Below, piece after piece: positions 1 to 64,000 of a stretch of DNA of 64,000 bases (position 1 is the stretch's first letter; every line of letters begins with the position of its first letter). The stretch lies in assembly GCA_010093815.1 (NCBI GenBank), contig ML996576.1, one strand, 5' to 3'. This DNA is from Pseudovirgaria hyperparasitica (lineage: Eukaryota). Under the pieces are notes generated by a model that worked only from the letters and a program-made list of their open reading frames with translations, was not told the origin of the DNA and ran no database searches. The position numbers and the translations under genes were made by a program.

Positions 1-3000
1 TTCTAGTCTTAGAGAAGGAGGGTAACTCTATAGCTAGAGACTAACTATATAGTAGAGTATGTTACTAGAAGCCGGAGTTAAGCCGGATTATTAGTTAAGG
101 GCTACCCTTAACTAATAATCCGTACTAAATAGAGTCCGGTAAACCTACTAACGAAGGGGATAGGCTATATTTTTATACGGATATAGAAATAAGTTATATA
201 GAGTTGCTTTCCGAGAAAATCTAGTCTAAAAATATTACTCGGTTATCGAGAAAAGATAACTTAGCTACCCTAGTTACGGCGGTAAGGTACGCTACCTTCG
301 TATATAAATAAGGCATAATAATAGAATAGCTTATAGTAGGCTCCACCGGCCTCTAAAGACGGTATTTATCTAGGGTATTAAAGGGATTTAGTATAGCTAC
401 TATATATAAAAGAAAGGGAGTTAAAGTACACCCTATAGATAACTCCGAAGCCTACTAAAAGGTTTCTAGGAATCTATTAGGGTATCTAGACTAGCGTGAA
501 CGAGTAATTATATAGTAGGTACTTCTTCTAGCCGTCTACCTAGGCCTTAACGCGTTTAATAGGCTAATAGAGCCTTAAAGGGTAACTATCCCGCTAGGAA
601 CACGTCTAACGCCTCTATATATAAGTTAGCTAAAGATTAGAATAGAGCTACGTCCCACGGAACTTAAGTTACTATATATAATCTTATTATATCGTGAGGA
701 AGTACTAGTATAGGAATTCTTATACCTTAGTAAATTTAATAAAGAGGTAGCACCTCCGTAGAAGATCCAAACGGTAGAACATAAGGTATAGTAGACTAAG
801 AACTTTAATATTCCTAGAGCCCTTTATAGGAAGGTACTTATAATTCTAAAAGAGCGTCTTAATAGTAGAAGGCTCGAGCCCTATAGTAGTCCTTATTAAA
901 ACACCTATTTTCTCATAGAAAAGAAGAAGGAAGCTAATAAGAAACGAGATTATAGGTTAATTAATTCGGCGATAGAAATTAACCGAGTTACTATTCGTGA
1001 TGCGGCCACGCCGCTCTCATGTAAAGAGTTCTCGGAGTACTTTACGGGGATAGCCGTCTTAACGTTTACTAACTTCTTCTTAGAATATAATTAGATTCTA
1101 TTAGTAGAGTATTACCGAGACTTAACGGGGTTTATAACGCCCCTAGGATTACTATACGGGATAATATTACCTTAAGGGGCCACTAATTTAGTAGCTTAGT
1201 TCGTTAGGATTATATTAACTATTATATAAGAATATATCCCGGAGAGGGCTCTACTATTCCTAGATAACTTAGATATTAAAGGACCTATAACGAAATATAA
1301 CTCTAAGGAGGCCCTACCTAGAATTCGTAGGTATATCCTAGAATATTTAATTAACGTAGATAAGGTTCTCGCGGATATAGAGCGCGCCGGATACGCCCTA
1401 AGTAGTAAGAAGACTTAGTAGTATATTAAAGCCGCTAACGTTATAGGATATATCTACGATATTAAAGGGAGGCGACCGAGTAATAAAAAGGTTACTACTA
1501 TTAGGGACTAGAAACCCTATAAAAACACGATAAATATGCGAGCCTTCCTTAGCGTTTATATATATTTCTAGATATAGATCCCCGGGTAGACTATTATCGC
1601 ATCGCCGCTATTAATACTATTAAAGAATAAATCGGCCTAGTAGTAGATAGCTAAGGAGTAGACCTTAATAGACGCGCTAAAGATAGCTCTAACTACTACT
1701 CCTGTACTAATAACGTTATAGTACGGGATAGATACGGGAGATATAATTCTAGTAGTAGACTCTAGTAACGTTAGGTAGGGAGCTATATTAATATAGGAGA
1801 ACGAGGATTATAAACGTTAGCCATTACGGTATAATAGAGGAATATAGTTAAAAGCTAAGAGAAACTATAATACCGTGAAGCTAGAGTGCCGAGCCCTCCT
1901 CTACGCGTTATAGAAGTTCTAGTAATACCTCTATAGCACGTACTTTATTATAGAAATAGACACGAATACTCTAGTCGCTTAAATTAACCATACTATAACT
2001 AACTTACTAGGGGCGCTCGTTACTAGATGGCTCGCGTGGATTTAGCTATAGAACTTTATAGTTAGGCACGTACCTAGAAAGCGTAATATAGTCGCTAACG
2101 GTATCTTATAGATATACGAAGGAGAAGAACTACTAGACATCTCTATCTTTAACCTAGACGAGTTCATAGATATAGCTCTATATATAGACGTGCTAGAGAT
2201 ATTATTAATTAAGCCCGTTAGCGGGAGGGATTATACGATAGAGATACTCGACTATACCGCCATTAAGTCTCCCTTAATAGATGAATATAGTAATAAATAG
2301 TAGAGGATTATAAAGTACCTTACTACACTCGAGAGGCTAACCGACCTAACCGACCGAGTATATAAGGCCTTTATAACCGACTATCTAAAGTTCCTTATAT
2401 ATAACTAAATACTCTAGCGGAGAGGAGATAGATATCGCTAATATACACGAGTAATTAAGGATCCGAATACTAGGGCGTATATAATTACCGCTACTTATAA
2501 TGAGATAGATTATAGAGGTAGTAAAGGGACCCTCGGAAGGATTAAGGATAAGTATTAGTAGATAGGTATATATAGAGACGTGCGATAGCACGTAAAAACC
2601 TATAATAAATATTAATAACGAAGTAAACTCCTCGGAGGTCTTAATAAAGGGCTCCACTATATTATAACGCCTATTCTTTAGTAAAGAATATACTTAGACG
2701 TAACGACGCTACTACCTTCTATAGAGTATAGTAAAGTAGTATCTATATAAGAATAGCTAAGCGGATAGACTAAGGCGGAGGCATATACGGCGGCTACGTC
2801 TATAGTCATCGTAAAGTTCCTCTTTAAGAACGTAATCTATAGATACGGAATTATTTCTAAAATCATCTATAATAGTAGTAGAGAAAATATAGGTACTATA
2901 GAGGAGCTCCTCCGACTCTATAGAATTTATTAGAAGGTTATATCTATATATAATCCCTAAGTAAATAGAATTATCGAGAGAAGTTTTATACTACTTACTA

Positions 3001-3755
3001 ATACTCTCGCGAAGATAACTAATAGCGGATTTAAGAACTAGCCCGGCTACCTCTATACGGTCGTCTAGATAGATAGAATAATAACACGTACTAGTATAGG
3101 GTATAGTACCGTATACCTCGTGCTTAGCTATAAACTAATTATATCTATCGAAGTTAAATTCGAGTCGCTCCGAATACTCCCTTAGGATAAGATATAATTA
3201 ATATCTAACTTACTTACTCTTCGAGCTAGATAACTTAAGAGAAGATCCGAGAATCTTAAGGAGGCCTATATCTACGCGACACGAACGCGTAAGGAATTAA
3301 GAGAGGTATAGAATAACGACTATTACCTTTATTAAGAGTCGTTACTAGTTAATATAATTATCCTCCTATACGACTCGTAGTGATAGAAGAATATAGAGCG
3401 GAAGCTAAGGTAGTATTAGAGGGGGCTATATAGAATCTAGTCCGTGTTTAATTATACTTATAAGCTCGCGGAGCTTAATAGAGCCATACTTAGAGGGACG
3501 TTTCCTAGCCATAGGTTAAAGAAATATTTTATAAGAAATATAAGTAATAAGAGTTACGACGAGCCCTCGCGACCACTAATCGGAAGAATTACCGAGGAAA
3601 ATAAGGAGAGTAGTAATAAGGAAAACTATTATAAATAACTTACGGAACACCTCGACGACGCCATATAAACCCGGGTGGAAGTAGTAATTCCTACTCCGTA
3701 AGACTTTAATAGAGAAGAATATTTACGTTTCCCTAGAATCGATATCTCCTTCTAG
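1..3755 (+). pseudogene. Gypsy A pol remnant (RT-RNase H-integrase)
   Basis: RT core cta ttc cta gat aac tta gat att aaa gga cct at ~1254 = (P)FLDDLGIKGP after de-RIP (minus copy keeps ggc atc); RNase H VDSS (~1755), KLECRALL (~1880) and HVPGKRNVVADG (~2067); integrase core ~2690-3150. End approximate. Confidence 0.9.
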
Positions 3756-3807
3756 GGGATAGAAGTTTTTTTAAGGAGGGAAGGGATGCTTATAAAAGTA
3801 GTCTTAT

Positions 3808-3880
3808 GATAATGAACTCCATTATCGAAAAAGGACGATGAACTCTATTATTAAAAGAGGATAATAAACCCTATTATTAC
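3808..3880 (+). repeat. ~26-bp degenerate tandem repeat (3 units) downstream of Gypsy A pol
   Basis: gataatgaactccattatcgaaaaag / gacgatgaactctattattaaaagag / gataataaaccctattattac; copy 2 (~20857-20903) has one unit fewer. Confidence 0.7.
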
Positions 3881-4111
3881 TATAAAATAATAAAACTTAT
3901 TATTAAAGTAAGTAATGCTCGAAAGAAGACATAATGGCGTTTACGCGAATTCTACCCACTATATATTAAAGCCGGTCGTGTAATCGAAGCCTATCTATCG
4001 AAGGCCTATTTTATTACTATAGAACGGGCCCTATTAGGAACTAATAAGGAAGAAAAGAAGGAGGAGGTATAGGAGAAAAAGATACTTATAGGAAGTCTTA
4101 TAAGGATAAGA

Positions 4112-4214
4112 ATATACCCGGTATCTATTTATTTATAGATTCCGCTATATACCCGGTAGATATATTTATTCATAGATTTCCTATATACCTAGTATATATT
4201 TATTTATAGATTCG
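4112..4214 (+). repeat. ~35-bp degenerate tandem repeat (3 units) upstream of the Gypsy A extra ORF
   Basis: atatacccggta...tatttattyatagatt repeated three times; mirrored at ~20522-20623. Confidence 0.75.
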
Positions 4215-4434
4215 ATACGTATACGGGCCTATAGCTATTAGTAAGAATCATTTATAAAAATTACTATATACCCGGTATTCGAGGAGGTATAAAAAGAGAA
4301 CTTAAGATAGTATATAACTCTTCCCTCTTACACCTCTCTATACCTTCTTAATTAATAAAACCTCCTCCTCTACTTCCGCCTCGCTTAACTACCTCTCCTT
4401 AAAATATAACTCGCTAATAGAACCAATAATAATA

Positions 4435-7362
4435 ATAGCCCTACTGAAAAAGAAAACGCCTACCCGTAAAGAGTTATAAGATTATTAAGTACTAATAAGA
4501 TAGACGCGGTTCTAGTTAAGAGTCGTAAGTACTAAAGTAGGGCTATCGACGGCTATCGTAGTATTAAGGCTATCTACTACTTCGTATAGATAGGCTATAG
4601 AAGCTATAGAAGTAAATAAGTCTACTATTAACTAAATTATCGCTATCTAGGACCCGTAAGAGCGATAGAACTATATTCTAGACACGTTTAATAATCTCCT
4701 TTATATTACTAGCCTTATAGAATAGCTCTTAAGTAGTATAGTTAACCTCTTCTAGGAAGTAGAAGCCGTAATAGGGTATAGTAAGGTAAAGATTAACTCC
4801 TCTATTCCGAAAGAAGTCCACGAGATAATTCGTTATAGAAGAGATACTAACTCCCGCATCCTAAAAGCTAAAAATATAATCCTATAAAACTAGCGAAAAG
4901 ACCTCTCTAATAATAACGGCTAGTTACTCTAATCCGCTCTCGGATAGCTCTAGTAAATATAGAACTTTATAGAAAAGCTAGTAGCGCTCTTATAAATATA
5001 GACATAGGCGAGAGCGAGGAACTAGTTAAATATATCCCTATAGTCCCGAATCGGCTAGGGATAGAAGGGAAGGGGAATTAAGGTATATCTTTAGAGCTCT
5101 AATATTAATACCGCCCTAGCTAGCGATAGTAACGAGGACGGTCTATCTCTCTAGTAACTCTCGAACTACCCTAGCCGATAAAATAAACTAACATTCCATA
5201 ATAAGACGGGACTTATTATCCCCGCTAGTTAATAGTTATAGATAAGTAGAATAGTTTATAGGCCCGTTAAATACTATCTATAAATTAAAGAGATAAGTGC
5301 ATCGCCTCCGCCTTAGACCTTACTATCGCTAAAACTAGCGTAGGTAACGTCTACGGTGAAGTCCCCTCCACGAAGCACGCCTTCTAGTTTAGTAGTATAT
5401 TATCTCTTCGAAGCTAGTCGTCCGTTTAAAGTAAGTATTCCTTCTACTACTACTAGTATACGTCTCTTACCGGGCTATATAAGAACCTCTTTAGTACCCG
5501 TCACGGCCACGCCGATAAAACCTACTTACGGATATACCTTATCTACTAGCCCTTAGTAATTACTAGGGGCGCCTATACGATAATCCCCGGTTATTCTTAG
5601 TTTATACCCTAAGATAATAGCATCGGTTAAGGAAGAGAATAAGCCTAAGAAGTATTAATACGCGCCTTTAGTAACGAAGACTTTTAAGGTAGCTATATTA
5701 TTAAAGAAGAATTTCACGAGTATTAAGGGAATGGCCCTACTAGTACACTAGAAAGCGTAAATAGGTAATATGGCTATTCCGTATAAAGTCTACTATAAGT
5801 ATTACTAAGACGTGGCTAGAAAGAATAATATACTTATTAGCGTGTCCTACTTAAACCTAGTAGCGAGACTTAAAATAGTATATAAGTTTAGAGATAACGT
5901 AGAGGCCCTTAAAGTTTATAAGGACCGCTATACCTAGTTCGCGAAGTACACGCGGCCACCTTATCCGATAGAGGCATTAGGTATCTATTATTACTAGGCC
6001 CTAGAGACCCTAAAGTAAGTTATTAATATTAAAACCATCCTTACTAGTATCGTATTTATAATTTAGAAGGAGGATAGTAGAATAGATAGATAACTCTTTA
6101 ACGAGTGGGAACGTACCGGAAGTGTTAATATTAAAGGGCTCTTCGAGCCACTTAAAAAGACGACCTCTATACTTAATAAGAGTATCCTAGAACTCGCGAG
6201 GGATGAATTTAATATATATAAGTACTACTAGCGTATATTTAATAAGAAATTAAACTACGGCTGGCTACGAACTATATACCACTCCTATATCTAATAGTTT
6301 ATTAGGTAATGCCTACTTTACTAGCTTACCTATATCGCTCTTCGGCCCGATCTTAACTACTATCTAATCTCGTACCTATACTATGCGAAGTCCTAGGATA
6401 GGGGCGATAAGACGGGTTTTAAGTATCTCGATAACGCCATTAATCGAATCCTCGATCCTAGCGATAGACACGGGTTTAATATAATCTAGGGGAGTATTAG
6501 TCTCGACGACGAACGAAGTAATAACTACACTATAATTATTCCCCGCTCCTATAAGTTCTTAAATAAATAGTAGTTAAAGGCTAAGCTCCGCGAGGGGGTT
6601 AATCGAAACGGTATAATCACGGCTATTAATGATAAGATCTATAATACGGACGATAAGAAACGATTTAGTCCCTTCGTCCTAGTCCCCTACTAGTCTCTTA
6701 AAGTATATATCTCTAGCCTACTAATAATATATAGTGCCTAGGGTCCCGTAAAGGGTGGAAGACGTATAATACTTCCATGGTATATCGCGATTAGCCCTAA
6801 TTACATGATAATAGAAGTATCTAAAATAAGTATATAGGAATAACTCGTAGTAGCTTATAGGAATTTAACTCCGGGACCCACGTCTCCGTTAGGATTTTCT
6901 AATAAATATAGTATGATTCCTTTTGCCTTTCTAGCCGTAGTTTAACTTCTAAGTTTTAACGCCGTTAGTAACGTATTAGTTAGCTATAAAAGATAGAATA
7001 GCTAGAAGGTAAAAGAAGAGGTAGCTATGTAGCTTAATATAAGTCCTTAATAACTTAAAGCTAAGGTAGACGCCTGGTTTAAGGAGGGCTCGAGGGTATT
7101 TATAGAGACCTTTAAGAAAATGGTAAGGTAGAAAAGGCTAGTCTATAGGGATAGGTCGTTCTAGAAGGAATTTAACGAGGCGCGCGCCGCTAAGCGGCTA
7201 ATTAATTTTAAGAAATTCGAGCCTAATACGGGCCTAGATAACATTAAAGAGAACTTCTATAAATAGGAGAGGCCTAACAAACTATCCGACAAGGAGGAAT
7301 CTAACCTCTCTAAGATAAGCGACACGATTCTTTAGGAGCTGGCTCGCGACCTTAAGTACTAA
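4435..7362 (+). pseudogene. Gypsy A extra ORF (~975 codons) with 2OG-Fe(II) dioxygenase (PhyH-like) domain, RIP-inactivated
   Basis: Single frame (+1), same length (2928 nt) in both copies; stops are TAA/TAG, as expected from RIP. De-RIP motifs: ALRPD..LISYPYYAK, FK(H)LD at 6418-6432, IQGSISLDDE at ~6484-6513, (H)GAQGPVKGGRRIILPWY at 6730-6783. Start (ATA for ATG) and stop are inferred. Confidence 0.75.
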
Positions 7363-7566
7363 GATTAGGCGCCTAAAAACCTACCTAATTATTAGTTAAG
7401 GGCTGCCCTTAACTAATAATCCGGGCTAAGGTTTACCCGCGCCGAGAGGTTTACTAGGGGCGCATTTTATTTATATTAAGGTCTTTCTTTTAGGCGTTCT
7501 TTACACGGTTTCTTACACGGTTACTATACTACTAAGGGTAGTAGTTCTATAGGCCGGGGAGGTATA

Positions 7567-7934
7567 TGTGGAAGGCCGCTCCTATAGCCCTATATGTATA
7601 TATCCCTGGCTCGATTATATGGCTTTATTATATATTTAAGGAGGGCGTTTTCCTTGGTTATTCTACTCGGCGCTTCCCCTATTACTAATATTCGACTATT
7701 TAACCTTTCCTTACGTTCATAGGCCTCTATAGGTATTAATTATTAGGCTTAGCTATTAAAGAATTAATTAAGAGTATTATATAGACCCGTCCTATTATAA
7801 AAGAGAACTAATAAGAAGTCGTACGTTCAAAGAGAACTTATAATACCTAGGAGAGATACTTGTGAGTTCGTCGCGACTACTATACTAGGAATACAGCCAT
7901 TTACAAAAGGGATATACGTAACGATGGCTTACCA
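7567..7934 (+). repeat. 3' LTR of Gypsy A copy 1
   Basis: Starts TGTGGAAGG right after the purine tract ggccggggaggtata; homologous to 16797-17168 and 27840-28211; the 3' terminus is imperfect (..cttacca versus ..ctcatcaca). Confidence 0.88.
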
Positions 7935-10900
7935 TACTATCGCCGAACTTTAGGAATATATCGCGAATTAGGCTTGAGAGATTTAAACCCTTAAAGAATA
8001 GGTAGAATACGCGAAACTCCTCGTAAAGAGACGAGAACTTAAGAAGTCTCTTAAAGAACTACGCCGAACGATAGTAGGTGGACGACTTTCTATACTAATT
8101 TAGGCGGAATTAGTTTACCTACTATTAGAGTTATGATAATCCACCGTATACCCGGCCGCTTCGTTACCGATTTACCCTACTTCTTCCCTAGATATACTAA
8201 AACCTAAAGATCTAACTATATTTATAGGGAAGAACTAAAAGGAGTAGAAAGACTAGAAGAGAGACTACGAAAAGTACTTCCTCGATAACCCTCTACTCTT
8301 TTCTACTAAAGTATAATATATTTCGTTCGGAGAACGATACCTAGACTTATAATTCCACGATTAATAGAATAGATAGAAGGAAGTATAGCTACTATCTACG
8401 ATAACCTAGAAATATTTAGCTATATTTATACTAAACACCCTTGGAACGGATAGAGAACGTGAAAGAAAGGCACTATCTAAGTTAAGAAGCGTGGCATAAC
8501 GACCGAACTAGACACCTACTTAACTACTATAATACCTCTAAAACCTATAGAATAATATCCCTATACTATAGGAAAATATTCGTATATTCTAGTTTCGCGA
8601 AGTACTACTTCCGTTAATCCGCGAAAGACTAGGAATAGTATTATTAAGTTTTAACTATCTACACGAATTAGAGGAGAAAGCTAATAAATACTACCGCATT
8701 CTTAAGGAACGCGGCTCTCTAGGTAAAACCGACGAACCCTATACGGGTTAGAAACGAGGTTAATCGAATACGTTTAATTAAGAGTAATCTTACCGCGATT
8801 AGCGCTAGAAGAGCGTAAATCGGGGTAGAAACGCGTTAAGAGGATACCAAAATAATTAAGGCGGTACTTCTTAACGCGGAAAAGGATAAGGCATAGGCTT
8901 AAATATAATATCTATTATAAAATAGTAGAATCATAGCGCACTTCGTTACTATAAGTATAGAGAAATAGAATATATTTCGCCTAACTATAAGAATCCGAAA
9001 AAAGAATAGGCTAGTACACGAGACCTAACCGCGTCCTTAGCTAAATTATATATACTTAGAAGGAGCCGTAGCGTCTTCCGGCGAGTAAAGACCTAATATT
9101 ACTAAAAGTATCGTTATCTATAGTAAATAGTAATAAAACTATATAGGCCCTCGTGGATACTAGTATAGAAGATAACTATATTTTATTAATTCTTATAAAG
9201 GAGTATAGATTATCGTATAATCTTAGTAAAGTTAGCCAAACTATCGTAGTTAATAGATATAAAGTTAGAACTTTAGGTAAAGCTATAATGAATTACGAAG
9301 TTCATGACTCGAAGATAATAAAATAGTAGATATCTAATAAATTTATTATAGCTAATATTAGCTAATAGAATATAATTCTAGGGATGCCTTAGCTTAGATA
9401 CCTAAACCCTATTCTTAATTTTTAGAAGGAGATATTAACGTTCTAACGATACCGTGGTAAATTATACTAGTAAGTTATAACTATTAGTAAGGAGGCATAG
9501 AACCTCACCGTACGGACCCGATTATTACTAATCTATCTTATATTCTTATTAATTATTAATAAAGATAAGGACGATAGTAATAATCGGGGCGAAGACACGC
9601 TACCCGACGTATATTCGTAGTATATAGATGTGTTTTTAGTAGGAGATACGTTACTTCTCCCTAATCACGGGCTATATAAGCTAAAGATCGAGCTCGAAGA
9701 GGGAGTAGACGTCTCTTATAGCCTACTTTACCTACTTTTAAGACTAGAACTTAAAGTTCTTTATAAATATATTAAAGAATACCTCGAAAGAGGCTAGATA
9801 CGTTATAGTATATTATTAGCTAGCGTATCTATTCTCTTCGTAAAGAAGAAAGACGGAAGTTTACATCTATATATCGACTATTAGGTACTAAATACGGTAA
9901 CTAAGAAGAATCGTTATCTATTACCGCTAGTTAGTAAATCTTTAGACTAATTAATAAAGATAAAGTACTTTATAAAGCTAGATTTATAAGATATATATTA
10001 CTAGCTTTAAATTCGTTATAGAGATAAGTAGAAAACCGCATTTCGGACTAGATATAGTTATTTTAAGTATACTATTATACTATTCGGGCTAATAAATACG
10101 CTAGGAGCGTTTTAAGGATATATTAATACTATACTTATAGGATTACTTAACGTGATTTATATAGTTTATCTCGATAATATACTAATTTACTCCGATAGTA
10201 TATAGAATTATAAAGAATACGTGAAATCGGTGCTAAATCGTCTAAGGTAGTATAAACTCTACGTAAAATTATCTAAATGTGAGTTTTACTAATAAGAAGT
10301 TGGGTTTCTCGGCTTTATTATAATATATAGCGGCCCAAAAATAGAGCCGGAGCGTGTAAAGACCATTATAGAATGGCTAGAACCTACTACTATACGTTAA
10401 ATTAGAATATTTATAGGTTTCGTAAACTATTATCATAAATTCATTATAGGCTTCTTACGAATTATGGCGCCGCTTAATAAACTTATAGAGAATGGCGGTA
10501 AAATCCCTATAGATAGGTAAGTATAGCGTAAAGCTAAGTCGGTTAAGATATAGTTAACGCCGGAAGCACGAGATACGTTCCGATCGTTAAAGAATTACTT
10601 TATAACTACGCCGATTCTTAGGTATTTTAATCCCGAGAAGTATATTTAGGTTAAAACTAATATGTTAGAATTCGTAATTACTAGAATTATTAGTTAACCG
10701 TATAAAGATATGAAAGATAAGGTATAATAGTACCCGGTCGCTTTCTTTTCCTATAAAATAGCGGATATAGAGACGCGTTATAATATATATAACTAGAAAC
10801 TACTTATAATTATTAAGAGTTTTAAGTAATAGCGATATTATTTAGAAGGCTCTATATATTAGATCGAATTATTATTAGATTACGCAAATCTACGTTACTT

Positions 10901-11882
10901 TATATTAACTAAGGTCCTTAATTACTAATAAGTATATTAGGCTAAGTAGATATTAATATTTAACTTTAAAATCTTATATAAAGCTAGAAGAGAGAATAAA
11001 GCTAATCCTCTATNNNNNNNNNNAAAGACTTAATTAAATCTACCTAGAATTCTAATATATTAGTAAAGAAAGTTATAAGTATAAAAGGAAGCGCTATAGA
11101 TCCGCCGTAGTTATTAAGGTAGAAACGATAATTAGACGCGATCTACTTCTAAGGCCGACTCTATATACTAGAAGACGGCTTACAAATTAATATTTTAAGG
11201 GAATAGCACGATTATATATTAGTAGAGTACTTTAGCGTTATAAGGACGGTTAATTTAATCTAAAGGATGTACGACTGGCCGGGTCTTTATAAATATATAA
11301 AAGACTATATAAAAACGTATAACGTTTACCAGTATACGAAAGTATATAGACACTTACTATATAGTAAATTAAGGCTATTACCTATACTAAAGGAGGTATA
11401 GAAGGAATTATTAATAGATTTTATTATAGATCTACCCCTAAGTAAGTATTCTAGGTATATTTATAATAGTTTACTTATAGTTCTAGATAGATTTATAAAG
11501 ATATTATACTATATCTCTATAAGGAAGACGATCTAAGTACCGGATCTTATAGATATACTACTCCGTGACGTAGTCCGGCTCTATAGTATACTAAATAATA
11601 TAGTTTCGGATAGAGGTCCGTAGATAACGTCTAAATTTTAGAAGGATTTCTACTATACGCTAGGAATTAAGTGGAAACTTAGTACTACGTTCCATCTATA
11701 AATAGATAGATAGACGGAGTAGTAGAATTAGATAGTCGAGGTGTATTTATATATATATTATAACTATAAGTAGAATAACTAGGTAAGGTTAGTCTATGTC
11801 GCGGAATTTGTGTATAATAATAGCCGATATACGTTAACCCACGTAAGTCCGTTCGAAGTAAACTTCGGTTAGAACTATAATA
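7935..11882 (+). mobile_element. Chromoviral Ty3/Gypsy family B, gag-protease-RT-RNase H-integrase (left segment), RIP-inactivated
   Basis: Gag zinc knuckle de-RIPs to CYKCGEMGHISPDC (~8947-8988); gag stop ~9009 after an A-rich run, with pol in the -1 frame; protease ALVDTG (~9147); RT VYLDDILIYS (~10164); RNase H; integrase running into SPFE at ~11847; continues at 28610. Confidence 0.92.
11014..11023. other. Assembly gap (10 N)
   Basis: Run of n within Gypsy B pol between RNase H and the integrase zinc finger; true gap size unknown. Confidence 0.99.
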
Positions 11883-14800
11883 ATAATAATATTAGTAAAC
11901 TAGGTAGAGTACCACTCTATAGGCGCATGCCTCCTCTAGTCTAAGCTACTATATAAGAAGAAACCTATGAATAGGAAAAACTCCCTTATATCCATGACTA
12001 CGCTCTATCTATCCTCTCGTTCTTTATATATATATAGCCCTAGGGGCTACCTATAGGCCTATAGCCTATATTATAATGGTTTACCCTTAGGCAGCACGTA
12101 TAGGTACGGAGATTATTAGTTAAGGGCTACCCTTAACTAATAATCGCGGTTCTCCCGGGGTTCTTCCGACGTATACCGGGGTTCTTCTAGTATATATTAG
12201 GCTTCTTCCGGTATATATACGCGGGTCTACTAGAACTAGGGGAGAGGAAGATATATAAGTATCTATCGGGCGACGTCCTTAGGGTACTTATTAAGCTATC
12301 GCGTGATGTTAGAGGTTCTTATTATATAGACGAGAGCTTATCTTAGAGTATAGAGGCTAGAGCACGTCGTGAGGTAGTGGCGTATTATACCTCTCCGGCC
12401 GTAGTCCTCGCACTAGGGAGATATATCTAGAATGCCTCTCTAGTAGAGGTAATATAGAAGACCTATAGCGCCTATTCGGGCTTAGAGGAGTATGGATACT
12501 TAGGCCTTCGTTAGCCCTTTATATATCTATTTACTCGGTTCCTTCTAAGGCCCTTAGATCTATTCTAGATACCTATTCTATTAGGAGGCCTACTAGGCTT
12601 TAAGTACCTCCCTCTATTTATCCTAGATCTATAACCGTATAACGCGGCTAAGCTCCTTAGGGCTCTATTAGCTCGGAACGGTATCCGGGTTATTTTGAAC
12701 CTCCTACGCGGTCTAGCTCGAGTCCGCCTCTATATAGTATTTATATTATACTCGAGTTTATTCTATAGTAGGGAGGGCCTAGTAATACGCGCGGATACGT
12801 GTGCGTAGTACGGCAAAGGTATATACCCTATCTCCTCTACGTTCTTATACTTATTATTTAGTAAAGTATATAAGTCTCTATATCTAGTAGAAGTCCTATA
12901 TACTTATTACGTTTATCTCGCGTCGGAGGAGCATTATATTAGTAGCTTTATATACGCCGGAGATAAGGCGGAGTATACGGTTTTATATAGACTTAAGCTT
13001 TACCCGCCAAGCTTATATAAGGGCTATATACTAGTACTCATGTCCGTATATAAAGGCTAGGCGTGCTAGGGAGATATATAGCTATCTCGCCTTATCCTAG
13101 GCTATTCCCTACGTAGATACCGTAATCCGGCGTATAGCGGTTTCTATCTAGAGGGCTCTAGAGACGGCGTGTACCACCTATAGTCCCTATTTTAGCTTAT
13201 TATTAATCATAACGCCGAGTGCTTATATACTCTATACTAGTAGTTCTATAAAGGCGTCGATTTAGGGGCGACGTGCCCCCTCTCTAGTAGCCTATCCTCT
13301 ATAGTAGTTAATAAAGTATATAAGCTAGTATTTTTTAGATACGAATTTTACTCCGTAGCGCTTTACCTACTAGACGTATTTCTCGTGGTCTCGTTCGAGT
13401 CGTGTACATGTTCTACTAGTACTACTATCGACCGTAAGGAGGTATGTATCGTCCGTATATCCGACTACCTCTATATATTTTATTCCCTAAAGGAGGTCTA
13501 CTATAAAGAAGAGGAAGAGAATCGGGGAGATGGTGCTCCCTTACGGGATGCCGCATGCCGTCTCCTTATATTCGCTTCGGTATCCGGGGATATATATTTA
13601 AGTAGTCCTTTACGCGAGAAAGGACTATATAAATCGTATAATCTACTTAGGTATTCGCCTTATCCGGAGGTTATAGATAAGTCTTATATGGTTTACCTTA
13701 TTAAACGCCTCTACTATATCTAGGGAGAGTAGCGTAACGACTCGTCCTTATTTCTATATAGTCTAGATAACCTCGAGGATGTGTTAAATAGCTATAATTA
13801 GGGAGCTTCCTACCTTCGCCTTCTGGTTTACTAGGAGAAGGCCGTGTACCTATACTACTATACTTATCTTCTTAGTAATCGTGGCTTCTAGTACCTTACT
13901 AAGATAGGAGAGGAGGGCGATCGGCCTCTATCCCTTCGGCGTGTTTAGGCTCTTCCCTAGTTTTAGGAGTATAACTATATATATAGTTTAGAAGCTCTAT
14001 AGGTAGTATCCTATACGGGCGCACGCTCGGAATATATGGCCTATAATCGGTAAGGTTGCCTATATAGTTCTCTTAAGGCATCGATTCGGAATTCTATCTA
14101 GCCTAGGCGCTTTATCGTTCGGGAGTGTCTTAATAGCGCCGAGTATATTATCATCCGTAATTTCCCTAGGGATACTTACGGCTTCCGGGTATTCCGTGCC
14201 GTTAATATCTAATAGGTCTACGGGTTCTAGGAGAGGGAATATAACCTCTTATAGAATCTCTATTTTCTCGAGGCTCGTGGAGTACGTCTTTTCTTAATAT
14301 ATAAGGGGGGGTATAAGTAGTATAGGTGTCGGGGAGGCGGTGCTTTTGGCCCATTTTACTATATACCATAGTCTAGTAGTGTTACGTGTGTATCTATCCG
14401 TGACTATACACTACTATTTACGTCGCTCGTTATAGAGAACCTTATCTCGTTATCTTCTCGCCTCTCTCCATTCATCCTACGCTTTAGGTATACGGTTATA
14501 GTATACACGTGTGTATAATCTCCGGACTTCTCGCCTATACTCTCGTACTTAAGGTATACTTTTCGGGTCTAGGGGTCTATATATTTAGTACGGCACGTGT
14601 TTATCTCTTACTCCCTAGTATACCTATAGGAGTATATTCACGGCCTGGTCGATGGCCGGGCCATTAGATACGTCGACTATAGACGGGTCTAGGATCGTCG
14701 ATTCTAGGTCCTTTAGATACTTTTCCTAGTTAGTATTCTTCTATAGCTATCGCCCTCGTTAGTCTTAAGGGGTAGATATATCTATTACGGTCTCTATATA

Positions 14801-16796
14801 TTCATGGTTAGAGTCTATCTATATAAGGCTTAGGCGGTAGTATTAAGTCCTATTATAAATATATCTAGTGGCTAGGGTAAGGTCGAGTATAGATCCGCCC
14901 TTATCTTATTTATGTTTTCGCTAGGTAATCTATCCTACTAGTATAAGAAGGTATAGAAAGCCGTGGTATTAGGTGCGTAGTTCTCTAGCTCGAAGCTCTT
15001 CGCGGGTAATAGTTAGTCTACTCTACTAGCTATAATAGAGGTTAAAGTCTCCTAGGAGGATGTGTTATTCTAGCTCGGTAGTGCCCTTAAGTATATTATC
15101 CACCTAAAGTAATCGGTTCTAATTATATATATTATATATATGGAGGGGTCCGATATTCGTCTAGAGGTATAGTATTATCTAGAGATTATCCCGTTTAGTA
15201 TACGACTATAATAAGAGTAGAATAGACTTATAGATATAGAAGAGGACTCTCCTCTCCGGTCCTAGGGGGTATATTATATAATATCCTAGGTGTGTTATTA
15301 GTTTGTTCGTCTGGTAGTGTTTATATAGCTCCTGTATAGTAAGTATTATAGCTCCGGTCTCCTTAAGGAGTATCGCCTAGTTCTTACGTTTATACTATAC
15401 GTTTATCTATATAATTAGGAGTATATCTTAGTCTCTCATTAGGTGCTAGGGAATATATAGGCCTATATATTCGTTCCTCTAAGACGCGACTATCCTTATA
15501 TAGTAGCGGCCTTAGTAATTCCTTAGGGCCGTTCTATTATTAGCTTTCTTAGGACGGTTTACTATTCCTAACCGCTTCCTCGTGAGGAGGTAGTCTATAG
15601 TAGTAGTATTATAGTAAAGAGAGGAACGGTAGTAGGTCGCATCGTTTATAGCTACCTTGCTCCCTTTATCCGGATTAAGTAGATATATTCGGTAACCTAT
15701 TTACGTTTCGCGCACGTAGCCGACCACGATAGGTGCTTACCGTTATAGTTAGAGTACTTCGCCGTGTCCCTATCCCTCTAGCCCTCTTCTCGTGTCCCGT
15801 AGGGGTACTTCTAGGTACTATATTCTTATTAATACTACCTATACCTAGTCTTTTAGGAGTACCGCTATACCGTATACCTATATCCCTAATAGTTAAAGTA
15901 CTATATTATCGCCTATACTCTATCCCATAGTTCCGCTATAAGAAGCTCCCCTTCCGCTAGGAATCCCTCTTATATAATTTAATACACGAGGGCGGGGTCC
16001 TTAAGCTCTACTATTATAGTAGAGTATGCCTTTAATCTAGTTTTAATCCCTTATATATTCTTCTACCATACTCTTACGATCTTAATCCCTAGGTATTTTC
16101 GCTCGTTTAACTATTCTATCCGCGTAATATCCTCTTCTCTAATAACCTATCCGCTTATAGGTATAGAGTATACCTATATCGGGTATGTGGCCGCCCTAAT
16201 AGAGGCGCCTAGAAAGATACTACTAATCGCGTTCGGATCGCGCGAGATAGTCTACTACGCGATATTCGTTATTATAGTAAGTACTACTCCTCCTAGCGTA
16301 AGTTTAGTAGTAATAACGTTTAACTATATTCCCTTTTATTTATTAATCTTACTTACTATATCCTTTAGGGATGCTTACTAGACCTATACTAGGGTATCCT
16401 TATTCTAGATTACGACGTGTATACTATACGCCATGTCGCTAGTCCGGGGAGCCCGTAGTATAGCCTCTAGTATTACTACTATTTATGCCTATATACTAGG
16501 GCGCTTACCTTAAGTAAGTTCCTCCTAGATTCTACGTAGGCTAGCCTCTATTTAGTCGAGCCTACCCTCCGGTCCTCCTAGTTATATCTTCTTCTCCTCC
16601 TCCGTAATTCCCTTTAGATTCTAGATAAGGTTCTAGAATATATATAGGAGGGTCTTCTAGCCCTCTCCGGCTTCCTTCTCTATACGTGCTACCTAGTAGT
16701 TAATATAATCTAGGAGGGTTTCCCCTCTCGGGGTCCCCTTTATTCCGTCTATCTATAGTGGTATACGCCTTTAGGTGTGTTCTACGTTTTAGATAG
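11883..16796 (-). mobile_element. Tad1-like LINE, main segment (ORF2 and most of ORF1), RIP-inactivated
   Basis: Endonuclease LLGDFNLH (~15035-15058) and SDH (~14805); RT KAPGPDGIPN (~14085-14113) and GYADD (~13450); C-terminal CxxC..H..C (~12363-12412); short trinucleotide-repeat tail at ~11883; 19-bp TSD ttcggttagaactataata at 11864-11882 and 28610-28628. Confidence 0.92.
12110..15439 (-). pseudogene. LINE ORF2 (AP endonuclease + RT + CCHC)
   Basis: ATG at 15439 overlaps the ORF1 stop (ATGA); begins MRDQDILLIVQINV after de-RIP; motifs as above; 3' end uncertain. Confidence 0.8.
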
Positions 16797-17168
16797 TGTG
16801 ATAAGCTATCGCCACGTATGTCCCTTTTTATAAATGGCTATATTCTTAGTATAGTAGTCGCGACGAACTTATAAGTATCTCTCCTAGGTATTATGAGTTC
16901 TCTTTGAACGCACGACTTCTTATTAGTTCTCTTTTACGATAGGACGGGTCTATATAATACTCTTAATTAATTTATTAATAGCTAAGCCTAATAATTAATA
17001 CCCATAGAGGCCCATGAACGTAAGGAAAGGTCGAATTATCGAATATTAGTGATGGGGGAAGCGTATGGAGTAGAATGACCGAGGAAAACGCCCTCCTTAA
17101 ATATATAATAAGCCATATAATCGAGCTAGGGATATATATATATAGGGCTGTAGGAACGGCCTTCTATA
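16797..17168 (-). repeat. 3' LTR of Gypsy A copy 2
   Basis: Direct repeat of 27840-28211, adjacent to the PPT. Confidence 0.93.
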
Positions 17169-17372
17169 TATACCTCCCCGGCCTATAGAACTACTACCCT
17201 TAGTAGTATAGTAACCGTATAAGAAACCGTGTGAAGAACGCCTAAAAGAAAGACCTTAATATAAATAAAATACGCCCCTAGTAAACCCCTCGGCGCGGGT
17301 AAACCTTAGCCCGGATTATTAGTTAAGGGTAGCCCTTAACTAATAATTAGGCAGGTTTTTAGGCGCCTAATC

Positions 17373-20300
17373 TTAGTACTCGAGGTCACGAGCCAGCTTC
17401 TAAAGAATCGTATCACTTATCTTAGAGAGGTTAGATTCCTCCTTATCGGATAGTTCGTTAGGCCTCTCCTATCTATAGAAGTTCTCTTTAACGTTATCTA
17501 GGCCCGCGTCGGGCTCGAATTTCTTAAAATTAATTAGCCGCTTAGCGGCGCGCGCCTCGTTAAATTCCTTCTAGAACGACCTATCCCTATAGACTAGCCT
17601 TTCCTACCTTACTATTTTCTTAAAGGTCTCTACGAATACCCTCGAGCCCTCCTTAAACCAGGCGTCTACCTTAGCTTTAAGTTATTAAGGACTTGCGTTA
17701 AGCCACGTAGCTACCTCTTCTTTTACCTTCTAGCTATTCTATCTTTTACGGCCGACTAATACGTTACTAATAGCGTTAAAACTCGGGAGTTAAACTACGG
17801 CTAGGAAGGTAAAAGGAATCGCGCTATATTTATTAGAAAATCCCGACGGAGACGTAGGTCCTAGAGTTAAATTCCTGTGAGCTGCTCCGAGTTATTCCTA
17901 TATACCTATTTTAGGTACTTCTATTATTATATGATTAGGGCTAATCGCGATATACCATAGAAGTATTATACGTCTTCCACCCTTTACGGGACCCTAGGCG
18001 CCGTATATTATTAGTGGGCTAGAGATATATACTTTAAGGGACTAGTAGGGGACCGGGACGAAGGGACTAAATCGTTTCCTATCGTCCGTATTATAGATCT
18101 TATCGTTAATAGCCGTAATTATACCATTTCGATTAACCCCCTCGCGGAGCTTAGCCTTCAACTACCATTCATTTAAGAACTTATAGGAGCGGGGAACGAT
18201 TATAGTATAGTCGTCACTTCGTTCGTCGTCGAGACTAATACTCCCCTAGATTATATTAAACCTATATCTATTACTAGAATCGAGGATTCGATTAATGGCG
18301 TTATCGAGATACTTAAAACCCGTCTTATCGCCCCTATCCTAGAACTTCGCATAGTACGGGTACGAGATTAGATAGTAGTTAAGATCAGGCCGAAGAGCGA
18401 TATAGGTAAGCTAGTAAAGTAGGCATTACCTAATAAACTATTAGATATAGGAGTGGTATATAGTTCGTAGCCAGCCGTAGTTCGATTTCTTATTAAACAT
18501 ACGCTAGTGGTACTTATATATATTAAATTCATCCCTTATAAGTTCTAGGATACTCTTATTAAGTATAGAGGTCGTCTTTTTAAGTGGCTCGAAGAGCCCT
18601 TTAATATTAATACTTCCGGTACGTTCCTACTCGTCGAAGAGTTATCTACCTATTCTACCGTCCTCCTTCTAAATTATAAATACGATACTAGTAAGGATAG
18701 TTTTAATATTAATAACTTGCTTCGGGGTCTCTAGGGCCTAGTAATGATAGATATCTAATGCCTCTATCGGATAAGGTGGCCGCGCGTACTTCGTGAACTA
18801 GGTATAGCGGTCCTTATAAACTTTAAGGGCCCCTACGTTATCTCTAAACTTATATACTATTTTAAGTCTCGCTACTAGGTTTAAGTGGAACACGCTAACG
18901 AGTATATTATTCTTTCTAGCCACGTCTTGGTAATGCTTATAGTAGACTTTATACGGAATAGCCATATTACCTATCTACGCTTTCTAGCGCACTAGTAGGG
19001 CCATTCCCTTAATGCTCGTGAAATTCTTCTTTAATAATGTAGCTACCTTAAAAGTCTTCGTCACTAAAGGCGCGTATCAATACTTCTTAGGCTCGTCCTC
19101 TTCCTTGACTAATACTATCGTCTTAGGGTACGAACTAAGAATAACCAGGGATTGCCGTATAGGCGCCCCTAGTAATTACTAAGGGCCGGTAGATAAGGTA
19201 CGCCCATAAGTGGGTTTTATCGGCATAGCCGTAATAGGTACTAAAGACGTTCTTATATGGCCCGGTAAGGGACGTTTACTAGTAGTAGTAGGAGGAATAC
19301 TTACTTCGAACGGACGACTAGCTTCGAAGAGACGACATACTACTAAACTAGGAGATATACTTCGTAGAGGGGACTTTACCGTAGGCGTTACCTACGCTAG
19401 TTTTAGCGACGGTAAGGTCTAAGGCGGAGGCGATGCACTTATCTCTTTGATTTATAGGTAGTATTCGACGGGCCTATAAACTATTCTACTTATCCATAAC
19501 TATTAACTAGCGGGGATAATAAGTCCCGTCTTATTATAGAACGTTAGTTTATTTTATTAGCTAGGGTAGTTCGAGAGTTACTAGAGAGATAGGCCGTCCT
19601 CGTTACTATCGCTAGCTAGAGCGGCATCGATATTAGAGCTCTAAAGATATGCCTTAATTTCTCTTCTCTTCTATCCCTGGCCGATTCGGGACTATAGGGA
19701 TACGTTTAACTAGTTCCTTGCTCTCGCCCATGTTCGCACTCGTGAGAGCGCTACTAGCTTTTCTATAAAGTTCTATGTTTACTAGAGCTATCCGAGGGCG
19801 GATTAGAGTAACTAGCTATTATTATTAGGGAGGTCTTTTCGCTAGTTTTATAGGATTACATTTTAAGCTTTTAGGATGCGGGAGTTAGTGTCTCTTCCAC
19901 GACGAATTATCTCGTGGACTTCTTTCGGAATAGAGGAGTTAATCTTTGCCTTACTATACCCTATTACGGCTCCTGCTTCCTAGAAGAGGTCGACTATACT
20001 ACTTAAGAGCTATTCTACGAGGCTGGTAATGTAAAGGAGATTATTAAACGTATCTAGAATGTAGTCCTATCGCTCTTACGGGTCCTAGATAGCGATAATT
20101 TAGTTGATGGTAGACTTATTTATTTCCGTAGCTTCTATAGCCTATCCGTATAGAGTAGTAGATGGCCTTAATACCACGATAGTCGTCGATGGCCCTACTT
20201 TAGCACTTATGACTCTTAACTAGGACCGCGTCTATCTTATTAGTACTTAATAATCTTATAACTCTTTATAGGTAGGCGTTTTCTTCTTCAGCGGGGCTAT
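17373..20300 (-). pseudogene. Gypsy A extra ORF with 2OG-Fe(II) dioxygenase domain, copy 2
   Basis: Reverse complement of 4435-7362; independently retains codons such as tac ccg tac tat (YPYY) and tac ggc gcc ((H)GA). Confidence 0.75.
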
Positions 20301-20955
20301 TATTATTATTAGTTCTATTGGTAAGTTATATTCTAAGGAGAGGTAGTTTAAGCGAGGCGGAAGTAGAGGAGGAGGTTTTATTAATTAAGGAGGTATAGAG
20401 AGGTATAAGAGGGAAGAGTTATATACTATCTTAAGTTCTCTTTTTATGCCTCCTCGAATGCCGGGTATATAGTGATTTTTATAAATAATCCTTACTAACG
20501 GCCGTAGGCCCGTATACGTGTCGAATCTATAAATAAATATATACTAGGTATATAGGAAATCTATGAATAAATATGTCTACTAGGTATATAGCGGAATCTA
20601 TGAATAAATAGATACCGGGTATATTCTTATCCCCATAAGACTTCCTATAAGTATCTTTTTCTCTTATACCTCCTCCTTCTTTTCTTCCTTATTAGTTCCT
20701 AACGGGGCCCGTTCTATAGTAACGAAATAGGCCTTTAATGGGTAGGCTTCGATTACACGACCGGTTTCAATGTGTAGTAGGTAGAATTTCGCGTAAACGC
20801 CATTATGTCTTCTTTCGAGCATTACTTACTTTAATAATAGGTTTTATTATTTTATAGTAATGATAGGGTTTATCATCCTCTTTCGATGATAGAGTTCATC
20901 GTTATAAGACTACTTTTATAAGCATCCCTTCCCTTCTTAAAAAAACTTCTATCCC

Positions 20956-23900
20956 CTAGAAGGAGATATCGATTCTAGGGAAACGTAAATATTCCTCTCT
21001 ATTAAAGTCTTACGGAGTAGGAATTACTACTTCTACCCGGGTTCGTGTGGCGTCGTCGAGGTATTCCGTAAGTTATTTATAATAGTTTTCCTTATTGCTA
21101 CTCTCCTTATTTTCCTTAGTAATTCTTCTAATTAGTGGTCGTAAGGGCTCGTCGTGACTCTTATTACTCGTATTTCTTATAAAATATTTCTTTAACCTAT
21201 GGCTAGGAAACGTCTCTCTAAGTATGGCTCTATTAAGCTCCGTAAGCTTATAAGTATAATTAAACACGGACTAGATTCTATATGGCCCCCTCTAATGCTA
21301 CCTTAGCTTTCGCCCTATATCCTTCTATTACTACGAGTCGTATAGGAGGATAATCGTGTCGACTAGTAACGACTCTTAACGAAGGTAATAGTCGTTATTC
21401 TATACCTCTCTTAATTCCTTACGCGTTCGTATCGCGTGGGTATAGGCCTCCTTAAGATCCTCGGATCTTCTCTTAAGTTATCTAGCTCGAAGAGCGAGTA
21501 AGTCGGACGTTAATCATACCTTATTCTAAGGGAGTATTTAGAGCGACTCGAATTCGACTTCGATAGATATGATTAGTTTATGGCTAAGTATAAGGTATAC
21601 GGTACTATACCCTATACTAGTACGTATCGTTATTCTATCTACCTAGATAACCGCATGGAGGTGGTCGGGCCAGTTCTTAAATCCGCTATTAGTTATCTTC
21701 GCGAGAGCATTAGCGAGTAGTATAAAACTTCTCTCGATAATCCTATTTACTCGGGGATTATACATAGACGTAACCTTCTAATAAATTCTATAGAGTCGGA
21801 GGAGCTCCTCTATAGCACCTATATTTTCTCTACTACTATTATAGGTGATTTTAGGAATAATTCCGTATCTATAGATCACGTTCTTAAAGAGGAACTTTAC
21901 GACGACTATGGACGTGGCCGCTATACATGCCTCCGCCTTAGTCTATCCGCTTAGCTATTCTCGTATAGATACTACTTTACTATACCCTATAGAAGGTGGT
22001 AGTGTCGTTACGTCTAAGTGCATTCTTTGCTAAAGAATAGGCGTTATGACGTAGTGGAGCCCTTTATTAAGACCTCTAAGGAGCTTACTTCGTTATTAAT
22101 ATTCGTTATAGGTTTTCACGTGCTATCGCACGTCTCTACGTATACCTACCTACTAATACTTATCCTTAATCCTTCCGAGGGTCCCTTCGCTACCTCTATA
22201 ATCTATCTTATTATAAGTGGTAGTAATTATACGCGCCCTAGTATTCGGATCCTTAATTACTCGTGTATATTAGCGATATCTATCTCCTCTCCGCTAGAGT
22301 ATTCGGTTACACACGAGGAACTTTAGGCAGTCGGTTATAAAGGCCTTATACGCTCGGTTGGTTAGGTTGGTTAGCCTCTTAAGTATAGTAAGATACTTCG
22401 TAATCCTCTACTATTTATCGCTATATTTATCTATTAAGGGAGACTTAATAGCGGTATAGTCGAGTATCCCTATTATGTAATCTCTCCCGCTAATAGGCTT
22501 AATTAACAATATCTCTAGCACGTCTATATATAGAGCTATATCCACGAACTCGTCTAGGTTAAAGGTAGGGACGTCTGGTGGTTCTTCTCCTTCGTGCATC
22601 CGTGAGATACCATCGGCGACTACGTTACGCTTCCTAGGTATATACCTAACTATAAAGTTCTATAGCTAAATCCACGCGAGCCACCTAGTAACGAGCGCCC
22701 CTAGTAAGTTAGTTATAGTACAGTTAATTTAAGCGACTAGAGTATTCGCGTCTATTTCTATAATAAAGTATATACTATAGAGGTATTACTAGAACTTCTA
22801 TAACGCGTGGAGGAGGGCTCGGTACTCTAGTTTCACGGTATCGTAGTTTCTCTTAGCTTTTAACTATATTCCTCTATTATACTACGATAGCTAACGTTTA
22901 TAATTCTCGTTCTCCTATATTAACGTAGCCCCCTACCTAACATTACTAGAGTCTACTACTAGGATTATATCTCCTATACCTGTCCCGTACCGTAACGTTA
23001 TTAGTGCGGGAGTAGTAGTTAGAGCTATCTTTAGCGCGTCCATCAAGGTCTACTTCTTAGCTATCTACTACTAGGCCGATTTATTCTTTAATAGTATAAA
23101 TAGTAGTAATACGATAATAGCGTACCCGGGGATCTATATCCGGAAATATATATAAACGCTAAGGAAGGCTCGCATATTCGTCGTGTTTTTATAGGGTTTC
23201 TAGTCCCTAATAGTAGTAACCTTTTTATTACTCGGTCGCCTCCCTTTAATACCGTAGACGTATCCCATAACGTTAGCGGCTTTAATATACTACTAAGTCT
23301 TCTTACTACTTAGGGCGTATCTAGCGCGCTCTATATCCGCGAGAATCTTATCCACGTTAATTAAATGTTCTAGGATATACCTATAAATTCTAGGTAGGGC
23401 CTCCTTAGAGTTATATTTCGTCGTAGGTCCTTTGATGCCTAAGTTATCTAGGAATAGTAGAGCCCTCTCTAGGATATGTTCTTATATAATAGTTAATATA
23501 ATTCTAACGAACTAAGCTACTAAATTAGTGGCCCCTTAAGGTAATATTATCCCGTATAGTAATCCTAGGGGCGTTATAAACCCCGTTAAGTCTCGGTAAT
23601 GCTCTACTAATGGAATCTAATTATATCCTAAGAAGAAGTCGGTAAACGTTAAGACGGCTATCCCTATAAAGTGCTCCGAGAATTCTTTATATAAGGGCGG
23701 CGTGGCCGCATCACGAATAGTAACTCGGTTGATTTCTATCGCCGAATTGATTAACCTATAATCTCGTTCCTTATTAGCTTCCTTCTTCTTTTCCACGAGA
23801 AAATAGACGTTTTAATAAGGACTACTATAGGGCTCGAGCCTTCTACTATTAAGACGCTCTTTTAGGATCGTGAGTACCTTTCTATAAAGGGCTCTAGAAA

Positions 23901-26900
23901 TATTAAAGTTCTTAGCCTACTATATCTTATATTCTACCGTTCGGATCTCCTACGGAGGTACCACCTCTTCATTAAATTTACTAAGGTATAAGAATTCCTA
24001 TACTAGTGCTTCCTCGCGATATAATAAGATTATATATAGTAACTTAAGTTCCGCGGGACGTAGCTCTATTCTAATCTTTAGCTAACTTATATATAGAGGT
24101 GTTAGACGTGTTTCTAGCGGGATAGTTACCCTTTAAGGCTCTATTAGCCTATTAAACGCGTTAAGGCCTAGGTAGACGGCTAGAAGAAGTACCTACCGTG
24201 CGATTACTCGTTCACGCTAGTCTAGATACCCTAATAGATTCCTAGGGACCTTTTAGTAGGCTTCGGAGTCATCCACGGGGTGTACTTTAACTCCCTTTCT
24301 TTTATATATAGTAGCTATACTAAATCCCTTTAATACCCCGGATGAATACCGTCTTTAGAGGCCGGTAGAGCCTACTATAAGCTATTCTATTATCGTGCCT
24401 TATTTATATACGAAGGTAGCGTACCTTACTACCGTAACTAGGGCGGCTAAGTTATCTTTTCTCGATAACTAAGTAATATTTTCAGGCCGGATTTTCTCGG
24501 AAAGCAACTCTATATAACTCATTTCTATATCCGTATAAAAATATATCCTATCCCCTTCGTTAGTGGGTTCACCGGACTCTATTTAGTATGAATTATTAGT
24601 TAAGGGTAGCCCTTAACTAATAATCCGGCTTAACTCCGGCTTCTAGCGATATACTCTACTATATAGTTAGTCTCTAGCCACGGAGTTACCCTCCTTCTCT
24701 AAGACTAGAATATACTCGTCCGGACTGGTTTTAAAGGTTATACGTTCTTATCTATATATAGAGTAGACTATTAAGAGTACTTACCCGGAGGCTAACCTCT
24801 ACACCGTAAGTAAGGCCTACCTAGCATATAGCTCCCCTAGGATAAGATTATAATTGAGTTCGCTATATACGAATATCGAAGTAGCCGTAATAATTTAACC
24901 TATATAGATAGGGTATTACTATACTATTCCTACGAATGGAGTGCTATACTAAGTAGCGCTAACTAAACTTAAGTTCTTTATATATAGTAGAAGCGAAGAT
25001 ATTACTAGCCTAAGACGCCTCGTAGTATCTAGTCGAATACTATTTACCTGCACGCCACTATCGAATAGTACTATACTAGTCGCCCTTTTAGGACTAACTT
25101 CCACGGGGTACCTCGGACACTCGGCTACTAGCCTTACTATCTCTTCCTTAAGCTAATTAATATCTTATTACGTAATAGCCGTCCCCGTGGTATAGAGGGG
25201 TGCTAATATATTAAGTTTATTTATCTTAGGAGCTATGGTATAGTCGTTTCTTTCTTTCTTCTCGGCTCTCTTCTCTTAAGCCTCGCGGACCTCTCTAGCT
25301 ATAAAGTCGGGGGCGCCCTTCTTGAACACCGCACGACGTAAGTTACCATTAAGGCTTAATAGTTCACTAATAGTAATATTCATGGTTGTCCCTAGAACGC
25401 GCACTAGCCATGCTTCGCTAGCTTCTATACTTAGCCGCTATCCCTTATATAGATAGTTATTAAGCTTAACGCCTTGGATACGTACCTTTTAACTAGGATT
25501 TAGGCTATCCCCTTTATCTATCTTATTCTTAGGCGCCGTTAGCTCTTATTTAGACGTTCCCTAGTCACTACTCTTCTCGCCGTCCTCCTATTCCTTAATA
25601 ATCCTTATATACTACCCTTCACGCATTCCGCGGAGATAGACGATCTTTCTTTCCTTAGTATAATTAGGTGTACTCTTCGTAATCCCCCTTCTAGATATTA
25701 TAAGTATAGCGGGCTCTTCTAGGGCTATCTCCTCGCGGATATATCTGTTACTAGCCACGTCGAAGCGTTCATGGAATTCTATATATCTATCTTTCTTACT
25801 CTCGGGCGACGTGACTTCTTCTTCTAAATTACTATCTACTAAGGCCTAGTAGAGACCCTTCGTAGGTTTTGCACTAATACTATATACTAGCACTCCCTAT
25901 GAAGCGTTAATATTTACTATAGACGTAGAAACCTTTACTCCCCCTCCGTACTAGCTTAGGCCATTTTAAACCGTTACTACGTAGTTCCGGATAGCTTATA
26001 GAGTAGCTTATGGCCCTACCGAGAAGGGTAGTAATAGGATTTCTTCTCCGTTCGCCCCGAAACGCCCTCGGAATACTCGTACCCTATTAATATTTAGTAA
26101 TCCATCTCTAATATATTCTACCATCTCCGGACATCTATATATTAGGTAATCTCCTCCGTACGTGATGCATACAATCGGTCTTCGAGGCCTATCCTAGGCT
26201 ATAACGCCTCCTTAGAAGTCTCGGGTAGAGACGTATTCTCTATTCTATATATAATTCTATGGATAAACTTACGTTAGTTCTATAGGCATGCCTCGTACTT
26301 AGGGGTGTATTAAAAGATTTAGCCTTCGCGCCTACTAGTTAATAATAGCCGAAAGTAGCTTAGGTTCGTACTTCTTAAGGGATAAGAATAAGGGATTAGA
26401 GATAAAGTAGGACTTTATCTTAATTAACGTGAGGTCTAGTTTACTAAATCTCTCTACTATCTCGTTAAACTTATCCGATCCTAGCGTAATATATACTTCG
26501 ACTAGAGAGGGGTGGCTAAATTTATTAGTTCTTCTTTCTTTATGTGACTACTCTTCTAAGCTAGTCTTCTTACTCCCTATCTTTGATTTATAGTATATGG
26601 CTATGGCTAGCTCTTATGCGGCTAAGTACTTATTAATACGAGCTAGTTCCTTAAGTACTCTAGCCTTTCGTGATACGAAGTCATAGATAATTACCTAGTC
26701 GTAACTATGTGCTTCTATCGTGAGTTAACATTTCTCTATAGCCCGAGCCTTAAGACTATTAGGTAGCCCTTCTAGGAAGAGCTCTATTCGCGAATACGAG
26801 CTTAGGCTTCCTTTAGCCATAAGTTTCTCCGTAATAACATGATACCGGGAGTAATATATAGGGAGAGAGTAGGATAGGTCTACTTTAACCATTTCCACGT

Positions 26901-27549
26901 ATTTTCGGATAAAGTGGATAGTGCCTTCCTCGAGGGCGGAGTTAAATAGAGAGAATTCCTTTAATAATTCTTCACGTAGTATAGCCTACTACTATTTCTA
27001 AAACCTATCTATTCCTTTAATAGTAGGACGGAGATAGTCCTCGTAGTATAACGGTAGGGAGGTTATCTTCTTATTAGGCGGAACTTTATAGTTTATATAT
27101 ATGTCCTCGTACTTCCGAAGGAAGGCTATAATGTTTATTCCTTTAAAGCGCTCGGGGGCTAGGGTAGGTAGAGATACTATTCTTCCTTATCGCGTAAATG
27201 CTACGAAGAAGTTAAGCATCTCTCTACGAGTTACTAGGTCGTTATTTTAAGCTCCTATCGCACTATTACTAGTAGTAGATATGCTAGTGGAGACGCTAGG
27301 GGTAAGGTTATTAGTTAAGGGATTACCTTAACTAAAGGTTAGCCTAATACGTCTACCTATAACACCTATCATCCCTTCTCTATGTTGATTAATCCCTTTA
27401 TAAGGTGAACTATTACTATCGTCTTCATCGATATAAGGTTCACGGTATCCTACTTATATTATTATCTTCGTATAAGGCGTTCCTAAAGTAGTATACTCGT
27501 GTAGCCGTGTTTATGAATAATAGCTATAGTAGTACTAAATAGGTTATAT
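20956..27549 (-). pseudogene. Gypsy A single gag-pol ORF (~2,200 codons)
   Basis: All checked motifs share one frame: gag ERFKG.N..AFLRKYED (~27105-27153), knuckle CITCGGDHL..RC (~26130-26169), protease LFDSG (~25054-25068), RT, RNase H, integrase. No chromodomain recognised. Ends approximate. Confidence 0.87.
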
Positions 27550-27810
27550 TTGTCGTTTTTGAACTCTTCTTTACTACTTCATCTGGCCCTATTTTATATC
27601 CTATTCCCCTAAGACATTTTCGAGTCGTGCTATTACCCATGTTAGCATACGCATGCTTTTTACGGCTACTTTTAAGAGGCTAGCCCCTAGCAACTCTAGA
27701 CTCCCTGTTTTCTAGACTCGTGGCTTCGATCTAGTAAGTCTAGACTACCTTATTAGGCACGCCATATACTTCCTCTAAGCTAGTTTCGGAGTCCTAATCT
27801 CCCCCTGTAA

Positions 27811-27835
27811 GTTCGTAGTCCGGGTACGACCTCTA
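27811..27835 (-). promoter_or_regulatory. Primer-binding site of Gypsy A, complementary to a tRNA-Gln-like 3' end
   Basis: 4 nt inside the 5' LTR the minus strand reads T(A/G)GAGGTCGTACCCGGA; the + strand gttcg..tccgggtacgacctc(t/c)a resembles the T-arm/acceptor 3' end of fungal tRNA-Gln plus CCA (from memory, not searched). Confidence 0.65.
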
Positions 27836-27839
27836 AAAT

Positions 27840-28211
27840 TATAATGAGCTATCGCCACGTATATCCCTTTTTATAAATAGCTATATTCTTAGTATAGTAG
27901 TCGCGACGAACTCACAAGTATCTCTTCTAGGTATTATGAGTTCTCTTTAAACGCACGACTTCTTATTAGTTCTCTTTTACGATAGGACAGGTCTATATAA
28001 TACTCTCAATCAATTCATTAATAGCTAAGCCTAATAATCAATACCTATAGAGGCCCATGAACGTAAGGAAAGGTTGAATTATCGAATATTAGTGATGGGG
28101 GAAGCGTGTGGAGCAGAATGACCGAGGAAAACGCCCTCCTTAAATATATAATGAGCCATGTAATCGAGCTAGGGACACATACATGTAGGGCTGTAGGAAC
28201 GGCCTTCTACA
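27840..28211 (-). repeat. 5' LTR of Gypsy A copy 2
   Basis: Direct repeat of 16797-17168; starts TGTAGAAGG on the minus strand; followed by the PBS. Confidence 0.93.
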
Positions 28212-28215
28212 ATAG

Positions 28216-28609
28216 GTATATAGTTACCCTCGGTAATATCGCTATATAGCCTTTTCTATTATACCGGTAGGGGTATATCCGGTATATACCGGGGTATATC
28301 GGTGCCTAAGGCCGCCATATTTATTAGTTAAGGGCTACCCTTAACTAATAAAAGGGGGTCGGCGTATTGGCGTTCTAGTAGCGTGGTCCGTGTCTCTATC
28401 TCCGTGAGGATTTTAAGAGGGTATATATATATCTTTATACGGCGATAACGTCTTGGTTTCGACGCTATACGTATATGCGTATAGTAGTAGTTGGTATACT
28501 CGGTATACTCTATCGATTAAGGTATGTATCTCGCTGTATTACCCCGAATGGACCAAGTTAGCCTCTTAGGGATCCTTATTCCTAATATTTTTAATATCTC
28601 TATAGAGAT
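28216..28609 (-). mobile_element. LINE 5' segment (5' UTR and ORF1 start)
   Basis: Lies between the Gypsy A TSD and the second copy of the 19-bp LINE TSD; contains the ORF1 ATG at 28318. Confidence 0.85.
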
Positions 28610-29668
28610 TTCGGTTAGAACTATAATACATAGTTCTTAGAGACTTAGTTTAAAGTAGAACGACCTAATATTAAAGTAATAGAAATTACTATAGAACTAT
28701 TCTAAACGTAAAGAAGCGTTATAAAGTTACTATAAGATACTATGAATTATAGTAAATCGCACTATAATAAGGGTAGAAAACCTATGATCTTTAATGTTAG
28801 GGATAAAGTTTTACTAAATAGTAAGAATATTCGTAGTATTAGGCTAAAGAAGAAGCTTAACTATATAATAATAGATCTATATAAGATTACTCGTGTAATT
28901 AATAACTAGGCGTACGAGTTATAACTCCCTCCTATATTAAAGATATATAATATATTCTATATTACGCTTCTCGAGCTATTTTATACCTTATTATTACCGG
29001 ATTATTCTAAATAGATACTATATAAAGTAGTTACGTAAGAAGGTATAGATATCTATAAAGTTAAGTAGATACTTAGCTAGTAACGCGCCAAAGATAGTAC
29101 GTGACTATATAAAATTCGTTAGAAAGAATATAATCCTAATAAAGATACTTAGGAACCTATAATAAACATTAGTAAAGTAGCGATATTAGTATATAAGTAG
29201 CGATTAGTAAAGGAAGCCGCGGAATCGTAGAGAATTATACTAAAGTACAGCGATTCGACGTTTTTTAGTATAGTTTAGCGCCGAGAACGGCTGTCTAAAA
29301 GGAAGAAGGTAAAAGAGATATAGATCTTTAAAACATTCTAAGGAATTAAGGAACTTCCTTAGAAAGTTCAAACTTAGAACTTTAAAAATTTAACTAAAAA
29401 AGAGACTTAGAAAAATAATTTACTAAGAGAAATAGATATCGAAAATCGGTATAGATCGGTATAGATTACTAAAGAGATTAAAGAAGTTATTATTAAAGAA
29501 AGATAAAATTAAGAAAGCTAAAAGAAAATATAAAGATCTATATAGATCTATATAAACTCGCACTAATCTATCTAGAAGAAGTAAGATCGCTTTAAAATTA
29601 AAACCGAAAAACCAAAAACGCTAGATAAAAGAGATATATTAGTACTAATTAGTATAGATCTAAACTAA

Positions 29669-30650
29669 TTAAGTCGGAGTAGGAGTAGAAGTACTAATTA
29701 CCGCGATAGTTATATCTAATTCCTTCCGCTAGTTCTTATTTAGCATAGTATAGAGCTTTATAATATAAGTCTCTAGCCTTTCGTTCTAACGCTATAAATT
29801 CTATATAACGCGTCTTATAGCTATAAACTCCTCTATAGAAACCTATAGAGCGGCGGGACCCGGGATAGAGAGGGACGGACCGGCGCGGGTATACTAAGAA
29901 TTATATAAATCAGCGAAAAGATTTAACGATTAGTATAGAACTATATACCTTTAGTATAGAAACTTCTAGATTAGAGCTATCTTCTCTAAATTTACGGCTC
30001 TTTAGTATATACGAGGAAGGAACCTTAGCCTTTTTACTAGAACCTTTTCTAGGAATTCTAATATCGCTGGTATATAGAAAGAAGTCCGAAGTGGTAGAGA
30101 TTTTAGTACTATTATAGAGATTAATATATATTAGTAAGAATCTATAACGATTTAAGAAAAACGATATTACCTAGTAATCGCGGTAATAATAGCTATAGTA
30201 GATTCCGATAAATCCTTACGGATCTTATTAGAATCGTACTCCTAGATATAACTCTTACCTTAGATATATAGCTTATAGAAAGCCTTCTCTAAGGCGTTAC
30301 GATCGGTAGTACTACACTTCTTATTAGTAGGGATTACTAGAGGCCTAGTAGTAATCTATACTAATATAAGTAAATCTACGTAAAGTTCTTCGAACTTACT
30401 TAAATATCTATAAGTAATAACGCTTCTTAGTTATATAAGTACTATATATTATAGATTTAGTACTACCGTAAGTAATATATAACGGAAAGCGATAACCATA
30501 ATAATATATAGCTAGATTATTAGAGCCCGGCCTAGGTCGGGGTAGATTAATAGCTTTCGATATATCGGTAACGTATATAAGATAGGGATTATTCGAAGGC
30601 GCCTATTTCCGCGCTAATTACTTTAGAGTATTAAGATTTCAGGAAACTAT
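29669..30650 (-). pseudogene. Antisense, intron-containing accessory gene inside Gypsy B (Cys-rich N-terminus, coiled-coil C-terminus)
   Basis: Introns 29894-29948 (GTATAT..GCTGAT..TAG) and 30109-30170 (GTAATA..ACTAAT..TAG) whose removal restores one frame; probable third intron ~30356-30407; last exon de-RIPs to MEEF..MRRVVQNLQRQNERLE. Confidence 0.6.
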
Positions 30651-31134
30651 ATTAAGATTATTATTAATTTATATAGATTATTATAAATTATATTATTACT
30701 AGCTAAGGACGGTACGAAAATTAGTAAATTACGTAAATCATACTAAATTATAGTAAATCTATATAAATCTATATCTATAAGGATCGGGTGATATACCTAA
30801 TAATCTAAAAAACTCTATAAAGAGTTAAGAAGTTTTTTAAAGAAAGGAATATTTCTAAGAAAAGATTTTAATATAGGTAGTACCCGGGCTTATCTAATTA
30901 TATTACGTGATACGCTAGGCCTAATTAGATAATCTTACCTATATAAGAAGTTAAGATAGATAAAATCTAGTTAGTTAGGAAAACGCTTATATAAATCTTA
31001 GATTAGTAAATATTAGTAAGTATCTAAGACGAAGCGTAGAGAACGACTAAGGTCTTATGAGACTTAGAATAGGGATATAGAGATAGATAATAATCTAGGT
31101 CGCTAAGGGTAGCTTCCTAGAGGGAAGGGATAAT

Positions 31135-31362
31135 TATTAGAACTTAGCCTTAGATAGGACCCGACCTATATATACCTTAGCTAATAGAGTTAGGAGGTAA
31201 CGTAAAGGGCGGTAAATAGTCACATGCTAGATAGATCGGCGTCCCTTTATATATATACTCTTAGATTTCTACCGAAAGAGTTCGGTAGTAATTCGTTCTA
31301 TAATAGAATACACTCTATTATTCTATCTAACTATACTACTATCTAATAACCCTATTCTTACA
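31135..31362 (+). repeat. Probable 3' LTR of Gypsy B
   Basis: Begins tattagaac (RIPed TGT..) directly after the PPT; candidate end attcttaca; partner LTR is outside the window, so the end is tentative. Confidence 0.6.
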
Positions 31363-32795
31363 CTAGGCCTAGTCGCGTTATTTAGCCCTATCGCTAAAAT
31401 ATTAGAGAAGAAATTTAGTGAACGTGTCCTAGTTATAGGTATCCTTAGAATATTTAATTCGGTATACTATCTAACGTTCTAAAGGCGTCGGGTTAAGGTA
31501 GTTCTAGGCGAATCTAATTTTATTACTATCGTTCGTGAATAGATAGAAGAATCAGCTATATTAGTAAGTCTATATATAGAAACTCTTTCTACTTTTACTA
31601 TTAAAGTAAGGTAGTTTCTTAGGTTAGAGTAATTAGGATAGTAGTAGACTAGGATAGATTATTTTAGTTAGTATAGGTCTATATAAATATAGATTAGTTA
31701 TTACTAGAACTAAAGCGCGTAATATAGCTTTAAGTCTTATAGTACGTCCTTAAGCTTCGTCGAGTTCGTATAGTTATTACTTAAGTTAAATCTATTATTA
31801 CCTCTCTTTATATAGTCTAGTATATATATTATTATAAGGTATAGTTAATATTAGATAATTCTAATAGATTAACTCGTTAATATTAATAAGATCTAGCCTT
31901 ATATTAAGGTTAGATCTAGTATAGTTCGAACTAGACTAAGATAGAGTATAATAGACTCTATCCTTGTATTCTATAATATCTTCTATAGTTATATAGAATA
32001 TTATACGAGTTATTAGTATAATAGTCTATAAGATATAGTTATTAGTAGGGGTAGTTATAGATAGACTATTCTCCTCGTTTAGATTAGGAGAAGGTCTACT
32101 ATAAGAGGCGGTACCATGAGTATTATAATAAGTAGTTAGAGCTATTTCTATAAACTACCGTCGTGCTATATAAAGAGAAATTAAAATATAAGGATTATAG
32201 ACGTAGGATAGTAGTCTAATAGATTATAGGAGGATTCGGGAATATATTTAAAAGGGTAGTCTACTCTTCTAATAAGGTTAATTCCTAAAGAGTAGGAATT
32301 AAGTATATACGGCCTACTTATATAGTAGTCTTACTTATTCTAGCTAGCTTACCCTAGGTCTACCTATTACGGACCGTACTAGACTATAGTATTCTAGTTA
32401 AGTCTATTCTAGTGTTAGCCCTAATAATATTCCTCCTTATATATTCTAGATCCTTCTCTTAATTAATAATAGGAATCTTCTAGACCTCTAGATATACATA
32501 TATATTCTATAGCTCTAGTAGTTTCCTTAGAATAGAATAGAGTAGAGTAGAACTCTATAGAACTTATAGATTCTATAGTAGAATCTAATAGAACTCTATA
32601 GAAGTTCATGTTTTCTAAAGACCTCTAGAAGTTTCTAGAGGGTTCTAGAAACTTCTATAAGAGTATAGAGTATTTATATATATAAGTAGATAATATTAGT
32701 AATATTAATTACTAATATTAAGCTATTCCTAATAAGGAAATACCTTATAGAAACTTATTAGATATAGTAGAGGTTAAGTTTATAGTTATAAGGTC
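31363..32795. mobile_element. Heavily RIPed repeat of unassigned class
   Basis: RIP composition continues; clustered short ttctatagaa/ttctagaa palindromic motifs at 32530-32660; no recognisable RT or transposase motif. Confidence 0.5.
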
Positions 32796-33104
32796 AATAA
32801 GGGGCCAAAAACTCAACAACATGTGCGTCTAAATTAGTCTGCTGAGTGGTGCAACGATTCACGGTGGCACTCGATACGTTGTGGAATGACCCCAAAGATC
32901 ATGCTTGTTGATGGCTGTGGTAAGCGGGACATATGAGTTGACGAACATGTGGAGTGTGTGCGTGAGGCATTGGCCCCAGGATCTGGGTTATATATATTGT
33001 GATCGGATGCATATATACTTATAGCATTCGCAGTCGTGCGAACCATCTTACTTATCCTCTCACTATGGTGCAACCCTAGGTCCTTCGTCAAATCATCAAC
33101 ATCC

Positions 33105-34975
33105 TCATTTTGACTTTCTCAGCTCCTCGACCTTCTCGTTCAGTTTTGCTTTCATGTCTTCGAGCCCCATTTGCGGACCGCCTTCCTTCTTCCTCCTCTC
33201 GATCTCCTGTTGCACCTCCTCTATGACCGCTTGAATCTCCTTCTCCGGATCGTCGGGCAGACCTAAGGCTCCAGGTCTCTCTGCACTCTGCGTTCTCTTT
33301 AGTTCCGCGCCCTTGTTTCTCTTCTTGAGCTGCTTCATAAGGTAAACTTTCCCAGGAGAATTTAGGAAACCAAATGAACAAGCAACACCGACGATAGTGT
33401 ACAGGTAGACTCGTATCCACACCGTGAGAGAGGCGTGCATGGTGAGGAGAATAAAAGGTGAGACAGTGAATGAAAATGCTAGTTGGGTAACAAGGTAGGT
33501 TAGGACATCGTAGTAGCGCTTGGACGGGAGTTCTTTTAGGCCGTCTGGTGAGAAGAAGAATGGGCGAACAAGACGACGAACATCTGGTTTTAAAAGTTAG
33601 TACTGTAGCTTCGGTCAGCATGGAAGTAGGACTTACTCTTTGCGATCATTTGCAGGAATGCAGCAAGGACAAATGCCAAGTAGTAACCTGGGTAGAAACC
33701 GTGCCAAAATGCACTTGTTACAAAGGTCGCAAGAGTAGCCCGACTGCCTGGCTTTTTGCCTTTCGGCGTGACACGCAGATACATGTAATTTCGAAGCCAG
33801 TGACTTGTGTTGATGTTCCAATTCCCAAGGTATGCGTGTGCGTTTTGAGCGGTCTCAATATCCCAAGGGCGCACGTTTTGTAGGCGATTCCAGTCGGCAC
33901 GTCCTGTTTTGACATCAACTCCTTTGTAACCTATCCCTGAAAGTATACAAGCTCCTTCTGTCAAGGTCCAGACACCATAATACTTCATTCGAGTTGTAAC
34001 TCCAAGCATATGTAGGATCCATACTCGCCGAAAGAAGTTGTACTTCATGTAGTCCGGACCAAGGAGGAAGTCAGGGTAGTACATTCCCGAAAACTGAAGG
34101 AAGAGTAGAATCCATCCCAGACCTTGAGCCATCTTGAACATTGCGGGTGTTCCACTGCGGGGGATCTTTCTCTTCTTCCGTGTTGGAGGCGCTTTTGATG
34201 GGTCCATTCCAGCTGGAATCTCAAACATCGTGGAGCTGATGTATTTGTGGTACTCTTGGAAGTCAAAGGCTGGGCCGGCCATAAGTGACGGAAAGAAGAG
34301 TACGTATCCCGCGTAATCAAGAATATCAGGTAGCTTTCGAACAGCTCGCTCTTTCTGGAATTCAGACAGCTCGCTTTCGGGTAACTTTCCATCTTGTACG
34401 TTCCAAGCGAACGCAGTAAGCTTCATGACCAGGACCATCTGCGCGCCAGTGATGTCAACGTTCGAAGGCGCGTTCTGAAATTGGCGGTGGAGCTGGTTCA
34501 CCGACATGTGACCCATGATGAAGACAAAGTTGACCCATGGCATATAAGGACTATCAAGATATGCAGACAGAAGGTAAGTTCCAGCAGAGCTTATAAATAG
34601 TGTGCGAAGGCCACTCCAGAGATCGAACAAGCCGACGAGGTAGAAGAGCGCGACGCTATGGAAATATTGAGCACACATCTCTTTGTGGGAGGATATGATC
34701 TACCTGATGATGAACAGGTTCTTTTGCCATGGCTTCTGGTCCGGAATTCGCTTCAGAAGACCAGCCAGTGGATAAGAGATAAGGAAGGATGTGATAAGCT
34801 TCACTGCACAGTTTTAGGGTTGATTGTCAGAGGCAGGGACAGGGACTCTCCGTACGCTCATCAGTCGAAGACCCTATTGCGTTTCCGAGGTATTCGAATG
34901 CTTTACATGCTATCAGTTACGTACTGAATGAGATATTAATGGAGGTAACTTACGGACATTGATATAAGGAAGCAT
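33105..34975 (-). CDS. ALE1: MBOAT lysophospholipid acyltransferase (5 exons)
   Basis: Starts MLPYINVP; exons ~34975-34954, 34900-34856, 34803-34704, 34655-33637, 33583-33105; motifs DITGAQMVLVMKL, WNINTSHWLRNYMYLR, SAFWHGFYPGYY. Confidence 0.93.
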
Positions 34976-35318
34976 TTTTGTGAATTGGATATAGAGGGAC
35001 GGTTGGAACGACTAGAGAAGGTGCTTAGACGTCAGCAAATGATCGAGAGCAGTATCGCCATGATCATGCGAACGTCGGATATCGTAAAACTACTTCTCTC
35101 CCGAGTCCGAGTCGAAACACAAAAGAAATAGACAGCATCCCGCCAAGGTACAAGACCCTGGTGACGTCGTGTCACTTGGTGCGCTAGGAGAAGCTTGGCT
35201 TGGCGATCCAACAACACGTTCGCGAAAGTTGCACCGTGACAGGAGCAACTCCAGTGCTCTCGCGTCGCAACAAGCAAGTCACCCAGACGCATCTGGTCAG
35301 ACCGTCTAAGCTGCAATC

Positions 35319-36854
35319 ATGGCTAGCACCTACAATGTCGAGCCACAGCCAACGGCCAAAGTCCTCCTCCAGACTACGACTGGTGATATTGAGCTCGAGC
35401 TGTTCGCGAAACAAATACCCAAAGCGTCGCGAAACTTCCTGCAGCACTGCCTCGATGGCTACTATGATGGTACAATATTCCATCGACTAGTTCCAAACTT
35501 CGTCATTCAAGGGGGCGACCCAACAGGAACCGGCCAAGGCGGCGAGAGTAGTTTTGACGGCGAGCCATTCGAAGATGAATTCCACAGCAGGCTGAAGTTC
35601 AACAGGAGGGGTCTCTTGGGTATGGCAAATACTGGCAAAGATGACAATGGTAGTCAATTCTTCATTACACTGGCACCGACCCCGGAGCTCCAGAAGACGA
35701 ATACTATGTTTGGACGGGTGGTAGGAGATACGATTTACAATGTTATGAAGATGGGCGATGCGGATTTGGTAGCAGACTCAGATCGACCATTATATCCGCA
35801 GAAGATTACCGGTACGGAAATCTTACTTAACCCTTTCAGTGATATGGTCAAAAGAGTTAGAGTTGCTCAGCGGACAATCGAAGAGAAAAAGGAGAAGAAG
35901 AAACCGAAGAGGAAAGCTGGGAAAGCTCTACTTAGCTTTACTGGGGACGAGGGTGAAGAGGACGTTGCCGTCCCTGTTCCCAAAAAGCCCAAGTTCAATC
36001 CAAAGCTGGTCAGCGGTGGAGGAGAGACCCCCGAGAAATGGAACAACACCTCAATCCCCAAAGCACCTGACGTGCCAAAACCTGCCAAAACTCACGAAAA
36101 GCCAAAAACAAATTCAAAAGCTCCTTTACGATCGCCCACTCCTCCGCCAGATCGCGCAAGGGCAGTCACGCAATCTACGCAACCTCAATCTATCTCCTCC
36201 TCCCGTTCTCCCACTCCCGAGCCTACTCGCAAGTCTGCACTAGAACGCACAAACGAGCAGATAGCAGCGCTTAAACAATCAATGAAGCGCAACACCAATG
36301 TCGTACTAGGAGAACCTAGGAAGAAGTCAGCGCTTGAGGAATTTATCCCAGTGACTGCCACACGAGGTCGAAAGCGGCGACAAGGTGGAGCAGCAGTAGA
36401 AGAGAAGGGCGCATTGGCTATATTAGCAGCTTTCAAATCCAAGCTTGATGCAACACCTGCATCAGCCCCGAGTTCTGTGACAGCCGACCCAGAGCGTGAA
36501 CCGCAGCAGAACGGCTCCGCGAATAACAATGGTAATACTGCAGATGATGATGAGGCACATCTCTGTGACTTACATTTTATTGCGAATTGTCAGTCTTGCT
36601 CGTCGTGGGATAAGGAAGATGCCAAGGACGACGCGGAAGACGATGATGCCAATTGGATGGGACATGCACTGACGTTCGATAAAGACCGATTAGGGAAAGA
36701 CTTAGAATGGAAACGGAAAAACGAAGAGGAACTTGTGGTTATTGATCCTCGAGAGAAAGCCCGGGAATTGAAAGAAGGAAAGAGAGGGCGAGACGATAGA
36801 GGGAATCGAGGGCGAGAAAAAGGAAGCCATAGAGGTGGACGAGACCGGAGGTAG
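35319..36854 (+). CDS. CWC27: Spliceosome-associated cyclophilin-type PPIase
   Basis: 511-aa ORF; FHRLVPNFVIQGGDPTGTG, DEFHSRLKFNRRGLLGMAN, long charged tail with CDLHFIANCQSC. Confidence 0.95.
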   Translation: MASTYNVEPQPTAKVLLQTTTGDIELELFAKQIPKASRNFLQHCLDGYYDGTIFHRLVPNFVIQGGDPTGTGQGGESSFDGEPFEDEFHSRLKFNRRGLLGMANTGKDDNGSQFFITLAPTPELQKTNTMFGRVVGDTIYNVMKMGDADLVADSDRPLYPQKITGTEILLNPFSDMVKRVRVAQRTIEEKKEKKKPKRKAGKALLSFTGDEGEEDVAVPVPKKPKFNPKLVSGGGETPEKWNNTSIPKAPDVPKPAKTHEKPKTNSKAPLRSPTPPPDRARAVTQSTQPQSISSSRSPTPEPTRKSALERTNEQIAALKQSMKRNTNVVLGEPRKKSALEEFIPVTATRGRKRRQGGAAVEEKGALAILAAFKSKLDATPASAPSSVTADPEREPQQNGSANNNGNTADDDEAHLCDLHFIANCQSCSSWDKEDAKDDAEDDDANWMGHALTFDKDRLGKDLEWKRKNEEELVVIDPREKARELKEGKRGRDDRGNRGREKGSHRGGRDRR

Positions 36855-37647
36855 ATAATAACTACAGAGGGCACAGATTTCGCAATATAAAGGTATCTAT
36901 ATATTCACGCATCATAACTTTAAGATACCCTACACTAGTTGTAGGGGCGGGCTGGACAAGGTAGCTTGCTCATCTCACTAAGAGACATTTGATCACAAGT
37001 CACAGGCAATCGCTCATTAACGTCGTATCGTTGGACTTCAGAGGTTAGATCGAGACATGTAGACCTATAGAGGAGAGAAGCCACTCTTATATAGATGAGG
37101 TCCTCGCTAGTCAGATCGCCGACTATCCCCTGGTTTCCTAATCTCCTCGTTTCCCGTTTCCTCATTCCCTGATTCCCTGATTCCCTTGTTCTCTTGAACG
37201 AATTCCTTTGACAATTCAAACACGTATCTTGCAGGCTCACATTCTCTCTCGTTGGCAGAGATAAATCCTACACCCCAAAGCTTTCCAGGTAGATCCACAG
37301 CATGCAGATAGGTACACTCATCATTTGCCATACTCGTTGGCCACTCGTAGTATAATGCCCTTCAGTATCCTCTCAACACAAGCCTTGCTCGAATGCAGGT
37401 GCTTTCTCCTGCCAAATATTTACAACGGTTATAGTACTACCTAAAGGAAGACACCTACAACGCGATATGCGGCTGGCAGCGGTGGGGAAAAAAGTTTGCA
37501 AAACGGAGAAATCATTGTCATGGATTGAAAGTCGAAATTATGCGATCTTTCTACTCGTTGGAGGAATATTGCTATTACCATTGTAACGCATGAGACATAC
37601 TATACGCCATCAAACTGTCGCTAGATCTCGTAGCTGTCTCCTCGCGC

Positions 37648-39134
37648 CTACTTCGCAACAATACTGACGACGTCCTCATCCGCCACAAGATGCCCCAACC
37701 CAACCCGCTGCGGTACATGTCTCGCACTCGCCCCCCACACCAACGCATATTTGAACGTCTCCTTCAACGTCCTATGCACCTGATCACACACATCCTCAAT
37801 TGTGCTCCCGGATCGCACGATGAGCGCCTCGCTAAAGTCCGGGTCAATGCCTTTCCTCTTCGTGTATAAGCGCATAAGCCGTAATTCTTCCCAGCACCTC
37901 TCCACGACATCTTGGATCCCGAGATCAAGCTCGCACGACATGACGCAAGTATTGGGTTCCCGTGCGAGCTTGTCGAGGAAGTCGAGAGATACAGAATCGA
38001 TTTTATTGTAGACATAGAGGCATTTTATGTACTTGCGGTGGTCCTTCATTATGACGTCGATGAAATCATCGACAGTCGCTAAGGGAGTGTTAGTCGAGAG
38101 AGGACTTGCTTACGCAAGGATAACATGCAAAGAGAGGGGATAGTTTACCGTTTTCGTCGCGCACGAGGACTTCAGCGTTTAGCATCTTGTAGTCTCGGAG
38201 GATGTTGTAGACGAGCTTTTCGTCGATATATTTGGGCGGAGCTTGGAAGGTGATTTTCATGCCACCGGCTTTTTTGGGCTTGAGATAGATATTCCTAGGC
38301 ATCTTAGATCATAATTCTTCCTAACATGCACGCGCTGGTGGCTTACGGAGGCTCTCGGTTAAGTCGTATGCCCACGGCTTCCAATTCGGCTTCAAGCAGC
38401 GCACGTTGCTCAGCACGTTTCGTCGCATCGAGGACCATAACGATCAGATCGCTTGTCTACCGACATGATCAGCTCTCACAGTCCTATGATCCATTCCTGG
38501 TACGCGGCCTCACCTTCGCCGCCGAAATGACCTGTCGCCCACGACCTTTGCCCTCCGCTGCCCCCTCAATGATACCTGGTAAATCGAGCACCTGGATCTC
38601 TGCACCACCATACTCAAGCACGCCGGGAATCGCCGTCAGCGTTGTGAAGGAATACGCCGCGACTTCACTCTTCGTTTTGGTGATCTTTGACAGGAAAGTT
38701 GACTTTCCCACAGATGGGAAACCAACGAGTGCGATACGAGCATCGCCGCTTTTGCTGACGTCGAAGCCAGTACCGCCACCGCCACCAGCGCCTGGACCGG
38801 GTTCAAGAAGCTGCGCCCGGAGACGGGCAAGTTTCCTGATCAAGGTCAGTGAGAGGTCAACTCATAGAACGTTTCTCATAACGAACCCTTTGAGTAGACC
38901 TAGATGGTATTCTAATGTGGGGATTTAGATAAGTGGACTCTCGTGCAAAGGTAGCTCTCCCATACCGGTGGCCTTGTTTTCTTTACAATGTTAGAACGTT
39001 TTCATGTTCAGGCTTCGATCACGTTACTTTGCGTCCTCCGCATCTCATCCTCAATCCTAGTGAAGGATTAGCTGATTGTGTTGCGCGGGGCAACATACAA
39101 CGTACTCCTTGATTTTCTCTGTGATATTCACCAT
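37648..39134 (-). CDS. RBG2: Developmentally regulated GTP-binding protein (DRG2 family), multi-exon
   Basis: Spliced start [34 protein letters not shown]1 [23 protein letters not shown]-terminal TGS domain. Confidence 0.93.
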
Positions 39135-39445
39135 TGTATCTGTTGCTCACCTGAGTAATGTCGTCTAGTGTTTGGAAATGGGCAGGTGATATTGGCCTCG
39201 CGATGACAATGGAAAGCGGTCAAACATTCACAGAATCACAGATACAAGAGCTTGAAATAGTAGAAGCGACGCTAGCATAATGCTAGTATATATTGGGCTA
39301 GAGTCGTACGGAATCCCTCTTTCGAGGTAGAGGGTGAGCTCAAAAGGGCGAAGAGTCAGACAACGCTTTCGCGTTTCCTGTTGTCACCTATTTGAAATTG
39401 AGGCTTTTAGACTGCTTAGACGCTCTTCGCGTGAGGTCATTTAAG

Positions 39446-40468
39446 ATGTCTCAAATCCGAGTCGCAGCGTGCCATCTGTCACCGATTGTCTTCTCAGCAC
39501 GAGCGACAACAGACAAATGCATCGCAGCCATCAAAACAGCTGCTAAGAACGCTACTGGCCTTGTCGTATTTCCAGAATCGTTCATTCCCGCGTTTCCCGT
39601 ATGGAGTGCATTGCAGGCACCCACTGACAACCACGACTTCTTCAGACTCATGACGTCCGAGTCAGTGGTCGTCTCCAACGGCAAGTATGTTGACGCCATA
39701 CGAGAAGAGGCAAAGAAGAACGGAATCATGGTTAGTCTCGGCATTTCTGAGAGATTAAGTAGCAGAGATGGGACGCTATATAATTCGAATCTACTCATCG
39801 GTGCAGACGGCGGAATACTCGCCCATCACAGGAAGCTCGTGCCAACGTTCTTCGAGAAATTGACCTGGGCCCCTGGAGATGGTGCTGGACTAGTAGTGCC
39901 TCAGACGCCCTTTGGACGTATTGGAGCCTTAATATGTGGTGAAAACACAAATCCACTTGCCCGCTTCTCACTGATGGAGCAGGGAGAGCAAGTTCACATC
40001 AGCACTTTCCCTCCGATCTGGCCAACGCGAGTACCGTCTACGTCTGCTTCGTCGGGCAAAAACTATGACAACGTTGCTGCAAACAGAACACGAGCCGCTG
40101 GTCATTGTTTTGAAGCAAAGTGCTTTGGTCTTGTTTGCTCAGGATACCTGGACAATGCGTCGATTGAAAAGATCTCCTCCATGTCTACTGATCAGGCCTT
40201 CATGCGAGATGCATTGGCTGGCTCTCCGCGGGCAGCAACGTTTTTCTTGGATCCTACTGGGGCTGCGAAGAATGGATATACGGTTGACAACAGAACAGGC
40301 GAGCAGAAGGTGGTCGAGTACTTGCGGGACACGGAGAATGTCTTGTACGCTGATCTCGATCTAAATGAGACAATCGAAGGCAAGCAGTACCATGACGTTG
40401 CAGGTGGGTATCAGAGATTCGATGTGTTCAAGTTCGAAGTCAATCGGTCCAGAAGGATAGGAACGTAA
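39446..40468 (+). CDS. Nitrilase (carbon-nitrogen hydrolase family)
   Basis: Catalytic Glu-Lys-Cys motifs FPESF, HRKLVPT, LICGEN; ATG at 39446; intronless. Confidence 0.93.
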   Translation: MSQIRVAACHLSPIVFSARATTDKCIAAIKTAAKNATGLVVFPESFIPAFPVWSALQAPTDNHDFFRLMTSESVVVSNGKYVDAIREEAKKNGIMVSLGISERLSSRDGTLYNSNLLIGADGGILAHHRKLVPTFFEKLTWAPGDGAGLVVPQTPFGRIGALICGENTNPLARFSLMEQGEQVHISTFPPIWPTRVPSTSASSGKNYDNVAANRTRAAGHCFEAKCFGLVCSGYLDNASIEKISSMSTDQAFMRDALAGSPRAATFFLDPTGAAKNGYTVDNRTGEQKVVEYLRDTENVLYADLDLNETIEGKQYHDVAGGYQRFDVFKFEVNRSRRIGT

Positions 40469-40623
40469 AGTTCCAAAGTATTGCTACTAGTGTTATGCGT
40501 CGATCACCTAAAGATGTGTTTGTTTTGTCCACGAAGTGACTCCCGACACGCCACACTGAATAATTTTCTCACCAAAATGATCGCAAACGCCTCTTGGGAT
40601 GCATGAACCAGACTCTAACAGAC

Positions 40624-41568
40624 TCAGAACCTCTGCCCCTGTTGTGACCTGGCTTGTTGCTGCTGAGCCAACATTTGGGGTGTGAAGTTTCTGCCGGTCA
40701 TGAAGAACTCTGTCTCAGGGTTCATATCGAATTGTGTTGTTGAGGTCAATCCTCCTCTGATGCTCTGCTGCTGCTGTTGCTGTAGTGTTGAATGCGACGG
40801 CACCGAGAACTCCTTCGACTGTGTCGCAGGACTCTGATGTGCCTTCACGCTCCAGCCACTATCAATCTCCCGCTGCTTGCCGAATAGCTCTCGCAACGAA
40901 AGCTGTCTGCCCATAGCTACGCTGTCCGGCTCGTCTTCGTCGAGTTGGTTGTTTTCTTCCTTACCGTACCCATTTTTCTGCTTCGCCATCTCTGCGGCAG
41001 AGAGTACTTCGGCCTGTGCTCGACTCTTGTCTGCTCTTTCCGCACACTCCTGAATGGCTTTCGCCATTTGTAGGTGCAACCCTTCAGTGCTCGTCTCATC
41101 CTCATGAAAAACGTACAGTCCATGCACAACCATCTCACCGTTCTCATCCATACTTTCATCCTGTAGCATAATGTACGGCTCTTCCCATTGTACACTTTCC
41201 GCGGTCTTCACTTCGACCTCGAAGTTTTCTAATCCTCGTCTATTCAACACAATCACGCTATAGCGCACTACACCAAGCTCATTTGGGGTCAGCTCGCAAA
41301 CAAATATGGTGCCCTCAACGCCGGACTTGATCCACCCAGAGGTCGAGTGAGAATATGCGTAGACCGTGGCATAAGGTGCGATAGCGAGGATAGATGTTAT
41401 GGAAGGGTTGTAGCGGAGTAGCACGGAGTGGTTGAGTTCTTCATTGGAACGAGGCGGAGGAGGGGGGTGTGTTGACATTGTGGGTGCGTCGGTCTCGTAG
41501 TCCGAGGGTTGAGGCAACGGTTGCGAACCTTGATTATGCTGCTGACGCGTTTTCTTGCGCGTTGACAT
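40624..41568 (-). CDS. DCP1: mRNA decapping subunit Dcp1 (EVH1-like)
   Basis: LNHSVLLRYNPSI, W.KSGVEGTIFV, Y.VIVLNRRGLENF; ATG at 41568. Confidence 0.88.
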   Translation of the reverse strand: MSTRKKTRQQHNQGSQPLPQPSDYETDAPTMSTHPPPPPRSNEELNHSVLLRYNPSITSILAIAPYATVYAYSHSTSGWIKSGVEGTIFVCELTPNELGVVRYSVIVLNRRGLENFEVEVKTAESVQWEEPYIMLQDESMDENGEMVVHGLYVFHEDETSTEGLHLQMAKAIQECAERADKSRAQAEVLSAAEMAKQKNGYGKEENNQLDEDEPDSVAMGRQLSLRELFGKQREIDSGWSVKAHQSPATQSKEFSVPSHSTLQQQQQQSIRGGLTSTTQFDMNPETEFFMTGRNFTPQMLAQQQQARSQQGQRF

Positions 41569-41885
41569 AATGCAAATAAATGTTCGTGTTATATGGTCCA
41601 ATGTGAATATGAACGAAGTGGAGCTACAACTGTCCAGCCCTACAAAACGGAAGCACAAGCGTCCGTGCTTTCTACACTGGCTAAAGATTTCCAGACCTCA
41701 TCGTCATCATCCATTGCTGCTGCCGTAATCCCCACGCAGTCTTCTTGCTATTTTCGCAGAGCACATTCAGTCGTTTACTGAGCAGACTTTTTTCGTCGCC
41801 ATGGGCTGATTCACTCTAGATACAAATGATTATACTTTCGATTGTGTAGACCCCACTTGATGTTCTACGACCTTTGTACCCCGCG

Positions 41886-44800
41886 ATGTCAAACTCCCGT
41901 AGCTCCAGGTCCAACTCCAGGTCCAGCTTGCGCCCGGAGTCACTAGAACAGGATATTCCTGGGGCATTTCCCTCTGGAGCTCAAGCCGATGGTCCAAGTG
42001 CTGAAACTTCTCATCACACGTTGCAACAAGCTATCTATGCGAGACGGGCAGAATTCACAAGACAGAAGAGCATAAGGATCAAGGTTGGGACTTGGAATAT
42101 TGCTGCTCTAAAAGGGACCGATGAAGATATTTCTGGATGGTTCATCAAGGGAAAGGGTATCAGTGAGGGCTTATCGGGCTTAAAGCTCGACGATGGCTCA
42201 GGATACAATGTTTCGAAACTACCCGAAGGCGCCATAACGAAGGCAGAGTCGGCCGAAGATCAAGAAGCAAGGAGCTCGAACGAAAAGAGCACCCTTCCAA
42301 GAAATGACCCGTCCGCATTGCCCAGTGGTGATGAAATTGGGCTGTACGTGTTAGGTCTTCAGGAAATCGTGGACGTGAGCTCGGCCACAGAAGCTCTACG
42401 GCCATACACAGACCCGGCGACTGGGAATCGGTTCAAGACAGCTGTAGAACATGCCCTACCCACATATCAGCTCGTGTCCGAACAACAGCTTATAGGAATG
42501 CTACTCTTAATCTATGCCGCTCCGGATGTCACACCGCAAATAAGCGCCGTAAGCACCACGAGTGTAGGAACAGGACTAATGGGCTATATGGGCAATAAAG
42601 GCGCTGTCACGAGTCGAATTTTACTAGGCGAAACAACAAGGCTTGTATTCGTGAACTGTCACATGTCAGCTGGTGCCGACAAAGCAGCGTTAGATCGAAG
42701 AAATTGGGACTGGCAGCAGATTATGTCGAGAACAAAGTTTGATCCTGTTCCAAATCCTACCGGCATACCAAATCTCACAAACGAAAGCCTTGGCGACGAG
42801 GACTTTACTTTCTGGTTTGGAGACTTGAACTATCGTTTGACCGGCATGCCAGGGGATGACATTCGTCGATTACTCACACTTCATATCCGTAACGAATACG
42901 GGCTGCCACGAGACTCCACAGGTGGTGCAATTACCCGTTCGTCGTCAGGTACCACAGACACAGACTCGACACTCTCGGTTGGAGACAGGTTCTCAGATTC
43001 CTCGATGACCGTTCTCGATCCTGAAGTACTACCACCGCTACAGGATCCAGCTTCTTTGGAGACTACACTCTCATCGCTTTTACCTCACGATGAGCTACAC
43101 CAGCAACAACTTACTCAAAAGGCTTTCTACGATGGCTGGCAGGAAGGCAAAATTGAGTTTCTTCCTACATACAAATATGATGTAGGCTCCATCGGGCAAT
43201 TCGACTCTAGCGAGAAGAAACGATGTCCTTCGTGGTGCGATCGAATCCTATATAGAACCCGGAAGACCCGTCTCGCCGCTGAAATGAAAAGAAAAGACGC
43301 TGAAGAGACGCGAAAAAAGGACGCCGATATGAAAGCCAGGGGTATGGACCACGCAGGAGATGATGATAACGTTCTCTTCGATTACGACCCTGATCATGAC
43401 GCCGACAATGAATATGGTGAATTTGCAGAACCAGAGCTGGAGCTTGTCAATACAAAGGACGGACATCAGGACACTATCTTCCAAGAATACTACACGTCAC
43501 ACCAACGCGTGCTATCTTCTGACCACAAACCCCTGGATTCGGTATTTAGACTCATCTACGACTCGGTCATACCTGAGCTCAAAGCCAAAGTCCACCAGGA
43601 AGTTGCGAAAGAGCTTGACCGTGCAGAGAATGAAGGTAGACCTTGTGTCACGATGATCGTAGATCGTAATGAAGGGCTCGACTCGGACGTTATGAGTGAC
43701 GATTTTGACAACGACTTCGAGGGTGTAAATTTTGGTGACATACGTTACGCACAGAGTAAGACACGCTCGGTGACTATCGCAAACACAGGTCGTGTGCCAG
43801 CAACGATATCGTTTGCGGATCGTCCGTTCGTCAAGGGGCAAAACCAAGGACCAGCTCCACCTTGGCTCTCCGTGTATTTTGACCGTGATCCAGACATAAT
43901 AGATCCGAAACTACCTCTAGGAATCAAGGATCATTATACTATCGAGCCCGGAGATTCCAGTACAGTCGAGCTGACTCTAAAGGTTGCGGTCATGGAGCTT
44001 GTTCGTTCTCTTAATGAGGACGTCTCTAACATTGATGACATACTCGTTCTACGCGTCGAAAATGGCCGAGATCACTTTCTTCCCATACGCGGTCGTTGGC
44101 TCAAGTCTACCTTTGCTCAATCTATCGACAAATTGATCAAAATTCCAGAGGGAGGAATCCGCAGGCTACAAGGACAAAAACCCCAATCTACATCAGCTGC
44201 GAGTACTCCTGGTAATACTACGACGCATTCGAAGGGCAACGCTGGGGTAATGTGGTCGACTCCCCGAGAACTGTTCCGGCTGACGGAAAGCATAGAAGTC
44301 TTAGTTGAACGCGTCATCGCGGAATGGGACATGATGACTCCTCAGCAGCAGCCTCAAGGAGACACCTCAGGTACTGCCACGGTTGTAATCGAGTCACCTC
44401 CATGGTACCTCCATGCTGCATGGCCATTTGTAGAGGACAGTTGGACACTCACGACTGTCGATGTTCGAGACAGGCTTAAATGCCAGCTATTTGAGGCATT
44501 GGACACCGATTCGCGCTTCGACTCGGTGTTCGTACCAGAGACTACACCTTTACATCGGCTTGAAGTCTTCGCTGAAACTCTGATGCTCTTCCTTTCCTCC
44601 CTTGTCGACGGAATTATACCTGCGTTAACGTTCACACAAATCGAGACCCACTTCGCTACATGCGATATTTCCAAACAACAGTCACATTCAATTGACGATG
44701 AACGAACTGCTCTCCTCGAAATACTTGCCGCCTCTTGCCCAACACATAATGTCAGCTTTATGCTCCTCACCACAATGCTCTCGCGCCTTATGTCGGAGTT

Positions 44801-45068
44801 AAGCACCTATAGGGCAAGTTCAAAGGAACCCGGAATTCCAAATAGCCCAAAGAAGACACCATCGCATCTACCTCGAAAAAGCCTGAGTTTGGATCCGCAG
44901 CATGCACGGACCCAGATCGTTCGTAGGAGTCTTGCGGCGCTGTTTGCAGATATGATGGTAAGAATGGAGGACCCGGACAAGGGCAAGGATAAAGAAAGGA
45001 AAATGAGGCAAGACCGGAGAGTCCGGTTTGTTGAAGTGTTTCTGGGCGATGGTGAGGGTGGCTTCTGA
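41886..45068 (+). CDS. Inositol polyphosphate 5-phosphatase, OCRL/INPP5B-like
   Basis: WFGDLNYR, PTYKYD, PSWCDRILY, SDHKP motifs followed by an ASH-like segment (FGDIRY..VTIANTG) and a degenerate RhoGAP-like helical tail. Confidence 0.93.
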   Translation: MSNSRSSRSNSRSSLRPESLEQDIPGAFPSGAQADGPSAETSHHTLQQAIYARRAEFTRQKSIRIKVGTWNIAALKGTDEDISGWFIKGKGISEGLSGLKLDDGSGYNVSKLPEGAITKAESAEDQEARSSNEKSTLPRNDPSALPSGDEIGLYVLGLQEIVDVSSATEALRPYTDPATGNRFKTAVEHALPTYQLVSEQQLIGMLLLIYAAPDVTPQISAVSTTSVGTGLMGYMGNKGAVTSRILLGETTRLVFVNCHMSAGADKAALDRRNWDWQQIMSRTKFDPVPNPTGIPNLTNESLGDEDFTFWFGDLNYRLTGMPGDDIRRLLTLHIRNEYGLPRDSTGGAITRSSSGTTDTDSTLSVGDRFSDSSMTVLDPEVLPPLQDPASLETTLSSLLPHDELHQQQLTQKAFYDGWQEGKIEFLPTYKYDVGSIGQFDSSEKKRCPSWCDRILYRTRKTRLAAEMKRKDAEETRKKDADMKARGMDHAGDDDNVLFDYDPDHDADNEYGEFAEPELELVNTKDGHQDTIFQEYYTSHQRVLSSDHKPLDSVFRLIYDSVIPELKAKVHQEVAKELDRAENEGRPCVTMIVDRNEGLDSDVMSDDFDNDFEGVNFGDIRYAQSKTRSVTIANTGRVPATISFADRPFVKGQNQGPAPPWLSVYFDRDPDIIDPKLPLGIKDHYTIEPGDSSTVELTLKVAVMELVRSLNEDVSNIDDILVLRVENGRDHFLPIRGRWLKSTFAQSIDKLIKIPEGGIRRLQGQKPQSTSAASTPGNTTTHSKGNAGVMWSTPRELFRLTESIEVLVERVIAEWDMMTPQQQPQGDTSGTATVVIESPPWYLHAAWPFVEDSWTLTTVDVRDRLKCQLFEALDTDSRFDSVFVPETTPLHRLEVFAETLMLFLSSLVDGIIPALTFTQIETHFATCDISKQQSHSIDDERTALLEILAASCPTHNVSFMLLTTMLSRLMSELSTYRASSKEPGIPNSPKKTPSHLPRKSLSLDPQHARTQIVRRSLAALFADMMVRMEDPDKGKDKERKMRQDRRVRFVEVFLGDGEGGF

Positions 45069-47206
45069 GTTATGGCAGGGTTGGGGTGCGGATTTGTCTT
45101 TGGATCGCAAATGGATGGAGCTCGACCTGTGAGGTGATACCCTTATCGAATTAATGACATTAATGGAGCATCGATATACTAAGAGGAACTTGGTTTACAG
45201 ACAATGTTTTGTGTAGGATCATGTCTACTACAAATAAATCAATAATATAGTTTCCATTGTCGCCCTCGCCACTGCGCTCCTGTATAAGCTGGGCGTGTCA
45301 TCATAACCGGCTCCAAGAGAGCTAGTAACCGTCCGCTTCGCCGATTTCAGAAATTCTAAAAGTTGGCACAGCTCAGTGTATGACTATGAGTACTTTCCGC
45401 TTGGCACTCCGTATTTGGCGGAAACAAACTCTCCGTCGAAGTTTTTACAATGTAGAGCACATCATTGGGCTGTAGGAGCAATCGTGCTCGACATGATTCT
45501 AATTTCCGCTGTGTTGTATACCTCCTGTTATACGTCATCCATGAAGTCTATGTCCTTCATCCACCCTTCCGGAAAATTCTGTCCAGACAACAACACACTT
45601 ACCCACCATACCGCGTTGTATTACCGTGGCTAAAGCCCAAGGTCGTACTAGCAATGCATGAAGAGAGACAACTAGTTGCAGATATACTCAGGACCTTTCA
45701 TTAACTCATATTCACACGTCACTTTCACTGTCTTATCATTATTACGACACCCTGGTTCGCGCCATTTGCTACAGTAGGGAACAGCTACTGTCTTCCATTC
45801 TATTTCCTTAGCTTTAATTTCATTGTTTACTTTGCTCAGTGCTATTTTGTGTATCGTCGGAGTACGATCTTCCTTTCTCGTGTTGCTGTTGTTTATCATC
45901 CTCTTTCGAGCTTTGACTCTACGTACTTGATCTCGTGGAGCCGATGGACAGAAGTGATTCCACTGCAGTCCATTTGTATGGGTTTTAATGTCCACCCGTC
46001 TTGTGCCAAGCCAAAGATCTCAATCATCGTCAATTTCGGGAAGTTCGAGAGGTTCGAGAGGTTCGAGGTTCGAGGTTCGAGGGTCAAAACGAGTAGACAG
46101 CGCATCGAGAGGATGAGATAGACAGCGAGACCTTTAGACACACGGTAATGTCGACGGTGGGAATAAAGGGTATCAGGCAACGGTACCTTGCTGCTCTCAC
46201 ACAAAGTGACGTCGTTGGGTGATGGTGCGAGCTGTGCTAACAGCGCCACAGTGAAAAAAACCACTCTAATTAATACCATATATATATCATATAAAAGCTG
46301 GGTAATCATCGATCAGAGGAATAAGTATTCGGCCAGGCGGTCGTAGGGGGATCGAGAGAGTACGAACCCCCGGGTTCGGATCTGCCCTTCGGTATGTTGT
46401 TTCTCAATTGAATTTTTTTCAGCAAATTTGAGTATACACCTTTTCGACCAACTCTTTTTCGGGGCAAATCGTTTGGTGATCTCATATCTGAGAATCTTGA
46501 AAGCTAGTTTTTCCATCGCCATCTGCAGGGATGATACTGGTTTTGCTCAAAGCGTAGGCAGAGCTGTACGGCTGAGCTCGCTACCGGTCATGTAGCTTTC
46601 CCCATGTCTTTAGTGAACTGTTTCTTGTCGGTATTGGGATTTCCGCGTCAGATTGTCTGTATGCATGATGTATTGCAGTTTCGTCTCCGACTGCCTCGGA
46701 TATTCTGCTTGACAGTCTATGTCCTGTTCGAAATGTCTTCAGAAATTGTTGGATCCCGGCCTTGTCTTTCATGAAAATCTTAGACGTCCATGTTCCATTG
46801 TCGCGTCTCTCCTTGCACAATGTATTTTCATCGGTTCGCGTTACAAGAGGGAATATAGCTCCAGCGATACCACATCCCAACAGTGAGCCCTTTATAGGGG
46901 CACTTTATCTGGTCATCTCTTCGGGCTATGAGGAGTTTACGACCATTGCATTTTAATGGAGAGCGCATACTGGGCCTTCAGTCGTAGCCCCGAGAACAAG
47001 CGCTTGGAGTAGGTGCTAAATAATGTACTTTGACTCCGCATACAGAGGACATTCTCCATTTATTAGAGAGGATATGAGAGGATATTTAGTGGCAGGATGC
47101 TTAATGGTGGTATCTACTTCCAAACATGTGAAATAATGTGTAGAGTTATTTGTTGGATATATACAGCCTTCTGATACACTCATAGCAGATACATGATTCA
47201 CTCCGC

Positions 47207-48118
47207 TCAGGTCCTAGCCACCATCTTACCAATTTTTATATCGGACTCGGAATGACCCAGTACTTGTCCCAGGTTATAAAGCAGCGCGAAGGAGGCCAAC
47301 ATTGCGTAACTGGCCGCATTTTCCGTCGCGCCCTTGGTGTCGAGGGCTAGAATGTTACGCCAGGTATATGGGTAGCTTTTGATTTTGTCGTTTGCCGCAC
47401 GTATCATCTCACGGAGTAACAGGTAGCTTAGGACGGGGTATGATCGATCTGGTGCCACGAATCTGTGTAATGACTGTCTATCGGAGACTTGATTCAGCGT
47501 GTCCTTTATTCTGCGAGGAGATCTGTCAAGCGGCCCCTGGCATAATGTGATGGATCGCCGGAAGTCTGGTGTAGCCAGCCATGGGTTGCGGATAGAAGCG
47601 TATACGGCAGTGTTAACAACCGGGCTATGGCACGGCTGATGGCCATGGAAGATCAACCCGCTCTTCATGCTCATCCAGGCCCGATCCGCCGGGATCCGGT
47701 CCCAGCCGATTAGTGGCTTTAGTCGTTCGGACATGGGTTCCCAGTTTGCTCCATTGTCGCAATGAATCAGTAAGTTTGCTGCGATATTCGACTCCGTCAT
47801 TTGATCAAACTCTAGGATCACTCCCAAGACCTGTACCACCCTTTCAAGGACGTTCGCATATTCGGGATCAGTAGGTTCGACTTTGAAGATGCTTTTGAGG
47901 GGTTGTGCCATGCCAGGGGGGACTCCGGACGTTAAAGTCAAATAATAACGAGCCAGAGCAGCACTCTTGTATGCCTCAGTCATTGATGCTCTTATCCTGC
48001 CTAAGTCGGCTTTTTCATAGCAAGTTTGGTCGAAAGCGAACGTCCAGCCCGAGGAAGAAGGAATGAATAAACCCAGTAACACTGCTGCGAGCAGCGTCAC
48101 CGTACGAGGTAAGAACAT
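47207..48118 (-). CDS. Secreted protein with degenerate M35/aspzincin-like metalloprotease motifs (effector candidate)
   Basis: 303-aa ORF with a hydrophobic signal peptide; ITLC, LLLREMIR at the usual HExxH position, ENAASYA at the NADSY position. Confidence 0.7.
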   Translation of the reverse strand: MFLPRTVTLLAAVLLGLFIPSSSGWTFAFDQTCYEKADLGRIRASMTEAYKSAALARYYLTLTSGVPPGMAQPLKSIFKVEPTDPEYANVLERVVQVLGVILEFDQMTESNIAANLLIHCDNGANWEPMSERLKPLIGWDRIPADRAWMSMKSGLIFHGHQPCHSPVVNTAVYASIRNPWLATPDFRRSITLCQGPLDRSPRRIKDTLNQVSDRQSLHRFVAPDRSYPVLSYLLLREMIRAANDKIKSYPYTWRNILALDTKGATENAASYAMLASFALLYNLGQVLGHSESDIKIGKMVART

Positions 48119-49911
48119 AAGTGATAAGAGTGAGAGACAGAGAGAGCCCTTCGGGTTGCAAAAGAAAGGTCGTCAAACTGTAAAGAGCTCTCACTGCTCA
48201 ATATAACCAAGGCAGTGCGTTTGGTATAAGGACCAAGACCTGGTCTGTCCTAACAATATGAATACGTTAGGACAATCGCAAGCATCTAAGTGACCTTATA
48301 CAAATTCCCAGCCCATGTCCGGGCCGTAAAACTTATTGCCCGGATATATAAATAGTAAAATCTTCATGTTCTAGTATTCGCGCAATCAAAATCATTATTG
48401 TCCTTGATACACGCCTAGATGTGACTGTTGGAAAAGCGCTACGGCGATAAAATGTGCAAGGACCATTGGGCGGTCGCTTTGTGTCACTTATGCCAGGGTA
48501 TGTTCAATTAAGCCATAGCACGAAAGTCTTCATCCAGTACTGCCTAGCATCTTAAGCGGCTTAAGATTTTAGTTTTAGATTGGGATTAGAGCCAAGAAGA
48601 TTTAAATCCCTCAATACTCTGCGACATTTATTAGAAAAACCGCAAGTACAGGTCGTAAAGCCCCATCAGAATATGATTTTAAACACTCACTTGGCAGGTA
48701 TACCTATGCTTCTACACAACTTAGTTCTTTTAGACAGCGTGTTATAGTGTCCGAATATATCTTCAGGTCACTGACTAGTATTTAAAGATAGATAGGGCAC
48801 TCCATTAAGGCGCCAAGGCAGCACAAATCCTTAGGAACAAGACTTCACTTTCATTCTAAGATGCTTCAATAAACACGTTTCATAGCTGAACAGATACGCT
48901 CAATCGCTGAATCACTCTGTCTTCCACCCGATACAACACCATGTACATCAAATTTTCAATGACCTTGCATTAGCCCTGACATGTAGACTAGTGACCTTCA
49001 ATGGATATTCTTCAGCCCTGCGGCAATCCATCCCGAACATTCTGATCTTGGCATGACCACGTCGTGGAGGGTTACCAGCCAGGTTCCGATCAAAGCCTTT
49101 ACCCACACATGATTATATAGCTCAAGACGACCGAGCCTCTATGTTGCCAAGAATGTTTTCAACACTATTATTCTTTTACGCTCCGCATCAAGTCTCCCGG
49201 TATGACGTTCCTGATGTATCTACAGTTTACTTGGCATTAGAACCTTGTAATTTCAGTCCTTAATACACCCTTTAAGCCGTTTCACATTGGCCGAAATGAC
49301 CACAGCACAGTCATAATTTCTCTCTCACTCAGAGCACCACTTTTCTTTGTTCCCGCCGGCGCTTTTACCCGTTCCTCCAACCGCCGGAGCACTTGGATTT
49401 GCTACTCCGTGCCGACTCCAATGAGATTTATAACTGGGTTATCGACCTTGTTAGTTGATACAGGCAATCTACTTTATGGCTTAAGTTTGCATCTAGGAAT
49501 GTATCATTGCTCAGCGTTCAGACTTGTGTCTCAGGTACTCCCTACGAACTATCCACAGCACAAGCTCATCTTCATCACTGTCGAATTTCCAGCCTAGTCT
49601 GCCATACAGTGTATACAATGTAGAGTGAACCAAAGTCGCAATGGCTATACTACTAGCCTGCCAATCGCGGAGCGCTCTGAACGTCATCAAACGATGCAGA
49701 TGAGCAGCCATACAGCCCACTTCCGGTGTTACGCCAAACCAGATCTCTCATTAAAAGTACAAGTGGTCCCAAGTCCTCAAGCGAGGACTACCATCATATC
49801 GCGAGCTCAGCTCGTCAATCTTCATGCGCTCATGCAGTCATTGCCCCCAATCTGCTTTTAGTGGGTACGGTCTAAAGGATTGCAACGCATTATAAATGTC
49901 GTAGAGGGGGT

Positions 49912-51183
49912 TCAAGCTTTGTAGCTGTCGGTGGCGCTTCGACTGCTGGCGCTCATACGCGGGGCACTGACTGGCAGTACAGGCTTGGGCTTGTTGTTTT
50001 GCTGGAGCTTAGCGATGGCGTACACGATGCCACTGACGAAGCCGACAAAGATTGCAGATACAGAGCCGAGAGTAACGGGGGTGTCGAAGAATATGAGTCC
50101 GCTCAGAGCGATGGGCAGCTTGTTCAAAGCGCCCACCATGGAGTAGGTTGTAGAGGATGTAGTACGGACACACCAGGCGGATGTATAGGAGATGAAGACA
50201 GTCGAGAGACCGGAGAATATCCAGGATATGGCAAGCGTATGGCGCGACTCCACGGGGAAGTTCTTCTCGATGTTCGCGCTCGACCAGTCCTCCATGAAAA
50301 CGGAGGCGACAAGGAGGACTGGGATAGATAGGAGGTTATTGTAAAACATGGCTGGGAACGGTCAGTACTATCAAGCATCGGAGTCGGAGTGACGTATCAT
50401 ACTATCGAAGTCTTTGAAGTTGGTAAGCTTTATGCGCTTGCGCATTCCCAGCACATAGCTGGCACTGCAAAAGCAGTTTAACCCCATCCAGATGTAGCCA
50501 GCATTGAGATTGGAAACCTCAGTGCTGGCGTTGAGAGAGCTAGTTAGCGCGTGCTGAACATCCGCCCATGCAGCAATCACAGAACTGAGAACCATCAGGC
50601 CGAACGAGAAGAGGGCCATGCCGGTAACACTTCCACCGAACCACAGTACCTCGCCGTATGCAATCAAAATGATTGTCAGGTTCTTGAAGATCGTGTAAAC
50701 TGGGATGGACAGGTAGCGCATTGCTTTCATGCTGGTATAGATCATGCCGATGAGGAGAAGCGTGATGGGAAACCCTGGTGTACATTAGCTTTGTATCTCT
50801 TGAGAGCCGGTCTGAAGATTGGACAGGCGTACATCTCTTCGCCTCATCGGTCTTGAAGTCTCGGTATGTGATCAGTCCTCCAGTCTTGCAACTCTGTATC
50901 GCGACAACACACACAATCGACTATGAGGCGTCAGCATTCTCTTCAAGGCATTGAAGTGCAGGACCCGTCTTACTTGTACGGCGAGCAGGAAGAATGTCAA
51001 GTTGAACCCTGAGCCTGAGACTACGAATTTGTTCGTCGTGGTCATCAAGATTGAAGAACCACAGTAAGCCAGTACTGGTAAAATTGGGTTATGTGCAACA
51101 CTGCCTGCGACAGGCCGTGGAGATGCTGCGCGCGGAGCTGTTGCATTGGCCGGTAGGTCTCCCCGCTTCTTCTCGTCTGCCAT
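49912..51183 (-). CDS. VRG4: Golgi GDP-mannose transporter (4 exons)
   Basis: [41 protein letters not shown] (GALNK motif); GT-AG introns join three ORF fragments; start at MADEKK inferred. Confidence 0.93.
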
Positions 51184-51963
51184 TATATTTGGTCGGGATC
51201 TATCGTCGAAGTTGCTTCGTGGTGGAATAGAGGGTCTCGAGTCTGACAAGTGCTCGATCAGTCCAAGGTTAGGTGCGACGTCGTATGCTTGGCTGGAATG
51301 CCGGCGCGTTGCAGCGAATGGGGGAGGAACGAGCGGATTGGGACAGCTGAAGCCAGAGAGAGGCGAACGACGTGAAAGAATGAGAGGAAAACGTTGGACG
51401 CGAAATAAGAGAGACGTGGATATGGATAGATCGGAAACAGTACCGGCGTGGGATAGCCTGGCCTAGCCGGGTAAGTCCTGCGCGCTGCACTGATATGGCC
51501 GGGGATGGATGGATTCAACGTCAGCGTCCGGTAATCTGCCGGCCCCTTTTTCCTCTAATGATTTAATCCCCTTTGATGACCATACCAGGGGTGGATATTG
51601 TCCACAAACCGAGGTTGAGGCTGGAGATGTGTGGCGGTTCATCCACGGTACATGTGAAGGATGCAAATACTAACACCGGTACTGGCGCTGGTTGGTGTTT
51701 GGAGCGCTGTTGTTTGTGAATATACTTTCATTATCGATGTTTGTGAAGCTGATCGGGTTTTGGAGACGACGTGCTGGTGGTGAGGACACAGCACTGCTCA
51801 CTAGTGCGTGGAGGTGCTTAGAGTAGGTGTACGTACTTCCAATTGTCTCTACGTACAACACCCTGCACGTTCTTACGCAGCTGCTACGAATCTCCACTGC
51901 TTGATTGCGCGTCACCGTTGACAGACGGGCACAAGACGCTCAACACAGTTCATCTACGAAAGT

Positions 51964-52646
51964 ATGCCAGAGTTAGATGCCAAGGTCGCGTCAGTCTTGG
52001 ACCGCGCAGGCCCTGACTCGGATGACGAAGACGCTCTGATTGCCAGCCTTGAGAAAGATGAGGATGCGTCGCTCTCAGCGTTTCGCGAGCGGCGTCTGCA
52101 GCAACTCCATGAAGAGGTTAATCGAGCAAAAGCGTTGCGCAGTTCCGACCATGGCACGTTCCTCGAGGTGAAAGATGAAAAGTCTTTAATGGACATCACC
52201 ACTCAGACAAAGCTTTGCGTGGTGCATTTCTTCAAGCCAGACTTCAATAGGTGCGGAATAATGGACCGTCATCTCGAGGTAAACATGCATCATTTGCATT
52301 ATTGCACATTCGTTGATTTCGAGAGCAGACCCTTGCACCAAAACATTACGATACACGTTTCCTCAGAATCAATGTCGAGAACGCGCCGTTTCTAGTCACT
52401 AAGCTGAAGGTCCAGGTACTGCCCTGTGTGATCGCATTCATGGACGGCAAACAAGTCGACCGCATTATTGGTTTTGAAGGACTTGGGTACACGCAGGACT
52501 CTTTTACTACTAAAGATCTGGAGTCTCGTTTACTAGAAGCAAACGTACTCGTGCGATCCAAGCTTGGTGATGAGGAAGCAGCCAGGAGAGGCTTCCAGCC
52601 AAAAAAACAGGTCACTGAATACGAAGATGACGATGATTGGGATTGA
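51964..52646 (+). CDS. PLP1: Phosducin-like thioredoxin-domain protein (PhLP3/TXNDC9 type), 1 intron
   Basis: FRERRLQQL, CVVHFFKPDFNRCGIMDRHLE, intron 52279-52328, FLVTKLKVQVLPCV..DRIIGFEGLG, acidic end DDDWD. Confidence 0.85.
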
Positions 52647-53214
52647 GCTCTTGTACGCTGTGTCTCTGTACGGAGTGGGCGCTGGTGTATCGTCGCTTAG
52701 AACTAGGTGGCGCTGTGATCAGCTTGTTCGTTCATCATATATCCACACATGTTACACTGGCAGACTTCTGGCGCGATTCAACATACGGTCCCGAGACACT
52801 GGTCGGCGACTATGCTGCCACGTATAAGGCTGCAGCTATCCTCCGATTCGTACTATGTACCGACCAACAGACACTGTGGATCTACATGTAGAACGGAGCG
52901 TGTGAGACCCGATCAAGCAGCGCCCTGACCTCTGACACGAAACTACATCGAGGCACGATGGTCCAAATTCAGATTCTCATTTAGGTAGGCCCTGCTCCAA
53001 GGTCAATCATTACCTGTGCAAAATTGGCTTCATGATTGCTCCTGGTAGCGGACACTAAGGAAAGGAAACACAACTCGCAGACTTTGTCAAGATTGTCTGG
53101 TCGAAGCAGACTGTCGAATTCGATTCTATGTACTTGAAATTTCAATCTTCTCAAACCACGAACATACTCAAACCTTGTTCCAGCTGTCAAGTTGCTCGTC
53201 GTCATTCCCGGCGC

Positions 53215-53811
53215 TTAGGATTCCCGCGATGAGAGATACTGCTTACGAAAGCCATTCTCATCCGTCTCCTTGCCCCTATTCAACGGCGTCCACTTCGGCT
53301 CGTCCTGAAACAAGCGCATTGCCTTTGTATAATTCTGCTCATCCGTCGTGAATCGATGATATATGCCCGCCGGCATTATCATCAGGTCAAACTTCTCCAA
53401 CTTGATCCGCACCCAATCATCCTCTTTTCCCCGCACGTCAAAGTACCCTCCGCCATCCAAGATGTATCGGATCTCCTCATCCTCGTGCAAGTGCTCGTGG
53501 AAGAAGTTCTTAACCTTCTCCTCGTACGCATCGCCCATGGTCGTCGGCGAGATTGTGACTTCATCGCGATTCTTGTAATTGCGGCCGGCAGCGAGGGCGT
53601 TTACATCGTCGAGAGACGGGTAATTATAGTGCAGTATGCCCAACTTGGAGAGGTATTCGGAGGGGACCTCGCGACCGGAGTCGTGAGGGGCGCGTTGGTC
53701 GCCCTGCATGTTAATGTCAGCCATAATTTTTCTTCAACGAGTGCGCTTGCGATCGAGGAAAGAATGGTGGTGGCGACATACGGGCTCGTTATCATACCAG
53801 TATGCCTTCAT
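53215..53811 (-). CDS. ADI1: Acireductone dioxygenase (methionine salvage), 1 intron
   Basis: [10 protein letters not shown] + intron + GDQRAPH; cupin motifs [14 protein letters not shown] and PAGIYHRF. Confidence 0.95.
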
Positions 53812-55600
53812 CTTGAATATGCTGATGAGATGTCTTATTAGGATAGCATGAGCTTGTGAGGCTGTTTGGAAGATTTGGTCAGGGACCGATGATGCCATTG
53901 CCATACGCCCAATGGATAGCCTTGGATGCCTAATTCTGCTTAGGTCCGTGGTAACCCCGCATGGATCCGTGCGTTTCTTGCTCAAGAGTCAACACTCGTG
54001 TCGATTGATGACATTTCATTCGTCAAAAAAAGGTCGTTCAAAACAACAGACCTGACTGGCTGCTGATTGATATGCGTTTTTACTGCGGAGACATCACTCG
54101 GTCTTGACGATGCTGAAGCTGCAAAGAACGGCGGCGATGTTGGGAAGATCGTCCATATCACCCAACCTTCCTGGCGCGCTGTAAGTTTGCGGCACGGGAG
54201 GGAGATTGGAATAAAAGACAAGGTCTCGTGACGTCCTGCGCAAGGCTCGCGATTGAATGAGTCCGAACAACATGCCAGGCTTGCCAGTTGCATTTCTGCC
54301 GATCCTCTAGATCTTCAACTGACCAGTCACTTGTCAGGGATCTCGATACAGACGGGCATAGGAGTTTGAAGCCGAGATCCTACGGCTTAGGCATGAGAAT
54401 CTATTTGTGGCCCCCCTGCATTTAAGGCCAAAGGTTGATTCATCACCAACACAGCCGACTGCAGCCATCCATTCAACCAGCACTGAGAAGAAGAAGAGGC
54501 AGATGCACACGCAATACTGAGTCCACGGCGCACAATAGCAAATATGGGATTGTCACCTCAAAACGTGGACAGCAAATTCGCCTATTCCTTCTGTGCACCC
54601 TTTCATCTCTCCTTCCTCGCTCTCATCATCACCAGTAACAGACAAGTCAGACAAACATCTACATGCCAGCCTTATCGAGCACCAGGCCTAGGCCCAAGTC
54701 CCCAATGCCTGGTTTCACCTTCAGTGCTGGGCCACTCGGAAGCTCCGCTCCACCCTAATGCGTAGCGGGCCTCTTCTTCCCCTTCCGGCCGCCGTGACAC
54801 TTTTCCCCCCACACACAATTCTCCACCCCTAAGGCAGCCAGTCCATCCAAATTTCGCATAAGCATATAAGAATTGCTTTGCTTGCTCGCACACCAGCCAA
54901 AGAAGAACACGACGTCGCACACTCACATTGCCGTACCGGCCAAACATAGCACGCCATGCAGCTCGCCAGCTGGTCTTATGGAAGCGCCCCAGATACACCG
55001 TCAGCAGCACATCGGATCGGCAGGCTGCACACAAGTAAAGTCTGCGATCGATTGGCACGTTTTGACTGTGCCCGGAAAGGCTCGTCACTGGCTTTCGCTG
55101 ACGACCCTTGGGGCGGCGCGGGCGGATTGTTGTTTCGGTCTGCGCGCTGCAGGTAACCAGGAAGCTGCAGTAGTGGTGATGTAACGTAAACGTGCATGCG
55201 TGGTGGCTTGATACTGATGCTCCTTATGGTCCATCCCGTTTGGACTGCGCCGCATATCAGAAGACTCCCCAAGAGGAAGAGATATGTGCGTGTGTACTGG
55301 TGCGCACGCAAGGGCTGTACAGTATGGATGCAGATCGTGGCGCTTGTGCACTGTGCTTCGTTGTGTGATTCATTTTTCTTTGGGAGGGGAGAGTCATATG
55401 TACCCTTGTTTGGTGTATTTGTTTGTGGGTGCTGTGCTTGATGTCTCTCTGCTTTAAGTACGAACGAGATTCTCTCTGTGGCAGTCTGGTCCAACGTCAT
55501 TTATCGCTATATCTTGTTGAAACAACACTATCCCTCGTGGATCTCCTTTTCTGCTGAACTTGCAGTGAACATATATCCTCTCCCTGCTACCACCAAGCTC

Positions 55601-56149
55601 ATGCCCTCCGGAGTCTCCAAGTCTCCATACAAGAGTCCAAATACATCCTCATCATCCAGCATGTCGGACCTCCTCTCCCCATCCACGTCCAGCAGCGGCT
55701 CAACAAGATCCACAAGCAGCACAAAGGTCGTATGCCGTTCTGGGATCGGCGGCAGAGGCAACTACCGCAAAGTCTGTGCCTCTGAAGTCCCACCCATGCC
55801 AGCCTCATTCACATTACCGCCTCGACCACAGCGCAACTACTCGTCGGGCATTGGCGGAGCTGGAAACCACCATTCATCAAACAACCGGTCTCTGCTCGAC
55901 ATGGAGGACCAGATCGAGCGCGACCGCGTTTTCAAGGGGCGTCCGAAGAATCGACACTATGGCATCGGTGGATTTGGCAACTTCGTCGATAGCAGCCATA
56001 GCGGATCCGGCACTCGGACGCGGACGCCTTCATCCTCGGCCTTCAGCAGCGAGCCTCTGCCATATGGAGCACTCGATTCACTGAGTCGAAAGTTATCGAG
56101 TACATTTTTGAGACGCAAAGGATCGACAACGTTTTCGAGCACCTCCTAG
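55601..56149 (+). CDS. Ser-rich protein with three GIGGxGN repeats (DUF3602/Par32-like)
   Basis: SGIGGRGNY, SGIGGAGNH, YGIGGFGNF; ATG at 55601. Confidence 0.75.
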   Translation: MPSGVSKSPYKSPNTSSSSSMSDLLSPSTSSSGSTRSTSSTKVVCRSGIGGRGNYRKVCASEVPPMPASFTLPPRPQRNYSSGIGGAGNHHSSNNRSLLDMEDQIERDRVFKGRPKNRHYGIGGFGNFVDSSHSGSGTRTRTPSSSAFSSEPLPYGALDSLSRKLSSTFLRRKGSTTFSSTS

Positions 56150-56520
56150 GGAATTATATTCAGCTGTCTGCTACATGTACATTCTTTTCACTCGCAATAA
56201 GTCTATTTTATGACGAGACATTGGAGTGACCTTTCGTATGATCGGTTTTTACTTACTCGCCAAATACTTTCCTCGTAATATGTGTTCGTGGGCATCATGC
56301 TGGCATTTTGTTTTAATACACAGTCTCTACAAACACCATCATGAGGAAATTCCATGGTATAGCTACTAGGCCGTCTAGTGCCATCAGATTGCAAGTCCAA
56401 ACTGAACCCTGAATCTGCGACGACCCAATTTTCGTGTCACCTTGTGTCATTGAACGTGCTCATTTCTTGATGACAAGGTGGCATGCATTCAGGATTCGAT
56501 GACGAATGCTTATGACATGA

Positions 56521-57687
56521 TTAGTCCTTCGTCTCGATCCCAAACTCCTCTTGCACTTCCTTGATTCGTACACCACGTGAATCAGCAATCAGTCCCATGA
56601 GTCCCATGCCAATGTCGCGCATTTCGTTGTACTCGTGTAGTAATTTGATGTGCCGCTTAGTCACAGATGTTGCCGCAGCCATAGCAGTAGCTTTATCCAT
56701 GTCCTTAGGGTCGATTCCAGGCTTTAGGTGATCCTTGACGCCAGGCAATGACGCAAGAGCCCGCAGGAGTTTGTCACGCTCGGCCTCAAGGGTATCGATG
56801 GTAGCTTGCTGAGCTGCAAAGCGAGACTGAACTGCAGTAGGTTTTGTTGGTGATGGGTACTGCTGCGTTGATGCTGAGGTAGTGAAAGAATCCGTAACCT
56901 GTGTTTCTTGGGTGCCTGGTGTCGCTGTCGGTCGTACATTGGAGCTAGCTGAGAATCTCTTTCTGGTGTCAGTCTCGTTCCGCTCTGTTGTTGCTTTAGT
57001 GTTATCTGCAGTATTGCCAATCCCCAGCCCACCTGCGTGATATGCAGCATCACTGGCGGACCCAACTTGCGTTATTTCAACTGCAGTCAAAGTTGAGTCG
57101 GCAAGCTTTTGCTCATCAGCTAGACGATGCTCTGAGGATGCAACATCATGTTGGTGAGTTATCTCCCGCTGAAGATTACCAAGATTTTCTTCTGAAGCCT
57201 TCGTTCGCACAGTAGAACTATCATGCGGAGTCGTGGTCCTGTTAGGGATTGACTGACATGAGCTTGATGAGAATATGACAGTGTCATCAGCAACCGCGTC
57301 GCGGTCGAATGATTGGCAATTGGTGGCTATCCCGCGTTCTGGTGCGAACAACAGTTCATCATCGTCCGTATCTTCGTCGTTACGAACAATACACGAAGAT
57401 ATACCCGCTGTTGGGCCTTCATTCTGATCGCTCTCAGCTGTAAGATGATCTTGTCGGTCCATCGTATGCTGAATATGTCCGTTAGTCTCTACCAGTTCTC
57501 CAGGGCTTTCTGACACATTGCCAATCTTCACAGGAGAGGTGTCATGGTCGGAGATGTCTTGTGTTCCGGCTGGTGTCTCAGGAATCTCGCGCACATTCAC
57601 TGAACGTAGAATACCATAATCCTGAAGCAATTGATCCTCTTCGGCACCTGTGTTCATCGTGGGTTCATGCGTGCTGAAGATCGTCAT
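56521..57687 (-). CDS. swi5: Swi5/Sae3 recombination-mediator domain protein with long low-complexity N-terminus
   Basis: C-terminal HIKLLHEYNEMRDIGMGLMGLIADSRGVRIKEVQEEFG preceded by a coiled coil. Confidence 0.85.
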   Translation of the reverse strand: MTIFSTHEPTMNTGAEEDQLLQDYGILRSVNVREIPETPAGTQDISDHDTSPVKIGNVSESPGELVETNGHIQHTMDRQDHLTAESDQNEGPTAGISSCIVRNDEDTDDDELLFAPERGIATNCQSFDRDAVADDTVIFSSSSCQSIPNRTTTPHDSSTVRTKASEENLGNLQREITHQHDVASSEHRLADEQKLADSTLTAVEITQVGSASDAAYHAGGLGIGNTADNTKATTERNETDTRKRFSASSNVRPTATPGTQETQVTDSFTTSASTQQYPSPTKPTAVQSRFAAQQATIDTLEAERDKLLRALASLPGVKDHLKPGIDPKDMDKATAMAAATSVTKRHIKLLHEYNEMRDIGMGLMGLIADSRGVRIKEVQEEFGIETKD

Positions 57688-58737
57688 TCGTTAGGGTACT
57701 ATTCTTGGTCATAATGCCAAGACGCTAATCAGCCAGTTTTTCAGCAGTCGCCCAACTAAAAGGTTAAGTTATCCTGGCGTGAATTCGTGGTAATTAGTCA
57801 AGATACCGCGGATTCTATCAAAAGGAATAGGATATTTTTTCACATATAAGAGTGCGGAAAAGCCTGAGATGGGAAACTTAACTTATATTCAAAGTCCGAA
57901 CCGAACTCTGCACTGTACTTTTCGCTGTTTACGAACGTGCGTATTTCATAAAAATGTAATTACATAGCCATATATATGTTGGTCTACAAAAGGCAGGTGT
58001 TGAGTACCTCTTTACGGATAGAAATACTGCGAGTAGCCTTGCCTTTAGACATTACATCAGCCCGCGTCAGGGAGAGATTTTTACACGTTCGTTCATCCTT
58101 GGAGGCCTTTGCTAGCGCCTGTTGTTGCAATCTTCATTACTAAGAGCTTCTACAGATCCAAATATATAGAGCAGCACCAGACGAATTGCTTCTCTTAGAA
58201 GCGCATGTGAGTAAAAATCATGGCCTTGATGCAGTTCATGCACTGTCCTACATATATACGACAATATGATCCAAGGTCAGGCTGCGTTCGATTGGCATGA
58301 CTTTGTTTATATATAGGCAGCCACGCATCACACAGGCATTTCGACGGAGGAAACAGGCATGTCCGAGAGGTAAAGGGTGACGGACGGGAGCAGACCTAGA
58401 ACGCGAATTAATTGCCAGAGCAACAATGCAGAATAATTATCCATAACAGTTGTCGGGCAGGACTCTGTAGAGTGACAAGTGAGAGGCGCGTGTACGTCTC
58501 GTAAGGCTGTAAAGTAACTAGGGAGGCTTGGCTGACCTTACCGGAAAGCGGCGGCGACATCTTACGCCTTTCCACTCCCTACGCTACGACCTCCTCTTTA
58601 ACGTCTCTCTATCAAGTCGAAGGAGATCTACCAAGGGCAGCGCCTTACACGCCACTGGATTCGTCCCTTCGAGTTTCAAGAACCTTTGCCGGAGGTTTGG
58701 TGTTACTAATTAGGCTCCATACACCTCCGCATCTGCC

Positions 58738-60369
58738 ATGTTGCGCAACCAATATGGCAGGCTGTCACAAGGCCTGGCCGTGATCCTCCTCACAGGCCCG
58801 GTGACAGCACACGAACACCATATGGACAAGATTCCGGAAGGCTCAGCGATATCCGTGGACCCTATCGTATGTTGCTGGACGCGTGTGGTATATGCATAGG
58901 CGAATTACTGACCAAGATACAGGACTCCATACTATGGATGCACATCATCTTACAGACATTTGCTTGGGGTGTCTTGTTCCCAACAGGAATGGTTCTCGGG
59001 GTATGCCAATCTGAACGAAGCGTACCGAACGAGTTACTAAATCTGCATAGATGATCAAATCACGATGGCACGTCCCCCTCCAAGTGATCGCGTCCGGCAT
59101 GGCAGTAGTTGGATGGTTCCTCGGCCACAAACACAAAGGCCGACAGTTCTCAGCGAACGTACATCAGGCTTACGCTCCGAGTTTAATGATGATGCTCATT
59201 GCGCAAGCCGCCATGGGCATATACCTAAAGCTCCACCTAGAGAGGGGCATTCACGGCAAGATCAGGAGATATTTCGTGAGTTTGCATGGGATTCTGGGCA
59301 AAATGATGCCACTCGCTGCCTGGGTACAAATGCTGTTCGGCGGCATCACTGCGCTTGGGTTTTGCAGGGCTGAGGGCGATCACACTGGTCAATGCTTGGC
59401 ACATTTCATCATGGGCAGTGCCTTCATCGCATACGGAATTGTCCTGACCATCCTGTTACTTGTTGGACAATTCTGGCTACGCCGCACAGGAAGGAGCCAG
59501 GAGTTCTTCGACTCGCTAATCATCGCCGCTTGGGGTTGCGTCAACACGTTCACCGAGCATCGATGGGGACACCCGTGGGGTCACAATGATCTGCAGCACA
59601 CCTCAATGGGCATTGTCTGGTGGTGCGCAGGTCTCGTGGGTATCTGGCTCAGCAGAACCAGATCTGGACGTCCAAAGAGGAATCTTCTACCTGGCATAGT
59701 GCTCATTCTGACCGGATATGCCATGTCTGCTCATCCTCAACACCTACCGCTCTCTACAATGATTCACACGATATTTGGTTACACCTTGATGGGTGCAGGT
59801 GTCACCCGTATTATCGAAATTTCCTTTGTTGTCAAGGATCGACAGACATTTTCTGATGACGACTGGCATGAGCCAAACAGCTTCCAATACATTCCGTGCT
59901 TTGTAAGTGGTCCTATGTCGATTCTATGGCTACATAAAATAATACTGATAATACACAGCTCCTGTTTGCGTCCGGCTTTCTCTTCATGGGCGCAACAGAA
60001 GAGCAAATGCAACTCCTGTCCGATGCCGGGGTCACGCATGTCTCTTACATCCTAATACTGTACAGCTTTGCGTTCCTCATGTTCCTCTGTATGTACCATC
60101 AGCCACGCTTATCTTCTTGCAAACGCTGACTTTTCGCAGTTGTCAACATGCTTCTGACCCTATATGCCTCCCATGCTTTCCCAGAGAAGAAGAAACCCGA
60201 CACAGAGAACCAGGTACCACGTATGAATGGCGCGGCCAATGGGCATATTCGCGCCAACGATCGGAGAGTACAGGATGCTGAGGAGTTTGAGCTTCACGGA
60301 CTCATGTCCGATGATGAGCCAGATAGTCCGACTCTCGCAGAGACCAAGGAGGGACGACACGCTGACTGA
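58738..60369 (+). CDS. YTP1: Ytp1-like integral membrane protein (5 exons)
   Basis: Signal peptide + HEHH; LWMHI..WGVLFPTGMVLG; GQCLAHFIMGSAFIAYG, NTFTEHRWG, DLQHTSMG; GT-AG introns at ~58867, 59001, 59903, 60089. Confidence 0.88.
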
Positions 60370-60496
60370 GCCTGGACATCTCCTTTCCCAGCTTACTTTC
60401 AGTCGCGGCAAAGGCGTTCTTGTGTCTATACCTCTTGCATAGCTCTTCTCCACTGTAGCTTCTTTGAACAGCCACATAAATGGCTTGCTCTTTCTC

Positions 60497-61069
60497 TCAT
60501 ACACCAGCCTCAATCTTCTCCAACAACCCAGCAACTCTTCCTCCAGTGCCCCTAATTATATCCTGATCTCGCGCTCTCATCCGTCCCAGCACATACTTCG
60601 AGACATCCTCACTCGTCCGGCTCTCCGGCCTCCCAATCCCCACCCCAATCCTCACAAACTCTTTCCCATGCGTCGCCAATATACTCTTAAGCCCGTTATG
60701 CCCTTTATGACTGCCCTCCTTGCGCATCTTCAACTGACCCACACCCAACTCCAACTCATCATGCAACACAACCAACACCCCATCCTGCCGCCCATTCTTC
60801 CACTTGCGGAACGCCTTTGCAATACTCGGCCCAGACGTGTTCATATAGCTCGGACATTTGAACAACGTCCAGTCGCGCGAGGAGCTACCACCACCGCCCG
60901 GGTATGTGCATGCTCCGTCGGCACTGGACCCGCTGAATGATACTCCGCTGCTCGCGTGCAGTGTCTCGAGCAACATGTGGCCCGCGGAGTGGTATGTGTG
61001 TGCGAAGGCCGCGCCGGGGTTGCCGAGCGAGGCGATGAATAGTGGGCGCAGCTGTGCTGGGGTGGGCAT
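60497..61069 (-). CDS. PTH1: Peptidyl-tRNA hydrolase (Pth1 family)
   Basis: LGNPG, TYHSAG, YMNTSG, VLHDELE, GHNGLKSI, RIGVGIGRP; start at MPTPAQ inferred. Confidence 0.88.
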   Translation of the reverse strand: MPTPAQLRPLFIASLGNPGAAFAHTYHSAGHMLLETLHASSGVSFSGSSADGACTYPGGGGSSSRDWTLFKCPSYMNTSGPSIAKAFRKWKNGRQDGVLVVLHDELELGVGQLKMRKEGSHKGHNGLKSILATHGKEFVRIGVGIGRPESRTSEDVSKYVLGRMRARDQDIIRGTGGRVAGLLEKIEAGV

Positions 61070-61098
61070 TTTGGGGGGTCGTAGGATTTGAGTAGGGA

Positions 61099-61121
61099 GA
61101 GCGTGAGCGTGAGCGTGAGCG
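61099..61121 (+). repeat. (GAGCGT)4 microsatellite
   Basis: gagcgtgagcgtgagcgtgagcgt upstream of PTH1. Confidence 0.8.
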
Positions 61122-61706
61122 TTCTGCGGCGGGTGTTGCGTGACGGGTGGTATGGAGGTGGACGGGGATGTGCAGCGAGACGTCCGCTGTGCGCGCCGGG
61201 CTTTGCGTACTGAGCTGTGGGAGAGGGCTGGCCCGGAGGGTGTGAGTGGGAGCTGAGTTGTGAGTGGTTGAGGTGGCGATGTGGTTGTGGTGTGTGGGGA
61301 GGCTGGACAGCGTTGAAGTGAAGATTGGCGAAGCGCGCTTGGGCCATGTGGTTTTGTAGTGGTGATCATGGCGCCGGGATGCTCTGCTTCGATAGTAAGG
61401 CTTGCGACTGCGCGCCGAGAGAGAGGAATGGATGTAAGAAAGACATGAGGGTGCAAGAGGGTCTTTGAGGGTTTGAATAGTGCATTTGTCAGAGGGCTGT
61501 GTGAAGAAAATATCCAGATGCGTCATCGGGACTCTGCTTAGCATTGCGCCTCAGGCATCGATGAGCGGAATAGGTCACCGTTCTGAACGCTCGCGTCTGA
61601 CTCACACAAGAGAATTCCAGTGCAGATTGAAACATGGGTATGCTGCTGTTGCTATTGTGTAACGACGCTCATACTATAGGAAAGTCGTCGATTCCATCAT
61701 CATCAT

Positions 61707-63800
61707 CTATTTCTTAGCCGCCTTCTTCGGGTCCTCTTCCCATCTCCCTACCCACTTGTTCCATTCCCTTGCTCCTTTGCCCATTACAGCTCTCAGATCA
61801 TCCTTGACACTAGTCAGCTCCCATTGCTCGTCTTCCCAATTCCTTTCTCCCTCTTTGACCTGACTTGGGCTCCATCCGATGGCCTCCAGCACCTCGGTCT
61901 CCGTGACGTTGACGCCTGCGCTTGGAAATCGCTTAGGGTTGCGCTCATGGCATATCATTGCGAGATAGCGACGCAGAATATCTAGGCGTGCTGCGGACTG
62001 GAATCGGATGTGCAGCGTATCCTTGTTAGGATCTGAGTTTGTGCCGGTCGATGTGAGCCGCTTTGTCGTGCTACGCGCAATGCGAGCGCCGCGTATCGAG
62101 GCGTAGGCCCATACCGCGTCCACTTCAAACAGGCCACCAAATGGCCAGATAGGGGTTGACAGGATATCGATAGCGAGAGTGACCGGTAGAAGACCTGTGG
62201 CAAGGATCGAGTCACGCTGTGCCTTGCTCTGCGAACGTAACATGGTGTTGATAAATTCTGTACGTATCTGCTCTGGGTTCATAGGGATCGAGGCCGGGTA
62301 GACAAGAACCATCTCCTCAAGTCCAACTGTCTTGCGTGTTGTGTCGGCCTCCTTGACACCGTCGTCGGTGTGGATATCATATTCCTTATCGTTCTCTCTG
62401 TGAGCACTAGGTGAAGGTGAACGACCTCGGTTCATGCTGTCTGGATGCATGCGAGTCAGGAACTCGAGATTCGCGGAGACAGTCTTATCCATCCCCCATG
62501 CTACTGCTTTCGTCGCATTCTTGCGCAGGCCAGCCCAAGATGCAGCCTTGGCTTCGCTGGTCTTGGCAGCTCGGACTTCTTCTTGCCATTTTCGTTGAAC
62601 CTTGACTGAACGACTCTCCTTTTCGCCTTCAGCTGGCTTGGGAAATGGAGGCGGTGGAGGAGTGTAAATTAAAAATCGGTCTGGTATGTTTGTATCGTGA
62701 CCTTTGGGTTTTGGAAACGGAATCAGATAAGCAATCAGTTTGTGAGGATCGCGGGTGTAATGAATGGGATTGTTATGATCGTCATCCATTCCAAAGGGAA
62801 CAGGACTCCGACGCGGAGGGAGAGCTGGTGGTGTTTCTGGAATAGGTCGGTTCGGTGCTGACCCAGACGGCGATCCAACAAAACCTGCTTGTCCAGGTAG
62901 AGGAGCCTTCTCGGGCTGGTAAAATCCGTAATCCTGTGGCACATATGGCTTTGCATCGACGGAAGGCGTGACCTTCTCACCCTCAGCAGTACCAGAAATG
63001 ACACTCGTTCCTTCAGGTTCATCATAAGCTGGTGGTGGAATCTCCGAAGGTCCTGCCTCGTCAAAGCGAGTCATCTTCTGAAGAATTTTCTCATCGTGCA
63101 CTGGTTCGTGTTCAAGACTGACTCCTTCCGGATGCTCGTACAATGGTAAGGCACCCGACATGGATTGGTCGTGACGTTTCGGACTCTTCTCTGGAACATG
63201 TGGTGGAGGTGAGCCAGTGGGAGGGGGAGGTATGTTCGCCGGCGCAGAATACATATCATCATCATCCTCGTGGGCTGGGGGCGCGACAGTTACAGAAGGA
63301 ACAGCATGGGGTGGCTCAGGCTCTGAGGGGAGCTCAGATACAGTGTTGATTGCATAGTCTTGTGTCCGTTCATGAGTCCTATCGGGCAATGTGTACGTCG
63401 GCGGAGCATGTTCTTGCTCGGGATGTACTTCAATAGGCTGTCCGCCCTGATTTTCTGCTACAGGAAAGCCATCAGGTCTGCGCCGAAGAGACGAGGATGG
63501 AGTGATAGGCGTCGGCTCTTCAATCGTTATTGTTGGAAGCTGGTTTGATTCTTGCGACGGCAGAGCACCCGACGCGTATGGCTTGTAGGGCTGATAGCCA
63601 GTCCTGGGCGGAGAAGACGCACTGTCCTCGGGATAGGGTACGGTGGCTTGATGTTGTGCAGGCTGAGATTCGTATCCCGTTGTGCTTGGGTGGCTACTTT
63701 CAGCTTGCTGTGGTGGCCTATATGGCTGATACTGTGAAGCTGGATCTGTCGATGGTGGATGCTGCTGGTAATAGCGCTCCGGTGGAGACTGATCTGACAT
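61707..63800 (-). CDS. Hypothetical protein, Pro/Glu-rich disordered N-terminus and globular C-terminal domain
   Basis: Long intronless ORF (~697 aa from MSDQSPP); ordered C-terminal half beginning HYTRDPHKLIAYLIPFPKP with a hydrophobic segment; function not recognised. Confidence 0.8.
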   Translation of the reverse strand: MSDQSPPERYYQQHPPSTDPASQYQPYRPPQQAESSHPSTTGYESQPAQHQATVPYPEDSASSPPRTGYQPYKPYASGALPSQESNQLPTITIEEPTPITPSSSLRRRPDGFPVAENQGGQPIEVHPEQEHAPPTYTLPDRTHERTQDYAINTVSELPSEPEPPHAVPSVTVAPPAHEDDDDMYSAPANIPPPPTGSPPPHVPEKSPKRHDQSMSGALPLYEHPEGVSLEHEPVHDEKILQKMTRFDEAGPSEIPPPAYDEPEGTSVISGTAEGEKVTPSVDAKPYVPQDYGFYQPEKAPLPGQAGFVGSPSGSAPNRPIPETPPALPPRRSPVPFGMDDDHNNPIHYTRDPHKLIAYLIPFPKPKGHDTNIPDRFLIYTPPPPPFPKPAEGEKESRSVKVQRKWQEEVRAAKTSEAKAASWAGLRKNATKAVAWGMDKTVSANLEFLTRMHPDSMNRGRSPSPSAHRENDKEYDIHTDDGVKEADTTRKTVGLEEMVLVYPASIPMNPEQIRTEFINTMLRSQSKAQRDSILATGLLPVTLAIDILSTPIWPFGGLFEVDAVWAYASIRGARIARSTTKRLTSTGTNSDPNKDTLHIRFQSAARLDILRRYLAMICHERNPKRFPSAGVNVTETEVLEAIGWSPSQVKEGERNWEDEQWELTSVKDDLRAVMGKGAREWNKWVGRWEEDPKKAAKK

Positions 63801-64000
63801 GATGAACCCGACGCTTTCGCAAAGCCTCAAGAGGGTTTTGAGGTGCAGAATCTTTTGGTAAGTTCTTAGATGGGATATAACAACGCCGTCGTATCTTCTC
63901 TGGCGTGCTATTTGAGTTGTTGTGAAGAATGCCCTGCCTCATGCCATGACGTCGCTTTACGCGTCGCCGACGAATCTCAAGATGCACAGCCACACCAAGC

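Follow-up and report, generated by a model that had tools for sequence, protein, structure and literature searches.

How do a Ty3/Gypsy retrotransposon (Gypsy A) and a LINE come to carry one and the same perfect palindrome at unrelated positions? This question is raised by the 64-kb window (the whole stretch of 64,000 nt that was analysed), in which RIP-mutated retrotransposons lie beside ordinary nuclear-type genes. The original prediction had counted six copies and a variant, and this count was confirmed by a pattern search, shuffles and an arm search. The motif TTATTAGTTAAGGG-CTR-CCCTTAACTAATAA is present in six exact copies and one variant, against none expected by chance. When up to two mismatches were allowed, the pattern TTAGTTAAGGG-NNN-CCCTTAACTAA gave seven matches in the window, six of them exact (at 91, 7392, 12116, 17319, 24596 and 28324) and one with a single mismatch (at 27311, variant E), and 100 dinucleotide-preserving shuffles gave a mean of 0.00 matches and a largest value of 0. 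A RIP-tolerant search with the 14-nt arm returned 13 occurrences, namely both arms of the six copies and the left arm of the variant; there was no solo arm and no other occurrence anywhere in the window. The motif is absent from the ca. 8 kb of a second Gypsy element and from 31 kb of genes, which bears out, by both searches, what had been noted for that element and for the gene-rich half. The 12-mer TATACCGGTATA, suspected near the LINE ORF ends, is absent from the window.

The perfect palindrome core measures 31 bp (14 + 3 + 14), and pairing reaches 39 to 41 bp at some sites. Perfect arms are 18 nt long at 84-122, 16 nt at 7388-7420 (read with a 1-nt loop) while the copies at 17315-17347, 24592-24624 and 28320-28352 have 15 nt each; the arms at 12106-12150 reach 21 nt at 90%, with 16 nt perfect. 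As first described, the arms are extended differently from site to site (cgg..ccg, g..c, t..a). Among the longest 25 of the 88 short-spaced inverted repeats in the window, arms of at least 15 nt with 100% complementarity were found in palindrome copies only. In variant E, the outer 10 nt of each arm are canonical and the five central bases differ.

Every palindrome is internal to Gypsy A or the LINE (Table 1), which were identified through RT, RNase H and integrase relatives and through RVT_1 and an endonuclease-RT relative, respectively. Copy 2 of Gypsy A contains a single gag-PR-RT-RH-IN frame and, downstream of it, an extra ORF of ca. 700 aa, for which no Pfam match was obtained, and positions 1-7941 align with 24710-16792 in inverted orientation (91.6% over 7,946 columns). 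Because two sites are seen twice, in the inverted copies of this 11.4-kb element (91 and 24596 being one site, and 7392 and 17319 another), the six copies represent four independent canonical sites, with the variant as a fifth. This agrees with the predicted distribution over three places in Gypsy A and two in the LINE, which the mapping of the elements supports. The elements are nested: the 5.3-kb LINE splits the second Gypsy element (with a 19-bp duplication), which resumes after 28628 and has its integrase SH3 domain at about 28802-28978, and Gypsy A in turn splits the LINE (with a 4-bp duplication). A contig joint from 16792 to 28212 represents the empty site of Gypsy A, and in contigs of sequencing runs the LINE is covered as deeply as the Gypsy element. 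Contigs of runs X3 and X4, with loose ends at 12168 and 28374, also gave a glimpse of a LINE relative that is rich in GC and seems to have escaped RIP. Outside the palindromes, no modules common to Gypsy A and the LINE were found. The idea that sites C and D form a 31-bp target duplication of the LINE was rejected, because an exact 19-bp duplication belonging to the LINE itself lies outside them; contigs from a second study, in which the left flank runs through the palindrome into the LINE 3′ region, also count against it.

Table 1. Palindrome sites and the elements that carry them (positions in the window)
Feature	Position	Strand	Remarks
Site A, copy 1	84..122		Perfect arms of 18 nt around the loop CTA; Gypsy A, in frame within the protease-RT linker
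Site A, copy 2	24592..24624		Inverted Gypsy A copy; homologous to 84-122
Site B, copy 1	7388..7420		Centre still CTG; end of the Gypsy A extra ORF, before the 3′ LTR
Site B, copy 2	17315..17347		Gypsy A copy 2; distance from core to 3′ LTR, 152 nt
Site C	12111..12145		LINE; less than ca. 60 nt from the expected ORF2 end, ca. 230 nt before the LINE 3′ end
Site D	28320..28352		LINE; starts 257 nt from the 5′ end of the copy; in phase with the endonuclease/RT frame
Variant E	27311..27335		Gypsy A gag leader or N terminus; in phase with the polyprotein frame
Gypsy A, copy 1	1..7936	+	Starts before the window; 91.6% identical to copy 2
Gypsy A, copy 2	16797..28211	-	11,415 bp, Ty3/Gypsy; LTRs of ca. 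370 bp; TG..CA ends; 4-bp duplication ATAG
LINE, 3′ part	11883..16796	-	Endonuclease, reverse transcriptase, site C, tail of ATA/TAT repeats
LINE, 5′ part	28212..28609	-	Site D; continues 16796 across the Gypsy A insertion
LINE target-site duplication	11864..11882 (left), 28610-28628 (right)		19 bp, exact
Second Gypsy element	7942..11863	+	RT, RNase H, integrase zinc domain; no palindrome

The palindrome has sharp ends. Similarity between sites ends 14 to 19 bp from the centre, and against an empirical null taken from other RIPed windows none of the 28 flank pairs gave p < 0.01 (the lowest p values being 0.014 to 0.025), in keeping with the claim that the flanks are unrelated. A longer common unit, or a longer stem around the core, was considered and rejected; some pairs appeared significant when compared with simple shuffles, but not when compared with other RIPed windows. 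Together, the mapping of the sites, their unrelated flanks and the absence of the motif elsewhere in the window point to repeated acquisition rather than descent. In this the original prediction is supported; the protein site, the hairpin and the mobile unit that it offered are all still candidates. Site A lies 150 aa after the DSG motif of the protease and 106 aa before a conserved YKRKGVKV block, in a stretch that is unconserved among seven homologous polyproteins. The protease-RT linker cannot be aligned, and therefore distant polyprotein relatives define no ends of the insert at this site. All four canonical sites read TA, a 25-bp core and TA again; since TA is self-complementary, these borders may be part of the palindrome sequence and are not distinguishable from a target duplication.

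RIP in these elements is near saturation. The polyprotein frame has 125 stops against 4 Gln and 5 Trp codons in 2,390 codons, and 622 of the 633 differences between the Gypsy A copies are transitions. Uniform TpA in all copies of the palindrome is therefore expected, and just 1 of the 42 RIP-prone positions in the motif is still unmutated (the CTG at 7404). That copy gives the pre-RIP centre as CTG, and the TAA at the in-frame site must derive from CAA, since the frame would be closed unless that TpA had been CpA. The pre-RIP form proposed earlier is thus supported at these two positions only, not at the outer TpA positions.

What had not been described before is the codon phase of the sites. 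E, A and D, which lie in or before main reading frames, all have the first base of the palindrome at codon position 1 of the main frame (chance, 1/27), and this single phase was open before RIP. When all eight possible pre-RIP forms were enumerated, the phase was open in four, those with the inner TpA as CpA, and in three-quarters of these open forms both other phases contain stops. Sites B and C, in turn, lie where the upstream last ORFs end and are in a stop-carrying phase. Site D lies in the N-terminal part of the LINE frame, where the endonuclease/RT frame has 4 stops in 112 codons and runs on through the palindrome. The position against the ATG of ORF1, noted earlier for this copy, found no support as a meaningful one: this ATG is out of frame with the endonuclease/RT, and 10 stops come in the 100 codons after it. 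Where variant E stands relative to gag depends on the start Met, M279 or M330. To judge from the sequence, the codon-phase pattern favours an insert that was tolerated.

The explanation that we prefer, tentatively and at somewhat less than even probability, is that the palindrome is a self-contained mini-palindrome that was inserted repeatedly before RIP, survived where it did no harm and was amplified passively. No fewer than four unrelated positions, or five if the variant is counted, would have received this discrete insert; they belong to two unrelated retroelement lineages, Gypsy A and the LINE, which would still have been active, with RIP yet to act. It would have survived only at harmless spots, either in a stop-free codon phase (A, D and E) or at the ends of last ORFs (B and C). 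Multiplication of the host elements would then have carried the insert passively to high copy number, and RIP would later have converted its CpA/TpG to TpA. The identical core, its sharp ends, the unrelated flanks, the codon phases, the nesting and RIP are observations; we infer insertion rather than selection, and likewise the route, for which our preference is a putative hairpin-forming “nano-MITE” with a 25-bp core, inserting at TA. Speaking against insertion at TA, variant E lacks TA on one side and is flanked instead by a 6-bp direct repeat, AGGTTA. All indel rows among the 11 listed are single letters, and none of the 15 contig joints listed (of 25) starts or ends at a palindrome; among these rows and joints no empty palindrome site was seen, so that mobility has no direct evidence here and both families seem to be fixed for the insert.

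This apparent fixation would fit a selected cis-acting hairpin, of RNA or DNA, that benefits retroelements, was passed between families and was kept by selection. Such a hairpin could serve in dimerisation or packaging, make translation pause or bind a protein. In the local RNA fold, the hairpin is the dominant structure (z, −2.6 to −5.6). Every copy pairs perfectly, with an extension that differs from site to site, the 15th pair being A-T in three cases and T-A in the fourth. Two copies lie at the ends of last ORFs, and the place of variant E, downstream of the 5′ LTR and ahead of gag, is that of packaging hairpins in retroviruses. However, RIP is symmetric on both arms, so that pairing would be preserved without selection; pairing added by the flanks is not significant (p, 0.05 to 0.64 at the seven loci), and tolerance explains the codon-phase pattern equally well. 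Moreover, an LTR element and a LINE replicate differently, we know of no cis signal common to the two, the second Gypsy element does without the motif, and an identical sequence would still require some mechanism of transfer. We therefore regard selection for a shared hairpin as possible but rather unlikely. A separate reading is capture from RNA or cDNA, in which reverse transcriptase would switch onto an abundant small hairpin RNA and back, writing the hairpin into new copies of whichever retroelement was being copied. Restriction of the motif to retroelements within the window, the lack of an unambiguous target duplication and a paired length that varies from 14 to 19 bp by site, as variable switch points would give, are all consistent with it. 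Nevertheless, two switches would be required per event, independent entry and exit should give unequal arms whereas each site has symmetric ones, the second Gypsy element again has none, Rfam gave no match in positions 1-34000, and no donor hairpin RNA is known to us. On balance, template switching seems quite improbable.

The geometry of the motif, with inverted arms of 11 to 14 bp around an asymmetric CWG centre, and the location of copies between functional modules of Gypsy A, would also suit the core site of a site-specific recombinase, the sites then marking points at which modules were excised, inverted or exchanged. This seems very doubtful, given that Pfam revealed no recombinase domain in the frames scanned, no joint links two palindromes among the 15 listed of 25, and Gypsy A and the LINE share nothing that could have been exchanged as a module outside the palindromes themselves. 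Finally, the probability that the similarity is due to chance, or to an artefact of assembly, adapters or vectors, is negligible. The empty result of the shuffles speaks against chance, and both Gypsy A copies carry the palindrome although RIP has diverged them around it. The motif is real DNA rather than a product of assembly, because it is contained in contigs of runs from two independent studies, which cover 12050-12168 without a palindrome-sized gap; the artefact that the original prediction had named as its own possible undoing can thus be set aside as far as this analysis reaches. RIP-tolerant pattern scans of metagenome, prokaryote and viral sequences gave 7, 6 and 0 loci, respectively, all of them unrelated bacterial-type hairpins with the pattern alone in common; a single recurring locus accounts for 5 of the 13.

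To our knowledge, no known kind of element matches the palindrome, and literature searches, also by the motif itself and by hypothetical pre-RIP forms, found no published description of it or of a nuclear eukaryotic counterpart. Among the closest systems are Tc1/mariner (Stowaway-like) MITEs, which insert at TA. The palindrome resembles them in that it has inverted ends with almost nothing between them, is noncoding and lies inside other repeats; as a whole, it consists of two perfectly inverted arms, and the TA borders of its canonical sites may, as noted, be its own sequence. However, MITEs are roughly 50 to 800 bp long, whereas the palindrome totals 25 to 41 bp with 3 bases between its arms; we know of no cut-and-paste element this short, and no partner with the same ends was found in the window, nor an empty site among the rows listed. 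Helitrons end in a hairpin ca. 10 nt before a CTRR terminus that abuts T, with a common element body upstream; here, CTAA occurs within 15 nt in 2 of the 8 canonical flanks, in neither case followed by T, and the flanks are unrelated. Recombinase core sites such as lox, FRT and hix resemble the palindrome in its arms of 11 to 14 nt around CTG/CAG, but neither a recombinase nor its products appeared in the frames and listed joints examined. Dimerisation and packaging stem-loops of retroviruses and LTR elements share with it a predicted stable stem-loop in the transcript and, in the variant, a position between 5′ LTR and gag; they differ in that the palindrome is also in a LINE and occupies three places in one Gypsy element, two of which are translated or past the last ORF.

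The very short palindromes that spread in other genomes, namely the GC clusters of mitochondria in yeast and other fungi, the palindromic elements of Rickettsia (RPE) and bacterial REP sequences, offer a further comparison. Such mini-hairpins also insert in frame within genes, at points where the protein tolerates the extra peptide. The palindrome is like them in being found at sites that have nothing to do with one another, some of them in-frame positions in coding regions. Unlike them, it resides in nuclear, RIP-affected retroelements rather than in mitochondrial or bacterial DNA, and we know of no nuclear eukaryotic counterpart. That it is one, a “nano” mobile element whose hairpin moves without classical inverted-repeat cut-and-paste and which colonises retrotransposon coding sequence in frame, strikes us as unlikely. 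Were the palindrome mobile, it would be much smaller than the minimum believed to be required of a eukaryotic transposable unit, and retrotransposons would themselves be colonised by still smaller parasites, subject to an in-frame filter as in Rickettsia and mitochondria. Were it instead a cis-signal common to both families, an LTR element and a LINE would be known for the first time to make use of one sequence element. On either reading, the motif is compact and can serve as a marker with which to date and trace two high-copy families on either side of RIP.

Some further features of the sites deserve mention. Counting against a mobile insert, no copy lies outside the two families within the window, and four to five insertions in two master lineages would demand very high activity or targeting. 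Outside the core, sites A and B have four further bases (CCGG) in common, and copying from site to site would account for this better than fresh insertion at random targets.

Within the window, the pattern TTAGTTAAGGG-NNN-CCCTTAACTAA was found seven times, six times exactly and once with a single mismatch, at the positions of the original prediction; it matched in 0 of 100 dinucleotide-preserving shuffles. The perfectly paired arms measure 15 to 18 nt (at 12106-12150, 21 nt at 90%), and when the 88 short-spaced inverted repeats are ranked by length, the palindrome copies are the only ones in the top 25 with 100% complementary arms of at least 15 nt. A window search with the 14-nt arm, made tolerant of RIP (the CpA/TpG-to-TpA mutation process that killed these retroelements), yielded 13 matches, namely, both arms of the six copies and one arm of the variant, and none elsewhere, including the gene-rich half, from which the palindrome had been said to be absent. 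Self-comparison revealed that 1-7941 matches 24710-16792 in inverted orientation (91.6% identity) and that a 366-bp repeat occupies three places (7567-7929, 16801-17166, and 27844-28209). When the 1.2-kb surroundings of the copies were compared at high sensitivity, the sole extended homologies were 91/24596, 7392/17319, and the LTRs. Since these two pairs are homologous, the six exact copies represent four independent sites.

Coordinates of the host elements and of the palindrome sites
Feature	Position	Strand	Description
Gypsy A copy 2	28211 to 16797	minus	11,415 bp; TG..CA ends; 4-bp duplication ATAG
Second Gypsy element, left part	7942-11882		RT, RNase H, integrase zinc domain
Second Gypsy element, right part	after 28800		integrase SH3 domain
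LINE target duplication	11864-11882 and 28610-28628		exact, 19-bp
Site A	91 and 24596		exact palindrome, two homologous copies
Site B	7392 and 17319		exact palindrome, two homologous copies
Site C	12116		exact palindrome
Site D	28324		exact palindrome
Variant E	27311		single-mismatch palindrome

The long frame of Gypsy A, a Ty3/Gypsy element present in two inverted copies, has RNase H matches, and eleven relatives contain RT, RNase H, and integrase domains. The empty site of copy 2 is seen in public sequencing run X2, where a contig joins 16792 directly to 28212. The element that this copy interrupts is a minus-strand LINE (RVT_1 at E 8e-17) terminating in ATA repeats; its endonuclease match is weak and under Pfam's cut-off, and a 1054-aa relative, in an alignment spanning 947 columns, has an RT as well as an endonuclease domain. 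The second Gypsy element is itself split by the LINE. With the nesting resolved, every palindrome is internal to Gypsy A or the LINE, and the second Gypsy element has none within the window, as predicted. That element also contains an assembly gap of ten N at 11014-11023. Site C is directly adjoined by short tandem repeats with periods of 11 and 21 (12148-12217), which lie where the LINE coding region reaches its 3' end. Between the integrase and site B, Gypsy A has an extra ORF-like frame of ~700 aa (17344-20000, minus; homologous 4700-7390, plus); stops occur in it at a coding-like density (3 to 7 per 100 codons), and it matches nothing in Pfam. The same five bases, CTATC on the element's strand, follow the 3' LTR of both Gypsy A copies (7937-7941 and 16792-16796) despite their different host elements and may reflect an integration-site preference.

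The TpA/ApT and (CpA+TpG)/(ApC+GpT) ratios are 1.66 and 0.23 in the transposon half and 0.70 and 1.22 in the gene half. The Gypsy A polyprotein frame (2390 codons) holds 125 stops versus 4 Gln and 5 Trp, and 622 of the 633 differences between the two Gypsy A copies are transitions. With RIP near saturation, uniform TpA is expected at the RIP-prone positions of the palindrome, where 1 of 42 is unmutated (the CTG center at 7404). At ~33000-34000, the RIP-saturated transposon block (30-40% GC) switches sharply to gene-rich DNA of ~50% GC with normal dinucleotide ratios.

The 14-nt arms are common to the four canonical sites. At position 15, three of them pair A-T and one pairs T-A; sites A and B also have CCGG, four further bases, in common. 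Beyond these shared bases the flanks are unrelated, in line with the original prediction. Simple shuffles made some flank pairs seem significant, but when 936 other RIPed windows supplied an empirical null, none of the 28 pairs stood out (lowest p, 0.014-0.025). Extra pairing contributed by the flanks, with the core hairpin fixed, was not significant (p, 0.05 to 0.64). As for direct repeats next to the palindrome, just one recurs from site to site, a TA bordering a 25-bp core at either end; variant E has AGGTTA on both sides instead (27305-27341; exact at 6 bp, or 7 bp with a shifted boundary). Run X1 has G at 12112 in 213,198 of 310,894 summed depth, which would put AGGTTA before site C too.

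Site A lies in the polyprotein frame; the protease DSG motif is 150 aa upstream of it, and the first block that seven relatives conserve is 106 aa downstream. At site D, the endonuclease/RT frame runs through the palindrome, with 3 stops in the 85 codons before it and 4 in the 112 after; the ATG that follows, originally taken as an abutting ORF1 start, is in a different frame with 10 stops in the next 100 codons, and that assignment was not borne out. Two Met codons are candidate starts near site E: M279, 12 codons upstream of it, and M330, 39 codons downstream. In all three (A, D, and E), a codon starts at base 1 of the 33-bp palindrome. When the eight possible pre-RIP forms were enumerated for open phases, this phase was open exactly in the four whose inner TpA had been CpA, and in three of those four both other phases bear stops; the chance of three of three in the sole open phase is 1/27. 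Sites B and C are in a stop-bearing phase at the ends of upstream ORFs, site C being 62 aa past an aligned region beyond which the relative's ORF stops after ~43 aa.

Neither descent nor convergence can explain how an LTR element and a LINE come to have 31 identical base pairs at unrelated positions, which argues that the palindrome was copied into its hosts. We tentatively favor a small, putatively mobile selfish insert that later rode with them, given the phase result, the position of the other two sites past the last ORFs, and a likeness in this placement to palindromic inserts of Rickettsia and mitochondria. A tolerance filter on active elements would leave in-phase copies and copies past the last ORFs, the insert later riding passively with its host elements; genes of Rickettsia and of mitochondria are known to carry small palindromic inserts in this pattern. 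A hairpin that the retroelements themselves use is a less likely reading of these observations, and capture through reverse-transcriptase template switching seems less probable still; a recombinase site is unlikely.

Four public runs (X1 and X2 from one sample, which may be the source of the assembly; X3 and X4 from a second study) supplied contigs for comparison with 11800-28700. The numbers matching in X1 (44,611) and X2 (15,609) show that both the Gypsy A and LINE families are very abundant; X3 gave 14 and X4 gave 5. Transitions account for 958 of 990 variant places in X1. There was no sign of copies lacking the palindrome among the indels and joints listed, since all 11 of those indels were single-letter and none of the 15 joints listed (of 25) touched a palindrome. 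Within the reach of these tools, an assembly or adapter artefact, an alternative raised originally, was ruled out: three X3/X4 contigs span site C (12050-12168) with no palindrome-sized gap. Elsewhere, the RIP-tolerant pattern occurred at seven metagenome, six prokaryote, and no viral loci, which have nothing but the pattern in common with the palindrome; five of these are one recurring locus. Metagenome locus L004 (1703-1727) matches the 19 central bases, CTA loop included, within an unrelated palindrome of greater length, probably by chance. Rfam gave no match in 1-34000, and a literature search that took in part of PMC4210507 found no published description of the palindrome. X3/X4 contigs of 4.0-4.4 kb over 12168, 16248, 16739, and 28374 are GC-rich, apparently un-RIPed LINE relatives (~80% alike), and the relatives from this study may preserve the palindrome's original sequence.

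Follow-up and report, generated by a model that had tools for sequence, protein, structure and literature searches.

The segment between positions 29,669 and 30,650 of the 64,000-nucleotide stretch of Pseudovirgaria hyperparasitica DNA analysed here (the window) is probably what RIP has left of a genuine accessory gene, belonging to a chromoviral Ty3/Gypsy family whose intact relatives encode an orphan protein of about 265 amino acids. The gene would occupy the interval from pol to the PPT, run tail to tail with pol on the other strand, and consist of four exons separated by three short spliceosomal introns. We show here the anatomy of the window and an intact gene in the metagenome locus L001, together with a statistical link from one to the other, and it is on these that the reading is built.

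Organization of the host retrotransposon

The first 33,000 bases of the window are AT-rich, with a GC content of 0.29-0.42, while the GC profile of the remainder lies at about 0.5. Self-BLAST reveals nested LTR elements, in which an insertion of an inner family splits an outer element that has a GC content of ~0.30 and is mutated more heavily than the inner family. When the pol of the outer element was scanned with Pfam, stop codons being read as X, matches to RT, RNase H and integrase were found in Ty3/Gypsy order on the plus strand, interrupted near 12.1 kb by the nested insertion. The outer element is a RIP-degraded, probably chromoviral Ty3/Gypsy element on the plus strand. The features of the two families are as follows.

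1-7941 against 24710-16792: inner LTR family, inverted partial copy, 91.6% match (self-BLAST)
7944..12100, plus strand: outer chromoviral element, 5' part with gag-pol, heavily RIPed (Pfam, GC, self-BLAST)
9840-10322, plus strand: RVT_1 (RT), E 1.5e-18 (Pfam)
10557-10913, plus strand: RT_RNaseH_2 (RNase H), E 4.4e-13 (Pfam)
11180-11341, plus strand: Integrase_H2C2, E 1.1e-7 (Pfam)
11468-11689, plus strand: rve, weak, E 0.0083 (Pfam)
16801-17166 and 27844-28209: 366-bp LTRs of the inner family, 94% alike (self-BLAST)
28750..29240, plus strand: 3' end of pol beyond the insertion (the tblastn match to L001 pol picks up again at about 28750)
28802-28978, plus strand: SH3_Tf2-1 (integrase), E 3e-8 (Pfam)
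29054-29179, plus strand: Chromo, weak match, E 0.021, 15.2 bits, below the 25.1 cut-off
31120-31129, plus strand: PPT-like purine run GAGGGAAGGG (sequence reading)
31137..33000, plus strand: presumed 3' LTR with the rest of the RIPed DNA, as far as the rise in GC near 33 kb

The weak Chromo score in the window is probably a consequence of RIP damage; PF00385 is present in the relatives, and in L001 it is matched with an E of 2.6e-13. From the weak chromodomain match to the PPT-like run the distance is ~1.9 kb, which agrees with the ~1.8 kb between the end of pol and the PPT that had been claimed in an earlier, sequence-only reading of this DNA. A contig from sequencing run X4 departs from the window upstream of 31137 and is compatible with an LTR edge at 31137; no matching 5' LTR was found within the 64-kb window.

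Several further observations concern the inner family and its surroundings. The inner family (1-7941; inverted, 16792-28209) has a GC content of ~0.40, its LTR stands about 4 kb away from the RNase H/integrase part, and in its first copy plus-strand frame 1 is largely open from ~5700 to 7440, resembling a sense-strand extra ORF; this open frame has no Pfam match at E up to 0.001. A motif of 30-50 nt recurs at 88-118, 7368-7419, 12113-12152, 17316-17367, 24593-24665 and 28301-28360 and is partly palindromic (28320-28352). One direct pair of it (12113-12152 and 28321-28360, 90%) flanks the insertion by which the outer pol is split, and the motif may belong to the ends of the inserted family. Positions 12101-16800, which lie after the broken outer pol and before the first inner-family LTR, have a GC content of ~0.41, with no Pfam match on the plus strand and no repeat partner within the window by self-BLAST.

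The antisense gene model in the window

On the minus strand, excision of three intron-like segments leaves four exons in a single frame that ends in a TAA at 29671-29669. In the order of the model, the features are listed below, all on the minus strand.

30651..31119, minus strand: spacer from gene start to PPT, about 470 nt, presumed from its position to hold the antisense promoter and 5' UTR
30650-30648, minus strand: possible start ATA (would be a RIP-changed ATG)
30400..30650, minus strand: exon A, Tyr-rich N-terminal part (possibly former Cys), 4 in-frame stops
30345..30399, minus strand: intron 1, 55 nt, GTAAGT..TAG, phase 2
30171..30344, minus strand: exon B, 2 in-frame stops
30109..30170, minus strand: intron 2, 62 nt, GTAATA..TACTAAT..TAG, phase 2
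29949..30108, minus strand: exon C, no in-frame stops, Ser/Lys-rich
29894..29948, minus strand: intron 3, 55 nt, GTATAT..CTGAT..TAG, phase 0
29672..29893, minus strand: exon D, 74 codons, 5 in-frame TAG, helical C-terminal part
29669..29671, minus strand: stop codon TAA of the antisense model (minus-strand reading)

Two canonical introns with branch sites had been described in the sequence-only reading. Both segments are present, at 55 and 62 nt, and their removal joins the exons in frame, but intron 1 (30399-30345) has no CTRAY branch motif, the donor GTAATA of intron 2 is non-canonical, and the number of introns is not above chance. In the RIPed DNA of the window, each strand carries 4-9 loose intron-like motifs in every ~4.5 kb (about 1-2 per kb), and because they are so frequent, three such segments in 1 kb are unremarkable taken alone. 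The probable third intron with a mutated donor, which the same reading had proposed, was recovered at 29948-29894, where GTATAT is the RIP form of GTATGT and the frame is kept.

The frame of the model contains 11 stops in 267 codons (4.1%), ten of them TAG or TAA and one TGA, against stop densities of 8.4% and 11.8% in the other two frames. The true pol frames of the outer element, at 6.2% and 7.4%, also lie above the model frame. The 11 in-frame stops, together with an ATA in place of the start codon and changes to the splice donors, leave this copy unable to make protein: it is a dead, RIP-killed fossil. The sequence of the window by itself cannot decide whether a gene was once present.

An intact gene in a relative

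Alignment of 14 chromoviral polyproteins (A1) was used to retrieve 68 metagenome loci, among which L001 is the best match to the integrase/chromodomain end of the window element (E 4e-20) and the second best to its RT (40.8% vs 41.2% for L002). L001 is un-RIPed, 7696 nt long and has a GC content of 0.49. Between pol and the PPT it carries three minus-strand open frames in different phases, and with its four exons joined by script these give one open frame of 266 amino acids interrupted by three canonical introns.

Ending at 5681: L001 gag, then pol, with Chromo domain (E 2.6e-13)
5902-6844, minus strand: L001 antisense gene, after the pol stop (5681) and before the PPT
6844-6551, minus strand: exon 1 (script-joined)
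Intron 1, 44 nt: GTAGGT..ACTGAC..TAG, phase 0
6506-6343, minus strand: exon 2 (script-joined)
Intron 2, 47 nt: GTATGT..ACTGAC..CAG
6295-6154, minus strand: exon 3 (script-joined)
Intron 3, 51 nt: GTACGT..TACTAAT..TAG, phase 0
6102-5905, minus strand: exon 4 (script-joined)
7580-7590: L001 PPT

The GC content of this frame at codon positions 1, 2 and 3 is 0.58, 0.44 and 0.58, resembling that of gag and pol, and its codon counts correlate with those of pol at 0.52 in frame, compared with 0.05 and -0.03 off frame. Since the frame is open and has coding-type GC and codon usage, the L001 antisense frame is taken as a real gene. No more than a few hundred bases separate its stop from the end of pol, as in the window model, and its start is separated from the PPT by a spacer of 736 nt in the same position as the ~470 nt of the window. 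The antisense, intron-bearing gene between pol and PPT that had been postulated from the window is supported by L001, the closest un-RIPed relative found, with the same architecture and an open frame.

Probable homology between the window model and the intact gene

The spliced model of the window was fixed before L001 was examined. For the comparison a custom RIP-aware score was used, which averages BLOSUM62 odds over the possible pre-RIP codons, allowing T to derive from C and A from G, with greater likelihood within TpA. A first version that took the maximum over ancestors was dropped, as its shuffle means of 133-273 were far too high, and averaged log-odds were used instead. The window model reaches a local score of 61.4 against the L001 protein and 35.3 against the reversed target. 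A score of 61.4 was attained by 9 of 2000 shuffled targets and by a single one of 1525 decoy spliced models, which had the exon geometry of the window model and were set elsewhere in RIPed DNA; within the outer element none of 327 decoys attained it.

The alignment spans exon A to exon C and places K*APSNNPYLIY of the window opposite KYAETNNPCVKC of L001, so that K-x-A-x-x-N-N-P-Y-x-x-Y in the former faces K-x-A-x-x-N-N-P-C-x-x-C in the latter. A Y-x2-Y-x6-Y run of the window lies opposite C-x2-C-x5-C of L001, and a VIP motif follows intron 1 in both. Intron 2 falls at the identical aligned residue and in the same phase in the two genes. Intron 3 has phase 0 in both, its positions being about 4 codons apart by extrapolation of the alignment, and the positions of intron 1 differ by 2.7 codons and by phase (2 in the window, 0 in L001). 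Exons B to D of the window measure 174, 160 and 222 nt, compared with 164, 142 and 198 nt for exons 2 to 4 of L001.

The signal is unevenly distributed and depends on how RIP is modelled. Only the pair formed by exon A and exon 1 is individually significant (z 4.2), the pairs B-2, C-3 and D-4 giving z values of 0.4, 1.2 and -0.9. Plain BLOSUM62 gives a score of 31, which 133 of 300 shuffles equal or exceed (shuffle mean 30.4-30.8); such silence of the plain matrix is expected if RIP has changed Cys, Gln, Trp and many other codons. The RIP-aware result is parameter-dependent, the number of shuffles reaching the score falling from 18 to 5, 1 and 0 of 300 as the assumed RIP rate rises. When the 33 kb of RIPed DNA were scanned unspliced in six frames, the exon scores of 44.4 and 44.3 rank about 14th to 15th among 1092 windows, and the top score of 50.6 falls outside the antisense exons. 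Taking the alignment together with the identical place, orientation and exon number and the similar exon sizes, we judge it likely that the window gene and the L001 gene are homologous.

Distribution within the family and beyond

Sequencing run X1 contributes 10,621 contigs over 28800-31300, which cover 30 of 30 bins and differ almost exclusively by transitions. Run X3, which bears another species label (organism B), yields pieces of the post-pol region at about 90-98% identity.

29119-29318: run X3 contig match
29449-29558: run X3 contig match
30603-31192: run X3 contig match

The coverage by X1 and the pieces from X3 lead to the conclusion that the post-pol region is a regular part of a high-copy, RIP-mutated family. 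The region is not confined to the copy in the window: the X1 contigs fill every bin. The segment is evenly covered by these contigs and recurs in a second lineage (L001 and P0123). Among the runs listed for 29241-31130 none is of RNA. The element family seems to be common to the two labelled species.

Chromoviral polyproteins matching the RT/RNase H part of pol number in the thousands, and identity is about 45% in the best of them. Neither antisense frame of the window has a Pfam match at E up to 10. The frame with exons A and C returned no matches in a word-indexed search, and the frame with exons B and D none by phmmer against 1.84 billion representatives. With tblastn the window frames gave a best E of 1.3 against the 68 loci, with no pattern. 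Among these loci a gene of the L001 type is found in none of the other 67, and in a survey of 12 loci in which 1.2 kb or more follow pol such an antisense frame occurs in L001 only. The sole other match to the L001 gene, obtained by word search with its exon 1, is P0123, a near-identical copy present as an unspliced read-through frame on an 813-nt contig, so that the conservation of the gene is based on two lineages only.

When viral contigs were scanned with L001 exon 1, a candidate (L069) was rejected, its match being the seeded word itself with 12 of 30 identities. Compared with the L001 frame, P0123 differs at 8 of 45 residues upstream of the ATG (L001 6845-6979, minus strand) and at none of 179 after it; by eye, all eight differences fit G-to-A or C-to-T, a local burst of transitions beside an unchanged gene. 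An extra gene of another kind is seen in L013, where a sense open frame of 932 codons (5379-8174, plus strand) lies after pol and before the LTR.

Features of the predicted protein

The product of the gene would have a Cys-rich N-terminal part, probably metal-binding, followed by basic stretches and by C-terminal helices that self-associate. In the L001 protein, exon 1 holds six Cys with the spacing C-x2-C-x14-C-x22-C-x2-C-x5-C, exons 2 and 3 contain basic stretches, and the last exon is helical, its helical part lying about 100 residues from the Cys cluster. Modelled as a homodimer, the last exon scores 0.39 against 0.02 for the best control, with a partner pLDDT of 74-75 and runs that share at least 90% of their contacts. 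The mark used for homodimers was attained by 21 of 30 proteins solved as pairs of one kind of chain and by none of 23 solved as single chains, and the model supports self-association of the last exon. The combination of a Cys-rich N-terminal part with a self-associating C-terminal helix, anticipated from the window, is thus partly upheld in L001 by its six exon 1 Cys and its predicted last-exon pair. Structural searches with exon 1 were unproductive: the best value in the ESM Atlas was 0.77, under any useful mark, and AlphaFold2 without an alignment gave an unusable pLDDT of 42.8. A PDB sequence search gave just short matches to artificial RecA concatemers, which were taken as spurious.

Alternative explanations

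The segment could instead be a RIP-degraded non-coding spacer, in which introns, open stretches and likeness to L001 have all arisen by chance from AT/TA-rich DNA and a permissive score. The abundance of intron-like motifs, at 4-9 per ~4.5 kb per strand, is what such a spacer would offer, as are the lack of signal with the standard matrix, the lack of a database homologue, the equal six-frame scores elsewhere and the three of four exon pairs that are not significant. It sits poorly with a model fixed in advance whose score is matched by only one decoy in 1525 and nine shuffles in 2000, with the clean gene of the nearest relative in the same architecture, orientation and place, with intron 2 at the same aligned residue and phase, and with stops that are rarer in the model frame than in real pol frames; we regard a chance origin as unlikely. 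An antisense unit that acts as RNA, either by giving dsRNA and small RNAs or by damping sense expression, with the L001 frame being secondary, would agree with PMC8365987, where Gypsy elements are given as major sources of both sense and antisense small RNAs in Botrytis, and with the finding of no protein homologues past L001 and P0123. Against it stand the coding-type codon-position GC and pol-like codon usage of the L001 frame, the three introns whose removal restores one frame of 266 amino acids, and the protein-level nature of the signal common to window and L001, and an RNA role of this kind appears very unlikely.

If the gene is real, its product might still be a Gal4-type Zn2Cys6 factor with coiled-coil dimerisation, as the sequence-only reading had suggested on the ground that the Tyr codons at ~30412-30508, if taken for former Cys, have a spacing close to that of Gal4. 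The Gal4 Zn2Cys6 consensus spacing is C-x2-C-x6-C-x5-12-C-x2-C-x6-8-C, and in proteins of this type the Cys cluster is followed by a basic linker and a short coiled coil. Six Cys and a self-associating C-terminal part are indeed found in L001, but its Cys spacing is unlike that of Gal4, no Gal4-like basic linker or short coiled coil follows its Cys cluster, and only the last three of the proposed Cys (C-x2-C-x5/6-C) have L001 counterparts. In Pfam, PF00172 (Zn_clus) included, nothing matched the four L001 exons or either window frame at E up to 10. In the absence of a Zn_clus match and with such a spacing, membership of the Zn2Cys6 family fails. In the window itself, Tyr makes up 12 of the first 78 residues of exon A, and four Y-x2-Y pairs are present where ~1.7 are expected by hand count; because Tyr is abundant and these pairs are near expectation, the Cys reading is not derivable from the window. 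That the gene encodes a Gal4-type factor seems to us scarcely credible.

Proposed function and significance

For the accessory gene as we reconstruct it, expression would start from an internal promoter in the ~470-nt spacer beside the PPT, and the resulting antisense mRNA would be spliced three times. In the sense genomic RNA the introns would be kept, because the splice signals are there reverse-complemented, and, following established retroelement biology, the unspliced introns would be copied by reverse transcription into every new insertion. L001 retains all three introns, in agreement with this logic of antisense survival. The product may then enter the nucleus, bind metal, pair by its C-terminal helices and regulate the nucleic acid or chromatin of the element.

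Few extra genes have been described in LTR retrotransposons, and a function is known for none of them; of fungal ones, only brtn was found published in the literature searched. If the present reading is true, the gene would be a second fungal antisense gene, and its occurrence in two divergent chromovirus lineages would point to long maintenance rather than accidental capture, a view that the three retained introns would support. The window copy, being a RIP-killed fossil, is itself of small practical meaning, and the intact L001 copy specifies a protein that can be expressed and tested. The importance of the gene would grow if it were widespread and functional.

Comparison with known antisense genes

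The original paper on brtn is reportedly that of Zhao et al. (2011, Virology 417:248). In the parts of the literature available, brtn is described as an antisense extra gene of Boty-like Gypsy elements in Botrytis cinerea and Sclerotinia (PMC7264820, PMC8365987, PMC4227169). According to these partial accounts, it resembles the gene described here in belonging to fungal chromodomain Ty3/Gypsy elements, in its place after pol and ahead of the 3' LTR, in running antisense to gag-pol, and in having no assigned function. The likeness is one of place and orientation, drawn from such descriptions and not from sequence, the word search with L001 exon 1 having given only P0123. The literature search found no intron-bearing antisense gene in fungal chromoviruses besides brtn, and supplements such as Figure S1 of PMC8365987 may hold more.

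Antisense ORFs in the same place and orientation as the window and L001 gene, between pol and the 3' LTR, are reported for the plant Ty3/Gypsy elements Grande, RIRE2, Retand (TRP28) and PvRetro13 in the passages available from PMC7264820 and PMC11963269. The same passages place these ORFs in most family copies and propose for them a nuclear or DNA-binding regulatory role, as yet unproven (PMC7264820, PMC11963269). So far as these excerpts go, the plant elements differ in being mostly non-chromoviral and in the far greater distance from pol to the LTR (2.9-6.6 kb in Retand); TRP28 or other Pfam domains are present in their proteins, whereas none was found in the window or L001 gene. Unlike the plant ORFs as there described, the window and L001 gene is split by three spliceosomal introns.

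Gal4-type Zn2Cys6 factors (PF00172) are likewise fungal and share a Cys-rich N-terminal part and a dimerising helical element with the L001 protein; they differ in that their profile matches neither L001 nor the window and that the L001 Cys spacing misfits.

The genes of HBZ and APH-2 lie at the 3' end of a retroelement on its minus strand and are expressed from the 3' side; the proteins act as nuclear dimerising regulators, and HBZ is spliced. They are the antisense proteins of the deltaretroviruses HTLV-1 and HTLV-2, respectively, as given in the available portion of PMC11963269. With the gene described here they have in common this minus-strand position and, on the reading proposed, expression from the 3' side and a nuclear, dimerising product. 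HBZ differs in being a bZIP protein of animal hosts with no sequence relation, whereas the L001 protein combines a Cys-rich part with a helical part modelled as a hairpin pair, in a fungal host. It is conceivable, though we hold it doubtful, that ascomycete chromoviruses conserve a regulatory gene of this HBZ-like kind, antisense and with three introns, whose product would be an orphan nuclear metal-binding dimer, unrelated to brtn or to any Pfam family, that controls transcription or silencing from the 3' end.

In its layout the gene matches the antisense extra genes already described from the region that separates pol from the 3' LTR. The window gene at 29669-30650 falls between the chromodomain (to 29179) and the PPT (31120), and its frame runs opposite to gag-pol, being open in L001 and degraded but alignable in the window.
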